Source of the DNA: an uncultured Verrucomicrobiae bacterium
GTDB lineage: Bacteria; Verrucomicrobiota; Verrucomicrobiia; Limisphaerales; JAFGQR01
Length of the DNA: 64,000 nt
NCBI GenBank assembly: GCA_963788655.1
Contig: CAWBHS010000088.1
Span: 255,580-319,579, forward strand
Reading direction: 5' to 3'
The first letter of the stretch is position 1. Each line of letters opens with the position of its first letter. The notes beneath the pieces were generated by a model. The model worked only from the letters and a program-made list of their open reading frames with translations. It was not told where the DNA came from and made no database searches. Positions 1 through 64,000 of the stretch are shown piece by piece. Both the position numbers and the translations under genes were made by a program.

Positions 1-549
1 GCGGGTGGCTCGGACCCTGACGACGAACACCGCCCCGTCACGGACATGGTCCCGGATCCCGTCGCTCATACGGGCAGGGTCGCGCTCGGCTCGCGGGTGC
101 GTCCCGGCTGGTTCGCTCAAACCCACGCGCACCCCGAGTGGCAGGGCAAGGCGCTGCTCGACATCCTTCATCGAGGTGACGATCACCGCGCCGGCCTTGC
201 CCGCACGGCCGCGACGGGCGTCCTCGACCGCTACGGCCTCGGCGCGTCGGCGGAGCAGGCGTTCGACACGCTCTCCGGCGGTCAGCAGGCGCGCTTTCAG
301 GTGCTGCTCATCGAGCTCGCAGGCGCCACTCTGCTGCTGCTCGACGAGCCAACCGACAACCTCGACCTCGAGTCGGCGGAGTCCCTCGAGGTTGCCATCG
401 CGGCGTTCGAGGGCGCGGTCATCGCCGTGACACACGACCGCTGGTTCGCCCGCTCCTTCGAGAGATTCCTCGTGTTCGGGGAGGACGGACGGGTCGTAGA
501 AAGCGCCGAACCCGTGTGGGACGCGGGACGCGTCGACCGCGAACGCTAA
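1..549 (+). CDS. ABC-F family ATP-binding protein, C-terminal part (5' truncated by window edge)
   Basis: LSGGQ signature, Walker B LLLLDEPT, H-loop VTHDR; frame open from base 1. Confidence 0.85.
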   Translation, partial: AGGSDPDDEHRPVTDMVPDPVAHTGRVALGSRVRPGWFAQTHAHPEWQGKALLDILHRGDDHRAGLARTAATGVLDRYGLGASAEQAFDTLSGGQQARFQVLLIELAGATLLLLDEPTDNLDLESAESLEVAIAAFEGAVIAVTHDRWFARSFERFLVFGEDGRVVESAEPVWDAGRVDRER

Positions 550-570
550 CGACGGCTTAGGCTCGATTCC

Positions 571-1755
571 GTGAATCCCTTCGAGCAGCTCACCCTCGAC
601 GACCTCCGTAGGCGAACCTCCATCAAGTGGACCCGCTACGACCCGGACGTTCTGCCGCTGTGGGTAGCCGAGATGGACGTTGCCCTTGCTCCGCCGGTAC
701 GCGAGGCGCTCGAACGCGCGGTGCGCGACGGCGACACGGGCTACGTCGGCTCGGCCCCGTACCCCGAGGCGTTCGCCGCGTTCGCGGAGCGTCGGTGGGG
801 TTGGGGCGTCGACCCGGGGCTCATCGCGCCCGTCTCGTCCGTCATCGAGGGGTACACGCACGCGCTCGTGCTCGCGACCGATCCGGGCGGCGAGGTCGTG
901 GTCAACCCGCCCGTGTACCCGCCGTTCTTCAGCCACCTTGAGGCGGCGGGGCGCACGCTACGCGAGGCCCCGCTCGGCGCCGACATGCGGCTCGACCTCG
1001 ACGCACTCGGCGAGGCGTTCGCCGCGGCTACCGCGCCAGCGACGCCGGGAGGCGTGCGTCGGCGTGCTGGTTTCCTCCTGTGCAGCCCGCATAATCCCGG
1101 CGGCACGGTCCACACGCGGGAGGAGCTCGCGGCCGTCGCGGTGCTCGCGGACGCCTACGGCGTAGCCGTCGTCTCGGACGAAATCCACGCCCCGCTCGTG
1201 TACTCCGACGCGGAGTTCACCCCGTACCTCGCCGTTTCCGATTCGGCTATCGCGCTCCACGCGGCGTCCAAGGCGTTCAACCTCGCCGCGATCCCCGCGG
1301 CCCTCGCCGTCGCGGGGGAGGGCTCGCGCGAGTGGCTCGCACGCTTCCGTGCTGCGGTGCATCCGTGGCCGACGCACTTCGGAGCGATCGCCCAGGCGGC
1401 GGCCTATGCCTCGGGCGACGCGTGGCTCGACGACCTTCTGGGCGGGCTCGAGGCAAACCGGGACGAGCTGGAGAGGGTCATTGCCTCGGACCTTCCGGGG
1501 GTGTCGGCGCATCACGCGGAGGGGACGTATCTCGCCTGGCTCGACTTCCGCGGCATCGCCGACGCCGGCGGCAACGACCTGGGCGACGACCCGGCCGCGG
1601 TTCTACTGGAGCGCGGCAGGGTCGCGCTCAACTCTGGTCCGACGTTCGGCACGGGCGGCGCCGGTCACGCGCGACTCAACTTCGCGACGCACCCCGAAAT
1701 TCTCTCCGAGGCTCTGGAGCGCGTCGCGTCCGTCGTCGAAGTAGAAGGGCGCTAG
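571..1755 (+). CDS. MalY/PatB family PLP-dependent C-S lyase (cystathionine beta-lyase-like)
   Basis: SIKW, LPLWVAEMD, LCSPHNPGG, SDEIH, ASKAFNL (PLP Lys), EGTYLAWLD, RLNFAT motifs; TAGGCT 7 nt before GTG. Confidence 0.9.
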   Translation: MNPFEQLTLDDLRRRTSIKWTRYDPDVLPLWVAEMDVALAPPVREALERAVRDGDTGYVGSAPYPEAFAAFAERRWGWGVDPGLIAPVSSVIEGYTHALVLATDPGGEVVVNPPVYPPFFSHLEAAGRTLREAPLGADMRLDLDALGEAFAAATAPATPGGVRRRAGFLLCSPHNPGGTVHTREELAAVAVLADAYGVAVVSDEIHAPLVYSDAEFTPYLAVSDSAIALHAASKAFNLAAIPAALAVAGEGSREWLARFRAAVHPWPTHFGAIAQAAAYASGDAWLDDLLGGLEANRDELERVIASDLPGVSAHHAEGTYLAWLDFRGIADAGGNDLGDDPAAVLLERGRVALNSGPTFGTGGAGHARLNFATHPEILSEALERVASVVEVEGR

Positions 1756-2654
1756 CCCCACGGCAGCGGGATCTCCGGGTACAGCGTCGCGTCGTGAAGC
1801 TCACTGAGCGGCGCGCCGCCCGCGCGGATGCCGAGCCACCGCATGGGCCCGGGGCTCTCCGCGCCCGCACACCAACTCCGCCGTACGCCCTGATCGACGC
1901 GCACCGCGCTCCCCGCGCGCACGGGAACGATCTCGTCGTCGAGCGCCATGACGCCCTCTCCCTCGAGAAACAGATAGAGCTCCTCGATGGTGGCGTGCGA
2001 GTGCCAGTAGTGCGCGCCCTCGCCGGGTTCGCGGGAGTTCACCGTCACGCCGATGAACTCGAGCGGCATCTCCTTGTCCAGCACGCGCCGTCCGGGGGCC
2101 GACGTGGCCTCGGAGTGGCCGCCGAAGGTGTCGCCCCATGCGCTCCGTGGTCCCGCCTCGACGCGCTGGCATCCCTCGGGGAGCGGAGCGTCAACCGGGT
2201 GGATCGTGAGCGGCGGCTCCCCGGGAGACCACGGAAGGGGGATGTCGCGCAGCGGCATCGCGTCAGACGGGATGGCCTCGATCGTCCCGCGCCCCGCGCG
2301 GATGCAGATCCAGGCGAGCGGGGCGGGACTCTCGGGTAGGCAGTACCAACTGCGCATGACGCCTTGACCCACGCGAATCGCGGAACCCGGCCCCACGCGG
2401 AACACCTCGTCCCCGAGCAGCATCGCGCCGTCGCCGTCGAGGAAGACGTACAGCTCCTCGAGCACCGAATGCGCGTGGCGGTAGTCGGCGCCCTCGCCAG
2501 GCAGGCGCGAATTCACCGTGATTCCCATGTACGTGAGGGGGAGTTCCTTCTCGACTACCCGACGCCCCTTCAGCGAGGACTCCGGACGGAAGCCGCCGTA
2601 GAACTCGCCCCACTGATCGATCGATCCCACGTCAATAACCTCGTAGCCCGCCAT
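1752..2654 (-). CDS. Tandem double cupin-domain protein
   Basis: Two homologous halves (GRRVVEKE..HAHSVLEELYVFLDG / GRRVLDKE..HSHATIEELYLFLEG), each with HxH..EE metal motif. Confidence 0.8.
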   Translation of the reverse strand: MAGYEVIDVGSIDQWGEFYGGFRPESSLKGRRVVEKELPLTYMGITVNSRLPGEGADYRHAHSVLEELYVFLDGDGAMLLGDEVFRVGPGSAIRVGQGVMRSWYCLPESPAPLAWICIRAGRGTIEAIPSDAMPLRDIPLPWSPGEPPLTIHPVDAPLPEGCQRVEAGPRSAWGDTFGGHSEATSAPGRRVLDKEMPLEFIGVTVNSREPGEGAHYWHSHATIEELYLFLEGEGVMALDDEIVPVRAGSAVRVDQGVRRSWCAGAESPGPMRWLGIRAGGAPLSELHDATLYPEIPLPWG

Positions 2655-2711
2655 GCTCTCAACTCCTCTCCGCCATGCACCAGCCTAGGGGCCGCGTCAG
2701 GCGATAGAAGA

Positions 2712-2745
2712 GCGGGCGCCCGGGTCGGGGAACCCGGACGCCCGC
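2712..2745 (-). terminator. Putative intrinsic terminator after the cytochrome b module
   Basis: GCGGGCGCCCGGGT-loop-ACCCGGACGCCCGC hairpin ~20 nt past stop at 2766; TCTTCT follows on minus strand. Confidence 0.55.
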
Positions 2746-2765
2746 CGTAGCGAGATAGAAGAGTC

Positions 2766-3695
2766 TCACTCCTTGTTCCTGCGGTAGTAGGTGCGCCACA
2801 CCAGCTTGTAGACGGGGATCTTCTCTGGAATGGCCCGGAGACCCGGGATGAACGGCACGAAGATCACCACCACCACGACGAGTCCCATCATGATGAAGAT
2901 CAGCGCGTCGGCGTTGTCCGAGGACTTGAACGGCTCCACCTGGTACCAGAACGACACGGGGGCTAGCCACGGCTGTCCCGGGTAGTTGCCCGAGGAGTTG
3001 ATCATCCCGAACTGGTCGCCGCCGAGGCTTCTGGCCACGGCCTGATCCTCGAGGTAGGTGCCGTCAGATAGCAGGAGCAGCGCCTTGGTGTCGTTGCCGC
3101 CGTAGAACGTTCCGGAGAGCAGTTGTTCGAGACCCCCCGACTTCGCGAGGGTCAAGGAAGGCGGAGCCGAGCTCGGGAACCGGGCCGTAGTCGCCGCTCC
3201 CTGCGCTCGCAGGATCTCCGCCCGCGGCATCGATCGCGTCGGCGTAGGCGGTGGCCCACGCCGTTTGTTGGTCGGCGGACGCGGCCTTCCACTGCCGCGA
3301 GCGCCGACGGTAAGGGCCGAGTCGCCCATGACGCTCTCGAGCGGCGTGATGACCAGATCGTTGGCCGAATTGATCGGCACGGTCACTCCGCCCCATCGCT
3401 GGGACGGGATGGGACCGAAGAACTGGCCCGAGGAATTCGAGTTGTACGGCGGGCCGTACCCCGCGCTCTCGGACGTTCCGGCGAGCTCCGCGACCGCGGT
3501 GGTCACCACGTCGTTCGGGGCGGCGGTCGCCCAGGCCTTCATGGTGATCGCCTTCTCGTCCGGCGACGAGAAAACCGCCGCGAGTCCCAGGGCGAGGATG
3601 AGGATCACCGCGAACGCGATCACGCCCTCCTTGACGAGGTCGTATCGCCGCGTCGGGAAGTCGTGCGAATCGGGGGTGGGCTTCCTGGCGCTCAT
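2766..3695 (-). CDS. Membrane protein, cytochrome b6 subunit-IV-like partner with large extracytoplasmic insert (two compensating frameshifts near 3160 and 3300)
   Basis: N-terminal TM (YDLVKEGVIAF..SSP), C-terminal PGQPWLAP..WYQ then TM ending VPFIP; ATGA overlap with cytochrome b gene; the alternative frame (QWKAASADQQTAWATAY...) reads as the plausible middle. Confidence 0.6.
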   Translation of the reverse strand: MSARKPTPDSHDFPTRRYDLVKEGVIAFAVILILALGLAAVFSSPDEKAITMKAWATAAPNDVVTTAVAELAGTSESAGYGPPYNSNSSGQFFGPIPSQRWGGVTVPINSANDLVITPLESVMGDSALTVGARGSGRPRPPTNKRRGPPPTPTRSMPRAEILRAQGAATTARFPSSAPPSLTLAKSGGLEQLLSGTFYGGNDTKALLLLSDGTYLEDQAVARSLGGDQFGMINSSGNYPGQPWLAPVSFWYQVEPFKSSDNADALIFIMMGLVVVVVIFVPFIPGLRAIPEKIPVYKLVWRTYYRRNKE

Positions 3696-4363
3696 TTCTC
3701 CGCCTCCGTCACTCCGATGGGGGGAACGATGCCCCGGCGTCGCACGAGCAGGATGTGCCAGCCGATGAGGATGGCGAGCCCGAAGGGCAAGACGACGATG
3801 TGCCACAGGAGCATTCGCGCCGGATCCAGCACGTTGAAGAAGCCCCCGACGCCGATCGAGTTAATCCCGTCCTTCGCCTGCGCGGCGATCCACTGAGACT
3901 CGAAGTTCGTGGTCGACAGGTACCCGGTGAACGCCGTCCCCACGGAAAGGAGGAACGCGATCATCCCTGTCATCCAGGTGGTCGCCCGCTTGCCCCGCCA
4001 GGCCGCCATCCAGAACTTTCCCCACAGGTGGATGACGAGGACCACGAAGAAGATCTCGACGCTCCACAGGTGAACCGAGTTGACGTAGTGCCCGAGCGCC
4101 GACGTGTGCCACCAGACGCTCCCGCCTATGGAAAGGGCGATGCCAGAGGCGACGATGACGACGAGCGAGGCGAGAGTCGCCATTCCGAAGACGTAGATCC
4201 ACGACTGCATGTACGCCGGCTGGCGGTCGGGGAGCCACTGGCCCTTGGGCACGAGTCCGGTAATCCTGTCGCGCAGGACGACGGTCCAGTTGGCCTCAGG
4301 ATTCCGGGGAGTCTCCGGCGCGGAAGACGTGGTCGAGGAGGTCTTGGCTGGCGCGGCGGTCAT
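3692..4363 (-). CDS. Cytochrome b N-terminal (b6-like) di-heme membrane protein
   Basis: His pairs SVHLWS...VIHLW and LWHIV...GWHIL; TWMTG and AFTGYL motifs; 223 aa. Confidence 0.85.
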   Translation of the reverse strand: MTAAPAKTSSTTSSAPETPRNPEANWTVVLRDRITGLVPKGQWLPDRQPAYMQSWIYVFGMATLASLVVIVASGIALSIGGSVWWHTSALGHYVNSVHLWSVEIFFVVLVIHLWGKFWMAAWRGKRATTWMTGMIAFLLSVGTAFTGYLSTTNFESQWIAAQAKDGINSIGVGGFFNVLDPARMLLWHIVVLPFGLAILIGWHILLVRRRGIVPPIGVTEAEK

Positions 4364-4536
4364 TTCTTGCCTCCGCGCTTGGTTCCGTCGCGCCCCCCGG
4401 GGAACGGCAGGACGAGAGCCGCGACGAATATCGCGACTCCGATGAGAACGATGATGACGTTGGCCACGGAGATGTGGAAGGAGCCGACGTCGAAATATCG
4501 ACCCGAGCCTTCCGCCATGGCAAGTGCGAGATGCAT
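4360..4536 (-). CDS. 58-aa single-TM protein (not in ORF track), first gene of cytochrome b operon
   Basis: MHLALAMAEGSGRYFDVGSFHISVANVIIVLIGVAIFVAALVLPFPGGRDGTKRGGKK; AGAAGGAG RBS; TGA overlaps cytochrome b ATG. Confidence 0.75.
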   Translation of the reverse strand: MHLALAMAEGSGRYFDVGSFHISVANVIIVLIGVAIFVAALVLPFPGGRDGTKRGGKK

Positions 4537-4599
4537 GAGTACCCACTCCTTCTGGGCGTCGGCCTCATCCCTTGGGGTCTAGGCGTCCTCAACTACGCT

Positions 4600-4615
4600 A
4601 TGCCCGGCGGGGTAT
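4600..4615 (-). promoter_or_regulatory. CsoR/CstR-type operator candidate 1 (degenerate)
   Basis: Minus strand ATACCCCGCCGGGCAT overlapping TAGCGT -10-like box; second degenerate copy AGACCCCAAGGGATGA at 4565-4580. Confidence 0.55.
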
Positions 4616-4695
4616 ACCTATCTGAGAGTTTTCTCAGATAGGCGATGCTCAGGCGTGCGGTGTCCGCTTGAGCGGGAGCCGCCTAGGCTCGGCAC

Positions 4696-6579
4696 ATGAC
4701 AGTACGCGGAGGCGGTAGCGGTGGGCGCGGGGGCGTGTCCCGGCTCGACATCGAAGGCCAGAAGGCCATCAACGCGGAGGCACCGCCCATCGCGCACCTG
4801 TGGCGCCGCGTCGGCAGCCTCTTCGCGCCGTACCGCTCGCGTATCGTCGCGACGGGCGCCCTCGTCGTCGTCACCTCCGCCGTCGCCGTTATCCCGCCGC
4901 TGATCGTCAAGCGGGTGTTTGACCGCGCCCTGTTCCCCGCGGACGGCACGGGACCCCACGTCACGCTGCTCGCCGAGCTCGTCGGCATCATGGTGGGCCT
5001 CTACATCGCGAACGCCGGGCTCGGCATCTGGCAGACGTGGCTGACCTCAAACGTCGGCAACCGCGTCTCGGGCGACCTGCGCGTGCTGTTGTTCACCCGG
5101 CTGCAGGCGATGGATCTCGCGTTCTTCACCCGCACCAAGACCGGGGTGATTCAGTCGCGCCTCCAGAACGACGTCGGCGGCGTCTCCGGCGTGCTGACCA
5201 ACACCGTCACGTCGATCGTCGGGAACACCGTCACGGTGGCGGCCTCGCTCGTCGCGATGCTCCTGCTCGACTGGCGCCTGACGCTCATCGCCGTGGTGCT
5301 GCTACCCGCGCTCGTCGTGGTCCAACGGCGTGTCGGACAGGTCAGGGCGCGGATAGCGTCGGCCACACAGGAGTCCCTCTCGGAGCTCACGTCGATCACG
5401 CAAGAGACGCTCAGCGTGTCCGGGATACTCCTGAGCAAATCCTTCAACCGTCAGCGCTTCGAGACCGAGCGTTACTCGGCCGAGAACCGCAACCAGATTT
5501 CGCTCCAGGTGCGCCAGGCGATGAGCGGGCAGTGGTTCTTCGGCGTCGTGCACGTGATCATCGCGAGCGTGCCCGCGGCGATCTACCTCGCGGCCGGTCT
5601 GCTGGCGGCTCGCGGATCCGGCGGAGCGGCACCCGCGATCACGGCGGGCACGATCGTGGCGTTCACCGCGATCCAGGGACGCCTGCTGTTCCCTCTCATG
5701 GGATTGATGCGCGTGGCGCTCGACATCCAGACGTCGCGCGCGCTCTTCGCTCGCATCTTCGAATACCTCGACCTCGAGCCGAGCGTCCGGGACGCCGAGG
5801 ATGCGATCGCCGTCGCGGACGCCCCCGGCCCCGTCGGGCGCGTTGAGTTCGACGCCGTCACCTTCCGCTACCCCGACGCCTCGCCCGAGTCGCGCCCGAC
5901 GCTCGACCGGGTGTCGTTCGTCGCCGAGCCGGGCCAGCACGTCGCGATCGTCGGCCCCAGCGGTGCGGGAAAGACGAGCATGCTGTATCTGGCCCCGCGT
6001 ATGTACGAGGCCTCCTCGGGGCGCGTCCTATTCTCGGGCGCGGACGTCCGCACCCTCACGCACGAGTCCGTGATCGACCACATCGGGATCGTCAGCCAGG
6101 AGACGTACCTGTTTCACGCCTCGATTGCGGAGAACCTGCGCTACGCGAAGCCGGACGCCGCGGACGCGGAGCTGGAGGCGGCCTGCCGCGACGCGAACAT
6201 CCACGACCAGATCATGAGCTTCGAGCGCGGCTACGACACCATCGTGGGAGAACGCGGCTATCGCCTGAGCGGGGGAGAGAAGCAGCGCATTGCGATCGCG
6301 CGCGTCCTCCTCAAGGACCCTCCCGTCCTCCTTCTTGACGAGGCGACCTCGGCTCTCGACACCGTCTCGGAGCAGGTGGTGCAGGCGGCGCTGGACCGCG
6401 CGTCGCGCGGACGGACCACCATCACCGTGGCGCACCGGCTTTCTACGGTGGACGACGCCGACGTCATTCACGTTGTCGAGGCGGGTCGCGTCGTGGAGTC
6501 AGGAACGCACGAGGAACTCCTGGGCGCGAATGGGCTGTACGCCCGGCTCGCCCGTCAGCAACGCGACTCCGTCGGCTAG
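4696..6579 (+). CDS. Fused ABC exporter (TM + ATP-binding), MdlB/MsbA-like
   Basis: N-terminal TM domain, GPSGAGKT, LSGGEKQR, LLLDEATS, VAHRLS. Confidence 0.92.
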   Translation: MTVRGGGSGGRGGVSRLDIEGQKAINAEAPPIAHLWRRVGSLFAPYRSRIVATGALVVVTSAVAVIPPLIVKRVFDRALFPADGTGPHVTLLAELVGIMVGLYIANAGLGIWQTWLTSNVGNRVSGDLRVLLFTRLQAMDLAFFTRTKTGVIQSRLQNDVGGVSGVLTNTVTSIVGNTVTVAASLVAMLLLDWRLTLIAVVLLPALVVVQRRVGQVRARIASATQESLSELTSITQETLSVSGILLSKSFNRQRFETERYSAENRNQISLQVRQAMSGQWFFGVVHVIIASVPAAIYLAAGLLAARGSGGAAPAITAGTIVAFTAIQGRLLFPLMGLMRVALDIQTSRALFARIFEYLDLEPSVRDAEDAIAVADAPGPVGRVEFDAVTFRYPDASPESRPTLDRVSFVAEPGQHVAIVGPSGAGKTSMLYLAPRMYEASSGRVLFSGADVRTLTHESVIDHIGIVSQETYLFHASIAENLRYAKPDAADAELEAACRDANIHDQIMSFERGYDTIVGERGYRLSGGEKQRIAIARVLLKDPPVLLLDEATSALDTVSEQVVQAALDRASRGRTTITVAHRLSTVDDADVIHVVEAGRVVESGTHEELLGANGLYARLARQQRDSVG

Positions 6580-7049
6580 GCGCGCTCTGCTGCCTTCGTG
6601 GCCAATGCGATCGCGATGTCCGTGAGGTCGGCGCCGGAGGTGTCGATCACGGCGATCTGGATGAAGCGGTCGTCGATGACCATCCCGACGAGTTCGCCGT
6701 GGCCAGCAAGGTAGGCGTCTGTCGCTCCCGGGATCGTGATGTCGGTGCTCGATCCGAGTTGGGACTCGATATCCGAGCGCTGGGTCGCGACCTGGGCTCC
6801 GCCGTTGCTGACGAACACCTGCACGATCGGATACCCGCCGCCGACGGGCCGCCAGGCGCACACGGCTTGCGAATCGTTCGACAGGTCGTCGTCGAAATCG
6901 GCGCGCTGCATGGCGACGCCGGTCGTGTCCGCGACGATGGAACGCGACAGGAGGCTGCACGGGTCGGAGAAGGGGTCCGTGCTGCACGCCGTGAGGCTCA
7001 GAGTTCCCGCCAAGGCGAGTAGCGCAATCGTTGGCGTGGTTCTCTTCAC
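6576..7049 (-). CDS. Putative lipoprotein (DUF3558-like)
   Basis: Signal peptide with lipobox LTAC; DPCSLL and CAW motifs; GAAGGAG RBS. Confidence 0.65.
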   Translation of the reverse strand: MKRTTPTIALLALAGTLSLTACSTDPFSDPCSLLSRSIVADTTGVAMQRADFDDDLSNDSQAVCAWRPVGGGYPIVQVFVSNGGAQVATQRSDIESQLGSSTDITIPGATDAYLAGHGELVGMVIDDRFIQIAVIDTSGADLTDIAIALATKAAERA

Positions 7050-7194
7050 GGTTCTTCTCCTTCGTGGGCGTCGAGGTTCGGAAGTCAGCCTAATGCCCCG
7101 CCGAAATGGCGATTACTGCGGTCCTGGTGTCGCATTGCTCACAAGACGCGGCATTTTCCTACCCCGTACCCGTTCGCGTCGCTATCTTGCGAAG

Positions 7195-7854
7195 GTGACA
7201 GTCCTTGGGCAGCTGACCGCGACCATCGCCGACATGGCGGAAAATCGTCGCGTTCTTGTCGCGTTCGACGGGCCCGACGGCTCGGGGAAAACGACGATGG
7301 CGAACCGCGTCGCAGCCGCGCTTCCCGGTCCCGTCGTACGGGCATCGATCGACGGGTTCCACCGCCGCCGCGAGGTTCGGATGGCGCGGGGGATCGATTC
7401 TCCCGAGGGGTACTACCGGGACTCGTTCAACCTCGAGGCGCTCGAGGACGAGCTCCTCGCGCCGTTCTTGTCTGGCAACGGGCTCGTGCGAACCCGCGTG
7501 TTCGACTACCGCACGGATCAGGACGTCGAGGAGGAGTACGAGCACGTACCCCCGTCCGCGACGCTGATCGTCGACGGCGTGTTCCTTCTGCGCCCCGAGC
7601 TTCGGCGCTGGTGGAATCTCGGTGTCTATATCGACGTGCCGGAAGACCTCGCGGTGCAGCGGGCGGTCGAGCGCGACGCGGACCTGTTCGGTGGGCCAGA
7701 GGAAGCCGAGATGAAGTACCGGTTGCGGTACATGCCGGGGCAGGCCCTCTATCGCATGGAGGCGCACCCGCTGGATGCCGCCCTCATCGTCATCGATAAC
7801 ACGGACCCCGATCGCCCCGAGATCGCCAAGTGGGACGTGGCCGCGCACGTCTAG
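7195..7854 (+). CDS. Uridine kinase family P-loop protein
   Basis: FDGPDGSGKTT, ASIDGFH, LIVDGVFL, RYMPGQ; start GTG 7195 or ATG 7234. Confidence 0.8.
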   Translation: MTVLGQLTATIADMAENRRVLVAFDGPDGSGKTTMANRVAAALPGPVVRASIDGFHRRREVRMARGIDSPEGYYRDSFNLEALEDELLAPFLSGNGLVRTRVFDYRTDQDVEEEYEHVPPSATLIVDGVFLLRPELRRWWNLGVYIDVPEDLAVQRAVERDADLFGGPEEAEMKYRLRYMPGQALYRMEAHPLDAALIVIDNTDPDRPEIAKWDVAAHV

Positions 7855-7866
7855 CGCGGGCGCCAC

Positions 7867-9849
7867 TTACCAGATCGACACCCGCTCCTCAGGAGCAAGC
7901 CAGAGCGCGTCGTCGGGCCCAACCTCGAACGCCTCGTACCAGGCGTCCATGTTGCGCACGACACCGTTAATGCGGAACTCCTCCGGCGAATGCGGGTCCG
8001 AGTTGATTTGCGTGATGAGCGCCTCGTCGCGTCGCTTCGTTTGCTCGGTGACGGCGTATCCAATGAAGTAGCGCTGGATGGCGGTATACCCGTCGAGCTC
8101 GGGAGCGCCATCCAGGCTGCCGCCGCGCGAGATCGCGTACGCCTTGAGGCCAATCTCCACGCCCGCGAGGTCGCCGATGTTTTCCCCGATGGTCAGCGCC
8201 CCGTTGACATGGTGCTCCGGTCCGAGCTGGGCGGGGGAGTAGGAGTCGAACTGCGCGATGAGGGCCTTGGTGCGCTCCGCGAACGCCGTGCGATCCTCCT
8301 CCGTCCACCAGTCGTCGAGGCGGCCCTTGCCGTCGAACTTCGACCCCTGATCGTCGAAGCCGTGCCCGATCTCGTGGCCGATCACGCTGCCAATGGCGCC
8401 GTAGTTCGCGGCGTCGTCGGCCTCGGCGTCGAAGAAGGGCGGCTGAAGGATCGCGGCGGGAAAGACGATCTCGTTTCCGGTCGGGTTGTAAAACGCGTTG
8501 ACCGTCTGAGGGTTGGTGAACCACTCGTCGCGGTCGGTAGGGCGCATGAGGCGCCCCCAGTCGTAGTCCTCTTCGAAGGCGGACGCCGCGCGGACGTTGG
8601 CGAGAAGGTCGCTCGGGTCGAGGTCGAGCCCGGAGTAGTCACGCCACGTGTCGGGGTAGCCCACCTTCGGCGTGAACTGGTCGAGCTTGTCGAGCGCCCG
8701 CTGGCGGGTCGCCTCGGTCATCCACTCGAGGTTCGTGATGGATTCGCGGTAGGCGGCCACGAGGTTCCCGACCAGCTCGTCCATCCGCGCCTTGTGGCTC
8801 GGCGGGAAGTGCCGCTCCACGTACACGCGGCCCACGTCCTCGCCGAGCACGCCGTCCACGAGGGCAACCCCTCGCTTCCAGCGTTCCCGCTGCTGGGGCG
8901 CTCCCGTCAGGGCCGTGCCGTAGAAGTCGAAGTTCGCGCGGGAGATCTCGGGTGTCAGGTACGGCGACCGCGAGGAGACGACGCGCCAGCGCAGCCACGC
9001 CTTCCACTCGTCGAGGCCGAGCTCGGCGGAGCCGCCCGGCCACAGCGTCCCGAGCGCCTCCATGAACGAGGGCTGCTGGACGACGAGCTTGTCGCGCCCG
9101 CCCGCCGGGATGAGCAGGGCGTCCGCCCAGGTCGTCCACGGAAAGCCGGGGACGCTCGTTGCGAGAGCGTCGAGCGTCGTCGGGTTGTACGTCAGGTCTG
9201 CCTCCCGGGACTTGACGATGTCCCAGTGGTGCGACGCCATCGCCGTCTCGAAGGCCAGGACGTCCGCTCCGGTGAACGACGCGTCGCCGAGGACGTCAGC
9301 GGTGAGGGAGGCCATCCGGTCGACGTGCGCGACGTACTTGTCCCGCACCTCCTGGTGCTGATCCTCGCGGTAGTACGCCTCGTCGGGCAGGCCGATGCCG
9401 TCCTGTCCCATCCACAGGACCATGCGGTCGGGGTCGCCGGGGTCCGCCCACACCTCGCGGGCGACGACGCCGGTTACCCCCGATCGCGCGAGGGTGCCGA
9501 GCGCGGCCGCGAGGCTATCCGGCGTCGTGGCGTCGTTGATGAGGGCGAGGTCGGGGGCGAGCGGCGACGTACCGAGGGCTGTGCACGCCTCCTCGTCCAT
9601 GAAGCTCTGGTAAAGCGCCCCGATCCTCGAATCGGCTGGGGCGTCGACGATGATGTCGCGCACGCGTTCCTCGGACACGTCGCGGAGGCGGTAGAAGTGC
9701 CCGTCCCCGGAGCGATCATCGGGGATCACATGCGTCTCCAGCCACGGTCCGTTGACGAACCGGAAGAAGTCGTCTGCGGGGCGAATGGTGTCAGAGAACG
9801 TGGCCGGATCGATTCCGGAGTGCGTCGAAGCGTCGGGGGCGGCAGTCAT
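7867..9849 (-). CDS. pepO: M13 family zinc metalloendopeptidase (PepO/Zmp1-like)
   Basis: DDFFRFVNG, VNAFY, HEIGH, GENIGD, DPHSP motifs. Confidence 0.92.
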   Translation of the reverse strand: MTAAPDASTHSGIDPATFSDTIRPADDFFRFVNGPWLETHVIPDDRSGDGHFYRLRDVSEERVRDIIVDAPADSRIGALYQSFMDEEACTALGTSPLAPDLALINDATTPDSLAAALGTLARSGVTGVVAREVWADPGDPDRMVLWMGQDGIGLPDEAYYREDQHQEVRDKYVAHVDRMASLTADVLGDASFTGADVLAFETAMASHHWDIVKSREADLTYNPTTLDALATSVPGFPWTTWADALLIPAGGRDKLVVQQPSFMEALGTLWPGGSAELGLDEWKAWLRWRVVSSRSPYLTPEISRANFDFYGTALTGAPQQRERWKRGVALVDGVLGEDVGRVYVERHFPPSHKARMDELVGNLVAAYRESITNLEWMTEATRQRALDKLDQFTPKVGYPDTWRDYSGLDLDPSDLLANVRAASAFEEDYDWGRLMRPTDRDEWFTNPQTVNAFYNPTGNEIVFPAAILQPPFFDAEADDAANYGAIGSVIGHEIGHGFDDQGSKFDGKGRLDDWWTEEDRTAFAERTKALIAQFDSYSPAQLGPEHHVNGALTIGENIGDLAGVEIGLKAYAISRGGSLDGAPELDGYTAIQRYFIGYAVTEQTKRRDEALITQINSDPHSPEEFRINGVVRNMDAWYEAFEVGPDDALWLAPEERVSIW

Positions 9850-9914
9850 GGGCCCAGCCTAGGCGAGCGGAGTGCCCTTCGCCCCCGGGGCGCGAGTCCT
9901 GGCAGAATGTGGCC

Positions 9915-10367
9915 ATGCGCCTCCACATTGCCGCCGATCACGCCGGATACGAGCTCAAGCAGCTCCTCATGACGCACCTCGAGGGCGAGGGCCACGAGGT
10001 CACCGACCACGGAGCCTTCGAGTTCGACGATCAGGACGACTACCCCGCTTTCTGCTTCAGCGCAGGCGAGGCCGTCGTCTCCGACCCCGAGTCGCTGGGC
10101 ATCGTCCTGGGCGGCTCAGGGAACGGTGAACAGATCGCAGCGAACAAGGTCACGGGGGTGCGCGCGGCTCTCGCGTGGAGTGTCGAAACCGCCGAGCTCG
10201 GCCGCGCGCACAACAACGCGAACGTGGTGGCGCTCGGCTCGCGCCAACACGGCCTTGTCGAGGCGACCGAGATCATCGACGCGTTTATCGCGACGCCGTT
10301 CAGCGGCGAGGAACGACACCAGCGGCGCATCGATCAGCTCGCCGCCTACGAGGACGGCCGGGCATAA
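9915..10367 (+). CDS. rpiB: Ribose-5-phosphate isomerase B
   Basis: ADHAGYELK, DDYP, GGSGNGE, HNNANV, RHQRRI. Confidence 0.95.
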   Translation: MRLHIAADHAGYELKQLLMTHLEGEGHEVTDHGAFEFDDQDDYPAFCFSAGEAVVSDPESLGIVLGGSGNGEQIAANKVTGVRAALAWSVETAELGRAHNNANVVALGSRQHGLVEATEIIDAFIATPFSGEERHQRRIDQLAAYEDGRA

Positions 10368-10453
10368 ACCGGCGCGTCTGATGGTTCCCGTTTCACTGGG
10401 TGAGTGCGGCGTCGACGGCCGACGATCGCGCGAGCGTGGTGGGAGGCGACACG

Positions 10454-11659
10454 ATGAAGCAACGGTCACGGCTTGCAGTTCTGGTGGGAGCGACGGTAGC
10501 CCTCGCCCTCGCCGGGTGTTCGGCCCCCGGCACCACGACGAGCGGCGCCTCGCCGAATGCGACGTCCAATTCGACCGTCGCGTCGCGTAGCGTCACGACC
10601 GGCCCCGGCATCCCCGACGCGCATGCGATCGACGACGCCACCCTGGCGAGCGTCGGCAGCGGGTGGGTGCTGACGTTCTTCGATACCGGCGCGTACGACA
10701 AACTTCACAACCCCGTCGTCGGCCCGCGCCTGATGTACCTGATCTCGCCCGCTGGCGATCGCTATCAGGTCGCCTACTTCTCGCAGATTCGCGGCGCCGA
10801 CGTTCTCGCGTGGAACGTGGAGCAGGACAAGGTCTTCATGCGGTTCAATGGCTCGGAACTCGGCGTCTTCGACCTCGTTTCCGGCCGTCAGGCTCCGACG
10901 TGGACGCCGTGCGGGGTCGGGCCGGCGGACGTCCGTGTGGAGCCACGAACGGATGGCAACTGGCAGATCCGCGGAGCCTGCTCCGGAGCGCAGCTGGACG
11001 GCGTTTATGCCGACGACGGGTCACCGGTGAACGACGCGTCCTTCATCCCGGCGTCGCTGGGGTCGTGGGCGACGAACGTGGGCTCGACGACGGTGACGTA
11101 TTCGATGAGCGATGGAACCTTCACGGCGACGGCCGCGCCCGGGAGCCAGCCCGTGGCGCTTCAGCTTCCGGCGGGCGTCGATAGTTGCCGCCCCCTTGCG
11201 AACGGTCGCGGCGCGACCGTCACGGCGGAATGCACTTCGGCAGCGGGAAGCTCGGTATGGGAGATCGATAGCGCGGGCGGCCCGGCCGTCCCCGTTGCCA
11301 GCGCCGACGAGGTGGCAGGGTTCTCCAGCGCGCTCGCCGATTCCGGCGTCGGCTCCCCGACGACGGTCGTGAACACGTGCGTCGTCGGAGGCGCTGAGGC
11401 CGTGACGGTCCACGCGCTCGGTCGGGCGGTGGGTATCGCGGGAGGCGCGAACCTCGAGCCGGTATGGCTCCACCCGCACCAGCAGGCCGAGTACTGCTGG
11501 GGGTCGTCAGGGACCGTCGGGCTGTTCTCCTCGCAGGGGAGCCTGTGGACCTACGACACGGCGTCGAAGACCACGGTTCCGCTCGTCGAGGTGGACGCGC
11601 TCACGAACCCGCTGCCGACCGTCGGCGTGGCGCTGACGCGTTCGATCATCGCCCCGTAG
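10454..11659 (+). CDS. Secreted lipoprotein, unknown function (beta-rich, paired Cys)
   Basis: GGAGG RBS; signal peptide with lipobox LAGC. Confidence 0.65.
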   Translation: MKQRSRLAVLVGATVALALAGCSAPGTTTSGASPNATSNSTVASRSVTTGPGIPDAHAIDDATLASVGSGWVLTFFDTGAYDKLHNPVVGPRLMYLISPAGDRYQVAYFSQIRGADVLAWNVEQDKVFMRFNGSELGVFDLVSGRQAPTWTPCGVGPADVRVEPRTDGNWQIRGACSGAQLDGVYADDGSPVNDASFIPASLGSWATNVGSTTVTYSMSDGTFTATAAPGSQPVALQLPAGVDSCRPLANGRGATVTAECTSAAGSSVWEIDSAGGPAVPVASADEVAGFSSALADSGVGSPTTVVNTCVVGGAEAVTVHALGRAVGIAGGANLEPVWLHPHQQAEYCWGSSGTVGLFSSQGSLWTYDTASKTTVPLVEVDALTNPLPTVGVALTRSIIAP

Positions 11660-11662
11660 CGG

Positions 11663-12937
11663 TCAGAACATGAACCCGCAGACGGGAGCGATGGGCGAAG
11701 CCATCGCCCGCCCCAGTGCGAGTGCGGCGTCCGGCGAGTGTTCGGTGACGAGTCCTGCGGCGACGAGCGCCTCGATTCGCACGCCGCCCAGGTAGGCGGC
11801 CCCGAGCTCCTGGATGCACACGGTGAGGTCGGCGGTCGCCCCTGGCGCCTGCTCGACCGTCGCGACGCCGCCGTCGATGCGTACCCGCCACAGGCCAGCA
11901 TTCTCCTGAACCTGGAGGTCGGTGATCGAGAGGACGACGTCGGCGTCGGCCTCGTACCCGCGTCCCTCCAGCGCGGCCTTGACGTCGAGGATGCGTACCC
12001 AGACGTTGTCGGTGACGAGCGGGTTCGCCGCGCGCTCGTTGACGAGTAGGTGAACCAGGGGATCGTCGACGGCGATCGCCCAGGCCTTGGTCGCGACCAT
12101 GAGGTCGAGGTCGGTGAGGACGGACCACAGGCGTCGAGACGCCGCGGGGGTCGCAGCACCCCAGGCGTCAACGGAGGCGATGCCGTCGGGCCGGAAGTCC
12201 TCCCACGTGCCCTTGCGCCGGAACGTGGCCCACGCCACCACCTGGTCGCCGTCGCGGACCGCGGCGAAGCGTCGCGCCTCCGCGCCTTCCCGGTCCGACT
12301 CGGGGTCGTCCAGGATATTGGCGAGGAGTTCGTCCGGGATCACCGTCATGGTTCCTGGGCGAGCGTACGACGCCTGGAACGCGCGGACGATGGGCCCATG
12401 CTTGGCAAGCGAGGAGGTGTCGAGCGTGACGGTCAGGTCCTCGCTTCCTGGTACCTCGCGGAGCGCGACGCCGCGCTCGAGCTTCACGCGTAGGTCGTGC
12501 GAGGCGCGTCCGTACCCGAAGCGCTGGTAGATCTCGGGTTCCGCCGCGTACAGCGCGCTCACGGCCTCGCCTCGTGCGCGCGATCGCGCGAAGTGGTCGT
12601 CGATCATCGCGGTGAGAAGCCCGCGGCGACGGTGGCCCTGGTGAACGGCTACCCAGGTGAGTCCGGCGGTCGGTATGGTTCCGCCGCCCGGAACCCGCAT
12701 CTGAAACGGGAACGAGGAGTGAACCGCCACGGCGGAGCCGACCGGGCCGAGCTGCGCATCGGCGATCCCGACGGCGCGGCCCCGTTCAAACGGGAAGTGG
12801 CTGAGCACGTGATGACGCTCGTTGGGCCTGACGGCGAAAACGAACCCCCATTGGGTGACGTCGATCATCTCGTCGCCGCGTTCGCGCGGGAGGTCCGTGA
12901 GGCGGTATCCGGTTGGTGTAGGCACGGTCACGATCAT
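11663..12937 (-). CDS. Eis-family GNAT N-acetyltransferase
   Basis: AGLTWVAV, HRRRGLL, LYAAEPEIYQRFGYG, SCP2-like C-terminus ending CGFMF. Confidence 0.88.
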   Translation of the reverse strand: MIVTVPTPTGYRLTDLPRERGDEMIDVTQWGFVFAVRPNERHHVLSHFPFERGRAVGIADAQLGPVGSAVAVHSSFPFQMRVPGGGTIPTAGLTWVAVHQGHRRRGLLTAMIDDHFARSRARGEAVSALYAAEPEIYQRFGYGRASHDLRVKLERGVALREVPGSEDLTVTLDTSSLAKHGPIVRAFQASYARPGTMTVIPDELLANILDDPESDREGAEARRFAAVRDGDQVVAWATFRRKGTWEDFRPDGIASVDAWGAATPAASRRLWSVLTDLDLMVATKAWAIAVDDPLVHLLVNERAANPLVTDNVWVRILDVKAALEGRGYEADADVVLSITDLQVQENAGLWRVRIDGGVATVEQAPGATADLTVCIQELGAAYLGGVRIEALVAAGLVTEHSPDAALALGRAMASPIAPVCGFMF

Positions 12938-13002
12938 GGCACGGGAGTGAAATGGGTCGCCACGACGCTAGGCCACGAATACGCAACGATCGCGGTGCCG
13001 CC

Positions 13003-14451
13003 CTAGCCCGCGATCTCGATTTCGTACCAGGCAACCCAGCCCGGGCTGGAGTCCGTGGTCACGCGCACGCGCTCCACTCCCGCGCGCGGGTGCTCGAACG
13101 TAAAGTCCAGCGGGGTGCCGTCGGTGGTGTCGCCGTCGAAGGTGGTCACGTCGTCCCACGCGCCGTCGGCGAACACGGAGACGCGGTGGATCGTCGGACC
13201 CGCGGGGTACTGGGCGGGGACCAGGGTGATGGACCTGACGGTCGACGGTTCCGCAAGGGTGACCTCGATCCACTGCACCGGGTCGGCCCCGGAGTTCCAC
13301 AGCGTCCCCCAATCGCCGTCGATCGCCTGCTCGGGGGGTGACCCCGGCTCCGCGGCAGATGCCTGGACGGTCGCGCCGAGCGCGAGATTCGCCGCCCTCA
13401 TCTCGTCGGTGAAACCCAGTCCGCCCGGATCCGCAAGGTACTGGCGAACGAGTCCCGTGAAGGTCGAGGCATCCGACTCGGGTAGGACGTGGTCGGGACG
13501 ATCCACCCACGACTGAAACAGCACGTGGCGGGGAGGTCCGCCCGCCGTAGCCAGGTAGGCCTTGACGCGCTCGCCAGTAGTGGCCACCCACTGCGCGTCC
13601 GTCGGGTCGGTTCCGTTGCCGGCGAAGATCACTCCGACGGGGACGCCGACGCCGTCGCCGTGTGTCGCGATGAGGGCGGCGTCGGACGCCCACGCGTCGC
13701 GGTTCCAGTCGATATCGAGGTGCAGAAACGCGAGGCTATATCCGTTGGTTTCCCTGAACGCATCGATCCAGTGCGTGTAGGTGTCGACCGTTGTCGGTGG
13801 CGGAGTCGGCTCGGTGTCCCCGACGAGCACCTGGGGAAAGTAGCCGCGCATGATGTCGACGAAGGCTGCGACCTTACCCGCGATCGTGGGGGCGTCCCAG
13901 TGGCAGGCGTTGGGTCCGTCGTAGACGGAGCCGTAGTAGAACGGTTCGTCCATCGCGACGAGGTCGATCTGGCCCCCGGCCTTAAGGATGCGCTGGGAGA
14001 TGGCGCGGGCGTCCGAGCTCCCGGCGAATCCCTCCGTGTCCGCCCCGCACTCGGCTGTCGCGTCGAGGGGGCCCATCTCCACGGCGAGGGCGAAGCCGTG
14101 GTCGCGGATCGCCTGGACCGCGGTCCGAAGGTTGGCCTCGGAGGTGGACCCCACCCACTCGCCGTAGAGCTTGAAGACCTGGATGCCCGCGGCCGCCTCA
14201 GGCCAATCGGCCGTCGGGGAGAACAGGTCCATGAAGTCGTCGGAACCCGTGAAGGGCCTGCCGGGGCCCGTGCTCAGGGGCGGGAGGGGCGCGAACCACA
14301 CGAGGTCGCCCCCGAGGTCGGGCAAGGGCGGGGCAGTCGCGCTCGCACTCGCCGACGGCACGCCGTCGCTCGGAACGGTGCCCGGTCCCGCCGAGCAGGC
14401 GGAGAGGGAGAGCGCGGCGACGGCCGCTAACAGAATGGCGCGAGGAGCCAT
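13003..14451 (-). CDS. Lipoprotein with putative glycoside-hydrolase-like N domain and C-terminal F5/8 type C (discoidin/CBM32) domain
   Basis: Lipobox LSAC; NLALGATVQAS..AIDGD..TLWNS..QWIEVTL..EIEI discoidin pattern; AMDEP acidic motif. Confidence 0.65.
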   Translation of the reverse strand: MAPRAILLAAVAALSLSACSAGPGTVPSDGVPSASASATAPPLPDLGGDLVWFAPLPPLSTGPGRPFTGSDDFMDLFSPTADWPEAAAGIQVFKLYGEWVGSTSEANLRTAVQAIRDHGFALAVEMGPLDATAECGADTEGFAGSSDARAISQRILKAGGQIDLVAMDEPFYYGSVYDGPNACHWDAPTIAGKVAAFVDIMRGYFPQVLVGDTEPTPPPTTVDTYTHWIDAFRETNGYSLAFLHLDIDWNRDAWASDAALIATHGDGVGVPVGVIFAGNGTDPTDAQWVATTGERVKAYLATAGGPPRHVLFQSWVDRPDHVLPESDASTFTGLVRQYLADPGGLGFTDEMRAANLALGATVQASAAEPGSPPEQAIDGDWGTLWNSGADPVQWIEVTLAEPSTVRSITLVPAQYPAGPTIHRVSVFADGAWDDVTTFDGDTTDGTPLDFTFEHPRAGVERVRVTTDSSPGWVAWYEIEIAG

Positions 14452-14500
14452 GCGACGAGGATAACCCGACCGCCCCTCGATCAGTCCAGGTTCGCGTCGG

Positions 14501-14995
14501 TCATTCGTGGGCGTCGATCAGGCCGCGCAGGCGCCCGTACTCGACCTTGAGGCACCGATTCTGGATCACGTCGAGGCCGGCGTCCCTGGCGGCGGCCGCG
14601 GCCTCCTCGTTGACGATGCCGAGCTGCATGAACACGGTCGTAGCCCCGACGGCGATGGCGTCCTCGACGACGGGTGGGACGTCCTCCGAGCGGCGGAACA
14701 CGTCCACGAGGTCGGGAACCACGGGCAGGTCGGCGAGCGAGGCGTACACGGGTTGACCCAGGACGTCTTCGCCCGCCGCTCTCGGATTCACCCAGTACAG
14801 CTCGTACGGCGTGTTCTTCTGGAGCCACGCGCCGATGGCGTGTGACGTGCGGTCCGGCCGGGGCGACAGGCCGACGACGGCGACGGTTCGGGTCCGCGCG
14901 AGGATTCCCGCGAGGGTTGGGTCGTCGGGCGCCTGGCCGGGCGTCGGCGCGGGGCACGCGTCGTCGGAGCCGCCGACGTTCACAAACGAGTCCAT
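14501..14995 (-). CDS. CoA-binding protein (YccU-like)
   Basis: VAVVGLS, WVNP, VDVFRRSE, MQLGIVN, NRCLKVE. Confidence 0.88.
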   Translation of the reverse strand: MDSFVNVGGSDDACPAPTPGQAPDDPTLAGILARTRTVAVVGLSPRPDRTSHAIGAWLQKNTPYELYWVNPRAAGEDVLGQPVYASLADLPVVPDLVDVFRRSEDVPPVVEDAIAVGATTVFMQLGIVNEEAAAAARDAGLDVIQNRCLKVEYGRLRGLIDAHE

Positions 14996-15044
14996 ATCGC
15001 CTCAACGCTATCGCCGGAGCGATCCTTCCCCCGCGAGGTTGGCT

Positions 15045-15629
15045 CTAGCGGGCGTCGCCGAGGATGCCGGTCTCGAGGGTGGCGAGCAGCGCGGCGCGCA
15101 CCCGCTCGATATCGGACCCTGCGGAGACGGCGCGGACCGAGGCTGTGAGCAGGCCTCCGACGAGCTGGGCGGCGAGCACAGCGTCCGTCGTTCCAGCCTC
15201 GTTCAGGGCATCGATCAGGGGCGCGTATTGCTCGCGGTGGAGGGCGTCGACCCGCGCCCGGAGCACGGCGGGAAGTTCGGCCGTCGCGGCCGCGTCGAAG
15301 GACCGGTGCTCAGGTTGAGTGGCGAGGTCGAGCGCGGTCGAGACGTATGCCGTGATCTTCACGGCGGGCGTGGGGGCCGCGTCGACGGCGGCGCGGAGAG
15401 CCACCGTCGCCTCCGGGAAGCTGTCCTCGATGATGGCGGCGAGAAGCGCGTCCGACGAGTCGAAGTATTGATACACGCTGGAGCGGGCGATGCCTGCCAC
15501 GGCCCCGACCGCCGCGGGCGTCACGGCGTCGGCGCCTTGCTCGGCGAGGATCTCGCGGCCCGCGCGCACGAGCGCGGCCCGGCGCTGGTCGCGGTGCTCG
15601 GCGACGGTGGGGGCGTCGATCTTCGGCAT
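15045..15629 (-). CDS. TetR/AcrR family regulator
   Basis: MPKIDAPTVAEHR, HTH AVAGIARSSVYQYF; divergent from MFS gene. Confidence 0.9.
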   Translation of the reverse strand: MPKIDAPTVAEHRDQRRAALVRAGREILAEQGADAVTPAAVGAVAGIARSSVYQYFDSSDALLAAIIEDSFPEATVALRAAVDAAPTPAVKITAYVSTALDLATQPEHRSFDAAATAELPAVLRARVDALHREQYAPLIDALNEAGTTDAVLAAQLVGGLLTASVRAVSAGSDIERVRAALLATLETGILGDAR

Positions 15630-15650
15630 CGGCCCTCCCGTTTTGCTTGA

Positions 15651-15687
15651 CGACACTGGTGTCGGTAAGATACCGACATGACTGTCG
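15651..15687. promoter_or_regulatory. Two TetR operator candidates CGACA-N4-TGTCG
   Basis: CGACACTGGTGTCG (15651-15664) and CGACATGACTGTCG (15674-15687) flanking TAAGAT -10. Confidence 0.7.
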
Positions 15688-17300
15688 ATAAGAATACCTC
15701 GCCTGCGCCGGACGCCACCACCGCGAAAAAGGATCGCCGTTGGTGGGCCCTTGGCGCTGTCGCCCTCGCCGTTTCCCTCATCATCATGGACGCGACGGTC
15801 GTCAACGTCGCGCTACCCGTCATCATTCGCGACATCGGCCTCACCGCGTCTGAGGCGGAGTGGATGAACGCCGTCTACGCGCTGATGTTCGCGGCGCTGC
15901 TCCTCACCGCCGGTCGCGTGGGCGACATCTGGGGACGCCGGAGGCTTCTCTTCACGGGCATGACCCTCTTCCTGATCGCGAGCGTGGTGGCTGGCACCGT
16001 GAGCCACGGGGGAGCGCTGATCGGGGCGCGCCTGGGGCAGGGGATCGGCGCGGCCCTCATCCTCCCGACCACGTTGTCGACCCTCAACGCCGTGTTCGTC
16101 GGACGACAGCGAGCCATCGCGTTCGCCGTGTGGGGTTCGACCATCGGCGGAATGGCGGCCGTGGGACCCCTCGTCGGGGGCTGGCTCACCACGGACGTGT
16201 CGTGGCGATGGGCCTTCTGGATCAACATCCCCGTGGGCCTGGTCGTCATCGCGCTCACGCTGTACGCGGTTCCGGAGACGCGAGACGAGACGGGGTCGCG
16301 CAAACTCGACGGCGTGGGTGTGATCCTGTCGCTCGTCGGGATGGGCTCCATCGTCTACGCCCTTATCGAGGGCGTCCGGTACGGCTGGTGGCTCCAGGGC
16401 TCCGGCGCTCTGTCGCCCGTTCCCGTCGCGTTCCTCGGCGGCGTCATCGTCATGGCGATATTCGTGCTCACGCAGATCAGGCGAGCCCGCTCCGGCGCGG
16501 TGACCCTCGTCGATCTTGGGTTGCTGCGCGTCCGTTCCTTCCGCTACGGCTCGCTCGCGGCGCTCGTGGTGGCGCTCGGCGAGCTCGGGCTCCTCTTCAC
16601 CCTTCCGCTCCTGCTTCAGAACGCCCTCGGCTACTCCGCGCTTGGCACCGGTTGGCTCATCGTCGCCCTGGCCGTCGGAACCTTCCTCGTCTCCGGGGCG
16701 ACGCCACAACTGACGCGCCGCTGGGGTGGGCGGGCCGTCGTCCGAACGGGCCTCGCCTCCGAGGCCGTGGCCGTCGCGGGCCTGTCCTTGTCCATCAACG
16801 CGCACGTGAGCGGCTGGGCGATCGCGGGGTGGCTGTTCCTCTACGGCCTGGGAGTGGGGATGGCGACGGCTCAGCTCACGAGCGTGATCCTCGCCGAGAT
16901 CCCCGTGGCCGAATCCGGGCAGGCGTCCGGACTCCAGAGCACCTTCCGTCAGCTCGGCTCCGCGCTGGGCGTCGCCATACTCGGCACGCTGTTGGTGACG
17001 ACGCTCGGGCACCAAACGCGCACGAATCTCGAGGACAGCGGGGTCACCGCGGCGCAGAGCGCTCAGGTTGCCGATTCGGTCCGGCACTCCGCCGGCGCGG
17101 TCATCCCCGCGCTCGAGGCGAATGCGTCCACCCAGGCGTCCGGCGTCGTCGCGCGTGACGCGCTCATCACCGCGTCCAAGATCACGACGGGTAGCGCCGC
17201 GGTCGTCATCGCGCTTGGCCTCGCTGCGACGCTCGCCCTGCCGCCGACCCCTCCGGAGGGCGGGACGACGCGACGGCGTCGAACCTCCGCGCGGGCCTAG
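15678..17300 (+). CDS. DHA2 (EmrB/QacA) MFS efflux transporter
   Basis: MDATVVNVALP, GRVGDIWGRRR, WRWAFWINIPVG. Confidence 0.92.
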   Translation: MTVDKNTSPAPDATTAKKDRRWWALGAVALAVSLIIMDATVVNVALPVIIRDIGLTASEAEWMNAVYALMFAALLLTAGRVGDIWGRRRLLFTGMTLFLIASVVAGTVSHGGALIGARLGQGIGAALILPTTLSTLNAVFVGRQRAIAFAVWGSTIGGMAAVGPLVGGWLTTDVSWRWAFWINIPVGLVVIALTLYAVPETRDETGSRKLDGVGVILSLVGMGSIVYALIEGVRYGWWLQGSGALSPVPVAFLGGVIVMAIFVLTQIRRARSGAVTLVDLGLLRVRSFRYGSLAALVVALGELGLLFTLPLLLQNALGYSALGTGWLIVALAVGTFLVSGATPQLTRRWGGRAVVRTGLASEAVAVAGLSLSINAHVSGWAIAGWLFLYGLGVGMATAQLTSVILAEIPVAESGQASGLQSTFRQLGSALGVAILGTLLVTTLGHQTRTNLEDSGVTAAQSAQVADSVRHSAGAVIPALEANASTQASGVVARDALITASKITTGSAAVVIALGLAATLALPPTPPEGGTTRRRRTSARA

Positions 17301-17313
17301 CCAGAGGTCGCGA

Positions 17314-17982
17314 CTAGATGTAGTACATCGCGGGTTCGCGATCCTGGTTGACGTTCACGGGCGTGGTGCGTCGCTCCGTCGCGAGAGAAGCCCCGGAGTC
17401 AACGGACGACGCCGCCGTGCCTGCCTCGACGACGCCGGGGTGCTCGCGGATCACGGCGGGAATTCCGACCGCAGTGGCGCATTCGGGGACGTCCTTGACG
17501 ACGACGGCGTTCGCGCCGATGCGCGCGTTCGAGCCGATGACGACGGGTCCGAGGACCTTCGCCCCCGCGCCGACGACGACGCGGTCTCCAACGGTCGGGT
17601 GACGCTTGCCCGGCGACATGCTCGTCCCGCCGAGGGTGACGCCGTGGAAGAGCAACACGTCGTCTCCGACGACGGCGGTCTCGCCGATGACGACGCCCAT
17701 GCCGTGGTCAATGAATACGCGACGCCCGATCTGGGCGCCGGGGTGAATCTCGATGCCCGTGCGCGAGCGCGCGTGCTGCGACAGGAGCCGGGCGGGAACG
17801 CGAAGGTGGTGGGTCCACATCCAGTGCGCCGCGCGGTGATACCAGACCGCGTGCACGCCCTGATAGGACCAGACGATGACGAACGTGGAGCGCGCGGCGG
17901 GGTCCCGATCGTGCGCCGCGCGAACGTCCTCGCGCATCCTCGTCACGAGGCCCACGCGTCGGCGTGATGCCTGCTTCGTCAT
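17314..17982 (-). CDS. cysE: Serine O-acetyltransferase
   Basis: [36 protein letters not shown]; downstream of cysK. Confidence 0.95.
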
Positions 17983-18075
17983 GGAAAGCCTCCTCCAGCC
18001 GATGATGGGCGGCCCGGGCGAGTGTAACGCCCGGACCACCCCGTTCCTTCCGTGCCCCCGCGGAAGGACGTCGAA

Positions 18076-19011
18076 TCAGTCCATCAGATCCGCGTACAAC
18101 ACGGACGACAGGTACCGCTCCCCGAACGAGGGGATGATGACGACGATCGTCTTGCCCTTGTTCTCGGGACGCTTCGCGACGATCGCTGCGGCACTCAGCG
18201 CAGCACCAGACGAGATGCCAACGAGCAGGCCCTCCTCCTTCGCGGCGGCACGGGCCGTCTCGATCGCCGTTTCCGAATCGACGTCGATGACCTCGTCGTA
18301 GATCTCCGTGTTGAGGATCTCGGGAATGAAGTTCGCGCCGATGCCCTGGATCTTGTGCGGGCCGGGCTCGCCACCGGTGAGGATCGGCGATTCTGCCGGC
18401 TCGACGGCGACGATCTGGATCGACGGCTTCTTCTTCTTGAGCGCCTCGCCCACGCCGGTAATCGTCCCTCCGGTGCCGATGCCCGCGACGACGATGTCCA
18501 CCTCGCCGTCCGTGTCGTCCCAGATCTCGACGGCCGTCGTCGTCCGGTGAATCTCCGGGTTGGCCTCGTTCGCGAACTGGCGCGCGAGAATCGCACCCGG
18601 ACGCTCCTTCGCGATCTTTTCCGACTCGTCGACCGCTCCCTTCATGCCCGCCGCGCCCGGCGTCAGGATCAGCTCGGCGCCGAACGCCCGGAGAAGAGCG
18701 CGACGCTCCTTGGACATCGTGTCCGGCATCGTGAGGACGACGTTGTAGCCGCGAGCAGCGCCCACGAACGCGAGCGCGATTCCCGTGTTCCCGCTCGTCG
18801 CCTCGACGATGGTCCCGCCGGGCTTGAGCGATCCGTCCTTCTCCGCGGCGTCGATGATCGCGACGCCGATGCGGTCCTTGACCGAGTTCGCGGGGTTGTA
18901 GAACTCGAGCTTGGCGAGCACGGTCGCACCCGCGCCCTTCGTCAGCTTGTTGATGCGCACGAGCGGGGTGTTCCCCACGAGCTTCGTCGCGTCGTCGTAA
19001 ATCTTTCCCAT
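18076..19011 (-). CDS. cysK: Cysteine synthase A
   Basis: [50 protein letters not shown]. Confidence 0.97.
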
Positions 19012-19176
19012 GTCAGTTCCTTCGTTCAGGCGGGGCGGGCGAGGCCGTCCCGTATTCGTCGGTTCGTGGATCGCGCGACAGCGCGGATGCGTCATCCCGC
19101 GAGACGGCGGGGGCGCCGGGGCGAGCACTGGCGTGGCAGAGGTCTGCCGCGTTCCGCGGGTGCGGGTGCCAGCGCT

Positions 19177-19299
19177 CTACAGACAGCGGCAGCAGCCCTC
19201 GCCACAGGCGCAGGTGCACATGCGGGGAGCCATAGAACCCATCATGGGGGCAAGGGACGACGTCGTCACGCACGTGACGCGGAGCGTGGTGTCGCTCAT
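19177..19299 (-). CDS. Cys/Met-rich leader peptide (40 aa) upstream of cysK
   Basis: MSDTTLRVTCVTTSSLAPMMGSMAPRMCTCACGEGCCRCL; GAGGAGG RBS; 6 Cys in last 13 codons; stop 165 nt before cysK. Confidence 0.8.
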   Translation of the reverse strand: MSDTTLRVTCVTTSSLAPMMGSMAPRMCTCACGEGCCRCL

Positions 19300-19454
19300 G
19301 TCCTGCCCTCCTCTTCCGGGTGGTGCCAGGGTAACGCCGCTCCGCCCGTGACGCAATCGAGACAGTGGTGGTGGCGTTCGTCTCGAATGCGTGCGCGGCG
19401 CCCACGTCGCGACTAGGCTCGGAATATCCGCAACGACGCGGAAAGGAGTTGGCC

Positions 19455-19901
19455 ATGGCCAGTTCGCTGATGTACAAGGAACTCGTCGCGGAGCCCGCCG
19501 CGGTACTTGACGGCATCTCCGACCTCAAGCGACGCTCCCATATCCTGTCCTCGCTCGTCCATCTCGAGGCGGAACCGAAGACGGAAATCGTCGAAGGCGC
19601 CACCTGGCGCGAGACACGCAAGGTACTCAACGCCACGTTCACGTGCGACGTCGTCGTCTCCAAGGTGACCCCTGGCGTCGGTTTCACGCTAGAGACCGCG
19701 CTCGAAGGCGAGACGATTGACTTCATCTATCGGGTGAAACCGTCGGCGATGGGCGTCCGGCTCGAGATCGAGATCGTCGAAGCCGAGGCGGTCGGGCTCA
19801 ACAAGCGCCTGCGCGGACTCATCTCGGGCGGGGCGATGCGCATGGCCAAGGACATCGTTGAGCGCGACATCGACGACCTGCGGGCGGCGCTGCGTACGTA
19901 G
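19455..19901 (+). CDS. SRPBCC/polyketide cyclase-like protein
   Basis: AAAGGAG RBS; EGATWRETRK and DIDDLRAAL pattern typical of SRPBCC fold. Confidence 0.65.
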   Translation: MASSLMYKELVAEPAAVLDGISDLKRRSHILSSLVHLEAEPKTEIVEGATWRETRKVLNATFTCDVVVSKVTPGVGFTLETALEGETIDFIYRVKPSAMGVRLEIEIVEAEAVGLNKRLRGLISGGAMRMAKDIVERDIDDLRAALRT

Positions 19902-19906
19902 CTGGC

Positions 19907-20188
19907 TTACGGCTCGATCGTGACGCCACGCCAGAACGCGACGTATCGAGCGATCTCGCGCGCCGCGGGTTTGGGCGCGGGTACCGACCATGCTGCGTCG
20001 GGGTTGACCTGGCCGTCGACGACGACGTCGAAGTACTCGGTGCGGCCCTTCCACGGGCACGTGGTCGCGAGGTCGCTGCGCTTGAGGTACTCCGTGTTGA
20101 CCGAGTCCGGCGGGAAGTAATGGCTGTCTTCCACGACGACGGTCTGGTCGGACTGCGCGATGACCGCGCCGTTCCATGTGGCCCTCAT
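19907..20188 (-). CDS. DUF427 family protein
   Basis: MRATWNGAVIA, HYFPPDSV, TTCPWKG, NPDAAW, VAFW. Confidence 0.88.
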   Translation of the reverse strand: MRATWNGAVIAQSDQTVVVEDSHYFPPDSVNTEYLKRSDLATTCPWKGRTEYFDVVVDGQVNPDAAWSVPAPKPAAREIARYVAFWRGVTIEP

Positions 20189-20265
20189 ATCAGTTCTCCT
20201 TGACGTCCGGCACGTTGCACAATGGAACGCCGTCGCGGGCGTCCCCATTCCGCCTCGTAGGCGAG

Positions 20266-20991
20266 CTACTCGCTGACGCGGATCGGTAGCGTCTTGAGGC
20301 GCCGGATGGCGGCGTAGATCGCGCCCGCCGTCGTCAGGGTGAGGAGGATGAGCGCGGCCGTCATGCCCAGGTCGCTCGTGACGTTCCAATCGGGATACGC
20401 CTCGAGCATCTTCTCCGCGGGGGCGAGCGCCCACTGGCGGATGCTGATGTCCTTGACTCCGGGGATGTATCCGGCGAGCACACCCTCCCAGAGCAGGGCG
20501 TAGATGAGGCCGACGATGACGGGGTTCTTGGTGAGGATCGACATCGCGAAGAACACGGCGGTGTAGGCGATGGCGGCGAGCGCGGTCGCGACCGCGAGTG
20601 CGCGGGCGAGCTCGAAGCCCTGGTCTCCCGCGATCTCCGCGCCTGCCACCACGGCGACGACGCTGAAGACGACGGCGGTGACGAGGGCCACGACGAGCTT
20701 CGACAGCGCAATGGTGCGGCGGGGTAGCGGCTTCGCGAGGAGGTAGACGATGGAGCCGTCCTCGATCTCCGGGGCGATCACGCCTGTGCCGACCAGCAGG
20801 CACATCACGGGGATGAGCGTGCCGAGGCCGAAGTTCTGGATGGTTGCGGCGGACGTGCTGACGTCGGCGCCGGAACCCCAGCGCACCAGGCCGGCAACGG
20901 CGAGGAGTAGCGCCGCGATCCCGATAAGCAGGAACGAGCGCTTGCGTCCGAGGATCGCGCGGAACGCGAGGCGCATCACGACGAGGTTCAT
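20266..20991 (-). CDS. ABC-2 type permease
   Basis: Multi-TM, EIEDGSIVYLLAKP. Confidence 0.85.
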   Translation of the reverse strand: MNLVVMRLAFRAILGRKRSFLLIGIAALLLAVAGLVRWGSGADVSTSAATIQNFGLGTLIPVMCLLVGTGVIAPEIEDGSIVYLLAKPLPRRTIALSKLVVALVTAVVFSVVAVVAGAEIAGDQGFELARALAVATALAAIAYTAVFFAMSILTKNPVIVGLIYALLWEGVLAGYIPGVKDISIRQWALAPAEKMLEAYPDWNVTSDLGMTAALILLTLTTAGAIYAAIRRLKTLPIRVSE

Positions 20992-21013
20992 CGGTTGTCC
21001 ATTTCCGCCGCGG

Positions 21014-21925
21014 TCACCGCGACACCAGGTAGGCGAAGACGCTTTCGAGCGACTCATCCGCGGGGGTTACCTCGTGCAACGGGATTGCCGCCGCCTGGGC
21101 GAGACGCGGGAGTGCGTGGACGAAGCGTCCGAAGTCGGACGCCTGGACGTGCAGGCCGTCCTTAGTAAGGCTGACGGCGTCGGCCGAGCCGTCCGCGATG
21201 ATCGCCGCGGCGAGCGCGCGGTTGTCCCCGGAGACGATCGCGTACTGGTGAGGGCGCTCCGTCATGAGGCGGCGGATGCTGCGGAAGTCGCCGGAGGCGG
21301 CTTGGCGGCCAGCGACGACCACCTGAATGGTCCCCGCGATGTCCTCCACCTCCTCGAGGATGTGGCTGCTGAACAGCACCGTGCGTCCGTTGGAGCCCAG
21401 TCGCTGCAGGAGGTCGAGAAGGTGCATGCGCTGGCGCGGGTCCATGCCGTTGAAGGGCTCGTCGAGTAGGAGCACCTCGGGGTCGTGTACCAGGGCCGTT
21501 GCCATCTTGATCCGCTGCTTCATGCCCTTGGAGTACTTGCCAACCTCGCGGTCGCGCGCGTCCATCATGTCGACGGACTCGATGGCGGCGCGCGCCGCTC
21601 CAGCGGGGTCGGGCAGCCGGTGTAGCTGCGCGTTCGCGAGAACGAAGTCCCACCCGGTCATGGTGTCGAACATCGCCTCGGCCTCGGGGACGAGACCGAT
21701 GCGGCGGTACATCTCCGGGTGGCGCCAGATCGGCGCGCCGTCGAGCGTCACCGTCCCGGACGACGGCGGGAGGAAGCCGCTCATCATCGACAGGAGCGTG
21801 GTCTTTCCTGCGCCGTTGGGTCCGAGCAGGCCGGTGACGCCGGGGCCGATCGCCATGGTGACGTCGTTGACGGCGACGACGTTGCCGAACCAGCGGGATA
21901 CGCCGGTGAGTTCCAGGGTGCTCAC
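21014..21925 (-). CDS. ABC transporter ATP-binding protein
   Basis: GPNGAGKTT, YSKGMKQR, LLDEP, SSHIL. Confidence 0.92.
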   Translation of the reverse strand: MSTLELTGVSRWFGNVVAVNDVTMAIGPGVTGLLGPNGAGKTTLLSMMSGFLPPSSGTVTLDGAPIWRHPEMYRRIGLVPEAEAMFDTMTGWDFVLANAQLHRLPDPAGAARAAIESVDMMDARDREVGKYSKGMKQRIKMATALVHDPEVLLLDEPFNGMDPRQRMHLLDLLQRLGSNGRTVLFSSHILEEVEDIAGTIQVVVAGRQAASGDFRSIRRLMTERPHQYAIVSGDNRALAAAIIADGSADAVSLTKDGLHVQASDFGRFVHALPRLAQAAAIPLHEVTPADESLESVFAYLVSR

Positions 21926-22830
21926 GCGCTACCTTCCTTCCTGAGGCGCCGCATGAGTATGCCGAGCGCGGCGGCGACGATGGCGACGAGGGCGAGCGTG
22001 AAGATCGTGCCGCCGCCGAGGCCCTCGGGTCGTACGTCTTGAAGGAAGGACGTGACGCCAAGCCACGAGGCGCCGAGACCATCGATCAGCAGGAACGGGT
22101 TGAGGATCGCGAAGTAGGCGCCCCCCGCAGCATGGCCTTGAATCGACATGACATTGATGAGGATGCTCGTGAACCCGAACGCTAGGACCAAACTTGCCAT
22201 GATCGCGGCGACGCCGAAGCCCCTGCGCCGGGTGTACGCCGCGAACGCCATCGAGATCGCCGTGAGCACGATGGACAGCAGCGCGGCCATCAGCAAGGCG
22301 CCGAGCCACGTCCAGATCTCGTGCCACGGGGGCATCTTCGCAAGCAGCGATCCCGCCAGCATGAGGACGAGGGGACCGGCGATGAAGAGGAAGACCGCCG
22401 AGGTAAGCCCGAGGAACTTGGCGAGCGCGTAGTCGCTTCGGACGATCGGCCGCGAGAGGTACAGGGGCATCACCCCGTCGCGCATGTCGCGGGAGATCGC
22501 GTAGGGAGCCCTGCCCGCGACGAAGAGCGCGACGAGCAACCACTCCGAGATGGCGAGCTGCGTGTACGGCAGGAGGGGCTCGGGGGCCTTCGTGACGATG
22601 GTGATCGCCACGAGGATGAGGGCGACGAGCGCCATGATCCCGGTCAGGATCCATGGCATCGCCTTGACCTTCGGGGGCCGCCCAAGGCCGTACGCGCCGC
22701 GCAGGGTCTCGATCATGAGGGAGCGGAACGCCCACCCGCGTCCGAGCCGCGGACCGTCGTAGTGGCGGAAGCCGATGTCGTGGATGACGCTGCCTTCGGC
22801 GTTCACGCTCGGCGTCGTGTCGTTAGACAT
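21922..22830 (-). CDS. ABC transporter permease
   Basis: IHDIGFRHYDGPRLG, SRDMRDGVMPLYLSRP, multi-TM. Confidence 0.85.
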   Translation of the reverse strand: MSNDTTPSVNAEGSVIHDIGFRHYDGPRLGRGWAFRSLMIETLRGAYGLGRPPKVKAMPWILTGIMALVALILVAITIVTKAPEPLLPYTQLAISEWLLVALFVAGRAPYAISRDMRDGVMPLYLSRPIVRSDYALAKFLGLTSAVFLFIAGPLVLMLAGSLLAKMPPWHEIWTWLGALLMAALLSIVLTAISMAFAAYTRRRGFGVAAIMASLVLAFGFTSILINVMSIQGHAAGGAYFAILNPFLLIDGLGASWLGVTSFLQDVRPEGLGGGTIFTLALVAIVAAALGILMRRLRKEGSA

Positions 22831-23758
22831 GGGCAGCCTCCTCTCCGGTCGGGGCGGTCTCGGATGCGAATATCTCCGAAAGATGGTGGCGTCGAGGCTG
22901 GAGTCGAACGAGCCCAACCCCCATCTCTGCGACGGTCGCGACGATCAACGACGGAACGGCCTCGTCCGTCATCTCGATCGCGAAGGTGCCGGGGCGAGGG
23001 CTCTGCGCGACTTGTGCCCCCCGCTTGGACAGGAGGGCGATGACCTCGGGCGCGCGGTCCGTCACCTCCACGAGGACAGAGCCGCTCAGTTGCGTCGCGT
23101 CGGCCGTGGCCGTGGAGCGGCTGAGTACCCCCGCCTCGATGACGACCAGGTGGTCGGCGATGCGTTCGAGCTCGCCGAGCAGGTGGGAGGTGACCACCAC
23201 GGAGATTCCGAAGTCGCGGCTCACTCGGGCGATGAGGCCGAGCATCTCGTCGCGACCGGCGGGGTCGAGGCCGTTGGTGGGTTCGTCGAGGAACACGAGC
23301 TTGGGATCGTGGACGAGGGCCTGCGCGAGCTTGACGCGCTGCTTCATGCCCGTGGAGTACCCGCCGATGGGCCGGTAGCGCTCCTCGTAGAGGCCGACGT
23401 GGCGAAGAGTATCGGCGGCGCGCTCGCGGGCGACGTGGGAGGGGAGTCCGGACATGCGCGCCATGTGAACGAGGAATTCCGTCGCGGAGACATCGAGCGG
23501 CAGGCATTCGCTTTCGGGCATGTACCCGACGGTCTCGCGAATCTTCAGGCCGTCCGTGAGGCAGTCAAGTCCGAGGATGCTTGCCGTTCCGGAGGTGGGG
23601 CGTAAGAGCCCGAGGAGGATCTTGATGAGCGTCGATTTGCCCGCGCCGTTCGCGCCGACGAGACCGACGACCCCCGTAGGAAGGTCGACGGTGAGGTCGG
23701 AGAGTGCGACGACGGGGCCGAACGTACGGGTGAGGGAATGGGTGCTGATGATGGCCAC
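22823..23758 (-). CDS. ABC transporter ATP-binding protein
   Basis: GANGAGKST, YSTGMKQR, FLDEPT, TSHLL. Confidence 0.92.
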   Translation of the reverse strand: MAIISTHSLTRTFGPVVALSDLTVDLPTGVVGLVGANGAGKSTLIKILLGLLRPTSGTASILGLDCLTDGLKIRETVGYMPESECLPLDVSATEFLVHMARMSGLPSHVARERAADTLRHVGLYEERYRPIGGYSTGMKQRVKLAQALVHDPKLVFLDEPTNGLDPAGRDEMLGLIARVSRDFGISVVVTSHLLGELERIADHLVVIEAGVLSRSTATADATQLSGSVLVEVTDRAPEVIALLSKRGAQVAQSPRPGTFAIEMTDEAVPSLIVATVAEMGVGLVRLQPRRHHLSEIFASETAPTGEEAAHV

Positions 23759-23813
23759 GTGATCACCGTAGGCGAATCGCCACAGTCCTGCCATAGGGGA
23801 CTACCCCGATATT

Positions 23814-23887
23814 TGGAGCGGGCGACGGGAATCGAACCCGCACCATCAGTTTGGAAGACTGAGGCTCTACCATTGAGCTACGCCCGC
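23814..23887 (-). tRNA. tRNA-Gly (TCC)
   Basis: GCGGGCG acceptor, TCAGT-CTTCCAA-ACTGA anticodon arm, GGTTCGATTCC, encoded CCA. Confidence 0.97.
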
Positions 23888-23960
23888 GAAGCGCACGGCC
23901 CATTGTAGGGGCTTAAGCGGTCGCGTCGCCCGTACTACAGTGGCGATGCCTGAAAGGCGC

Positions 23961-24034
23961 CGGGGTGTAGCGCAGCTTGGTAGCGCATCCGCTTTGGGAG
24001 CGGAAGGCCGCAGGTTCGAATCCTGTCACCCCGA
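23961..24034 (+). tRNA. tRNA-Pro (TGG)
   Basis: CGGGGTG acceptor, TCCGC-TTTGGGA-GCGGA anticodon arm, GGTTCGAATCC. Confidence 0.97.
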
Positions 24035-24105
24035 CCGAGAGAGGGAGCCCGCGCGCTCGCGCGCGAGGCGACCGAACGAGGGAGGGGTTGGAGCCGCCGT
24101 AGGCG

Positions 24106-24194
24106 GCGAACACCCCGACGGAGCGATCACCCCGACGAGCAGTCGGTAGCGGAGCGAACACCCCGAGGAGACCTCGCTGAGGGCGAACACGCGA
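24106..24194 (+). repeat. Four short repeats GCGA(A/T)CACCCCGA echoing the tRNA-Pro 3' end
   Basis: Copies at 24106, 24123, 24154 and 24183 (degenerate); tRNA ends TCACCCCGA. Confidence 0.55.
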
Positions 24195-24207
24195 CCCGCC
24201 CCTCTGG

Positions 24208-24223
24208 ATACCCCAAGGGGTAT
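24208..24223 (+). promoter_or_regulatory. CsoR/CstR-type operator 2
   Basis: ATACCCCAAGGGGTAT palindrome overlapping TATAGT -10, upstream of DUF2892 gene. Confidence 0.75.
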
Positions 24224-24247
24224 AGTGGCGAGCGAAAGGAGACACCC

Positions 24248-24466
24248 ATGTCTTTCGTACGCTTCATGAGCTCCACCGCAGGGCGCGTAGCCCGCGCCGC
24301 AATCGGCGTCGTCCTGATCGTCCTCGGCATCGTCCTCGGAGGTGGCTGGCTCTGGCTGCTCGCCCCTGGCGCGTTCTTCGTCGCCGTCGGCGCCTTCGAC
24401 GTCTGCGTCTTCGCGCCGCTGTTCAAGATGCCGCTGTCCGGCAAGAAGGTCCGCGCGAGCGTCTAG
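24248..24466 (+). CDS. DUF2892 / YgaP-like small membrane protein
   Basis: FMSSTAGRVARAAIG, two TM, GAFDVCVFAPLF; GAAAGGAG RBS. Confidence 0.8.
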   Translation: MSFVRFMSSTAGRVARAAIGVVLIVLGIVLGGGWLWLLAPGAFFVAVGAFDVCVFAPLFKMPLSGKKVRASV

Positions 24467-25680
24467 GCCTTCGAGCGGCTTTGGGCCGCTCTAGTACCGT
24501 GTGTCCGCAGGGCGGCACCCCAACTGATACGACCGCCGCCCTGCAGATACGCGTTCGCGTAGATGCGACTCGCGACGCGCATGATCCACCAGATCGCTGC
24601 CAACGTGAGCGCGACGGAGACGGCTATCTCCCAGAACGGAACATCCTCGACCGCGATGCGTACGGGCATGACGACGGGCGTGAAGGCCGGGAACATCGAC
24701 AGCCACCGCACCCAGGCGTTGCCCGGATCCCCGATCGCGATCTCGACGATGATGAACGCCGCGACCAGCGGCGGGATGAGCGGCGCCATCGCGAACTGGA
24801 GATCCTCCTGGCGCGACACGAGCGCCCCCGCAGCTGCGAACCCGAGCGAGTACAGCCCGTACCCGAGCACGAACCAAATCAGGCTCGCGGGCATCAGACT
24901 CCACGCCCGTTGCGAGATAGGGCTCGACCCCACGACTTCGTTTGCGGCGAGTCCCGCGGCGATAACGATGGTGAGCTGCGTGAGACCGACGATGCCGATG
25001 CCGACGATCTTGCCCGCGAGCAGGTCGCGCGACCGGACAGCGGACAGCAGCACTTCCGCCGTGCGGGACGACTTCTCCTGAGCGACGCCGGTCGCGATCG
25101 CGGACCCGTACGTGAGGAGCACCATGTAGAGCAGGGCTCCCGTCACGATCGCCGCGATCGCCTTGCTCTCGTCCACGGCGGGCGGCGGAGCGATGGCGTC
25201 TACCGTCAGCGGGACGGGCGTGAGCGCGTCGGTGACCGTCGATAGGGGGATCCCGGCCGCGTCGAGGGAGTCCTTGAGATGCGCCTGGTTGAGCGTCGTC
25301 TCGATCGCGCTCTGGACGTCGCTGGCGAGATCCTTTTGAACGATGACGGTGGCGGAGGTGCCGTCAAAGGAGACGGCCGCGTCGATCGTTCCGGCCTCGA
25401 CCGCACGGCGGGCGGCGGCGTCATCCGCGATCGTCGTAGTGGAGATATCCACCTTGACCGCGGTGCCCGCGGTGGCGAAGTTCGGCGCGAGAGAGTTCGC
25501 CTCCGTTCCCACGAGTCCGAGGGTCGCGGTGTGAGGGCCGGACGACATCGACGCCGGGATGACGGTGAGCGCGACGACCGCCGTCACCATGATCGCCGTC
25601 ACGACCCACATGGCGCGGCCGTGGAATCGCTCTTCGATCTCGCGGCGAGCAACGAGCCACAGGGGGCGGAGCGCGTTCAT
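24463..25680 (-). CDS. ABC-2 family permease (NatB-like)
   Basis: LVARREI, GVAQEKSSRTAEVLLS, GALVSRQED. Confidence 0.88.
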   Translation of the reverse strand: MNALRPLWLVARREIEERFHGRAMWVVTAIMVTAVVALTVIPASMSSGPHTATLGLVGTEANSLAPNFATAGTAVKVDISTTTIADDAAARRAVEAGTIDAAVSFDGTSATVIVQKDLASDVQSAIETTLNQAHLKDSLDAAGIPLSTVTDALTPVPLTVDAIAPPPAVDESKAIAAIVTGALLYMVLLTYGSAIATGVAQEKSSRTAEVLLSAVRSRDLLAGKIVGIGIVGLTQLTIVIAAGLAANEVVGSSPISQRAWSLMPASLIWFVLGYGLYSLGFAAAGALVSRQEDLQFAMAPLIPPLVAAFIIVEIAIGDPGNAWVRWLSMFPAFTPVVMPVRIAVEDVPFWEIAVSVALTLAAIWWIMRVASRIYANAYLQGGGRISWGAALRTHGTRAAQSRSKA

Positions 25681-26594
25681 GCGTTCACCATCTCCAAGTA
25701 CATCTCGGACAGACTCTCGTCCTCGAAGCCAAAGTGCTGGAGCGCTCCGGCCTTCATCGCGACGTCTAGCACGGATTGCGGAACCGTGCCTTCGTCGAGG
25801 ACGAAGACGACGCCGTCGTCGTCCCGCGAGACGACGCTCGCGCCGCGCACCGTGGTTTCCCAGCCCGGCTTCGCATCGACCTCGACGCGCAGCCGGCGCG
25901 GGAAGCCTTCCCGTAGTTCGTCGAGGGTCCCTGCCGCGAGGACGTGTCCGGCGTCGACGATGACGACGCGGTGACACATGCGCTCGACCAGGTCGAGTTG
26001 GTGGCTGGAGAACAACACGGCCGTGCCAGCCTCGGCGCGCGCGGCGAGGGTGCGTCCCAGTTCGTCGACGCCGGCGGGATCGAGGCCAGAGAACGGCTCG
26101 TCGAGGACCAGCAGGTCTGGATCGTGCACGAGAGTCACCGCGAGTTGAGCGCGCTGCTGATTACCGTGGGACAGTGCGGTGACCTTGTCGCCCTCGCGGT
26201 CGGACAGGCCGAGGCGGGATAGCCACTCCCGCGCCTTGGTGCGGGCGTCCGAACGGGACATCCCGCGTAGCGTTCCGAAGTAGGCGACCTGCTCGAGAAG
26301 GTGCATTTGCGGGTAGAGGCCGCGCTCCTCCGGCATGTAGCCGAATCGGTCCCGATCGGCCGACTTCAGCGGCTCGCCGTCCCAGGTCAGCGTCCCCGCG
26401 TCAGGGGTCAGGATGCCCATGACCGCGCGCATCGTGGTCGTCTTGCCGGCGCCGTTGCGCCCCACCAGGCCGACGATCTCGCCGCGCCCCACCGTCAAGT
26501 CGAGCCCGTCAACCGCCAGCGTCGTTCCGAAGCGCCGCGTGAAACCCGTGACCTCGAGTCCCTGGCCCGTGCCGCGCGTCGAGGTCCGTGCCAT
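25677..26594 (-). CDS. ABC transporter ATP-binding protein (NatA/YhaQ-like)
   Basis: GRNGAGKTT, GYMPEERGLYP, LSHGNQQR, LDEPFSGLDP. Confidence 0.92.
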   Translation of the reverse strand: MARTSTRGTGQGLEVTGFTRRFGTTLAVDGLDLTVGRGEIVGLVGRNGAGKTTTMRAVMGILTPDAGTLTWDGEPLKSADRDRFGYMPEERGLYPQMHLLEQVAYFGTLRGMSRSDARTKAREWLSRLGLSDREGDKVTALSHGNQQRAQLAVTLVHDPDLLVLDEPFSGLDPAGVDELGRTLAARAEAGTAVLFSSHQLDLVERMCHRVVIVDAGHVLAAGTLDELREGFPRRLRVEVDAKPGWETTVRGASVVSRDDDGVVFVLDEGTVPQSVLDVAMKAGALQHFGFEDESLSEMYLEMVNA

Positions 26595-26738
26595 CGCTCG
26601 CCCTCCCGTGTCGCGCCCGCCGGTGCGGCGGTATTCGGTCCTACGGTAACCCCAAGCCGGGGGTGAGGCCGAGCGCGCGTACCCGGTAGACTCGCGGGGT
26701 CCCGCGCTCAGCCGCACGCCAGTCCACAGGAGTCCGCA

Positions 26739-28064
26739 GTGACCAGCACCGTTGAAAACATCGATCCCACCACGGTGAAGATCGTGATCGCAGTTTCGGA
26801 CGAGGAGTTCGCGCCGATGCTCGCGCACGCCTACGAGCACTTGGGTGAGGGCGTGACGATCCCGGGCTTCCGCAAGGGCAAGGTCCCTGCCAAGATCCTG
26901 GAGCAGCGCATCGGCAAGGGCGCGGCGATTGAGCACGCCATCAACGACGGCCTGCCCGAGTGGTACACGGCCGCGATCGAGGAACACTCGCTGCATCCGA
27001 TGGGCCAGCCCGACATCGAACTGACGCGCGCGCCCGGCGAGGGTGAGGACGGTCTCGAGTTCGCCGCGACCGTCGCCGTGCGCCCCGAATTCACTCTTCC
27101 CGACCCCGCGACGCTCACGCTGAAGATCGGTGCACTCGAGGTCAGCGAGGCGGACATCGACGCCCGCCTCGACAACCTGCGCGCGCGCTTCGGCACGCTC
27201 GTTGGCGTGGATCGCCCCGCCGCCACCGGCGACTTCGTGACGCTCGATCTCACAGCGACGATCGGCGACACCGAGGTCGACGCCGTCCAGGGCACGTCCT
27301 ACGAGGTGGGCTCGGGCTCCATGCTCGAGGGGCTCGACGCCGTCGTCGACGGACTCAGCGCGGGCGAGGAGACGTCGTATGAAGGCCCGCTCGCCGCGGG
27401 CGACCACGCGGGCGAGACCGCGCTGATCCGCGTCAAGGTGACGGCGGTCAAGGAGCGCGAGCTTCCGGAGGCCGACGACGAGTTTGCCCAGCTGGCTTCC
27501 GAGTTCGACACGTTGGCCGAGCTGCGCGAGGACCTGCGCTCGCAGGCCGCGCGGATCCAGCTGAACAACCTCGCGGTGGGCGCGCGCGCGGCGCTGCTGA
27601 AGAAGCTGGAGGAGGCGACGGACTTCGAGCTTCCCGGCGGAATCGTCGAGCGCGAGGTGCACGATCACCTGGAGAACGAGGGCCGCCTCGAAGACGACGA
27701 GCACCGCGCTGAGGTCACCAAGGAGGCGACCGAGGCGCTGCGCTCGCAGATCCTCCTCGACCAGCTCGCCGAAGACCTGGAGATCGTGGCCGCCGAATAC
27801 GAGGTCATCGACTACCTGGTGTCCATGTCGCGCCAGTACGGCATGGACCCCGAGGCGTTCATCGACCAGATGCAACGCGCGAACCGCATCCCCGGCGCCG
27901 TCGCCGACGTCGTCCGGTCGAAGGCTTCCGCCATCGCCCTACGCAAGGCGACCGTCACGGATGACAAGGGCACGGTCATTGACCTCACGCCCGTGATCGG
28001 TGACGACGAGACCGACGCTGCGCGCGAGGCGGAGCACGCGAAGGCGCGCGAGGGTCGATCCTAG
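26739..28064 (+). CDS. tig: Trigger factor
   Basis: IPGFRKGKVP ribosome-binding motif, FKBP domain, upstream of clpP-clpP-clpX. Confidence 0.96.
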   Translation: MTSTVENIDPTTVKIVIAVSDEEFAPMLAHAYEHLGEGVTIPGFRKGKVPAKILEQRIGKGAAIEHAINDGLPEWYTAAIEEHSLHPMGQPDIELTRAPGEGEDGLEFAATVAVRPEFTLPDPATLTLKIGALEVSEADIDARLDNLRARFGTLVGVDRPAATGDFVTLDLTATIGDTEVDAVQGTSYEVGSGSMLEGLDAVVDGLSAGEETSYEGPLAAGDHAGETALIRVKVTAVKERELPEADDEFAQLASEFDTLAELREDLRSQAARIQLNNLAVGARAALLKKLEEATDFELPGGIVEREVHDHLENEGRLEDDEHRAEVTKEATEALRSQILLDQLAEDLEIVAAEYEVIDYLVSMSRQYGMDPEAFIDQMQRANRIPGAVADVVRSKASAIALRKATVTDDKGTVIDLTPVIGDDETDAAREAEHAKAREGRS

Positions 28065-28074
28065 GAACGCCGCC

Positions 28075-28491
28075 CTACGGCGTCGACGAGTAGTACGGCC
28101 CCGAGCCCCAGGTCGACATCGCCCAGACGATGAAGGCTATGTAGGCAATGACTCCGAGGATCATCAACGCACCGATAACGTAGTTGAGGATGAGCCCCGC
28201 GAGCCCGACGCCTCGGTAGTCCGCCTCGCCCCGGTCGGCGGCCCGAATGCCCATATGCCCGAAGACGATTCCCGCGATGTTCGCCACCACGGGCATGAAG
28301 AGGCTGACGCCGACGGCGACGAGCGACACAACGTTCATCCACGACTTCGTCTTGGCGGCCGTGCCGTACCCGTAGGGAGGGGGCGGCGGGGCCATCGGGA
28401 CGGGTGGAGGGGGCGGCGGCTGTATCGGAGAGTGGTGCCCACCGAATCGCTTCGTGGAGATGAACGGATCCGGGGGCTCAGGCGTGCTCAT
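28075..28491 (-). CDS. DUF4190 membrane protein with Pro-rich N-terminus
   Basis: Poly-Pro; GIVFGHMG..GRG-like..LAGLILNY. Confidence 0.75.
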   Translation of the reverse strand: MSTPEPPDPFISTKRFGGHHSPIQPPPPPPVPMAPPPPPYGYGTAAKTKSWMNVVSLVAVGVSLFMPVVANIAGIVFGHMGIRAADRGEADYRGVGLAGLILNYVIGALMILGVIAYIAFIVWAMSTWGSGPYYSSTP

Positions 28492-28679
28492 AGAGGTTTC
28501 CTTCCTGCGCCGACTCTAGCGTCGGCCGGCGGGGAGGCGCGCGGCGAAAAACGACGCCGTTCCCCCGTAGCGAAAAGCCGTGGATTCGGGCATGGCGACC
28601 GGGCGGTGGGCGTTAGTGTCGAGACATACTCGCTCAGCGTCGGCACGGCGCGGAGACGGACGCAGGTAGGAGGGACGCA

Positions 28680-29303
28680 GTGAACGAGCCGCATATGGCC
28701 GGACCCGACGGAATCGGGATGGGTCTTCAGGACTCAATCTTCAACCGTTTGCTTCGCGAGCGGATCATCTGGCTGGGCTCCGAGGTGCGCGACGACAACG
28801 CGAACGCCATCTGCGCCCAGATGATGCTCCTGGCCGCAGAGGACCCCGACAAGGACATCTACCTGTACATCAACTCGCCCGGTGGCTCCATCACCGCTGG
28901 CATGGCGATCTACGACACGATGCAGTACATCAAGCCGGACGTCTCGACGGTCGCCGTCGGCATGGCCGCGTCGATGGGACAGTTCCTGCTTTCGTCCGGC
29001 GCCAAGGGCAAGCGGTTCGCGACGCCCCACGCCCGCGTCATGATGCACCAGCCCTCCGGCGGCATCGGCGGGACGACGACGGACGTCCGCATCCACGCGG
29101 AGCTCATCTTGCACATGAAGACCCAACTCGCCGAACTCACGGCCGAGCAGACCGGAAAGTCGATCGAGCAGATCAACAAGGACGCCGACCGCGACCGCTG
29201 GTTCACGTCGGACGAGGCCCTGAAGTACGGGTTCATCGACAAGGTTGTGACACACGAGAGCGAAGCCGGCCCTCGCGCCGACGCGTCGGGAGGCAAGTCG
29301 TGA
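28680..29303 (+). CDS. clpP1: Clp protease proteolytic subunit 1
   Basis: [27 protein letters not shown]. Confidence 0.97.
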
Positions 29304-29935
29304 CCCACGAGATCACCGGTCGGTACATCCTGCCGTCGTTCGAGGAGCGGACGGCGTACGGCTACAAGACCCAGAACCCCTACTCGAAGCTCTTCGAGGA
29401 CCGCATCATCTTCCTGGGTGTTCAGATCGACGACGCCTCCGCTGACGACATCATGGCCCAGCTGCTCGTGCTCGAGTCTCAGGACCCGGACCGCGACATC
29501 ACGCTGTACATCAACTCGCCCGGTGGCTCGCAGACCGCGCTCACCGCGATCTACGACACCATGCAGTACATCAAGCCTGAGATCCAGACGGTGTGCCTTG
29601 GACAGGCCGCGTCCGCCGCGGCCGTCCTGCTCGCCGCCGGGACGCCGGGCAAGCGCCTCGCCCTCCCGAACGCGCGGGTGATGATTCACCAGCCGCGCAT
29701 CGAGGGCGGCGAGCGGGCGCAGGCCTCGGACATCGAGATCTACGCCGAGGAGATGGTGCGGATGCGCGAGTGGCTCGAGGAGACGCTCGCTCACCACACC
29801 GGCCAGAAGGCGGAGAAGATCCGCGAGGACATCGAGCGCGACACGTTCCTGAGCGCCAAGCAGGCCAAGGAGTACGGCTTCGTCGACCAGGTGCTCGATA
29901 GCCGCAAGGGCTCCGAACCCGTCGTCACCCCGTAG
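29300..29935 (+). CDS. clpP2: Clp protease proteolytic subunit 2
   Basis: [32 protein letters not shown]. Confidence 0.96.
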
Positions 29936-30075
29936 CCGACCCCGCCGTCGGCCGCTACGTCGCGGCGGCGCGTCGCTCGTCAAGCCCCTATGGGCGTAGG
30001 TAGCCTGAAGGGGCGTGCTGGTGCACGTCTCTGGGTGCGTGCGCGCGCCTGAACCGCGAGCGGAAGGAGGGTGCC

Positions 30076-31392
<1,317 letters not shown>

Positions 31393-31410
31393 GAGGATCG
31401 AGCTGGGAAT

Positions 31411-31430
31411 ACATACCCTAGGGGGTATGT
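31411..31430 (+). promoter_or_regulatory. CsoR/CstR-type operator 3
   Basis: ACATACCCTAGGGGGTATGT palindrome overlapping TATGTT -10, upstream of sqr. Confidence 0.78.
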
Positions 31431-31487
31431 TCATTCCGGGGGAACCGCGCCGATGCGGCACCCTTTGAGCGAGAGAAGGTGATCTCC

Positions 31488-32949
31488 TTGGCCCGCGTTG
31501 TCGTTCTAGGAGCCGGCGTCTCCGGCCACACCGCCGCCCTGTACCTCCGCAAGCGCCTCCCGCGCGCGCACGAGGTCGTGGTCGTCAGCCCCAACTCCCA
31601 GTACAACTGGATTCCCTCCAACATCTGGGTGGGCGTCGGCAAGATGAAGACCGACGACGTCGTCTTCCCGCTCGCTCCCATCTACAAGAAGAAGGGCATC
31701 ACGTTCGTGCAGGCCAAGGCCTTCGCGCTCTGGCCCGAGGGCGACGCCGACGACGCCCAGCCCGCCGTCGAGGTGGAGCACACCTCCGCCGAGCATGCGG
31801 GGGAGACCGAGAAGCTCCGGTACGACTACCTGATCAACGCGACCGGCCCCAAGCTCAACTTCGCGGCCACTCCGGGGCTCGGCCCCGACGACGGCCACAC
31901 GCTGTCCGTCTGCACGCCGTCCCACGCCACCGACGCCTCGGCGAAACTTGACGAACTCATCTCGCAACTGCGCGACGGGGCGAACAAGCGCGTCGTCATC
32001 GGCGTCGGCCATGGGACCTGCACGTGCGAGGGGGCGGCGTTCGAGTACACGTTCAACGTCGAGCACGAGCTGCGGGCCGCGGGAGTGCGCGACCAGGTCG
32101 AGCTCGTGTACCTCACGAACGAGAACGAGCTCGGCGACTTCGGGGTGGGGGGCATGCAGTTCGAGCAGAACGGCTACCGCACCTCGAGTCAGCTCTGGAC
32201 CGAGAGCCTGTTCCGCGAACGCGACGTCAAGGCCATCACCGGTGCGGCCGTCACGACGATCGACCCGGGCGTGATCCACTACGACCAGCTCGACGGCACG
32301 CACAACACGCTCGAGTACGACTTCGCCATGCTGCTCCCGCCGTTCCGTGGGGCGGACTGGAAGGCGTTCGACCGCGCGGGCGCGGACATCACCGACACGG
32401 TGTTCGCGCCCGAGCGGGTTCCTCAAGGTGGACGCCGACTACACCAAGAAGCCCTACGAGGAGTGGAGCGCCAAGGACTGGCCCCGCACCTACCAGAACC
32501 CGACCTACCCGAACGTGTTCGCCGTCGGCATCGCGTTCGCGCCACCCCACGCCATCTCCAAGCCGCGCGCGACGCCCGACGGCCTCGCCGTTGCCCCGAG
32601 CCCGCCGCGAACCGGAATGCCGTCCGGGACCATGGGCAAGGTCGTCGCCATGAGCGTGGCCGACATGATCGTGAAGGGTGCGGACCAGCCCACCCACAGC
32701 GCGTCGATGGCCGAGATGGCGGCGGCGTGCGTCGCGTCGGCCGGAACGGGGCTGCGGTCGGGGACGGCCGCCGCGATGACGATGAGTCCCGTGGTTCCCG
32801 ACTGGGAGAAGTATCCCGAGACGGGCCGCAACCTCAAGCAGACGTTCGGCGAGCTCGGCCTCGCGGGGCACTGGGTGAAGCGGATACTGCACACCCTGTT
32901 CATCTACAAGGCCAAGGCCAAGGCCGGCTGGACCTTCATCCCCGAGTGA
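31488..32949 (+). CDS. sqr: Sulfide:quinone oxidoreductase (one frameshift at CCC 32409-32411, likely sequencing error)
   Basis: VLGAGVSG FAD motif, WIPSNIW, SVCTP, CTCEGAAFEY, PPRTG, ACVASAG; removing one C joins VFAP-SGFLKVDA. Confidence 0.85.
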
Positions 32950-32972
32950 CCGATCCCGAAGGAGGGAGCGAC

Positions 32973-33119
32973 ATGGACAACACGAACGAGCGGATCGCGC
33001 AGGCACCGCTACCCACGCGCGGCGAGCTCCGTCGGCGTCGCGGGCTGGTGCGGCAGCTCATCCGCTTCACGCGCATCAACTGGACGATGTGGAGGCTGGC
33101 GCGCGCCACGCACCACTAG
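32973..33119 (+). CDS. 48-aa basic amphipathic protein directly downstream of sqr
   Basis: GGAGGGAG RBS; MDNTNERIAQAPLPTRGELRRRRGLVRQLIRFTRINWTMWRLARATHH. Confidence 0.7.
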   Translation: MDNTNERIAQAPLPTRGELRRRRGLVRQLIRFTRINWTMWRLARATHH

Positions 33120-33150
33120 CTGGTCACTCAACGGTTGCCGAATCGCGGCC

Positions 33151-33295
33151 CCGGGCGCCCCTGCAGGCGTTCGCGGTCGCGATTCTGCTTGGGTGCGGGG
33201 TGAGAGCGTCCCTGCAGGCGTTTACGGTCGCAAATCGCCGGATTCTCGACCATTTCTGCCTGCAGGGACGCGTCGACCGCGCGCGGCGTGGGGCG
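33151..33295. repeat. Palindromic repeat element copy A (three CCTGCAGG cores; 64-bp hairpin 33207-33270)
   Basis: CGTCCCTGCAGGC-38nt-GCCTGCAGGGACG; 63/64 identical to 34329-34392. Confidence 0.9.
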
Positions 33296-33322
33296 CAGGG
33301 ACTGACGTGTGCTCCGCGGCCG

Positions 33323-34177
33323 TCACGCGGCGCGACGGGCGCGCTCTCGCGCCGCGCGGCGACGTGCCGCCAGGGCCTTCCGGATTCGCGCACGACACCA
33401 CTCGGGGCGTTCGAGGATGTCCTCGAACGTCAGGCGAATGGTGGTGATGCCGACGCCCGCAAGTTCGGTGTCGCGCGCAAGATCGCGCCGTCGGGACGCG
33501 TCGTCGGAGTGGTAACGCCTGCCGTCCAGCTCGACCGCGAGTTGAGCGTCGTCGGCGTACATGTCGAGCACGAAGCGTCGCCCGCCCGCGCGCACCGGCA
33601 CCTGTCGCGCGAAGGAGGCGAACTCGCGGGTGTTGAATACCTGCGTCATCGCGACGTGCTCCAAGTAGCTTTCTGCGCCTCGCGAGAGGTCCGCGATCAG
33701 GCGGTCGAAGGCGCGGCGGTCGCGGATCCGCGGGTATTCGGCGGCGCGGCGCGCGAGATCCGCAGAGGCGACTCTTCGGTCGCGTACGGCGTCGACGATG
33801 CGGGCCGTCGCCTCGTCCCGTGGGCTCGTGCCCCATACGTGGATCAGCGCATCGGCGATGGTGACTGTCGGGAATCCGCGTGCGGTGGTGCGGGTGAGGG
33901 TGACGGATGGCTGGATCAGTGCGATCCAGCCGGGCGGCCGGAGGTGCACGTCTCGGGGCGCGACGAGGGTGACGCTGGTGGGGGCATTCTCGGTGAGCCC
34001 GTGCAGGAACGCGGCGGACGAGCCTCCGAGCACGCATCGGCCTGCGGACCACAGGAGGGCGGCCTCGCAGCGGACGCGAAAGTCGTGGGCATGTCGAGCT
34101 CCGGCGTAGACCGCCGGCGCGAGGCGCACGGCGTCTCCGTGCGCGATCGCGGTTTTCAGTTGCGCCTGGCTGAACAT
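33323..34177 (-). CDS. DUF559/Vsr-like PD-(D/E)XK endonuclease with AbiEi-like N-terminal region (start uncertain; frame open further upstream)
   Basis: VRLAPAVY, SSAAFLHGL, AESYLE, QVPV, LAVELDGRRYH, RRDLARD, IRLT. Confidence 0.85.
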   Translation of the reverse strand: MFSQAQLKTAIAHGDAVRLAPAVYAGARHAHDFRVRCEAALLWSAGRCVLGGSSAAFLHGLTENAPTSVTLVAPRDVHLRPPGWIALIQPSVTLTRTTARGFPTVTIADALIHVWGTSPRDEATARIVDAVRDRRVASADLARRAAEYPRIRDRRAFDRLIADLSRGAESYLEHVAMTQVFNTREFASFARQVPVRAGGRRFVLDMYADDAQLAVELDGRRYHSDDASRRRDLARDTELAGVGITTIRLTFEDILERPEWCRARIRKALAARRRAARERARRAA

Positions 34178-34272
34178 CCCGAGAAGTTCGGCGCGGAGGA
34201 ATGCGCGCGGCTCGCGGGCTAGGTGCGCGGCGAGCGGTGTGGTGTGCGTGTTCGCGCGCGTGGTGCGGGGTG

Positions 34273-34416
34273 CCGGGCGTCCCTGCAGGCAATTGCGGTC
34301 GATGGTGGACGTCGCCGGGCGGCGGAAACGTCCCTGCAGGCGTTTACGGTCGGAAATCGCCGGATTCTCGACCATTTCTGCCTGCAGGGACGTTTCGACC
34401 GTGCGTCGCGCGGGGG
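34273..34416. repeat. Palindromic repeat element copy B (hairpin 34329-34392)
   Basis: Same orientation and same 51/48-bp spacing of CCTGCAGG cores as copy A. Confidence 0.9.
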
Positions 34417-35307
34417 TCACGTCCCGTCGGCTGGGCCGTCGGCGCCGGTGATGCAGTTGCCGTTGAGGTCGCAGTCGACGCGGTGGGTGTGGGGGTTGTA
34501 CACGTGGACGGTGATGGGCGTGGACGTGGTGTGCGCGGTGCCGGGGGCGTTGTGCCAGGTGGCGCCGCCGTTGGTGGTGTACTCGCCGCGCCAGGACGTG
34601 GTGAGGCGGATCGTGACGTCCTGTTCGGCGTACATGTAGGTGTGGGTGACGGTGGCGTTCGGGTAGGGGGCGCCCGGCTTGGTGGTGACGGACTGTGCAC
34701 CATCGCCCCACGTCCACGTGTACGCGGAGGCACGGGCGCGGATGGTCACGGGGGTGCCCAGTAGCGTGACGGCGCGGGTGCGGGGGTTCTGGTCGACGTA
34801 GACGACGGTGGGCACGGTGGTGAGGACCCAGCCGGTGTCGGGTTGGATGGTGATGGTGTTCGGGGCGATCGGCATCTCGGCCCATGCGTTCGCGAGCGCC
34901 GCGGCGAACAGATCCGCCGTGCACTGGTAGCCGGAGCGCGACACCCACGCGGTCCACTCGCCGTTGGCTCGGCGATAGCGCATCCACCACGGGTCCAGGG
35001 CCTGGGTGCCGTCGGGGCAGTATTCGACGATGGGTAGCGTCGGGTACAGGCACGTGGGCGTGGTTCGCTCCTCGAGGTCGTAGTAGAGGCAGAACGGGGC
35101 GCGCATCCACTCCTCGACGCGACCCTCCTGCGACGACCCCGCCGTCGGAGCGCCCTGCGCTGCGGCGTCCGCCGCCGTTACGGATACGTGGTCCGTTTCG
35201 GTGCCTCCTCCGAACTCGGTACCGTAGGCAACCAACGCTGATTGCGCGACGAGGCCAAACGCGAAGGCACTCGCTAGTGCTGCAGTTCCCAGTCGTTTAC
35301 GAATCAC
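34417..35307 (-). CDS. Secreted protein with C-terminal PKD-like domain
   Basis: Signal peptide; YTWTWGDG, PGAPYP, VTHTY, TTSWRGEY. Confidence 0.75.
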   Translation of the reverse strand: MIRKRLGTAALASAFAFGLVAQSALVAYGTEFGGGTETDHVSVTAADAAAQGAPTAGSSQEGRVEEWMRAPFCLYYDLEERTTPTCLYPTLPIVEYCPDGTQALDPWWMRYRRANGEWTAWVSRSGYQCTADLFAAALANAWAEMPIAPNTITIQPDTGWVLTTVPTVVYVDQNPRTRAVTLLGTPVTIRARASAYTWTWGDGAQSVTTKPGAPYPNATVTHTYMYAEQDVTIRLTTSWRGEYTTNGGATWHNAPGTAHTTSTPITVHVYNPHTHRVDCDLNGNCITGADGPADGT

Positions 35308-35905
35308 GTTCGACCTCAACGCCAACGACTAGCCACTTTGCCCCGTCCATTCCGAGACGGAAATACGCGCGCCCGGTGAGGACTTCGCTCGCCTCATCTG
35401 CGCTTCCATCGGCGTGGTGAAGAACGAACGGAGACTGCGTGAACGACATGTCGACGTAGGTGTATCCGTCCTTCTCGTAGTAGTTCGCGCGGACGTCCGT
35501 CGAGTCGTATATGAGGTCGCCACCCGTTTCATAGTCGCCGATGGCGATTTCCTCTCGAGCGTCTTCGAGCGAGGACCCGCAGAACACGCATTCGGGTGCT
35601 GAGAGTGCTTCGATCACCCGAACGTCCCCGGTTTGGAACATTATGGAGAATTGCTCAAGGAAGAACTGCGCCGTCGCAATCGCCCCGCGCACGTCGCCAA
35701 ACGCGGCGTCGGGGGGCATCATCGCGAGGAGCTCCTCGTCGGTCAGGGGTCCGAGCGACACCGACGGCGAGGGGGACGTCGTCGCTGTCAGGGTGGGCAG
35801 GGTAGGGGTCGGAGTCTCGGTCACGATCCCGCCGTCGGTGCATCCCGCAAACACCGCGACGGCCGCAACGCTCGCCGCCACAGCGGCTATCTGTCGCACG
35901 TTCAT
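35297..35905 (-). CDS. DUF6318-like lipoprotein
   Basis: Lipobox FAGC; GAIATAQFF, TGD, SAPECVFC; overlaps PKD gene start. Confidence 0.7.
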   Translation of the reverse strand: MNVRQIAAVAASVAAVAVFAGCTDGGIVTETPTPTLPTLTATTSPSPSVSLGPLTDEELLAMMPPDAAFGDVRGAIATAQFFLEQFSIMFQTGDVRVIEALSAPECVFCGSSLEDAREEIAIGDYETGGDLIYDSTDVRANYYEKDGYTYVDMSFTQSPFVLHHADGSADEASEVLTGRAYFRLGMDGAKWLVVGVEVERDS

Positions 35906-36145
35906 GCCGCCGACGGTAGCGATGGCGGCATTATGGCGCTCGGCGAACGCCCAATGCTGTGGAAAACGGGCATAGTTCCCCTCGAATTCTCGGATTCGGC
36001 CTTGACTTCGATATCGATTTCGATATCGTTATCGTCTAGGTGCGGGGAGTAGGTCACCAGAACGTCCTGGTTGCGTCGATTGCTGCCGCAGTTGCCTTTG
36101 GCTGGCGGACGCTAATGGCGCATCGTCCCAACTAGGCGCGAGGTA

Positions 36146-36172
36146 GGGCGGGCGGCCCGGAGCCGCCCGCCC
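36146..36172. other. Perfect GC hairpin in intergenic region
   Basis: GGGCGGGCGGC-CCGGA-GCCGCCCGCCC. Confidence 0.5.
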
Positions 36173-36241
36173 GCCGCCCGCGAGACACGTCACCGCCCAT
36201 TCGCTAGCGTGGGCTCACCCGAGCATCGAGGGAGAGCACAC

Positions 36242-37216
36242 GTGACGCCGACGCCGGAATGGCACGAGTTATCTGACACCTCCCTCGGCATTCTCAACGG
36301 CATCATCCATCTGGTCCCGTTCCTCGTCATCGTCGCCGCGATGATCGGTATCGGGGCGTACTTCTCCCGGCGAACGCGGCACGGAAGCGAGCTCGCGAAG
36401 CAGCTGGGCTTCGAGCTCGGTTCGGCCGCGCTGCACACGAACGTGGACGCCTTCCCGCTCAACGTCGAGGGCGGCCTCTTCGGCGAATCGCAGATGTCGG
36501 CGAACGGATGGTGGCGAGGTCGCCGGGCCGAGAGCGTCCTGCTGTATCCGGGGGCGAAGGCGAGCATGGTCGCGGAGTTCCGGGTGGAGCTCGTCGAGAT
36601 CGACGAATACCTTCCGCGCGTGGAGTTCCTGTCGCGCCGTCGAGACTCCATCGTGCCCACGGGGGGCGGCAACGTCGTCGACGTCGAGTCGGACGACTTC
36701 AACCAAGCCTTCGACGTCATCGCCTCCAATCCGGCCTACGCGCATGCCGTCCTGCAACCGCGCATGATGGAACGGCTCCTTCGCGCCGACGTCGGCGACG
36801 CCTCCGTTACCGTCTGCGGGAACCGCGTCTTCTGCTGGCGTCCGGCGATCGAGGGCGTCTTGGGCGCTCGCGCGCGCCTCGACCTCATCAGCGATGTCGC
36901 CGACCTTCTCCCGCCGTTCCTCGTGGAGTTGTACGGCGAGAGTCCCCTGCCGAGCGCCGCGGACGCGACCGACGCGTCGGCTCCGGCCTCGCGGACAACC
37001 AGGAATTGGATGGCGTGGGCGGGCTGGGCCTGCCTGGTCACGCTTGTTCTGTGGCCCGTCGGGATATTGTTCGGCCACCTTGCGCTCCGCGCCGCTCGGG
37101 CGGGGACGGCGACCAACGCCCGGAGCGCGCGCGTGCTGCTCTACGTGGGGTACCTCGTGCCGGCGCTCGCGGTCCTCCTGTTCGCCTGCGCCCCGACGAC
37201 CGCTACGGTCGCCTAG
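36242..37216 (+). CDS. Membrane protein (DUF3137-like core plus C-terminal DUF4190-like TM pair); start uncertain
   Basis: N-terminal [32 protein letters not shown]. Confidence 0.65.
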
Positions 37217-39917
37217 CCCTCGGCGGGGATGAGCTCCGCGCCGCGCGTCGTGATGACGCCGTCGCCGCCGTCGGGCACCGGCACGATCGCGAGGTCGCGC
37301 ACGCGGCCCGCGGCCGTGAGGTCCCGCTCGGCGGCCGCGACGAACGCGACCTGCGCCTCGGGCACGAGCAGTTCGACCGACGCGATCTCCGTCCGCTGGG
37401 ACACCTTCGCCTCGGACTTGATCTTGCGTAGCGCCGCCAGCGCGCCGCCCGCGGCCTCGAGCAGCGCAGCGCCGCCCGCGACCACCTCGGAATCGCTCCC
37501 GGCGGCCGCCGCGCGGAGCGGTCCGGCCTCCGGCCACGTCGAGCGGTGCACGGAACCCTCGCGCCACCACGACCAGACCTCCTCGGTCGCGAACGGCAGC
37601 ACCGGCGCGAACAGCAGCAGGAACGTCTCGAGGGCGACGGTGAGCGCCGCGCGGGCCGACGCGGGCCTCGGGAGACGCCTCTGCGTACGGGTCCACCGGC
37701 GTGCCGGGCGCGGACCCCGCGTAGGCGCGGTCCTTGATCAGCTCGAGGTAGTCGTCGGTGAACGTCCAGAAGAACCGCTCCACCGCCTCGAGCGCGCGCG
37801 TGTGGTCGTACGCCTCGTAGGCGGCGGTCGCGCACGTCCACGACGTCGGCCAGCGCGTTCAGCAGCGCCCGGTCGAGGTCCTCGGTCACGTCGGCGCTCG
37901 TCACGTGAGCGGCCGCCTTCAGCCCCGCGGCGAGAGACTCGTTGGCCGCGCCCTCGATCCCGGTCACGCCGAGCACGAACTTCGAGGCGTTCAGCACCTT
38001 GGTCGCGAGGCGTCGCCCGATCTTCATCTGGCCCGTGTCGAACGCCGCGTCCATGCCAAGCCGCGCCGACGCCGCCCAGTACCGCACGGCGTCGGGCCCG
38101 TGCTCCTGGAGCAGCCCCAGCGGGGTGACGACGTTGCCCTTGGACTTGGACATCTTCTTGCGGTCGGGGTCGAGGATCCAGCCGGAGATCGCCGCGTGCT
38201 TCCACGGCAGCGAGTCGTGCTCCAGGTGCGAACGGACGACGGTGGAGAACAGCCACGTACGAATGATGTCCTGGCCCTGGGGGCGCAGGTCCATGGGGAA
38301 GGTCGCGGCGAAAAGGGCGGGGTCGGTGCGCCACCCGCACGCGATCTGCGGGGTGAGCGACGACGTCGCCCACGTGTCCATGATGTCCTTCTCGCCGATG
38401 AAGCCGCCGGGCACGCCGCGCTTCGACTCGTCGAAGCCGGGCGCAGCATCGGACGACGGGTCGACGGGCAGCGCAGTCCTCGCCCGGGAGGATGGGGGAG
38501 TCCCACACGGGGTTGCCAGCTGACGTCGAGCGGGTACCACACGGGGATGGGAACGCCGAAGAAGCGCTGGCGCGAGATGAGCCAGTCGCCTTGGAGGCCC
38601 GTTGACCCAGTTCTCGTAGCGCACGCGCATGAAGCCCGGCTCGAATGCGAGTTCGGCGCCTCGCTGCACGAGCGTCGCGTTAAGCGCCGTGTCCTTGCCG
38701 CCGTTCGCGATGTACCACTGGCGGGTCGTGATGATCTCGAGCGGGCTTGTCGCCCTTCTCGAAGAACTTCACGGGGTGCGTGACGGGCTTGGGTTCCTCG
38801 GTCATCGCGCCAGACTCGCGCAGCAGCTCGACGATGCGCTTCTGGGCGCTGAACACGGTCAGTCCCGCGAGTTCGGCGTACGCGGCGAGGCCGGCCTCGG
38901 TCTCGATGCCCGTGGGCGGCTCGGCCAGCACGCGCCCGTCCCAGCCGAGCATCGGGCGCGTCTCGCAGTTGGAGCTCGCGCCACCATGTCACGTCGGTGG
39001 TGTCGCCGAAGGTGCAGATCATCGCGATGCCGGAGCCCTTGTCTGGGCGCGGCGAGGTAGTGCGCCACCACCGGCACCTCAACCTCGAATAGCGGCGTGC
39101 GCACGGTGCGTGCCGAAGAGCGGCTTGTACCGCTCGTCGTCGGGGTGCGCGACGAGGGCGACGCACGCGGGGAGTAGCTCGGGTCGGGTGGTCTCGATGA
39201 AGACGTCGCCTGAGCCGTCGGCGCGCGGGAACGCGAGCCGATGGTACGCGCCAGGCATGTCCCGGTCCTCCAAGTTCAGCCTGCGCGACGGCGGTGCGGA
39301 ACGTCACGTCCCACAGCGTCGGCGCCTCGGCCTGATACGCCTCGCCGCGCGCGAGGTTCCTGAGGAACGCCTGCTGCGCGACGCCCTGCGCCTCGGGGGA
39401 GATGGTCTGATAGGTGCGCGACCAGTCGACGCTCAGCCCCAGGTGGCGCCAGAGCGACTCGAACTGCTTCTCGTCCTCCTCGGTAAGGCGCTCGCAGAGC
39501 TCCACGAAGTTGCGCCGTGAGATCGGCATCTGGTCTGCGGCCTTGGTGGATTTCCCTTCCCCTCCCGAATGCGGGGGCTCGAATCCCTCGACGTAGGGAA
39601 GCGACGGGTCGCACCTCACGCCGAAGTAGTTCTGCACGCGTCGCTCGGTGGGCAGGCCGTTGTCGTCCCAGCCCATCGGGTAGAAGACGTTCATGCCGCG
39701 CATGCGCCGGTACCGGGCGATGAGGTCCGTGTGGGTGTAGCTGAAGACGTGGCCGACGTGGAGGGACCCGGAGACGGTGGGGGGAGGCGTGTCGATGGAG
39801 AAGTTGTTCTCGCGGGGTTGCTCGGGGTCAAAGCGGTAGGTGCCAGCGTGCCTCCCAGGTGGCGTTCCAGCGGTCGTCGAGGCCGTCGACCGTTGCTTTC
39901 TCTGGGATGCGCGTCAT
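37213..39917 (-). CDS. valS: Valine--tRNA ligase (multiple frameshifts, most likely sequence errors)
   Basis: [58 protein letters not shown] distributed over several frames. Confidence 0.93.
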
Positions 39918-39967
39918 GGCGGTCATTCTTCCAGACCGTCGCGCAATCGAAGGAATCGACGGATGCG

Positions 39968-41767
39968 CTACGTCTCGGCGTCGGTCGGGTGTTCCTTCGG
40001 GTCGCCTGTGGGATCGTCGGTCGTTTCATCCGAAGTCCGTTCGGAGGATGAAGACGTCTGGAGAGTTCCGGTAGCGCGCCTGCGCCACCAGCGCACGCCG
40101 TAACCTCCGGCTCCGGCCAGGACAACGACGCCTGCGATCGCCAAGTAGAGCAAGCTGACGTTTCCAGAATCACCGGAGTCGGAAGCGCTCGGTGAAGAAT
40201 TCACGGAAGCCGAGGGGGAGGTCCCGGTTGTGGGTTGTATGCCGGTGGAGGTCGACGGCTGTGGGCTTGGGTCAATCGTCACGGTCGGAACCGGCGTGGC
40301 AGTTCCCGGCGTGGCAGTTCCCGGCGTTGTCGGGAGTTCCTCGCCGATGTACAGGGTCCTGTAACTCGCGTTGCCGAACACCCACGTGGGCATGCTGTAG
40401 CCGGTGTTGTCGTTCTGCGGGGAGATGAACACGATGGGCGAGTCACCGCCGGGACCGAAGGGGTTCTGCGACGCGTCATTCGTCTTCGGTTCGGGGCCTT
40501 CCATGGTGACCGTTTGGAGAGGATTGCCGTCGAAGGCCGCGTCGAGGATGTAGATCACGGAGTCGGGGATGGTGACCGACGTGAGGGCGTTGTCGCGGAA
40601 CGCCCAGGACTCGATATGGGTCACTGAGTCGGGGATGGTGACCGACGTGAGCGAGTTCCCGTAGAACGCCTGGCTGTCGATGAGCGTGACGGAGTCGGGG
40701 ATGGTGACCGAGGTGAGGAGGTTGTTGTCGAATCCGCCGAGGGAGGTGACGGAGTCGGGGATGGTCACCGACGTGAGGGAGTTGTGGGCGAATGCCTCGG
40801 GCTTGATGACGGCGACGGAGTCTCCGAGGGTGACCGAGGTGAGAGAGTTCCCTTCGAAGGCGGACTGACCGATGCTGATCACGGAGTCGGGGATCGTCAC
40901 CGAGGTGAGGAGGTTGTCGGAGAACGCGCTTTCGCCGATCTTGGTAACGGAGCCGGGGATGATGACCGACGTGAGCGAATTGTCGCTGAACCCGCTGAGG
41001 GACGTGACCGAGTCGGGGATGACGACCGACGTAAGGGAGTTGCCGGAGAACGCCCTGACTTCGATGGTGCTGACGGAGTCGGGGATGGTGACCGAGGTGA
41101 GGGAATTGTGGGAGAACGCCCCGCTACGGATGGTGGTGACGGAGTCGGGAATCGTCACCGAGGTAAGGGAGTTATAGGCGAACGTGGCCTTGTGAACGAT
41201 GGTGACGGACTCGGGGATGACGACTGCCGTGAGAGAGTTCCCATTGAAGGCGTAGTCGCCGATGACGTTAACGGATCCGGGGATGGTGACCGAAGTGAGG
41301 GAGTTATTGGCGAAGGCGGAATCGCCGATGACGGTGACGGAATCGGGGATGACGACTGAAGCAAGCGCGTTGCTCTTGAAGGCTAAGTTGTCAATCGTCG
41401 TGACGGAGTCGGGGATCGTGACCGAGGTCAGGGAGTTGAGGTAGAACGCGCGTCGACCGATCTTGGTGACGGAGTCGGGAATCGTGACCGAGGTGAGGGA
41501 ACAGCTGTTGAACGAATCGGAGCCGATGACCGTGACATCGTACTCAGTGGAGTTGATGGTGACGGTGGAGGGGATGACAGGGGTCGTGCTGGTTCCGACG
41601 AAGTCCGTGATCTGGGCGCCAGCCGCAACGTTGGCTGGGTCGTACCGGTAGGTGAAGTCGCCGATCGTCCTGGTAGTCGACTCCGCCGACGCCGACGCTG
41701 TCGAAATAGCCGCGACGAGTGCCGTCACGACCGCAATGGCGAACAATCGGGGTCGAATTCGTTTCAC
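39968..41767 (-). CDS. BspA-type leucine-rich repeat surface protein
   Basis: Signal peptide, 15 repeats of NSLTSVTIPDSVTxIxxxAF, Thr/Pro/Ser linker, C-terminal TM and basic stop-transfer. Confidence 0.9.
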   Translation of the reverse strand: MKRIRPRLFAIAVVTALVAAISTASASAESTTRTIGDFTYRYDPANVAAGAQITDFVGTSTTPVIPSTVTINSTEYDVTVIGSDSFNSCSLTSVTIPDSVTKIGRRAFYLNSLTSVTIPDSVTTIDNLAFKSNALASVVIPDSVTVIGDSAFANNSLTSVTIPGSVNVIGDYAFNGNSLTAVVIPESVTIVHKATFAYNSLTSVTIPDSVTTIRSGAFSHNSLTSVTIPDSVSTIEVRAFSGNSLTSVVIPDSVTSLSGFSDNSLTSVIIPGSVTKIGESAFSDNLLTSVTIPDSVISIGQSAFEGNSLTSVTLGDSVAVIKPEAFAHNSLTSVTIPDSVTSLGGFDNNLLTSVTIPDSVTLIDSQAFYGNSLTSVTIPDSVTHIESWAFRDNALTSVTIPDSVIYILDAAFDGNPLQTVTMEGPEPKTNDASQNPFGPGGDSPIVFISPQNDNTGYSMPTWVFGNASYRTLYIGEELPTTPGTATPGTATPVPTVTIDPSPQPSTSTGIQPTTGTSPSASVNSSPSASDSGDSGNVSLLYLAIAGVVVLAGAGGYGVRWWRRRATGTLQTSSSSERTSDETTDDPTGDPKEHPTDAET

Positions 41768-41965
41768 GTTGCGCTCCAATTCGCGGATCCTCACGGGTAC
41801 GGTGACGCGTCCGCAAGGTTCTGGTTCACACTATCGGAGGTCCCGCCGGCCCGTTCGATAGAAGCCCGGAAGTGACGGCGCTCGTCGTGGGCGACGCGTC
41901 GCCCTTGCTGTCGCGGCGGACACGGTTCGGCGTCTACGGTCACAATTCGCTTACCCCGGACAAGA

Positions 41966-42003
41966 CGAAACCCCGATCGGCTGAGGGTCGGATCGGGGCT
42001 TCG
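41966..42003 (-). terminator. Strong hairpin, probable terminator between rskA and LRR gene
   Basis: Minus strand CGAAGCCCCGATC...GATCGGGGTTTCG then TCTTGT; mismatch is G-U only on minus strand. Confidence 0.5.
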
Positions 42004-42213
42004 CCTGTACCCCCGAATACACGAGGGACATTCTCGGCGCCAGAGGGGGGAGGGGCTAGGGCCTCCGCGCTATGACGACATATCGCTTCTTTCGACCCCC
42101 ATCACTTCTACCCGGGGCCGCACAACTTTGTGCTGTTGCGCTTACCTCAGGCTAATCCTCTTGACGCCGTCGCGCACGGGGAAGGATGTGGCGTTCGTCA
42201 CGGACTGGTGGGG

Positions 42214-42972
42214 TTACAAACCAATGTGCGCTTCGGCCACCATGGGCCCTGTTGGGGCTGTTGAACCACCCGGTGGTTCCATCGTCACGTAGATGTCGGT
42301 CACGCCGTTCATGTCGCCCTTCATCAGCACCATGTAGGTGCCGTCGTGCTCGGGCATGAAGGCGGGGCCGGCCTCGGAGGTGCCGTCGGCGTGGGACATC
42401 CACACCTGGTACTCCTTCCCTGGCGAGGGCATGGGGGCCTCGTCTCCCATGAGCACGGCGCCGCCGTAGGTCTGGCTCATGATGAAGGACGACTGGCCGA
42501 GGGGGACGGTCATGGTGTGGGCGTCCTCTGCGGAGATGATCCGCATCGCCTGCTCGTGCGCGGCGAGGGTGCCGTTGTCGGATTTGCCGGTGAGGAATCC
42601 GCCGATGCCGATGCCGAGGGCGACGACGAGGACGGCGGCCGCTGCCGCTCCAAGCCAGGCCACGCCGGGCGTCCAACGACGGGAGGTGCGCGGTTCGTCG
42701 GCGTCGGCGACGGGAGCGCGGCGAGGGGCCTTCTGCTGCGGCGTACGGGCGGCGGTAGCGAGAACGGTGGCGCGCATGGTGGCGGGCGCGCGCCCGGTAT
42801 CGCCGACGCCGGAGAGGGCCCCGGAGGCGCCGAGGAGTGACGCGGTCTCGCGGAGCGAGGCGACCTGGTCGCGGCAGGCGGAGCAGCCGTCGAGGTGGGT
42901 GGCGAAGGCGGCGCGCTCGTCCGGGTCGAGGGCGTCGATCGCGTAGGCGGCGGCGAGGTCGTGGAGCGTCAT
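42214..42972 (-). CDS. rskA: Anti-sigma-K factor RskA-like
   Basis: HDLAAAYAIDAL, HLDGCSAC (ZAS), TM, YQVW, VTMEPPGGS.APT. Confidence 0.88.
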   Translation of the reverse strand: MTLHDLAAAYAIDALDPDERAAFATHLDGCSACRDQVASLRETASLLGASGALSGVGDTGRAPATMRATVLATAARTPQQKAPRRAPVADADEPRTSRRWTPGVAWLGAAAAAVLVVALGIGIGGFLTGKSDNGTLAAHEQAMRIISAEDAHTMTVPLGQSSFIMSQTYGGAVLMGDEAPMPSPGKEYQVWMSHADGTSEAGPAFMPEHDGTYMVLMKGDMNGVTDIYVTMEPPGGSTAPTGPMVAEAHIGL

Positions 42973-43679
42973 GGCGCCACCTCCAGAAGCTCGCGCATCT
43001 TCAGGATGCCGTCGCGTAGGCGAGCCTTCGCGGTTCCCAGGGGAATGCCCAGCTCGCCCGCAACCTCGCGGTGCGTGAGCCCGCGCCAGTAGGCGAGGGA
43101 GAGCGCCTGGCGCTGGAGGTCGCTGAGGGCGGCGAGGGCGCGGCGCACGCGGGCCGCCTCCCATTCGCCTTGAAGCATGTCGATGACGTGCCCTGGTCCG
43201 TCTTCGGCTGGGGCGACGGTCGGGGTTGCCGCGTGCGCCGCGTGGGCGCGGGCGGAGTGTGCCTCCTCGCGCCGTACGCGGTCCACGGCGCGACGGTGCG
43301 CGATGGTGAGGATCCATGCCCGCGCGGATCCGCGCTGAGACTCGTAGCGGGGGGCGGCGCTCCATACCTCGAGTAGCGCCTCCTGGGCGGCGTCCTCGGC
43401 GAGGGCAGGGTCGCGCACCACCCTTAAGGCGAGGGCGTAGACCTGGTCGGCCACGGCGTCGTAGAGGCGTTCGTATGCCGCGGTCGATCCGCGCGCGACC
43501 TCGTGAAGGAGGTCGCCGAGCGGGGTGTCGAAGGACGGAAGAGAGGCGGGTGACGCGGAACGTCTCGTCGCCGGGGGATTGGCGCCGATCGCCTCCCACG
43601 CGTCAGTGGGCTGCTCGTCTGACGCGGTCGAAACCGAGCGCAGACGTCGGGTTGAGCCCACTCCGCCTCCCTCCGTCAT
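42969..43679 (-). CDS. sigK: ECF sigma factor SigK-like (start uncertain)
   Basis: AEDAAQEALLEVW, WILTIAHRRAVDRVR, LAYWRGLTHREVA..PLGTAKARLRDG; ATGA coupled to rskA. Confidence 0.88.
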   Translation of the reverse strand: MTEGGGVGSTRRLRSVSTASDEQPTDAWEAIGANPPATRRSASPASLPSFDTPLGDLLHEVARGSTAAYERLYDAVADQVYALALRVVRDPALAEDAAQEALLEVWSAAPRYESQRGSARAWILTIAHRRAVDRVRREEAHSARAHAAHAATPTVAPAEDGPGHVIDMLQGEWEAARVRRALAALSDLQRQALSLAYWRGLTHREVAGELGIPLGTAKARLRDGILKMRELLEVAP

Positions 43680-43699
43680 TCGTAGTAACGCCGGGACGG

Positions 43700-43969
43700 C
43701 TAGTTGTCTTCCATCATGGAGTCGTCGCCCATCATCGAGTCGTCCGTCATAGCCGGGGTGGGCGTCATGGTGTCGTCGTGCATCATGGAGTCGGCCGACA
43801 TGGCCGGGGTGGGCGTCATGGTGTCGTCGTGCATCATGGTGTCCTCCGACATGGCCGGGGTGGGCGTCATCTTCGCGTCGTCCGCAGTTCCTGTACGGCC
43901 GCAGCCGGCGAGGACGGCTGCCGTTGCGAGGGCTGTGACGGTCGCCGCTGCGGTGCGGGAGATCTTCAT
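43700..43969 (-). CDS. Met/Asp-rich repeat lipoprotein (89 aa)
   Basis: GAGGAAG RBS, lipobox LAGC, three 17-aa (51-bp) repeats MTPTPAMSxDxMMHDDT. Confidence 0.8.
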   Translation of the reverse strand: MKISRTAAATVTALATAAVLAGCGRTGTADDAKMTPTPAMSEDTMMHDDTMTPTPAMSADSMMHDDTMTPTPAMTDDSMMGDDSMMEDN

Positions 43970-44020
43970 GGTCTTCCTCTCGGTTGTGCTTCACCGCCGT
44001 GTGGCGGCCACTCGTGGGGT

Positions 44021-45793
44021 CTATCCGAACGTGAAGGCAAACGCCTCCACGCCAGGAGAGAACGTCAGGGTCAGCTGGTCCTCGATCGGGTCGCCGCTGT
44101 ACAGCGTGTACAGCGTCGGCGCGCCGGAGACGTTCACGACGTTGCTCCATCCCGGATCACCTTCTCTCGTCACCGTGACGGTGCCTTCGCCTCCCAGGAC
44201 CAGGTACACGTTTGCCGCATAGAAGTGGTAGCGCAGCCGCGCGTCTGCACCCGCGACCGCCGATTCGGAGCCCACCGTCCACGTGCCGCCGAGCGAGAAC
44301 TCGTTTTGTGCGGGCGCCGTGACGAGCGTGTAGGTGTACGCCGCGTCCCGGGTGCCCTCGTTGTTCGCCAGCGCATTCAGGCGGCTGTAGCCGACGTAGG
44401 TCTCCGGTGAGCGCCCGGAGGTGAGGTTGGCCGGGTCGATCGCGACGGTGGACGTCACGGGGGCGTCGAGGAGCTGCTGGATCAGCTTCTCCGTCTCCTT
44501 GTAGGCGCCCTCGCCGTAGTGGACCTGCCGCACCATGCCGTCTTTGTCGATCAGGTAGTGCGCGGGCCAGTACCGCTGGTGCCACGCACGCCACGTGGTG
44601 AAGTCGTTGTCGAGCGCGACGGGGTAGTGGATGTTGAAGCGCTGCGTTGCGTCCTCCACGTTGGAGCGGACGTGCTCGAAGGCGAACTCGGGCGAGTGCA
44701 CGCCGATCACGACGAACCCGTCGTCCTTGTACTTGTCGTACCAGGCGGTGATGTACGGCAGCGTGCGCTGGCAGTTGATGCACGAGTACGTCCAGAAGTC
44801 GACGAGCACGACCTTGCCCCGCAGATCCTCGAGGCTGATGGGCGCGTCGCCGGGGGTGTTGATCCACGATTCGATGCCGCTGATGTCGGCGGCCGGTCCG
44901 CAGTTGTGGAGCGTGTCGAGCGGGGCGTCCGCGCACTGGTCGAAGGACATCGCATCGCCGACGGCGGGGCCGGCGGGTTCGCGTCCGGCGAGGGCGTCGA
45001 GCTGGTTCTGGACGGTCTGGTTGTTCTCGATGGCGTTCTGCGCGTCGCCAAGGACGGGCGGCACGATGCGCTGCAGCGGCTCGAACACGTTGGTCGCGAT
45101 GAGGACGGCGGTGGCGACCAGGATGGCGCCGGAGATCCTGCGGAACAGGCCGAGGTTGTTGCGGACCGCCTTGACGCGGCGCACGATCGACTCGCCCGCG
45201 ACGGCGAACGCGAGCAGCGGGATCGCGACGCCGAGGCTGAACGCGAGGGTGAGGATCACGAGGCCGACGCTGAGCCCTGCCGACGTGGCGAGCGTGGTGA
45301 TGGCGGTGAGGATGGGCCCGGCGCACGGGACGAAGACGAGCCCGAGGGCCAGTCCCGTGACGAACCCGCTTCCGCCCTGCTTGAGACGGGGTAGCCGCGT
45401 TGACTGGAAGGGACGCTCGATGATGTGCCCGATGCCGGGGATCAGGAGGCCAAGGCCCACGATGATCAGCACGACGATCCCGGTCCACCGCAGCACGTCC
45501 TGGCGGAGGTGAAGGGCGCTGAGGAGTGAGACGCCCACCAGGGTGAACACCGCGAAGGAGGTGATGAGGCCGGCGACCACGAGGATGGGGCGGCGAAGCG
45601 AGGCAGCCTTTCCGGCGGGCAGGGCGTCCGCTGGCACTGCGGGAGCGGCGCCGCCGCCGACGCCGACCGCCATGGGGATTCGGGGTGCTGTCGGCACGGC
45701 GCTCGCGAGGATCGCGGGCAGTACGGGAAGGACGCACGGCGAGATGGCGGTGATGAGGCCGGCGACGATCCCGGCCAGAGCGAGGGTAAGCAT
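44021..45793 (-). CDS. dipZ: DipZ-like CcdA-thioredoxin fusion protein
   Basis: SPCVLP and FVPCAGP CcdA cysteines, WTYSCINC thioredoxin, HSPEFAFE, SPETYVG, C-terminal AFTFG. Confidence 0.92.
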   Translation of the reverse strand: MLTLALAGIVAGLITAISPCVLPVLPAILASAVPTAPRIPMAVGVGGGAAPAVPADALPAGKAASLRRPILVVAGLITSFAVFTLVGVSLLSALHLRQDVLRWTGIVVLIIVGLGLLIPGIGHIIERPFQSTRLPRLKQGGSGFVTGLALGLVFVPCAGPILTAITTLATSAGLSVGLVILTLAFSLGVAIPLLAFAVAGESIVRRVKAVRNNLGLFRRISGAILVATAVLIATNVFEPLQRIVPPVLGDAQNAIENNQTVQNQLDALAGREPAGPAVGDAMSFDQCADAPLDTLHNCGPAADISGIESWINTPGDAPISLEDLRGKVVLVDFWTYSCINCQRTLPYITAWYDKYKDDGFVVIGVHSPEFAFEHVRSNVEDATQRFNIHYPVALDNDFTTWRAWHQRYWPAHYLIDKDGMVRQVHYGEGAYKETEKLIQQLLDAPVTSTVAIDPANLTSGRSPETYVGYSRLNALANNEGTRDAAYTYTLVTAPAQNEFSLGGTWTVGSESAVAGADARLRYHFYAANVYLVLGGEGTVTVTREGDPGWSNVVNVSGAPTLYTLYSGDPIEDQLTLTFSPGVEAFAFTFG

Positions 45794-45801
45794 GATGACT
45801 A

Positions 45802-45828
45802 TTCGTTCGACCGCGCGCGGGCGGATGG
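45802..45828 (-). promoter_or_regulatory. SigK-type promoter for dipZ operon
   Basis: CCATCC-N16-ACGAA ending 8 nt before the dipZ ATG; resembles mycobacterial SigK consensus CCATCC..CGAA. Confidence 0.65.
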
Positions 45829-45848
45829 GTGCGCGTAGCGTTTCGCCT

Positions 45849-46253
45849 ATGGAGAGCAAGCGTTGGAACGTGGTGGGTTGGATCGTGCTCGTGGCCGTCG
45901 TCGCGGTGATTGCCGCGGTCGCGGTGTTGGCGTACAACGAGATTCGGCCGAGGCCCGCCGATGCGACGGGGTACGGGGTGGGCGACGATCCGAACGTCGT
46001 GTTCGTGGCGATCTCGTTCAACCAGGGCGCCGAGATCGTGCCGACGAAGATCCTGAGCGAGGACGCGACGACGGTGGACCTGGGCGTGTGGGTCAAGAAT
46101 CCGTTGCCGTGGTCGCGGGACGAGGCCACGACGGCGTTCGGCTGGGCGTGGGTGAGGTTGGACGAGCCGCTCGGCGACCGAGCGGTCACCCTTTTCGGGG
46201 AGCCGCTCGAGCGCGTGTCCGGTGCCGGCCAGCCCAAGATCACGAATCAATGA
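45849..46253 (+). CDS. Hypothetical membrane-anchored protein
   Basis: N-terminal TM, VRLDEPLGDRAV C-terminal motif; TAGCGT 7 nt before ATG. Confidence 0.65.
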   Translation: MESKRWNVVGWIVLVAVVAVIAAVAVLAYNEIRPRPADATGYGVGDDPNVVFVAISFNQGAEIVPTKILSEDATTVDLGVWVKNPLPWSRDEATTAFGWAWVRLDEPLGDRAVTLFGEPLERVSGAGQPKITNQ

Positions 46254-46345
46254 CGTAGCGGTTACGATTCGCGAAACTCCGGTGTTGTGGCGCGATAAAA
46301 CACCTTCGGTAGGCGTTGGATAAGTACTACCGGAGGGGAGTGCCC

Positions 46346-46456
46346 ATGAAAGGCACCATCGTCACACTGATCGCCACGCTCGTGGCTGTGAGTCTGGCCG
46401 CAGTCGCGACCACGTCCGTCGTTGTCGCGGCGGAACGCGCCGACGCGCACGCCTGA
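46346..46456 (+). CDS. 36-aa hydrophobic small protein (not in ORF track)
   Basis: GGAGGGGAG RBS; MKGTIVTLIATLVAVSLAAVATTSVVVAAERADAHA. Confidence 0.55.
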   Translation: MKGTIVTLIATLVAVSLAAVATTSVVVAAERADAHA

Positions 46457-46511
46457 CCCCTCGCTGTCCCGTTTCTCGTGACTAGACACGGCGTCGTCTT
46501 CGCGCTATATT

Positions 46512-46525
46512 GTTAGTTGGCTAAC
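46512..46525. promoter_or_regulatory. MarR operator candidate
   Basis: GTTAG-TTGG-CTAAC next to TATATT, upstream of marR-like gene. Confidence 0.55.
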
Positions 46526-46558
46526 GAACGGTTGGCCGAGTAATAGAAGGAGGTCCCC

Positions 46559-47164
46559 ATGCGGACCGAAGACAACATCGAGGGCCACGGCCCTCACGGC
46601 GGCGAGGAGAACCTCGTCCGCACCATGGCGCGCACGGCTCAGTCGATGCGGCGCCACCTAGAGAAGACGATCGGCGACGTGCCGGGCGGCATGAGCGCGT
46701 GGTGGGTGCTTCGTCACCTGCACAACGCGGGGCCGCAGACCCAGGCGGACATGGCGCGCAGCGTCGGTGTCGCGGGCTCGACCCTCACGCGTCGTCTCGA
46801 GCAGATGGAGGCCGACGGCCTCATTACCCGTACCGCGGATCCCGACGACGGGCGGCGCATCATCGTCGCCCTGAGCGAGGCGGGCGAGGCCATGAGGGGT
46901 GGGCAGCGCGAGCGCGCCGACTCCGAGGCGGACAAGCTGATCGCGGGCATCGCGCCCGAGGACATCGAGGCCTTCGAGAGAATGGTCGCGCGGATTCGCG
47001 CGAACCTCATCGAGATGGGTACCGACCCCGACGCGCGGGGCGGCGGGCACCGGATGCGTAGCGGATTCGGACCGGGCGGCGGCCGCGGCAGAGGTATGGA
47101 CGGCGAGCGCGGCGAGGGCCGCGGTGGCGGCCGCGGCAGGGGCCGCGGCGCTCACGCGGACTAG
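46559..47164 (+). CDS. MarR family regulator with RGG-rich C-terminal tail
   Basis: TQADMARSVGV..TLTRRLEQMEADGLITR..DPDDGRR; AAGGAGG RBS. Confidence 0.9.
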   Translation: MRTEDNIEGHGPHGGEENLVRTMARTAQSMRRHLEKTIGDVPGGMSAWWVLRHLHNAGPQTQADMARSVGVAGSTLTRRLEQMEADGLITRTADPDDGRRIIVALSEAGEAMRGGQRERADSEADKLIAGIAPEDIEAFERMVARIRANLIEMGTDPDARGGGHRMRSGFGPGGGRGRGMDGERGEGRGGGRGRGRGAHAD

Positions 47165-47334
47165 CGGCGGAACAGGGTCGCGAGCAGCGAGGGCGGAAGG
47201 GCCGCCTGCTTCTGCTCGGCCGAGCACCTGCAGCGCTGGTGCACCGGGACGTGTCCCAGGACTCGCTCGACGTGCTGACCGCAGCCGGTGTAGCTGGGCT
47301 TGCCGCAGGCGCGGCAGGTAGCGGGACTGCACAT
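47161..47334 (-). CDS. 57-aa Cys-rich protein
   Basis: MCSPATCRACGKPSYTGCGQHVERVLGHVPVHQRCRC...; GGAG RBS; operator upstream. Confidence 0.8.
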   Translation of the reverse strand: MCSPATCRACGKPSYTGCGQHVERVLGHVPVHQRCRCSAEQKQAALPPSLLATLFRR

Positions 47335-47384
47335 ATTTCGATCTCCATTCACGGCAGGAGTAGGGCGTTGGCGACGACGCTAGC

Positions 47385-47400
47385 ATACCCCACGGGGTAT
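47385..47400 (-). promoter_or_regulatory. CsoR/CstR-type operator 4
   Basis: ATACCCCACGGGGTAT palindrome; on minus strand overlaps TATGCT -10 facing the Cys-rich gene. Confidence 0.75.
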
Positions 47401-47477
47401 AGCACCTGTTGTCGCCGACGTACCTTTGAGTATTCTCAATAGCGATCGCGCAATGGCGCGGATCACGGGAGGAAGTT

Positions 47478-47807
47478 ATGACCAGGAATTCCACACTCGG
47501 AATCGTTGGCGGCATTCTCATCGCCGTCACGGTCTTCCTATCGGGAAACACCATTACGTTCACATCGGCGGCGTGGAAAGACACCACCGCGCTCGTCCTT
47601 CTCGCTGCAGGTATCGCGGTGATCATCTTCTCGGCAGCCGGGAACCGGATCGGTACCGGCTACGCCGCGATGGTTGCCGGGACAATCGCCCTCATTCAGG
47701 TTGTGGATCTGCTCCGCGACGGCAACCTCGACTTCTCCGTTCGCCTCATCGTGCTGGTGGTGGGCGTGCTCCTCGCGTTCGTCGCCGCGGTTGAACGGCG
47801 CCGATAA
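47478..47807 (+). CDS. Small 4-TM membrane protein
   Basis: GGAGG RBS; four hydrophobic segments. Confidence 0.7.
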   Translation: MTRNSTLGIVGGILIAVTVFLSGNTITFTSAAWKDTTALVLLAAGIAVIIFSAAGNRIGTGYAAMVAGTIALIQVVDLLRDGNLDFSVRLIVLVVGVLLAFVAAVERRR

Positions 47808-47839
47808 CACCCGGTTACTGATCGAGAGGGGAGGGCGTC

Positions 47840-49411
47840 GTGGGCAAGGCCGCCGCCGCATCGCGGCCCGCGCGTCCCGCGCCGCCCCCCTTCTCGAGCA
47901 TTGTGTGGCTTTCCGAGGCCGACCACGGCCGCGAATGTCCCGCACGCACCCTCACCGACCTCGCCCTCGAGGGGGTCATCGAGCGCGTGGCGCCCACTCG
48001 AGTCTCGGCTGACGTCGCCGCATTGTTTCGCCGCATCCCGCTCACGAGCGAGACGGTCGCCTACCGCCAGGGAGTGTTCGCGGACCTCGACGGTTCCCCC
48101 CGCCTGCGCGAGGCGATCGACACCTTCGCCCTCGACATGCGCAACGTACGAGCCGTGCTCGCCGCGCGCGAGACCCTTCCTGTCGTGCACGCGCAACACG
48201 CCCGCCTCGCCGCAGCCGCGAGCCGGTATTGCGAGGCCATCGAACGTATGAGGGAAGCGCTCGCCGCGGCCGGCCCTGCCTCGCTCGGCCTGAGGTCGTG
48301 GCTCGCGTATGCGAGCGAATACGCGGAGAGCCCGGCGTTCGCCGAGCTGAGGGAGGCGGCCGCGCGCGTGATCGAGACGGTCTCTGGCGTCGAATACGGG
48401 GTGCGCATTGGCGACGCGTCGCTCACGGTGTACGCCTCTCTCACGGGGCCGACGCTCCAGGAGGAGATCGAGCGCACCTTCGCCCGCTTCCGCGACGGAG
48501 ACGCCCCGTCCGTCGACGGCGGGGTCGAACCAGAAGAGGAGATGGTGCAGCTCGACCGCGAGGTCATCGAGCGCGTCGCCCGCCTTCATCCGGAGCCATT
48601 TGCCGCGCTCGACGCGTTCGCGAAGCAGTTCGCGAGCTTCGTCCCCGACGCCGTTGTACGGTTCGAGCGCGAGGTCCGGTTCTACACGGAGTACCTCGAA
48701 TTCATTCGGCCGCTCCGAGCAGCGGGCTTGGAATTCTGCCTTCCTACGGTGAAGAAGCGCGCCGACCTCCGCCTTCGCGCGGCCTTCGACGTCGCCGTCG
48801 CGAGACGACTCGTCGAGGAGGGGACCCCCGTCGTCGTGAACGACCTCGACCTCGCGGGACCCGAGCGAATCGCCGTCGTGACCGGGCCGAACCAGGGCGG
48901 GAAGACGACCTTCGCCCGCATGGTGGGCCAGGCGCACGTGCTGGGCGCGCTCGGGCTCTTGGTGCCGGGCACCTCCGCGTCCATAACCATGCCCGATCGC
49001 GTGCTCACACACTTTGAGCGCGAGGAGAAGGTGACCGACCTCCGCGGCAAACTCGAGGACGACCTGCGCCGCGCCCAGGAGATGATGGCCGAGTGCGGTC
49101 CTACCAGCATCCTCATCTTCAACGAGGTTCTGACCTCCACGACCCTCGACGACGCGCGCGACATGGGGGAGCGCATCCTCCGGCGCGTCATGGGGCTCGG
49201 TCCCCGGTGCGTGTACGTGACCTTCGTCGACGAACTGTCGACGCTCGACCCGTCCATCGTCAGCCTCGTATGCGGCGTGGAGAAGGACGACCCGACGCGG
49301 CGCACGTTCCGCATCGAGCGGCGCCCCGCCGAGGGGCTCGCCTACGCGGCGGCGCTTGCCGGCCGATACGGGCTCACGTATGAGGCGCTGCGGAAGGGGG
49401 GTCGCCGATGA
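47840..49411 (+). CDS. MutS-related ATPase, subunit A (lacks mismatch-recognition domain)
   Basis: YRQGVFADL, VTGPNQGGKTT, THFEREE, GKLEDDL, ILIFNE, YVTFVDEL. Confidence 0.85.
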   Translation: MGKAAAASRPARPAPPPFSSIVWLSEADHGRECPARTLTDLALEGVIERVAPTRVSADVAALFRRIPLTSETVAYRQGVFADLDGSPRLREAIDTFALDMRNVRAVLAARETLPVVHAQHARLAAAASRYCEAIERMREALAAAGPASLGLRSWLAYASEYAESPAFAELREAAARVIETVSGVEYGVRIGDASLTVYASLTGPTLQEEIERTFARFRDGDAPSVDGGVEPEEEMVQLDREVIERVARLHPEPFAALDAFAKQFASFVPDAVVRFEREVRFYTEYLEFIRPLRAAGLEFCLPTVKKRADLRLRAAFDVAVARRLVEEGTPVVVNDLDLAGPERIAVVTGPNQGGKTTFARMVGQAHVLGALGLLVPGTSASITMPDRVLTHFEREEKVTDLRGKLEDDLRRAQEMMAECGPTSILIFNEVLTSTTLDDARDMGERILRRVMGLGPRCVYVTFVDELSTLDPSIVSLVCGVEKDDPTRRTFRIERRPAEGLAYAAALAGRYGLTYEALRKGGRR

Positions 49412-50913
49412 GGGTGGGGCTGATGTTCCGCGACACCGCGTTCGACCCCCGCGCGCCGGAGCCGCCGCTCGCGGCCGACACGATCGACGATCTCGGCCTG
49501 GAGTTCGTCGTCCTGGCGATGGCGCGTGAGGACCCGACGCTCGAGCGTTCCGCCCGCGCGGCGCTCGCGGCACCCCTCACCGATCCCGCAGCCATCGCCT
49601 ACCGCCAGGGCGTGCTCACCGATTGCCTCGCACACCCGGAACTCGTGCGCCGCATGTACGCCCGCGCGCACACCGTTTCCGCCGAGGTTCGCGAGGCGAT
49701 TGGCGGGCTACGCATCAGCCCCGAACTGGTGTTGCGCGGCGCCATCGAGGCGCTCCGGATCGCGCTGCCGACGCTGACGTGGCTGCGTGAGGTCGCGGTG
49801 GGTCCTGGACGGGACTTCGAATCCGACGGGTTTCGCGCGTTCTTTACCGATCTCGAGGAGGGACTCGACGAGGAGTTCTTCCGGGACGCGGAGCGGCAAA
49901 TATCCGAGCTACGGAACCGGCGGAGCGCGACCTACGCCGCGCGGGTGGGGCCGCTGGCGCTCGGCACAGACCACGTTCCGCTCGCCCAAGGTTCCGCTGC
50001 GGACTCGGGACCGCGCGGCCTGTTCGGCGGGCGTCGGCGCGGCCAGACCTACCGGATCTCCAGCAACGACGAGCAGAGCAGGAGGGAGCTGTCGGAGCTG
50101 AGGGTCAGGGGGCTCGCGCCGGTGGTCGAGGCCGCGTCGCGCGCCTCGGATCAGGTGATCGGGTTCCTCGACTCGCTCGCCCGCGAACTCGGGTTCTACG
50201 TCGCGTCCCTCAACCTCGCCGACGACCTCGCCGCGGCCGGCCATCCCACCGTCGTCCCTCGCGTATCGCCGACGCCGCCCCGGGGGAGGGCCGCCCGCGC
50301 CTTCGTGTGTCGCGACCTTCGGGACGTGGCGCTCGCGCTCGCGACCGAACGCCCGGTCGTCGGCCACGACGTCGACGCGACCGGGGCGACGCTCATCGCC
50401 ATCACCGGGGCGAACGGCGGGGGCAAGTCCACGCTGTTGCGGAGCATCGGGCAGGCCCAGGTGATGATGCAGGCCGGCACGGTGGTGGGCGCGCGCGAGT
50501 TCGCGTCCCGCGTTGCTCCCCAGATCCTCACGCACTTCCCGCGCGCGGAGGACGAGTCGCTTGAGCGGGGCCGCCTCGACGACGAGCTGTTCCGCATGGT
50601 GGCCCGCGTGGACGCCCTCACCCCGGGGTCGCTGCTGCTGTGTAACGAGTCGTTTTCGTCGACCAACGAGCTCGAGGGCTCGGAGATTGCGCGACAGATT
50701 GTCCGCGCGCTCCGCGAGCGAGGCGTCCGCGTCGCGTACGTGACGCACCTGTACGAGCTCGCGCGCGGGTGGTTCCGCGACGAGGCGGACGACGCGGTGT
50801 TCCTGCGCGCCGAGCGGGAGGACGACGGCACGCGCCCCTTCCGCTTCACGCTCGGCGAGCCGCTGAGCACCAGTTACGGCGCGGATCTGTATCGCGAGGT
50901 GTTTGGCGACTGA
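49408..50913 (+). CDS. MutS-related ATPase, subunit B
   Basis: YRQGVLTDCL, ITGANGGGKST, THFPRAED, GRLDDEL, LLCNESFSSTNE, VTHLYEL; ATGA overlap with A. Confidence 0.85.
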   Translation: MRVGLMFRDTAFDPRAPEPPLAADTIDDLGLEFVVLAMAREDPTLERSARAALAAPLTDPAAIAYRQGVLTDCLAHPELVRRMYARAHTVSAEVREAIGGLRISPELVLRGAIEALRIALPTLTWLREVAVGPGRDFESDGFRAFFTDLEEGLDEEFFRDAERQISELRNRRSATYAARVGPLALGTDHVPLAQGSAADSGPRGLFGGRRRGQTYRISSNDEQSRRELSELRVRGLAPVVEAASRASDQVIGFLDSLARELGFYVASLNLADDLAAAGHPTVVPRVSPTPPRGRAARAFVCRDLRDVALALATERPVVGHDVDATGATLIAITGANGGGKSTLLRSIGQAQVMMQAGTVVGAREFASRVAPQILTHFPRAEDESLERGRLDDELFRMVARVDALTPGSLLLCNESFSSTNELEGSEIARQIVRALRERGVRVAYVTHLYELARGWFRDEADDAVFLRAEREDDGTRPFRFTLGEPLSTSYGADLYREVFGD

Positions 50914-50922
50914 CCAGTTGCG

Positions 50923-51300
50923 CTACGCCCGGGGATCCGGGCCGTAGCGGTTAGGGCCGCGCGTTCCCTCCTGCGCGAGGTAGACGATGAGGACGATCTG
51001 TCCGATCACCGGAATGAGGGTGAGCCAGAAGTACCCTCCCGACCGGTTGACGTCGTGCAGGCGACGCACGAGAACGGCGACCGAGAATACGAAAACGACG
51101 ACCGCGAAGGCGATGGTGACGTACCGGGTGAAGGACCCGTGGCCCTGTGTTCTGGCGAGGAGATCGGCGTAGTAGAGGACGCTGCTGGTGAGCGCGTACG
51201 CGAGTATGAACCACCAGTACTCGCTACGGCGTGCGCGACCGGAGAAGACGCCCACCTTGACGAAGACCGACGTAAGCGCTTGACCGAATGACATGACCAA
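50923..51300 (-). CDS. DUF805 membrane protein
   Basis: FSGRARRSEYWWF, VRRLHD, GPNRYGPDP. Confidence 0.9.
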   Translation of the reverse strand: MVMSFGQALTSVFVKVGVFSGRARRSEYWWFILAYALTSSVLYYADLLARTQGHGSFTRYVTIAFAVVVFVFSVAVLVRRLHDVNRSGGYFWLTLIPVIGQIVLIVYLAQEGTRGPNRYGPDPRA

Positions 51301-51343
51301 CCCCTCGTGGCAGGAAATGAGGCCGCTGCGCCCCGGTGACAGG

Positions 51344-52738
51344 CTAGGGGAGCGCGACGGATTCGTCGCGGCGAGCGGCGGATTCTGGGTTGCGTATCCC
51401 GACGAGCGACACCAGCCCGCCGGCCGCGAATAGCGCCACGAGCGCGGCGACCACCCGGTGGAGGCCCGGCAGGTCCAAAGCGCCGCCTGCGATCACGCCG
51501 ATCAGCGCGAGGAACACGAGTCCCGCGATGCGGGAGATCGCGTTGTTGATGGCCGAGGCGATGCCCGAGCGCGACGTGTCGACGGCGCCGAGGACCGCCT
51601 GGGTGAGCGGGGAGACGGTGAGGGAAAGGCCGACGCCCTGGAGCACGACGCCGGGGAAGATTTGCGTCCAGTAGTTCAGGTCGCTGGAGACGGTGAGGAT
51701 GATCGCGGTCCCTGCCGCGGTGACGAGCGGGCCGACGGTCATGAAAAGCCGCGGCCCCCAGGTGTGCGCCAGGGATCCGATGCGCGGGCTGAGCAGCAGC
51801 ATGATCACGACGACGGGGAGCGGCGCGAGCCCCGACGCGACGGCGCTGTAGCCCGCGCGCTCCTGGAGGTAGACGGACACCGCGAAGGAGATGCCCGCGA
51901 TCGCCGCGTACACGAAGAACGTCGCGGCGTTGCCCCACGCGAAGTTGCGAATGCGGAAGAGGCCGAGCGGCATCATCGGATGGCGGGCCCTCGCCTGGCG
52001 CACCAGGAAGGCCGCGAAGGCGACGACGGCGACGACGCCCGTGACCCAGATGGCAGGATCGGCGAGTCCGCGCGTCGGCTCCTCGATAAGCACGTACGCG
52101 ATGCCCGCGAGCGCGACGGCGCACAGCGCCGCGCCCAGGTAGTCCACGGTGGTCCCTGCGACGCGGGAGTCGCGCTGCGTGAGTCGCGCGAGCAGCCACA
52201 CCACTACGGCGACGGGGATGACGTTGATGAGGAACGCCCACCTCCAGGAGGCGTAGTCCACGGCCGCCCCGCCCAGCACGGGTCCGACGATCATGGCGGG
52301 CATGGTGGCTCCGGTCCACACGCCGATGGCCCGGGCGCGGGCGGGTCCGTCGAAGTTCGACATGATGAGCGCGAGCGACGCGGGCACGAGCAGCGCTCCC
52401 GTCGCGCCCTGAAGCAGGCGGGCGACGATGAGGAAGCCCCCGGTGGGGGCGAGGGCGACGGCGAGGCTCGTCGCGCCGAACCCGACGATGCCGATGCGCG
52501 CGATGCGGATGCGGCCGAATAGGTCCGTCAGCGAGCCGGCGACCAGGATGAACGCGCCGAGCGTGATGAGGTAGGAATCCGCGACCCACTGCTGGAGCGC
52601 GATCCCTCCGCCGAACTCCTTGAGGATGGCGGGGAGGGCCACGTTGACGACGGTGCCGTCGAGGAACGGGACGAACGACGCGATGATCGCTATGAGTAGG
52701 ACGAGTTTTTGCTCTACGGTTCGCGAGGCGGGGGCCAT
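51344..52738 (-). CDS. DHA2-type MFS transporter
   Basis: LDGTVVNVALP, GSLTDLFGR, WRWAFLINV. Confidence 0.9.
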   Translation of the reverse strand: MAPASRTVEQKLVLLIAIIASFVPFLDGTVVNVALPAILKEFGGGIALQQWVADSYLITLGAFILVAGSLTDLFGRIRIARIGIVGFGATSLAVALAPTGGFLIVARLLQGATGALLVPASLALIMSNFDGPARARAIGVWTGATMPAMIVGPVLGGAAVDYASWRWAFLINVIPVAVVVWLLARLTQRDSRVAGTTVDYLGAALCAVALAGIAYVLIEEPTRGLADPAIWVTGVVAVVAFAAFLVRQARARHPMMPLGLFRIRNFAWGNAATFFVYAAIAGISFAVSVYLQERAGYSAVASGLAPLPVVVIMLLLSPRIGSLAHTWGPRLFMTVGPLVTAAGTAIILTVSSDLNYWTQIFPGVVLQGVGLSLTVSPLTQAVLGAVDTSRSGIASAINNAISRIAGLVFLALIGVIAGGALDLPGLHRVVAALVALFAAGGLVSLVGIRNPESAARRDESVALP

Positions 52739-53556
52739 GGGGCCACGCTAGCGGCTACTCCGGACGGGTCTCCCGACCCCTCGGTTTCGACGTTCGTGAT
52801 GTCGTAGCTCTGCCCGCCGTCGACATACCCGTAGCAGTAGTCGATCGAGACCCGCACCGGCACTCCCGTGTCGGGGTCGAGGACGATGTACGAGCACGTG
52901 CGATCTTCCCTGATCGCGGCGTTGTAGTCCGCGACCACGTCCGCGAGGGTGAACGGACGGTCGTACCGCGGCCACTGCACGGCGACGACCTCGTGGTCGC
53001 GCACGGTTACCGTCAACTGAGTCTGCAACCGGCCAGCCTGCAGATGGTACGTATACGTGTAGTCGGCGGGTTCCTCCCACGTGGCGGGGATGAGGTCTGA
53101 CGAACGGACGTGGGGGCCGTCGGGCGTCGCGAGAGGCTTGCCGTTGAAACTCACGATGGTGAAATCCTGGCCGCCATCCACGACGGACGAGCAGAAGTCG
53201 ATATCGACGATCGTCGGGACGCCCGTCGCGGGATCGAGCGCGAGGTACGAGCAGGCAGGGTCCTTGGCTTCGGTCTGGTTGTACCGGCTGAGGATCTCCG
53301 CAAGCGTCTGGCCGGACTCGAGCGACTCCGGGGACCAGTAGCCGACGTACCAGTCGTGAGTACCGACGACCGCGACCTGGTGATCGATGACGACGATGCG
53401 GACCGTGTCCCCGTGATCGCCCCACTGGTAGGTGGCCTCGAACGTGTAGTTGGCGGGCTCGTCCCAGTGGATCGGTTGGGGGCCGTAGTCGCTCGCGGTG
53501 AGCGGCAGCACGGCGACAACCCCCGCGATGGTCGCCGCCTTCGCCGCCACTTTCAT
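52714..53556 (-). CDS. Secreted protein with two DUF6174-like repeats
   Basis: Signal peptide; duplicated WxEPAxYT...TLA...CSY..LDPxTGVP..IDxC...DGGQ. Confidence 0.6.
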   Translation of the reverse strand: MKVAAKAATIAGVVAVLPLTASDYGPQPIHWDEPANYTFEATYQWGDHGDTVRIVVIDHQVAVVGTHDWYVGYWSPESLESGQTLAEILSRYNQTEAKDPACSYLALDPATGVPTIVDIDFCSSVVDGGQDFTIVSFNGKPLATPDGPHVRSSDLIPATWEEPADYTYTYHLQAGRLQTQLTVTVRDHEVVAVQWPRYDRPFTLADVVADYNAAIREDRTCSYIVLDPDTGVPVRVSIDYCYGYVDGGQSYDITNVETEGSGDPSGVAASVAPWPPPREP

Positions 53557-53692
53557 GGTCGCCTCCTGCGTTCGACGCTACTGGAGTCGGCGCGCGAATG
53601 CGGCGCCGAATCGTGTCGGAAAATCGTTAAGGCGCCGCCGGTTGGACTTCGCTACTCTTTCCCCATCATTCACGCCTTTGGAGGGAGTCGCT

Positions 53693-55552
53693 GTGAAAAG
53701 ACCGTCGTGGGTTCTGAGGTTCCGGTATTGGTTCGACAACGTCATGAGCAAGGGCGTGGCGTCCATGCTCTGGTTCCTCGCGTTCTTCACGACGGGCTTC
53801 ATTCTCCTCAACGCGGCGATCGTCTTCTTCCTCAACGAGGGCGACGGCGGGGAGCGCACGAGCGTCGCCGAAACCCTCTGGCAGACGTTCGTCCAAACCA
53901 TGAGCGCGAACGACGTTGTCGCCGGCTCGCATTGGACGTTTCGCATCGTCATGCTGTTCGTCACCGTCATCGGTGTACTGATTGTCGCCAACCTCATCGG
54001 CATCGTGAACGGGGCGTTCGACGCGAAGCTCGGCGAGCTGCGCAAGGGCCGCACCCCCGTCATCGAGACCGGCCACACCCTCATCGTCGGCTGGAACCCC
54101 AAGATCATCGCGATCCTCGAGAGCCTGACCGAGGCCAACGCGTCGGACCGAAAGTCGCGCATCGTCATCCTTGCCGACAGGGACAAGGAGGAGATGGACG
54201 ACGAGATTCGCGAGAAGGTTGCCGGGGCGCGTCGCGCGCGGATCATCACGCGTAGCGGCGATCCGCTCGACCAGGACGACCTGCTGATTGGCCGCCCGTA
54301 CGAGGCGAAGAGCATCATCATCCTCGCCGCCGAGCAGTACCCGGACTCGGACGCGCGCGTGATGAAGGTCGCGCTGGCTCTGACGCGCCACCCGCTGCGT
54401 CCGGACAAGCCGATCCACATCACCGGGCAGATTCGCAACTCCCGCAACCTTGACGTCGCGCAGCTGGCGGGCGACAAGGATGCGCGGTGGATCCTCGGCT
54501 CGGAGAAGGTGGGGCAGATCACGGCGCAGACGGCGCGTCAGCCGGGGCTCAGCGCGGTGTACTCGGAGATGCTGAGCTTCGGCGGTTCGGAGATGTACTT
54601 CATCGACGAGCCCTCGCTGGTGGGGTCCACCTACTTCGACGCGCAGCTCGCGTACCCGACGACGGCCGTCATTGGCCTCGAGGGTGAGGACGGGCCGGTT
54701 CTCAACCCGCCGACCGACGCCGTGATTGGCGAGGGCGTGAAGCTCATCGTCCTTGCGGAGGACGATTCGCTCGTGAGCGTCGGCGCGCCGGGCGTGCCGG
54801 ATACGGCGGCGTTGTCGCGCGCCACCAAGGTCGTGAAGAAGCCGGAACGGACCCTCATCATCGGCGCCAACTCGTCCATCTCCTACGTGCTACGCGAGCT
54901 GGACGCCTACGCGGCCAAGGGCTCGACCCTCACCATCGCGTCGGACTTCCCCGTGAAGGGCGTCGGCACGTATCGAAACCTCGCCGTGACGACGATCAGC
55001 GCGGACGCGACGGACCGGGCGACGCTCGAGGGGCTGAAGCCCGCCGCGTACGACCACGTGATCGTGATGGCGTACTCGGACGATCTCAATGCGCGGCAGG
55101 CGGACACGCGCACGCTCGTCACCCTGCTGCACCTGCGGGACATGATGACGCGCGACGGCGTGGAGTTCAACGTGGTGTCCGAGATGCTGGAGGAGAAGAC
55201 GCGCAGGCTCGCGGAGGTCACGAAGATCGACGACTTCATCGTGAGCGACCTGCTGGTCAGCCTGATGCTCGCGCAGGTGTCGCAGCACCCCGCGCTCGAG
55301 GACGTGTTCGGCACGCTGTTCGCGTCGGAGGGTGCGGAGGTGTACCTCAGGCCGGCCTCCGCGTACGTGAAGGCGGGCGTCGAGGTGGACTTCTACACGG
55401 TGCTCGCCGGGGCGCGGGCGCGCGGCGAGACCGCGTTCGGGTACCTGCGGCACGTTCCGGGGGGTGACCCGCTGGTGGTACTCAACCCGGTGAAGAGCGA
55501 GCGCGTGACGTTCGAGGCGAAGGATCGCGTGGTGGTGATCGCCGAGGACTAG
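53693..55552 (+). CDS. CASTOR/POLLUX (DMI1)-like cation channel with RCK domains
   Basis: RFRYWFDNVMSKG, TM-pore-TM, LRKGRTPVIETGHTLIVGWN, QTARQPGLS, ADTRTLVTLLHLRD, EVYLRPA. Confidence 0.85.
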   Translation: MKRPSWVLRFRYWFDNVMSKGVASMLWFLAFFTTGFILLNAAIVFFLNEGDGGERTSVAETLWQTFVQTMSANDVVAGSHWTFRIVMLFVTVIGVLIVANLIGIVNGAFDAKLGELRKGRTPVIETGHTLIVGWNPKIIAILESLTEANASDRKSRIVILADRDKEEMDDEIREKVAGARRARIITRSGDPLDQDDLLIGRPYEAKSIIILAAEQYPDSDARVMKVALALTRHPLRPDKPIHITGQIRNSRNLDVAQLAGDKDARWILGSEKVGQITAQTARQPGLSAVYSEMLSFGGSEMYFIDEPSLVGSTYFDAQLAYPTTAVIGLEGEDGPVLNPPTDAVIGEGVKLIVLAEDDSLVSVGAPGVPDTAALSRATKVVKKPERTLIIGANSSISYVLRELDAYAAKGSTLTIASDFPVKGVGTYRNLAVTTISADATDRATLEGLKPAAYDHVIVMAYSDDLNARQADTRTLVTLLHLRDMMTRDGVEFNVVSEMLEEKTRRLAEVTKIDDFIVSDLLVSLMLAQVSQHPALEDVFGTLFASEGAEVYLRPASAYVKAGVEVDFYTVLAGARARGETAFGYLRHVPGGDPLVVLNPVKSERVTFEAKDRVVVIAED

Positions 55553-55599
55553 CGGCGCTTGCGCTCGCGTTCGCGAGGGCATCGGGCCATGCTGGAGGA

Positions 55600-56097
55600 G
55601 TGAAGACTTCGCTATCGTCCGCATCCCGCGTGGCCGCCAGCGCTGCGGCCGCGCTCCTCGCGCTCGCGTCGCTCGCCGGTTGCTCGGCGCCGCCCGCTCA
55701 CGTCACCGTGACGGTCGCCGCCCCGGAACCGACGCCCGCACCGTCCGACGCGCCCACGGGCGGGTCCACCGACCCGGCCAATCCGACCAATCCCGCCAAC
55801 CCCGTGCCCGACGACGGCTCGCCGAGCATCGTCGTCACGCAAGGCCCCATCGCGCCGGAGTGCACCCACTCGGTGTGCCACGTGGTGCACGTGACGTGGA
55901 CCAACTTTGACCCGGGTCCGCACGACACGCAGTGCGTGACGGACCACGGCGACATTGCCACGTGGTCCCAGAGCACCTACAACTTCCCGACGGCCGACGG
56001 CGAGAGGGACCTGGGGTGCTTCCTGGGCTATCCGGGTTCGCACGTGTGGGTAGTGATTGACGGCACGCTGGAGTCGGAGCACGCCGACTGGCCGTAG
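55600..56097 (+). CDS. Lipoprotein with Pro-rich linker and 4-Cys domain
   Basis: GGAGGA RBS; lipobox LAGC; PANPTNPANP linker. Confidence 0.65.
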   Translation: MKTSLSSASRVAASAAAALLALASLAGCSAPPAHVTVTVAAPEPTPAPSDAPTGGSTDPANPTNPANPVPDDGSPSIVVTQGPIAPECTHSVCHVVHVTWTNFDPGPHDTQCVTDHGDIATWSQSTYNFPTADGERDLGCFLGYPGSHVWVVIDGTLESEHADWP

Positions 56098-56118
56098 ACG
56101 CGCCCTAGACGCGCGTCC

Positions 56119-56493
56119 CTAGGCGGTGTTGGGAGCCTTGCCGTGCACCCTGTCCTTGGGGAAACGGGCGATGGTCGCGGTGAAGTTGGTGTTGACCGCG
56201 TGCGGCAGGTCAATCCCGAGCACGTCCGCGAGGCGCACCAGGTAGACGAGCACGTCGGCGATCTCCTCGCCCGCGCGGAGCTGCCGCTCGCCGTGCGAGA
56301 ACGACTCCGTCGCCTCGGCCTCGGGGATCCACCGGAAGAGCTCCGCGAGCTGGCCGGCCTCGCCGGCGACGGCGAGCGCGAGCGACTTGGGGTCGTGGAA
56401 CTTCGCCCAGTCTCGTTCCTCGCTGAAGGTGCGGACAGCGTCGGCGAGGTGCGATAACTCGCCCGGGAGCATGAAGGTATGGGGATCGGTCAT
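56119..56493 (-). CDS. MazG-like nucleotide pyrophosphohydrolase (DCTPP1-like)
   Basis: FSEERDWAKFHDPKSLA, EEIADVLVYL. Confidence 0.88.
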   Translation of the reverse strand: MTDPHTFMLPGELSHLADAVRTFSEERDWAKFHDPKSLALAVAGEAGQLAELFRWIPEAEATESFSHGERQLRAGEEIADVLVYLVRLADVLGIDLPHAVNTNFTATIARFPKDRVHGKAPNTA

Positions 56494-56671
56494 GGCAATA
56501 CTCTGGCACGGCGCGTGGCGGGTGACTATCCGTTCGGGTCGAACGCGAGGGTACGTCCGTCCGTGACTTCACTTCACCGCGTGACCCGCCCCGTTCGAAA
56601 GGACGCGTCATCCCTCCGCCGATTATCGCAAGCGTTGTGTTTACCAGCGTCAGTTACGAGCCGGGGTCCTG

Positions 56672-57418
56672 CTAGGGCTCTTCCCGGCGCCACGGGTCGT
56701 GCCACCGGGCGGCGATGGCCTCGTGGCGCCTGTCCTCGGCGCGGCGGCTGAGGACGACGGCAGGCACGAGCGTGGCGAGCAGGGTCGCTCCTGTGGCGAC
56801 GCCCACGATCCACGAGTGGGGCGCCGTCCACCCGGTGACGAGTGCCACGGTCATCGCGATGGTGGCCGAGACGCCGGCCCCGAGCCAGGTGCGCCACGTG
56901 TCGGATCGGGGTCGAAGCGGGGCGGCGGCCCGTGCGGCCAAAGATAGGAGGCTTCCGGGCAGGACCAGGACGATGACGATGAAGGTGACGGCGACGGGGA
57001 CCACCTCGAGGATCGTGCCGTCCATCGGAGGGTTGACGGCGATTTCACGTTTGTAGTCGACGTACTGCACCAGGCTGACGCTGAGGTAGCCGAACGCGGC
57101 GAGGCCCATCGCGAGGAGGATTCCGGAGGCGGCCCAGCGCAGTGTCGCGCGTGCCTGGCCGCGCGGCCCGGTCGGTTCGTCCGCCCGCGTGAGCGATCCG
57201 AACAGGGCTACCTCGAAGGCGATCCACCACGCGGCGACGGCGAAGGCCGTTCCCACGGCTATAGCGCTATACGGGGGCTCGGGAGGGTACGGTTCGGCCG
57301 GGGCCGACGGTGCCGCGCCCGAGGCGACGGAGGCGGCGAGCACGATCGCGACGGCGCCGAGCAGGCGTGCGAAGCCCTTACGGCGCTCCGTTCGCCCGAT
57401 TCGTGGTGCTCGCCCCAT
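56672..57418 (-). CDS. Hypothetical multi-pass membrane protein
   Basis: CAGGAGG RBS; about 6 hydrophobic segments. Confidence 0.6.
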   Translation of the reverse strand: MGRAPRIGRTERRKGFARLLGAVAIVLAASVASGAAPSAPAEPYPPEPPYSAIAVGTAFAVAAWWIAFEVALFGSLTRADEPTGPRGQARATLRWAASGILLAMGLAAFGYLSVSLVQYVDYKREIAVNPPMDGTILEVVPVAVTFIVIVLVLPGSLLSLAARAAAPLRPRSDTWRTWLGAGVSATIAMTVALVTGWTAPHSWIVGVATGATLLATLVPAVVLSRRAEDRRHEAIAARWHDPWRREEP

Positions 57419-57570
57419 CGCGGCCTCCTGGCCCGATACTAGCGACGGTGCGGTGGCCGCGCTCGGTGGGTTGCCGGATCGTGATCGCGGCGAGACGCGA
57501 CGGTGATCTCCTCGCCGCCGAGGCGCCGGCCGTGGGTAGTGTCGTAGGTAGCGACCCGACAGGAGAGCCC

Positions 57571-58700
57571 ATGACCACCCAGCCCACCCCAGCGTCGTCC
57601 GACGGCAAGCAGGTGGCCGACCTTGTGGTGGGCAAGGCGCGGGAGGCCGCCACGTCCGCCGACTTTCAGGCGAGGGTCTATCAGGCCATCTCGGTGCAGC
57701 GGCCGGTGGTGCTGGAGTTCCTGAAGTCGCTTCGCCGGGACAAGCCGGACGCCACGCGCCGCGGAGATCCTCAAGGAGCTCGACAAGCGCTACGTCGCCG
57801 CCGTGACCATGACGAGCGCCGGGGTCGGCGCGTCGGCCGCCATCCCCGTCGTCGGCACGGGAATTGCCCTCACCCTCGGCGTGACGGACCTGCTGTTCTT
57901 CTACGAGATCAGCGCCCTCTACGTGCTCGCCGCGACCGAGCTCCACGGGATCGAGGTGCACGACGCCGAGCGGGCCCGGCCCCTGGTCTTCGGGATGCTG
58001 CTCGGCGAGAAGTCCCAGAGCAAGGTGGCGAAGGCCGTGCTCCAGGCCGCGGGGGCGGGAAGCGTCACACGTGCGCGCAAGGCCGCCGACGTCGTCGCGG
58101 GGAAGGCGCTCCCGAAGGGCTGGGGAGAGGTGCTCACCCAGCAGCTTCCGGACTCGGCGCTCGCGCCCGTGGCGACGGTGATCGCGAAGCAGGCGCTGAA
58201 GCAGAGCGCGAAGTTCGGGGCCGGGACGCTCGGCAAGGTCATCCCGTTCGGCATCGGCGCCGTGGTGGGCGGGGTCGGGAGCTTCTCGTTCGGGCGCTCG
58301 GTGGTCAAGTCCGCGCGCCTCGCCTTCCCCGTGGCGCCGACCGCGTTCCCGGAGGCGCTCCAGGACTTCTCCAAGCCGGACCTCTCTGTCGTTGTCGCAG
58401 TCGCGCGCCGTGAAGGCGATGCAGGCGGCGGCGTCCACTGTGGCGGGCTTTGGCGAGGCCGTCTGGGACAAGGCGATCGACGTCGTGGGGCTGTTCCGCG
58501 CGGGCGAGGCGGACGCCGACGGCGTGCGCATCGAGGCGCGGGCTCTCACCGCGGCGAAGACCGCGGGGGCGGCGGGGAAGCGGGCCGGATCTGCGGTGAA
58601 GGGGGCTGCGGTTGGGGGTGCCGGTGCGGTCGGGGAGCGTGTGAAGCGCGTGCGCGACGCGAGGGCTGCGAAGAAGGCGAAGGGCGAGTCTCCGGACTGA
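57571..58700 (+). CDS. Conserved actinobacterial protein (EcsC-like), frameshifts near 57755 and 58390
   Basis: AGGAGAG RBS; SAGVGASAAIPVVGT, ELHGI, GKVIPFGIGAVVGG spread over three frames. Confidence 0.6.
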
Positions 58701-58812
58701 CGACCCCAGCTCGATCGCCCGGGCCGCAGGGAGAGTCACGCCTCGGCGTCGTCCCCCGCGACCGCAAGCCGCTCGACTCGCCTTTGTTTCGTCGATAGGG
58801 CAGGGTTGTCGC

Positions 58813-59511
58813 ATGAGACGTCGGGTCAGATTTGCGTGGCGGGCGTTCCTTGGCATCGGAGTAGCGGCGGCCCTCGTGGGCTGCGGAGGAGGCGCACCTG
58901 TGGATTCGCGCGACGCTTCGGATAGCCCGGCGCCAGCGGAGGACGCGTTCGACCAGGACGTCCGCGCGCTGCTCATCGCGGGCTCGCTGACGGGCTCCGG
59001 CGCGGACGCGGAGCTCACGCTAGGACCCGTCTACGTCATCACGGCGTACCCCTTGCCCTGGCCCCCGGGGGACGACGCGATCGTGGTCTGGGATGGCGAC
59101 GCGAAGGTGACGGAGTTTCCGCTCACCTTGGATGAAACGATCGCGGTGTGGGTCCCTATCGGCGACGCGAACTACACACGAATCGACGTGCTCCGGGGCG
59201 GAACCGTGATCAAGACCCTCGAGGCGTCTGCCCATGTGCCGACCGTCGACAACCTGTCCGCGACGCGCGAGGCGAACGGTGACTACGTGGTGTCATGGAA
59301 CGCCGTCGACCTAGACGGTGACCCGCTCACCGCCGTCGTTCAGGTCGCCTATCGCGATGACCCTCCGGACTGGGACACCGTGGCGGAAGGGGTCACGGGC
59401 AATACGGTGACGATTCCCGCGGGTTGGGTGATGGAGGGCGCGGGGGAGATCTGGAGGGTGTTCGTCTCGGACGGGGTGCTCTCCGCGAAGGCGCAGCTCG
59501 GGGATTTCTAG
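58813..59511 (+). CDS. Lipoprotein with C-terminal Fn3/Ig-like domain
   Basis: Lipobox LVGC; VSWNAVDLDGDPL, WRVFVSDG. Confidence 0.6.
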   Translation: MRRRVRFAWRAFLGIGVAAALVGCGGGAPVDSRDASDSPAPAEDAFDQDVRALLIAGSLTGSGADAELTLGPVYVITAYPLPWPPGDDAIVVWDGDAKVTEFPLTLDETIAVWVPIGDANYTRIDVLRGGTVIKTLEASAHVPTVDNLSATREANGDYVVSWNAVDLDGDPLTAVVQVAYRDDPPDWDTVAEGVTGNTVTIPAGWVMEGAGEIWRVFVSDGVLSAKAQLGDF

Positions 59512-59613
59512 GCGCGCCGGAGTTGGTGTTAGATCGCGCCGGAAATCCCGTCGCAGCCGTCGCGCGCCCGCTAGGCGATCGGTGTCGCGGTTTGGTTGCG
59601 GGACGCGTAGTTC

Positions 59614-59931
59614 TTAGGCGAGGAAGTCGGTGTGCTCGATCTTCCACTTAACGATTCGGGGCGCAACCCAGAACGAGTAGATGCCCACCGTAATGATTAT
59701 CAAGAGGAACCACTTGATCCACAGCCCGAACAGCCCGATGCCTGTTCCCGTGAAGACCAGCTGCTGGCCGTCGATGTAGGTGTGCTTCGCGCGCCAACGC
59801 TCCATAAGGACGAGGGCATACGGGTAGCAGATGCCCAGTGTGAAAATGATGATGAGTGACGCGAGGATTCTGGTGCCGAGGTAGGTGCCGGCGCCGCCGT
59901 CAAACTGGAACCGTTGAGAATTCTTCGCCAT
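59614..59931 (-). CDS. Short DUF898/YjgN-like membrane protein
   Basis: FQFDG, TLGICYP, HTYIDG..LVFTG, IITVGIYSFW; AGGAG RBS. Confidence 0.8.
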   Translation of the reverse strand: MAKNSQRFQFDGGAGTYLGTRILASLIIIFTLGICYPYALVLMERWRAKHTYIDGQQLVFTGTGIGLFGLWIKWFLLIIITVGIYSFWVAPRIVKWKIEHTDFLA

Positions 59932-59984
59932 GGGGGTCTTTCTCCTGTCTTTGCGGGCATCGAAGGCGTCCGTGGCTCCTCAAC

Positions 59985-60548
59985 CTAGCGTTCTGGGGGT
60001 CGCGGTGGGCGGTGCGCGACGCCCCGACGTTCGCCCCCTCGCCCCCGTCCGGCAGCGACCCCGCCTCGCCTCGAGCAAAACGCCCCGCCGTCCACGCCAG
60101 GGCCGCCGCGTCGTAGACGGAGCGCGACCGTGCCCACCGCGTCGTGCGCCGAGCGCGGGATCGCGATGCCCGCCGTCGCGAGAGCCGGCGCGATGACCCG
60201 CTGGTCAAGCGCGACGGAGTTGTCGTCGCGCTCGAACACGAGCCTCGTCACGTCGGCTTCCACGGCCCACCGGACGAGCGCCTCCACGGCGGAACTTCGG
60301 GCGTCGACGATGCGTCGAACGTCGCTTGCTTCGATGAGCACGCACGGCAAGCGGAGCTCGGCGATCGCATCAAGGATGTGGCGGCGCCGCGCGTCGTTCT
60401 CCTTCACGAAGTGGACGCGTCGAGCGCCTCGCGGCAGTTGCGCTCGCATGGTCGCCCGGGCTTTCCCGACCTCGCTGGTGCCGACGACGACGCCGACGAG
60501 CAGAAAACCGCGCGCGAGGTTCTCGTCGATGAAGACAGTTGCGGGCAC
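59985..60548 (-). pseudogene. DUF3800-like (RNase H fold) gene, C-terminally truncated and fused to a DUF429 remnant
   Basis: VFIDEN, RVHFVKE, RLVFERD motifs; from ~60182 the sequence becomes a copy of the DUF429 3' end. Confidence 0.6.
60038..60182 (-). repeat. Diverged duplicate of DUF429 3' end (matches ~60815-60964)
   Basis: AGIAIPRSA..AV/YDAAALAWTAGRFARGEA vs AGIEIPRSA..AV..YDAAAMAWTARRFARGEA; 5-bp deletion in the copy. Confidence 0.8.
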
Positions 60549-60671
60549 GGTGCCACGGTGACAGGCGGAGACGAGGTGCGCTGCATGGCTCGCGAACCTG
60601 TGGAGAGGCATGTGTCTCCACAGGCGTAAATCGCCGTTGACGCTCCCAGCGCTTCGGTGTGACACTTGGAG

Positions 60672-60745
60672 TGCGGCGTGCAATAGCGCGCCGAAGTGAG
60701 CCTGGCTGGCGTCCGGACGGACGACTTGCCAGGCTTCGCGCTTTC
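60672..60745 (-). ncRNA. Candidate structured RNA (DUF3800-associated-motif-like)
   Basis: AAAGCGCGAAGCCTGGC-(..CCGTCCGGA..)-GCCAGGCTCACTT then hairpin CGGCGCGC-TATT-GCACGCCG; upstream of DUF3800-like gene. Confidence 0.6.
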
Positions 60746-60775
60746 TTGGGTGGAGACGGGAAGCACAGACGCCCG

Positions 60776-61479
60776 CTAGTACCAAATAGCGCTAGCAACC
60801 CCGTCGCAGAACACCTCGCCGCCGGCGGGCATCGCCACCGCCTCGCCCCGCGCAAACCGCCGCGCCGTCCACGCCATGGCCGCGGCGTCGTAGACGTCGT
60901 CGAGCGCGGCCGTGTCCACGGCGCGGTACGCCGAGCGCGGGATCTCGATGCCCGCCGCCGCGAGCAGGTCCGCGCGGAGCATGAGCCCCGCCGCCGACGC
61001 CTTGCCGTGCCTCAGCGGGGCGTCGTCGCCCACGGCCGCGGCCATGGCCCGGAACGAGACCTCCGGGTGTCCCTCCAGGAGGAGGGCCCCCGCGCGCGGG
61101 AGGTAGTCGTTCACCTCGAGGATCCGGTCGCGGATCGCGAACGCCTGCGCGGACACGCCCTGGCCGCCGACGCTGCGGGAGGCGGCATCGGCCGACGCGC
61201 GGTCGGTCTCGGCGAGGGCGGCGCGGTTGGGGGTGGCGAAGACGCTCGACGCTCGGGCGTCCGACGAAGGCGCGGGCGAGGAGGTCGGCCTGGCGCGGGC
61301 CGACGTCGGGGATGCCGATGGGGACGTCGACGATGATGAGGTCTACGCACCAGCGCTTCTGGGCCTCGGCTTCGAGGGCGGCGATGTCGGGCGCGACGAA
61401 TGACGCCGTGGAACTTGCGGCGACCGAGCGCGACCGCGACCCAGCCGCGCTTGTAGGCGTCTACTCCGAGGACGGTCAT
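60776..61479 (-). CDS. DUF429 family predicted nuclease (RNase H fold), frameshifted
   Basis: VLGVDAYKRGWV, IVDVPIG, SVFATP, EGHPEVSF, DDVYDAAA. Confidence 0.85.
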
Positions 61480-62309
61480 GGCGCGACCGCGTCCGGCGAG
61501 GGTCCGCCCGGGCCGGCGCACAGCTTCGCGTACAGGTCCAGGGCGGTCTCGACGTAAGCGAGCGCGACCGCAGTCCCCGAGGCGAGGATCGACTGCGAGG
61601 GAGAGATGCGCAGCTCCACGGAGCCGCCCGCGTCCACGGCGAGTTGGTCGCGTTGAGTGAGGGTCATGATGCCGTGGGGCCGGCCGTGGGCAAGGCCGCT
61701 AAGCGCCGTCCAGAAGGTGAGGCCGCCCGCGCCCAACTCGCCCACCTCGCCGCTCGCGAACTCGATCACCGACCCCGCCGTCGGGACCGCCGTCCACGCG
61801 GCCCTCGCAACGGCAGGTCGCTTGGCCGCAATCTCCGCAAGTTCATCCTTGAGTTCGTCGGCGGTGTGCTCAGGCGTGTGGCCCCCGGCGACAACGAGGC
61901 GTCGGCCTCCGGACTGGTCCAGCAGGACATACTGGAGGGCCCTCACGACGCGCTCGTCGCGACTGGCTGGGGACAGCATCCAGATGCTCCACGCCGCACC
62001 CTCGATGGCGGGCCTGAGCAAGGAGTATGACGCGGTGGGTTGGACTCGGGAGAGCTCCCGAAGCGCGGCGCCGTGCAGGATGAGGTGATCGAGCGCAATG
62101 ATCAGGGGCGTCCTTGCGGTGGCGGACACGTGCAGCGGAGCCATGGCGCGGTCGTCGGCGGCGAGGACTGAGTCGGGCTGCACGAGCGGCGCCTGGGCCT
62201 GCAGCGTCGGCTCCAATTCCTGGATTCGAGCGAGCGACCTACTTAGCGAGTGCCGGGCCATCTCCTCGAGCTCCGGCCCCTCGTGAAACGACCGGTCGAC
62301 GGCGGACAT
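61476..62309 (-). CDS. Hypothetical helical protein, possibly HEPN/DUF5677-like
   Basis: ALDHL, YSLLRPAIE, FWTALSGLAHG; TAGGCT 6 nt before ATG. Confidence 0.55.
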   Translation of the reverse strand: MSAVDRSFHEGPELEEMARHSLSRSLARIQELEPTLQAQAPLVQPDSVLAADDRAMAPLHVSATARTPLIIALDHLILHGAALRELSRVQPTASYSLLRPAIEGAAWSIWMLSPASRDERVVRALQYVLLDQSGGRRLVVAGGHTPEHTADELKDELAEIAAKRPAVARAAWTAVPTAGSVIEFASGEVGELGAGGLTFWTALSGLAHGRPHGIMTLTQRDQLAVDAGGSVELRISPSQSILASGTAVALAYVETALDLYAKLCAGPGGPSPDAVAP

Positions 62310-62416
62310 GTGGCAAGCCTACTGAGGCGAGGTCCCGCGGCGCGGAGCAGGTGGACGCAGTCCCATCAAGCGCAGCCGCCGACGCGCCGATAGCCTGACC
62401 ACGGAGGTTGGGCGCC

Positions 62417-64000
62417 ATGGCGGCAGGGGATTCGGCACGCGAGGAGGCGGCGCGGCAGTTGGCGCTCGCTGCGGCCCATGAGGCCGCCGCGGCCGAGGCC
62501 CGCGACACAGCCGCCCGCTACGACCTCGCCTCCATGACGGAGCGTCGAACCGCGACTCTCCTCACGCCGCTTACCGCGCTGGGGCACCACCTCCTGGCCG
62601 ATCGAGGCTGGCCCGGTAGCCGCCACGCGCAGGTAGACATGGTCGTCGTCGGGCCGGGAGGGGTGTTCATTGTGGACACCAAGGCGTGGAAGGACGTGAC
62701 GATCGTCCGCGACCGCATCTACCGCGGGGAGGCCGACGTCACGGAGGAGCTGGAGTCGCTCGCGGACCTTGGCGCCGCGTCGGAGGAGGCGTTCGCCGAG
62801 GTGGGCCTGGCGCCGGGCGAGGTCCGCACGGTGATCGCGCTCGCGGGCGGGCAGGGCATCGAGGCGCGGCTGGGCGCGGTGTGGGTGCTGGGGGAGAAGG
62901 ACCTCGCGCGCCACATCCTCATGCGCGGCGCGCGGCTCACGGACGCGGCCGTCGATCGCGTGCTCGTCCGCGCGGTCGAGTTCTTTCCTCAGGTGGGCGC
63001 GGCGGCGCCCGTCAACACTGCGGTGCGCGAACCCGTCGCCCCCGCGCCCGAACCGCTCACCGAGGAGGATCTCCCAACCGAGGAGGAGATCGCGAAGGCC
63101 CTGTACGCGGGCATCATGGCCGCGCCCGTCGAGGAGTGGATGACGTTCCTCCACCCGGATCAGGCCAAGCTCGTCCGACGCTCCTTCAACGGGCCGGCGC
63201 GCATCCGGGGTCCGGTGGGCTCGGGCAAGACGGTGGTCGGGCTTCATCGCGCGGCCTACCTGGCGCGGAAGCCCGAGGGGCGCGTCCTCTTCACAACGTT
63301 CGTGCGGACCCTTCCGGGCGTCATGGCGAGCCTGCTGGCCGGCTCGCCCCCGAGGTCGTCGAGAGGGTCGACTTCACGGGGGTGTACGCCTTCGCCCTGC
63401 GGCTACTGAAGGATCGCGGCGTCACGGTCACGCTGGAGCCGGAAGGCGGCCGCTGAGTTCGAGCGAGCCTGGGCGGAGGTCGGCCAGCCGGGGCCGCTCG
63501 GCCGGACCTCGCTCGACAAGCGGTACTGGAGAGAAGAGATCGCCTACGTCATCAAGGGGCGCGGGCTGACCCGATTCGAGCAGTACGCGGACCTCGCGCG
63601 AATGGGACGGCGGTATCGGCTCACCGTGGACCAGCGCCGCGCCGTGTGGGACCTTTACACCGCGTACAGCGACGGACTAGCGCCGCGGGGATCTGCGACT
63701 TCGAGGACGTGGTGCTCCTGGCGGCCGCCGAGGTGGAGGCGCGCCGCTCGACCCGCCCTACACGGCCGTCATCGTGGACGAGGCGCAGGACCTCTCGTGC
63801 GCGATGGTCAGGCTGCTGTTCGGGCTGGTCGGGACGCACCCGACGCCTTCACGCTGATCGGCGACGGCCAGCAGTCCATCTACCCCGGTGGCTACACCCT
63901 CGCCGAGACCGGGGTCTCGGTGGCCGGGCGCGGCGTCGTGTTCAACGTCAACTACCGGAACACCGCCGAGATCCTCGCCTTCGCCGCTCGTCTCGTGGAG
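62417..64000 (+). CDS. NERD nuclease-UvrD/SF1 helicase fusion (frameshifted, 3' truncated by window)
   Basis: LADRGWP, VDMVVVGPGGVFIVDTKAW (NERD); LHPDQ, GPVGSGKT, VIVDEAQD, IGDGQQSIY, NYRNT (SF1). Confidence 0.85.

Follow-up and report, generated by a model that had tools for sequence, protein, structure and literature searches.

Four copies of a palindrome and the genes beside them

Within the 64,000-nt stretch of DNA analysed here (the window), the palindrome ATACCC-N4-GGGTAT occurs without mismatch at positions 24208, 31413 and 47385 and with one mismatch at position 4600. These four sites (boxes 1 to 4, in order of position) and the genes that accompany them are listed below.

2766..3695, minus strand: 309-aa protein with a membrane helix at either end, third gene of the cytochrome b operon
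3692..4363, minus strand: four-helix b-type cytochrome (Cytochrom_B_N_2), 223 aa, Pfam E 3.9e-14
4360..4536, minus strand: 58-aa membrane protein, first gene of the operon, preceded by an AAGGAG ribosome-binding site
4600..4615, plus-strand reading: box 1, ATGCCCGGCGGGGTAT, one mismatch, in the region from which the cytochrome b operon and an ABC exporter gene diverge
24208..24223: box 2, ATACCCCAAGGGGTAT, perfect, its 3' end overlapped by TATAGT, 25 bp ahead of the DUF2892 start
24248..24466, plus strand: 72-aa YgaP-like membrane protein (DUF2892), PF11127 at 29.3 bits (cut-off 25.3)
31413..31428: box 3, ATACCCTAGGGGGTAT, perfect, overlapped by TATGTT, 60 bp ahead of the sqr start
31488..32949, plus strand: sulfide:quinone oxidoreductase gene sqr, split by a one-base frameshift near 32408
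32974..33119, plus strand: 48-aa basic ORF right after sqr, with a GGAGG ribosome-binding site
47161..47334, minus strand: 57-aa Cys-rich protein, its core CxxC...CxxH, with additional Cys also conserved
47385..47400: box 4, ATACCCCACGGGGTAT, perfect, overlapped by TATGCT on the minus strand, 51 bp ahead of the start of the Cys-rich gene

All four boxes are intergenic, and each lies 25-64 bp ahead of a start codon. The earlier note had located the same palindrome in these four intergenic regions, and its positions, including the minus-strand reading of box 1, were correct. The boxes are not chance occurrences. When one mismatch was allowed, four sites were observed in the window against 0.02 expected, and in the comparison with shuffled sequence that had been proposed previously, none of 100 shuffles reached four. 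The looser pattern ATACC-N6-GGTAT found the identical four sites and none besides, and the window contained no match to an N5-spaced version of the palindrome.

Direct reading of the sequence indicated that in boxes 2 to 4 the final TAT opens a TANNNT hexamer, on the same strand as the gene that follows. The earlier claim that every site overlaps such a -10 box therefore stands for these three; at box 1 the closest TANNNT, TAGCGT, begins two bases further on. The boxes occupy predicted promoters, at or over the -10 region. Their form, an inverted repeat of 16 bp (ATACC-N6-GGTAT) that includes a C-tract and a G-tract, is that of a CsoR/CstR operator, as published for ScCsoR (PMC7533328).

The DNA of the window is actinobacterial and Demequina-like, and it has become joined to an assembly of Verrucomicrobiota; the earlier note overlooked this origin. 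The whole 8.96-Mb assembly contains three perfect sites, all of them within the window. Because the window is foreign to the assembly, scanning the assembly cannot yield the regulator or the remaining regulon, and the lack of a CsoR gene there says nothing. The contigs of the RNA run compared with the window were only 90-95% alike and thus come from relatives; the runs found cover only small shares of the 64,000-nt stretch.

Genes conserved beside the box

The product of sqr is a flavoprotein homologous to solved SQRs. It is 82% identical to the Demequina SQR, and both of its halves are 82-85% identical to this ortholog, for which the best solved match was Aquifex SQR (3HYV, E 4.7e-41), with Cys aligned on Cys at three positions. 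We take these three cysteines to be the redox-active residues of SQR. A single additional base near 32408 divides the gene between two reading frames, a frameshift that had previously been overlooked. A contig from run X1, which is identical to the window across 31300-31449, lacks one base at 32408, and the frameshift is probably an assembly error.

To determine how widely sqr is accompanied by the box, we surveyed 80 actinobacterial sqr loci, 78 of which had upstream DNA and were used for the box count. Of the 78, 54 had a box (38 perfect, 16 with one mismatch) no more than 300 bp ahead of sqr, mostly 33-95 bp from the start. The link between sqr and the box holds across the phylum, in support of the earlier naming of sqr and its small ORF as a target. 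Homologues of the 48-aa ORF, which matched no Pfam or NCBIfam family, were found 3' of sqr in Demequina (loci L001, L003, L006 and L104).

The DUF2892 protein scored above the Pfam gathering threshold for the YgaP-like transmembrane domain (PF11127). Its homologues carried a box within 100 bp upstream in 7 of 11 cases, consisting of four of six hits in sqr loci and three of five genome hits, which agrees with its earlier designation as a target.

Similarly, the 57-aa Cys-rich protein was supported as a target by the presence of a boxed homologue in all four Demequina genomes. It had been described as having no known role in sulfide handling; no Pfam or NCBIfam family matched it, and a literature search for it found no paper. 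Members of its family occur in 117 of the 301 Actinomycetes genomes sampled, among them tiny genomes from freshwater. Its gene lies within 6 kb of sqr in 25 of the 80 sqr loci, and in four of these (L007, L008, L019 and L021) it stands between the box and sqr. Among the best 30 Cys-rich loci from the 301 genomes, 11 had a box within 400 bp upstream and 17 had a reactive-sulfur neighbour; these were the best-scoring loci, some of them closely related, and the counts therefore do not represent independent events. The remaining 19 had no box within 400 bp, and the family is thus not always under control of the box. Neighbours of the family include genes for persulfide reductases, thioredoxins and rhodaneses, as well as cstR and sqr. 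A structure model of the protein was of medium confidence (pLDDT 74.8), and no structural match to it was found. Based on this model and the gene neighbourhood, it may be that this small thiol protein is zinc-finger-like and serves the adjacently encoded persulfide reductase, thioredoxin and SQR as a sulfane-sulfur carrier or buffer.

In Demequina, boxes flank sqr, thioredoxin, CoA-disulfide-reductase/rhodanese fusions (one of which also has TusA and DsrE domains), a secreted rhodanese and a SLAC1/TehA-type channel. The scan of relatives that had been suggested earlier thus placed boxes beside cstR itself, rhodaneses and other sulfur genes. The possibility that the remaining hits would be only copA/copZ had also been raised, and no copA, copZ or other copper gene was found among the box-flanking genes of the window and Demequina scanned with Pfam. 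With sqr in the window and sulfur genes at the Demequina boxes, the predicted targets include genes that handle sulfide or persulfide.

The cytochrome b operon beside box 1

The cytochrome b genes form a unit of three, coupled through ATGA start/stop overlaps, and the description of a three-gene module beside box 1 was borne out by its conservation. Homologues of the 58-aa membrane protein precede cytochrome b in six of eight related loci, and the 309-aa protein adjoins it in all eight. The cytochrome b (3692-4363) gave only weak NCBIfam matches, each below cut-off. No Pfam or NCBIfam family matched the 309-aa protein, and its Atlas neighbours are all unnamed actinobacterial clusters. Box 1 lies 64 bp ahead of the ATG at 4536 on the minus strand and 80 bp ahead of the ATG at 4696 on the plus strand.

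No box was found at the module in eight genome loci (up to two mismatches, within 1.5 kb) or in 80 metagenome loci (up to one mismatch, 278 kb). With 0 of 88 related loci boxed, membership of the operon in the regulon is lineage-specific at best. The module therefore could not be retained as a general regulon member, and its only box is the imperfect one. The proposal of a sulfide/persulfide regulon of the CsoR/CstR type stands for sqr, DUF2892 and the Cys-rich protein, which are conserved targets across Actinomycetota, and is not supported for the cytochrome b module as a general member.

It is somewhat probable that the cytochrome b operon is not under the control of box 1 at all. Box 1 would then be a decayed or chance half-good site, or would serve the divergent ABC exporter gene (4696-6579), and the unit would be unrelated to sulfide. 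In addition to the mismatch in box 1 and the unboxed modules elsewhere, this explanation is favoured by the shift of the -10-like hexamer by two bases relative to boxes 2 to 4, by neighbours of the module in other loci that are mutually unrelated, and by a separate perfect 26-bp palindrome that adjoins box 1 and could be the true operator. However, only 0.02 sites with up to one mismatch are expected in a window, box 1 falls in the 159-bp divergent promoter region, its perfect half-site points toward the cytochrome b operon, and among the loci examined no homologue of the ABC gene stood beside a box. A more doubtful possibility is that the operon was recruited recently, in this lineage only, by way of box 1 with its mismatch. 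If this less likely and bolder explanation were true, a CstR-recruited cytochrome b unit would allow quinol from SQR to be re-oxidised even as the usual oxidases are poisoned by sulfide.

The candidate regulator and related systems

A search for the CsoR family (PF02583) found no gene in the window, as had been noted, and none in the assembly, which is another organism; the paralogue of this organism is therefore inferred from relatives with 82-88% identical proteins. A PF02583 gene was located within 6 kb of sqr in 25 of the 80 actinobacterial sqr loci. In all 25 encoded proteins the copper-ligand position was occupied by a residue other than His (S, G, N or A), and 24 retained both Cys. Each of the four Demequina genomes contained exactly one PF02583 gene, again without the copper-ligand His. 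The best solved relative of the Demequina protein was S. pneumoniae CstR (7MQ1, E 1.9e-14), and Gly at the position of the CsoR His gives it the signature x-C-x-C as C-G-C. A box lies beside this gene in three of the four genomes, and an N5-spaced box was found in the fourth. The sole C-H-C protein seen was a second paralogue in an Actinotalea genome (L081). A supplementary table of PMC8643695 places a Demequina mangrovi protein with Rv1766 in cluster 3 of a sequence similarity network.

Thus, the four palindromes are very probably operators of a CstR-type repressor of the actinomycete cluster 3, whose gene would lie elsewhere in the genome of the Demequina-like organism. Its firm predicted targets are sqr with the 48-aa ORF, the gene of the DUF2892 membrane protein and that of the 57-aa Cys-rich protein. 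If it acts as ScCsoR and CstR do, the repressor would be a tetramer of the CsoR family that has two cysteines but lacks the copper-ligand histidine. When reactive sulfur is lacking, it would occupy the box over the -10 region and block transcription. Upon entry of sulfide, SQR and other enzymes would form persulfides and polysulfides, which would bridge the two cysteines of the repressor, causing it to release the DNA and allowing the genes to be expressed.

A copper regulon would place a Cu(I)-sensing CsoR/RicR-type repressor on the boxes and make the Cys-rich protein a metallothionein, as in Mycobacterium tuberculosis, whose RicR regulon includes a small Cys-rich metallothionein. The RicR/CsoR regulons of that organism are likewise dispersed and use a near-identical palindrome, but their regulators retain a C-H-C site for copper and act on copper genes, whereas the sqr-linked regulators described here have no His and sulfur targets. 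The nearest Atlas cluster to the Cys-rich protein bears the name 'Metallothionein family protein' (score 0.96), an automatic name that is the sole source of this lead. The operators of CsoR, RicR and CstR do resemble one another (PMC7533328). Nevertheless, the missing His ligand in 25 of 25 sqr-adjacent genes, the exclusively non-His type in Demequina, the sulfur enzymes beside the boxes and the persulfide-related neighbours of the Cys-rich family make a copper regulon very improbable. Slightly less probable still is binding of the palindrome by another regulator family, such as an ArsR/BigR-type or MarR-type sulfur sensor. The window has no CsoR-family gene, a MarR gene (46559-47164) ends beside the Cys-rich gene, and sensing of sulfane sulfur by MarR proteins has been reported (PMC11211675). 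However, CsoR-family genes accompany the box in 25 of the 80 sqr loci, the box adjoins cstR itself in Demequina, and its sequence is the operator experimentally shown for ScCsoR (PMC7533328).

The putative CstR-type circuit shares much with systems already known. The CstR regulon of Staphylococcus aureus includes sqr. ScCsoR (SCO0620) of Streptomyces coelicolor is likewise a two-Cys CsoR-family repressor that is autoregulated; its operator, ATACC-N6-GGTAT, is 16 bp long and lies on or across the -10 region, and polysulfide releases the repressor from it (PMC7533328); this release, shown for ScCsoR, is presumed here. According to the same report, ScCsoR controls pdo-tauE and a rhodanese gene adjoining its own gene. 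In contrast, the boxes described here are distributed across 43 kb at a distance from the regulator and would serve sqr, DUF2892 and the small Cys-rich protein; among the window ORFs scanned with Pfam there was neither a persulfide dioxygenase nor a TauE gene. The CstR proteins of S. aureus, Enterococcus faecalis and Streptococcus (PMC8643695; 7MQ1) have in common with the candidate regulator the x-C-x-C signature, the operator form and a sulfide-detoxification regulon, which in E. faecalis comprises CoA persulfide reductase with rhodaneses. They differ in belonging to sequence clusters 4 and 10 rather than to the actinomycete cluster 3 and in each controlling a single operon adjoining cstR, and the relevant sections of that report describe no Cys-rich or DUF2892 partner for them. 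The actinomycete regulator class and its 16-bp operator had therefore already been described (PMC7533328, PMC8643695). This prior description was overlooked in the earlier note, and the novelty of the regulon is accordingly lower than was judged there.

Actinomycete sensors of the CstR type have been called 'largely uncharacterized' (PMC8643695), and the Streptomyces circuit is the only one of them to have been tested. The window and its relatives yield a phylum-wide operator rule for sqr and a short list of conserved targets. They also give a first functional lead for stand-alone DUF2892 proteins and for the small Cys-rich protein, which is found in approximately 4 in 10 sampled Actinomycetes genomes. 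From their sequences and genomic settings, the Cys-rich protein and the small membrane protein are predicted to be conserved but unstudied partners in sulfide detoxification. It is quite possible, at somewhat under even confidence, that this widespread, unnamed actinobacterial family of zinc-finger-like thiol proteins constitutes a dedicated, CstR-controlled part of reactive-sulfur homeostasis, which would carry or buffer the sulfane sulfur that passes between SQR, the fusions of CoA-persulfide reductase with rhodanese, and thioredoxin.

The palindromes of the window

With at most one mismatch, ATACCC-N4-GGGTAT matched the window four times, at 4600, 24208, 31413 and 47385, compared with a mean of 0.02 matches in shuffled versions of the window, none of which reached four in 100 shuffles. 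This bears out the earlier note, which had reported the same palindrome in four intergenic regions; direct reading placed all four boxes between genes. The looser, published form, ATACC-N6-GGTAT, found the same four sites, and the N5-spaced form had no match within the window. A fifth site, at 40378, which appeared when two mismatches were allowed, was set aside as lying in a coding region. The boxes and the features discussed with them are as follows.

4600: box 1, one mismatch, flanked by an ABC exporter gene and a cytochrome b unit of three genes
4536-2766, minus strand: cytochrome b unit, with ATGA overlaps; its products are a membrane protein of 58 aa, a four-helix cytochrome b and a 309-aa protein that has two membrane helices
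24208: box 2, perfect, preceding a gene for a 72-aa YgaP-like (DUF2892) membrane protein
31413: box 3, perfect, preceding the start of sqr
32974-33119: very basic 48-aa ORF immediately 3' of sqr, preceded by a good ribosome-binding site
47385: box 4, perfect, preceding a gene for a 57-aa Cys-rich protein (minus strand)

The note also had each box overlapping a TANNNT -10 hexamer that faces the downstream gene. This holds for boxes 2, 3 and 4, whose closing TAT opens TATAGT, TATGTT and TATGCT, respectively, when read in the direction of the downstream gene; at box 1 the closest TANNNT begins two bases further on. The layout of boxes 2-4 is common among the boxes upstream of sqr in relatives (n=54), in which the hexamer that opens with the final three box bases has T as its last base in 26 cases and A in another 18.

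In the divergent promoter region, one base past box 1, lies a perfect 26-bp palindrome (4617-4642) with 11-nt arms and a 4-nt spacer, through which a different regulator may control either the ABC exporter or the cytochrome b operon. It is unique within the window, and its core had 10 matches against 21 expected, below chance; a second palindrome shared near boxes 1 and 4 was accordingly rejected.

Provenance and accuracy of the assembled DNA

The window is the final 64 kb of its contig, CAWBHS010000088.1, in an assembly of 8.96 Mb and 59.6% G+C. Near 220-221.5 kb of the contig, 35 kb before the window starts, G+C switches from ~59% to ~68%, and it stays high up to the contig end. The window carries trigger factor, two ClpP and ClpX genes in the usual actinobacterial order, and its ClpX is 85-88% identical to ClpX of four Demequina species; a second clpX, on another contig of the assembly, is 60% identical to it. 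The contig is probably a chimera within a Verrucomicrobiota assembly, most likely with ~100 kb of Demequina-like actinobacterial DNA joined to a foreign assembly by misassembly. Public sequencing runs covered only small shares of the window (0.19 or less), and RNA contigs that are 90-95% alike to it therefore come from relatives.

The absence of a CsoR-family gene from the window, as noted earlier, was confirmed, and the whole assembly contained no PF02583 (CsoR-family repressor) gene either. That absence is uninformative because the window DNA comes from another organism, joined in. The genome-wide motif scan that the note had proposed for finding cstR and other targets was run and returned three perfect boxes, all within the window, as expected for a Demequina-like piece in a foreign assembly. 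Such an assembly-wide search for further boxes and a regulator is unproductive, since the bulk of the sequence belongs to a 59.6% G+C organism of another phylum.

The assembly also affects reading frames. The frame of sqr is kept to approximately residue 305 and then continues in the +1 frame, with both halves 82-86% identical to intact Demequina orthologs (485 aa). One contig of the public sequencing run X1 (depth 2.6) equals the window over 32385-32542 except for one base omitted at 32408. This omission restores the frame of the orthologs, and the one-base frameshift (within 32400-32415) is therefore probably an assembly error; X1 is possibly the source sample itself, so that the correction at 32408 does not count as independent evidence. 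A class-I aminoacyl-tRNA synthetase gene (37203-39703) is likewise spread across three frames, and the two broken genes suggest an error-prone assembly rather than pseudogenes.

Operator and regulator among actinobacterial relatives

Eighty actinobacterial sqr loci were compared, 78 of them with upstream DNA (the matches in loci L056 and L058 run past the contig end). Within 300 bp before sqr, a perfect box was present in 38 of the 78 and a box with one mismatch in 16, mostly at 33-95 bp. A CsoR-family gene lies within 6 kb of sqr in 25 of the 80 loci; all 25 proteins have Ser, Gly, Asn or Ala at the His position of copper sensors, and 24 keep both Cys. The four Demequina genomes examined have a single PF02583 gene each, and the closest solved relative of its product, which has Gly opposite the Geobacillus CsoR His, is S. 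pneumoniae CstR (7MQ1). A box adjoins this gene in three of the four genomes and an N5-spaced box in the remaining one. The autoregulatory box upstream of cstR at ~1795-1815 of locus L085 (Demequina genome G001) reads ATACCC-N5-GGGTAT, with five central bases instead of four; fixed-spacing scans therefore overlook some operators.

A Demequina mangrovi protein was previously placed, together with Rv1766, in cluster 3 of a similarity network, which comprises candidate actinomycete persulfide sensors that carry an x-C-x-C motif (PMC8643695). ScCsoR, a member of this cluster, recognises ATACC-N6-GGTAT in the promoters of pdo and the rhodanese gene, and polysulfide releases it (PMC7533328). Among the titles listed in our literature search on Rv1766, none dealt with its regulon.

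Palindromes of the CsoR/CstR type could also belong to a Cu(I)-sensing CsoR/RicR regulon, and the genes beside the boxes bear on this. Perfect boxes number 5-7 in each of the four Demequina genomes, compared with 0-1 matches to the reversed control pattern. They flank sqr, thioredoxin and secreted rhodanese genes; the gene for a CoA-disulfide reductase (CoADR)/rhodanese fusion, which diverges from cstR; an 865-aa fusion with TusA and DsrE domains in addition to CoADR/rhodanese; the gene of a SLAC1/TehA-type channel, transcribed away from an AdhE-like gene; a gene for a 159-aa membrane protein; and the Cys-rich gene. None of the box-flanking genes scanned in these four genomes was a copper gene, which argues against the copper regulon. 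By gene content, the Demequina boxes mark a predicted reactive-sulfur regulon. The sulfide/persulfide-type regulon proposed in the earlier note thus finds support, as a prediction, in the sulfur genes at the boxes and in the non-His regulators of relatives.

Two further gene groups of the window lack a box. The pair at 17314-19128 (minus strand), with PALP (PLP-dependent enzyme) and hexapeptide transferase domains, looks like cysK-cysE, judged by domain content only. At 42214-46243, near the Cys-rich gene, a DsbD-thioredoxin fusion stands beside a sigma/anti-sigma pair.

Predicted members of the regulon

The closest solved relative of the Demequina SQR orthologs is Aquifex SQR (3HYV, E 4.7e-41). 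The position of the 48-aa ORF after sqr is conserved in Demequina loci, and it matched no Pfam or NCBIfam family. The DUF2892 subtype behind box 2 is rare (5 of 301 genomes matched the window query), and a box lies within 100 bp upstream in three of these five matches and in four of six matches in sqr loci, as would be expected of the target that the note had named. We found no paper joining CstR, persulfide and DUF2892.

The proposal of the uncharacterised Cys-rich gene as a target was also supported: its homologues are boxed in all four Demequina genomes, at distances of 46-82 bp from the gene start. They lie 10-20 kb from sqr, as in the window. The protein has seven Cys, matched no Pfam or NCBIfam family, and belongs to a family of at least 337 clusters, every one annotated "hypothetical" and lacking Pfam domains; C2, C7, C10, C18, H21 and C35 are invariant in an 83-member alignment. 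Of 301 genomes sampled from the class, 117 carry the family, often with two or three copies, and its carriers include genomes of 1.3-1.5 Mb. At 25 of the 80 sqr loci a member is found no more than 6 kb from sqr, in four of them between box and sqr. Among the 30 best-scoring loci of the class sample (301 genomes), which include close kin and so overstate independence, 11 have a box within 400 bp upstream, 15 a box-like site within ~1.5 kb, and 17 at least one reactive-sulfur neighbour. Neighbours in these 30 loci include CoADR-rhodanese fusions (11), TehB/TPMT-like methyltransferases (9), PF02583 genes (5) and thioredoxin (4), and more rarely rhodanese (2), DUF302 (2), DUF2892, metallo-beta-lactamase and sqr (1 each).

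The TehB/TPMT-like SAM methyltransferase is a repeated neighbour of the Cys-rich gene in L141, L142, L145, L150, L151, L155, L157, L161 and L164, frequently in the order CoADR-rhodanese, Cys-rich, thioredoxin, methyltransferase, which hints at thiol or sulfide methylation within the module.

In an AlphaFold model of the Cys-rich protein (pLDDT 74.8), a beta-hairpin and a helix surround CxxC...CxxH. A Foldseek search of the PDB had no match at E <= 0.001, its weak rows including two small zinc fingers, and VIA-align against 48,161 chains gave a single, non-significant row (Z 2.1); no fold was assigned. Among the papers listed in a literature search on CstR, cysteine-rich proteins and sulfide:quinone oxidoreductase in actinomycetes, none treated such a protein. 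From its context, we infer a small metal-binding thiol protein that would accept or buffer sulfane sulfur. A 109-aa membrane gene (47478-47807; no Pfam or NCBIfam family) was not counted as the true target of box 4, as Demequina has a GNAT gene across the box.

The cytochrome b module, which the note had included, was not borne out as a member beyond the window. Among 151 genomes of the order, 8 have its three genes together, and no box was found at these eight loci with up to two mismatches, nor at 80 metagenome loci (278 kb in total) with up to one. Its neighbours elsewhere had no coherent theme, and the 58-aa and 309-aa proteins matched no Pfam or NCBIfam family. Box 1 is unlikely to be a chance site, and the link is therefore kept as possible, unproven and specific to the lineage of the window.

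By every testable feature, the predicted regulon of the window belongs to, and would work like, the persulfide-responsive repression of the actinomycete CstR/ScCsoR type, a mechanism that is already known. Some of its partners may already appear among the cluster 3 gene neighbourhoods of Supplementary Figure S1 of PMC8643695. The novelty lies in the composition: alongside sqr, this dispersed regulon has two conserved, uncharacterised families.

Follow-up and report, generated by a model that had tools for sequence, protein, structure and literature searches.

A conserved cysteine-rich leader peptide with a covarying stop-codon hairpin precedes cysK-cysE in Demequinaceae-type DNA and may act as a Rho-dependent attenuator

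The window analyzed here, i.e., the whole 64,000-nucleotide stretch, contains on its reverse strand a cysK gene encoding cysteine synthase A (18076..19011) and, downstream of it, a cysE gene encoding serine O-acetyltransferase (17314..17979). Both score above their NCBIfam cut-offs (TIGR01139, 454 bits with a cut-off of 351; TIGR01172, 236 bits with a cut-off of 211), which confirms the identity given to these genes in the initial annotation. Upstream of cysK, on the same strand, we observe a 40-codon leader ORF (19177..19299) that contains seven Cys codons and four internal Met codons and ends in a TAG stop. A Shine-Dalgarno sequence, GAGGAGG (19307..19313, reverse strand), is located 7 nt 5′ of its ATG, and 165 nt separate its stop from the ATG of cysK (19011), which has a Shine-Dalgarno sequence of its own, AAGGAA (19017..19022, reverse strand), whose pairing with the leader is no better than that of shuffled sequences. 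Six Cys codons are found in codons 28-40 and the seventh is codon 10, and the four Met codons, all within codons 19-27, form a cluster at codons 19, 20, 23 and 27 (19219..19245, reverse strand), with three of the four kept in the five closest leaders. The Cys control region (codons 28-39; 19183..19218, reverse strand) includes a consecutive Cys pair at codons 36-37, at least two adjacent Cys codons near the 3′ end also being seen family-wide, and ends with a penultimate UGU codon (19185-19183). Every detail of this ORF in the initial annotation, i.e., its length, six Cys in the last 13 codons, the position of the four Met codons, the GAGGAGG and the 165-nt distance, was reproduced. Of the 2,330 frames that end in a stop within the 100-kb segment of 68% GC in which the window lies, a single one, the leader ORF itself, has at least six Cys among the 13 codons preceding its stop, and in the rest of the source assembly 12 of 263,704 frames do. 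Searches of Pfam, NCBIfam and Rfam returned no match for the window leader ORF or its RNA. The leader ORF of the window is real and conserved. Three points were absent from the initial annotation, namely a promoter pattern 28 nt 5′ of the leader, a conserved hairpin that begins within its stop codon, and the foreign origin of the window relative to its assembly.

Several features indicate that the window does not belong to the organism named for its assembly. The source assembly has a GC content of ~59% overall, and the source contig changes from ~59% to ~68% near 220 kb and remains at ~68% to its end (~220,000-319,579), with the window located wholly in the 68% part. The CysK of the window is 84-85% identical to Demequina-type proteins, compared with ~57-62% to the CysK of the assembly's own order, and the source assembly contains a second cysK, on contig C58, which resembles that of its nominal relatives. 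In addition, three Demequinaceae genomes (G111, G112 and G107) align collinearly with the window at ~75-88% DNA identity, and no collinearity was found with the single same-genus genome of the source assembly (G001). On this sequence evidence, the window is most likely Demequinaceae DNA brought into the source assembly by a chimeric join, so that the taxonomy of the assembly is not applicable to it. Since the window is foreign to its assembly, we dropped the nominal relatives, whose CysK is merely ~57-62% identical, as a comparison set, and used the family of the Demequina mangrovi genome (G041; 78 genomes). A divergent 148-codon ORF at 19455-19901, on the forward strand, has no Pfam or NCBIfam match and lies in a stretch that is unmatched in the collinear genome G111.

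A CysK match was present in 70 of the 78 family genomes, and the upstream DNA of all 70, together with the window, gave 71 Demequinaceae-type loci. The sequence TGT-NNN-TAG-RGC occurs before cysK in all 71. A motif-free scan detected, in 69 of these loci, a frame upstream of cysK whose last 16 codons include at least three Cys, and the two loci that it missed keep the end motif with fewer Cys codons. A 15-nt end motif is present in 67 of the 78 family genomes, nearly always in single copy and at cysK. A leader start, giving ORFs of 20-45 codons, could be assigned in 69 of the 71 loci, the other two being one cut by a contig end and one (L132, genome G115) that has kept the end motif and has a Shine-Dalgarno-led AUG out of frame with the Cys codons, i.e., a degenerate copy or an assembly error. 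Outside the family, we analyzed 56 cysK loci from related families of the same order, which were picked among the best CysK scorers and of which two were found via the motif itself and one is a Cellulomonadaceae MAG; the end motif (UGU-NNN-UAG followed by a hairpin) is present in 28 of the 56, and a start was assigned in 24. Three cysK loci of other families that lack the leader peptide (L190, L191 and L198) have in common another conserved block upstream, which may be a site for protein binding or a regulatory RNA of a different kind. Inspection of 18 cysK loci from less closely related actinobacteria (Leifsonia, Intrasporangium, Knoellia and others) revealed no leader of such form. The alignment of orthologous leaders proposed with the initial annotation thus bears out conservation, in 71 of 71 Demequinaceae-type and 28 of 56 related-family loci, and it provides 93 leaders with assigned starts (69 Demequinaceae and 24 from other families).

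Examination of these 93 leaders demonstrated that their constraints are at the level of nucleotides. The penultimate codon is TGT in 93 of 93, yet 310 of the 345 other Cys codons of the Demequinaceae leaders are TGC; the stop is only ever UAG; and codon 2 is AGC (within the 19294-19299 region of the window) in 63 of 69 Demequinaceae leaders, compared with 4 of 37 ordinary genes. Cys codons reach ~18 codons upstream of the leader stop, they number from one to nine per leader, and their spacing is not fixed. For example, the leader at L166 (G113) has three Met codons and a single Cys codon, the penultimate UGU. Where loci were long enough to check, cysE was found downstream of cysK in 38 of 38. 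These observations bear on an explanation in which the product is a small Cys- and Met-containing metal-binding or sulfur-storage protein that acts in trans, with its position before cysK incidental. Cys-x-Cys and Met motifs of this kind are akin to those of copper-binding peptides, and the strong Shine-Dalgarno sequence suggests abundant synthesis. Against this, the number of Cys codons varies and their spacing is free, what is constrained is UGU, UAG and the AGC at codon 2 rather than a protein motif, the leader is always fixed before cysK, and no Pfam or NCBIfam family matches it; we consider a trans-acting peptide highly improbable.

The leader appears to be transcribed from a promoter close to its own start. 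In the window, a predicted -35 box, TTGCGT (19351..19356), and a predicted -10 box, TACCCT (19328..19333, 28 nt 5′ of the leader ATG), are found on the reverse strand, and the position of the -10 box would imply a 5′ UTR of ~22 nt. A sigma-70 scan of the window locus returned no match. The pattern that these boxes follow, TTGNNN-17/18 nt-TANNNT, is found no more than 80 nt from the start in 68 of the 69 Demequinaceae leaders, with 22-33 nt between the -10 box and the ATG across the family, and an SD-like 4-mer precedes 68 of 69 leader starts, compared with 5 of 150 internal AUGs, although both features were among the criteria for choosing leader starts. In the leaders of other families, the promoter pattern is present in only 3 of 24. 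In the 110-nt stretches before cysK it was found in none of the 93 loci. Since promoter pattern and Shine-Dalgarno sequence precede the leader and no such pattern precedes cysK, the leader is, in silico, a leadered ORF, as had been suggested, and cysK is without an obvious promoter of its own.

Beginning at the G of the leader UAG we identified a hairpin, P1 (19123..19177, reverse strand), with a 10-bp outer stem (5′ arm 19177-19168, 3′ arm 19132-19123) and a branched loop, which folds at -34.2 kcal/mol (z -3.3). A helix of at least 7 bp starts at this G in 87 of 93 leaders, compared with 6 of 51 ordinary gene ends and with at most 9% at control offsets off the helix. In the 71 of 93 sequences used for covariation, 92.8% of cells are paired and 6 of 10 pairs show two-sided changes, in an alignment that was cut on the very helix tested and whose kin are not independent; the covariation score was reached by none of 500 shuffles, and slid controls gave 26-42%. 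The pairing of the two arms beats 90% of shuffles in 55 of 69 Demequinaceae and 22 of 24 other-family leaders. Alternative 5-bp partners for the 3′ arm of P1, i.e., the leader start (91% of leaders) and the Cys tract (72%), are no stronger than in shuffles. For example, pairing of the 3′ arm with the leader start (AUGAGC) exceeds shuffles in only 2 of 69, and we did not adopt it. The first four pairs of P1 are nearly invariant and lie within ~10 nt of the penultimate UGU, so placed that, with this UGU in the A site, P1 starts at +12 as counted from the codon in the P site. According to the available text of PMC7282821, the mRNA channel accommodates 11 nt, and binding of tRNA to the A site is slowed by stem-loops at a distance of 11-12 nt.

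Between P1 and the cysK Shine-Dalgarno sequence is a C-rich spacer without a U-tract (19027..19122, reverse strand), which is a candidate zone for Rho loading and termination. Its C/G ratio is 1.47 after P1. Measured from the leader stop to the Shine-Dalgarno sequence, the ratio is 1.55 in the window and above 1.5 in 80 of 93 leaders, compared with 1 of 51 ordinary gene ends. The spacer is 89-235 nt long across the family and is fairly structured in the window copy, where it folds at -38 kcal/mol. A terminator scan found no intrinsic terminator in the window, and a U-tract follows P1 in 1 of 93 leaders. In this one, an other-family copy (L234, genome G261; also contained in L306), a U-run directly 3′ of P1 gives what looks like a canonical terminator.

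Constrained folding with a ribosome footprint showed that P1 forms with a probability of 0.91-0.96 when no ribosome is present or when the ribosome is at least four codons upstream, falling to 0.33 with the ribosome at the last UGU and to 0 at the stop. These values bear on whether P1 itself is the attenuator, as a U-poor terminator or a pause hairpin whose base a ribosome stalled on the penultimate UGU would keep open. The lowering of P1 to 0.33 when 12 nt from the last UGU are masked, the near-invariance of the four pairs closest to that codon, the U-run of L234 and the retention of only the penultimate Cys in L166 would all suit such a design. Most leaders, in contrast, have Cys codons 4-18 codons before the stop, where stalls keep P1 at 0.92-0.96 and would silence cysK in starvation; since Cys codons reach up to ~18 codons before the stop, stalls there must give read-through with P1 intact, which argues against P1 as a terminator. 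The U-tract present in 1 of 93 leaders also speaks against it, as does the report, in the available part of bioRxiv 10.1101/2022.06.01.494293, that U-less hairpins are poor terminators in mycobacteria. We regard attenuation by P1 itself as quite unlikely.

The same folds leave the accessibility of the cysK Shine-Dalgarno sequence at 0.54-0.59 in every ribosome state, and a duplex between the Cys tract and the start region of cysK beats 90% of shuffles in only 1 of 69 Demequinaceae and 1 of 24 other-family leaders, compared with 55 of 69 and 22 of 24 for P1. The initial annotation had proposed examining the leader for structures that mask the cysK ribosome-binding site, and neither result supports such a switch. 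The fold test had no positive control, the leader of the sulfite-reductase operon described below likewise showing no switch, so that its negative result is weak and the comparison of the duplex with shuffles is the better evidence. Post-transcriptional control could take the form of an effect of ribosome position on cysK translation initiation, as at Ms5788A, or on mRNA stability, with a stalled ribosome and P1 shielding the transcript from nucleases. The lack of a positive control and of a canonical terminator at the window leader leaves room for such control, and the sole experimentally dissected Cys leader works by sequestration of the Shine-Dalgarno sequence, as far as the available text of bioRxiv 10.1101/834739 describes. 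With a duplex no better than shuffles in nearly all leaders, a constant accessibility and a spacer whose length varies from 89 to 235 nt, we judge post-transcriptional control unlikely.

We prefer a reading in which the leader ribosome gates Rho. When Cys-tRNA is scarce, the ribosome would wait at the Cys codons upstream of P1, as it would at Met codons if these were hungry, and P1 would stay folded, leaving little naked C-rich RNA and allowing RNA polymerase to reach cysK. The last UGU would serve as the final checkpoint, because P1 begins at +12, where the mRNA channel opens, when this codon is in the A site. With ample cysteine, the ribosome would run to the UAG, melt P1 and leave, and the C-rich RNA so exposed would be loaded with Rho, which would terminate transcription upstream of cysK or early within it. 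Against this model count the equilibrium folds, in which melting of P1 frees on average only about one extra unpaired C, the structured spacer of the window and the terminator-like copy at L234. A Rho profile search gave matches above the cut-off in 4 of 5 relatives' genomes and a partial match in the fifth. For the Demequina mangrovi locus, the share of sampled words present in public RNA runs was only 0.05-0.08. The cysteine-responsive leader-peptide control proposed in the initial annotation is strongly supported by conservation and by the precedent of Rv2334A-cysK1-cysE, and the locus is very probably a Cys-sensing leader-peptide switch of some kind on cysK-cysE. A Rho-dependent termination route is our best reading of its output, at a confidence that we would call even.

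The Met codons of the leader raise a separate question. In the last 20 codons of the Demequinaceae leaders, 133 of 1,379 codons (9.6%) are AUG, a five-fold enrichment over the 2.1% of the leaders' own 5′ parts and the 2.0% of the window genes; in the leaders of other families Met is at this background level (2.1%), the enrichment thus being seen in Demequinaceae only. At least two Met codons are present in 52 of 69 Demequinaceae leaders. Met directly precedes Cys in 85 of 143 cases, compared with 33 ± 4.5 by permutation, and the numbers of Met and Cys codons in a leader show no correlation (rho -0.17, p 0.17). Two other reasons for keeping Met codons, RNA pairing and internal Shine-Dalgarno-led starts, are unsupported, since Met codons are paired to the same extent as the rest (0.73 vs 0.73) and internal AUGs lack Shine-Dalgarno sequences (an SD-like 4-mer in 5 of 150). 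All 22 metY-negative genomes among the 66 scored have leaders with at least two Met codons, and all 17 leaders with none or one are in metY-positive genomes, a link that fails a tree-aware test (independent pairs, median p 1) and that we do not count as evidence.

Demequinaceae-type genomes appear to make methionine by direct sulfhydrylation, not from cysteine: MetB was above the cut-off in 1 of 78 genomes, MetY was found in 50 of 78, and MetZ in all three genomes checked. A rationale of the thr type via transsulfuration is rejected on this count of MetB, and, since MetZ is present and MetB almost never is, CysK is not an obvious step toward a Met precursor.

A second leader, unrelated in sequence and also containing Met and Cys codons, lies before a NirA/SirA-type reductase gene (an assignment below NCBIfam cut-offs) that heads sulfate-assimilation genes and is located upstream of cysD in several loci (for example L352:1362-1433; also L353-L381, L336, L338, L343 and L344, and L382-L411). 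It was found in 33 of 35 Demequinaceae loci and is apparently leaderless. Among the 32 Demequinaceae copies with at least three Cys codons, all have Met, which makes up 78 of 712 codons (11%), and in other families the leader is present in 16 of 30 loci, all with Met (7% of codons). It also occurs where the cysK leader of the genome is devoid of Met. Its last Cys codon is always within AUG-UGU-C, four codons before the stop, and this invariant sequence may be held partly by RNA pairing; conserved helices downstream and a C-rich stretch before the Shine-Dalgarno sequence were also found, and constrained folding showed no switch. In the sub-clade to which the closest relatives of the window belong (G106-G117), no sulfite-reductase match was found in 12 of 12 genomes and no CysD in the four tested, these genomes being small and probably incomplete. 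Since Met recurs in an unrelated sulfur leader, selection for Met is supported. Dual sensing makes sense at the sulfite-reductase operon, because Demequinaceae-type genomes carry MetZ, and often MetY, both of which use sulfide directly; that the regulated enzymes feed both Cys and Met holds for this operon and not clearly for cysK-cysE.

The cysK leader may therefore be read in two ways. In the first, it senses cysteine only, and another reason, such as the local sequence or the context of codon pairs, spread by duplication of Met-Cys units, would account for the Met codons, a reading that can be combined with any output. Ten of the 69 Demequinaceae leaders (L137 included, mostly from one clade) and 14 of 24 others lack internal Met, the order of Met before Cys is not explained by simple sensing, the CysK reaction is not an obvious step toward methionine where MetZ is carried and MetB almost never is, and a shortage of Met could also block initiation on the leader. 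Weighing against this, Met codons are neither more paired nor preceded by Shine-Dalgarno sequences, they occupy the same range of codons as Cys (-5 to -22) and are retained, at changing positions, in every main clade, and Met is present in 32 of 32 Demequinaceae and 16 of 16 other-family copies of the sulfite-reductase leader. We give sensing of cysteine alone an even chance. In the second reading, Met starvation also opens the cysK leader, which we put forward tentatively, at somewhat less than even confidence. A more elaborate form takes the Met-Cys pairs in the two unrelated leaders as marks of a regulon that senses Met and Cys, with the cysK leader using an entry-site hairpin and a last checkpoint on a wobble UGU to gate Rho; it is possible, and we hold it as speculative.

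Attenuators of several kinds resemble this element in part. Salmonella mgtL is a Rho-dependent leader-peptide attenuator, and thrL and ilvL are multivalent classical attenuators. As in thrL, control codons for two amino acids alternate toward the 3′ end of the window leader. The logic of thr, in which one product supplies the other, does not apply to CysK in Demequinaceae-type genomes. Like classical attenuators of the trp, his and thr type, the leader has its own Shine-Dalgarno sequence and control codons for the pathway product; unlike these and thrL and ilvL, it has no U-tract and no antiterminator/terminator pair was found. To our knowledge, no attenuator that uses Met codons for control has been published. 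E. coli tnaC, mentioned in the available part of PMC1262725, is another leader attenuator of the Rho-dependent kind. In such attenuators, ribosome position is thought to gate access of Rho to C-rich RNA, as we propose here, with the difference from tnaC and mgtL that the signal would be charged tRNA-Cys or tRNA-Met and that the role of Rho is predicted.

Cys leaders before cysK-cysE are themselves already known. Leader peptides of cys and cbs genes were predicted in 2005 in Mycobacterium, Propionibacterium acnes and Bifidobacterium longum, with Rho proposed (Seliverstov et al., PMC1262725), and, in the available text, these share with the window leader a Cys run near the stop and the lack of an intrinsic terminator, and differ in their taxa and in that no conserved hairpin and no Met are reported, a distinction made by description and not by sequence. 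For mycobacteria, translational attenuation was shown for Ms5788A, Rv2334A was named before cysK1-cysE and the mechanism at other loci was left open, in the part available of Canestrari et al. (bioRxiv 10.1101/834739). The available part of PMC13096801 describes Rv2334A as 22 codons with four terminal Cys, and Rv2334A and Rv2391A as leaderless and without internal Met; in that of PMC13402693, cysK1 mRNA is up on Cys depletion. The mycobacterial polycysteine sORFs, as far as these sources describe them, are like the window leader in being short, in having C-terminal Cys codons and an inferred stall at hungry Cys codons, and in forming the first ORF of a cysteine-metabolism operon, here before cysK-cysE. 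The window leader differs in being leadered, with a promoter ~28 nt upstream and a Shine-Dalgarno sequence, in having its Cys codons interspersed with Met and, compared with Ms5788A, in lacking a duplex of Cys tract and Shine-Dalgarno sequence and having instead a covarying hairpin that starts from UAG. In addition, uORFC-8-2, a Cys uORF before cysS in Rhodobacterales, shares Cys control codons with it (PMC8632094, available text). Our literature search, in which subscription journals were mostly uncovered and attenuation surveys of the Lyubetsky group may list some of these leaders, found neither dual Met/Cys leaders nor such a hairpin family, and hence no published account of this leader architecture or of Met sensing. 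To judge from the sequences, this conserved element works like known Cys leader peptides, yet probably without a leaderless start, Shine-Dalgarno pairing or a classical terminator.

We interpret the conserved leader, for which a promoter and a ribosome-binding site of its own are predicted and whose stop codon is covered by a covarying hairpin, as a Cys-sensing, and possibly also Met-sensing, attenuator of cysK-cysE that acts via predicted Rho termination, and we regard the evidence for this whole reading as evenly balanced. How actinobacterial Cys leader peptides shut off their genes has been open since 2005, with only Ms5788A dissected and its authors allowing for other modes elsewhere. The family described here provides ~100 aligned natural variants, with a covarying hairpin, an invariant stall codon at a fixed spacing and a C-rich spacer, and makes the Rho model directly testable in species that are harmless and can be cultured. 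Should the Met codons serve as a signal, methionine would be added to the amino acids sensed by leader peptides, and if the two leaders form a Met-Cys regulon, leader-peptide attenuation would gain an example in which Met codons exert control and whose hairpin-gated design is new. The geometry of UGU and hairpin, together with the repeated Met-Cys codons, makes these two open questions testable.
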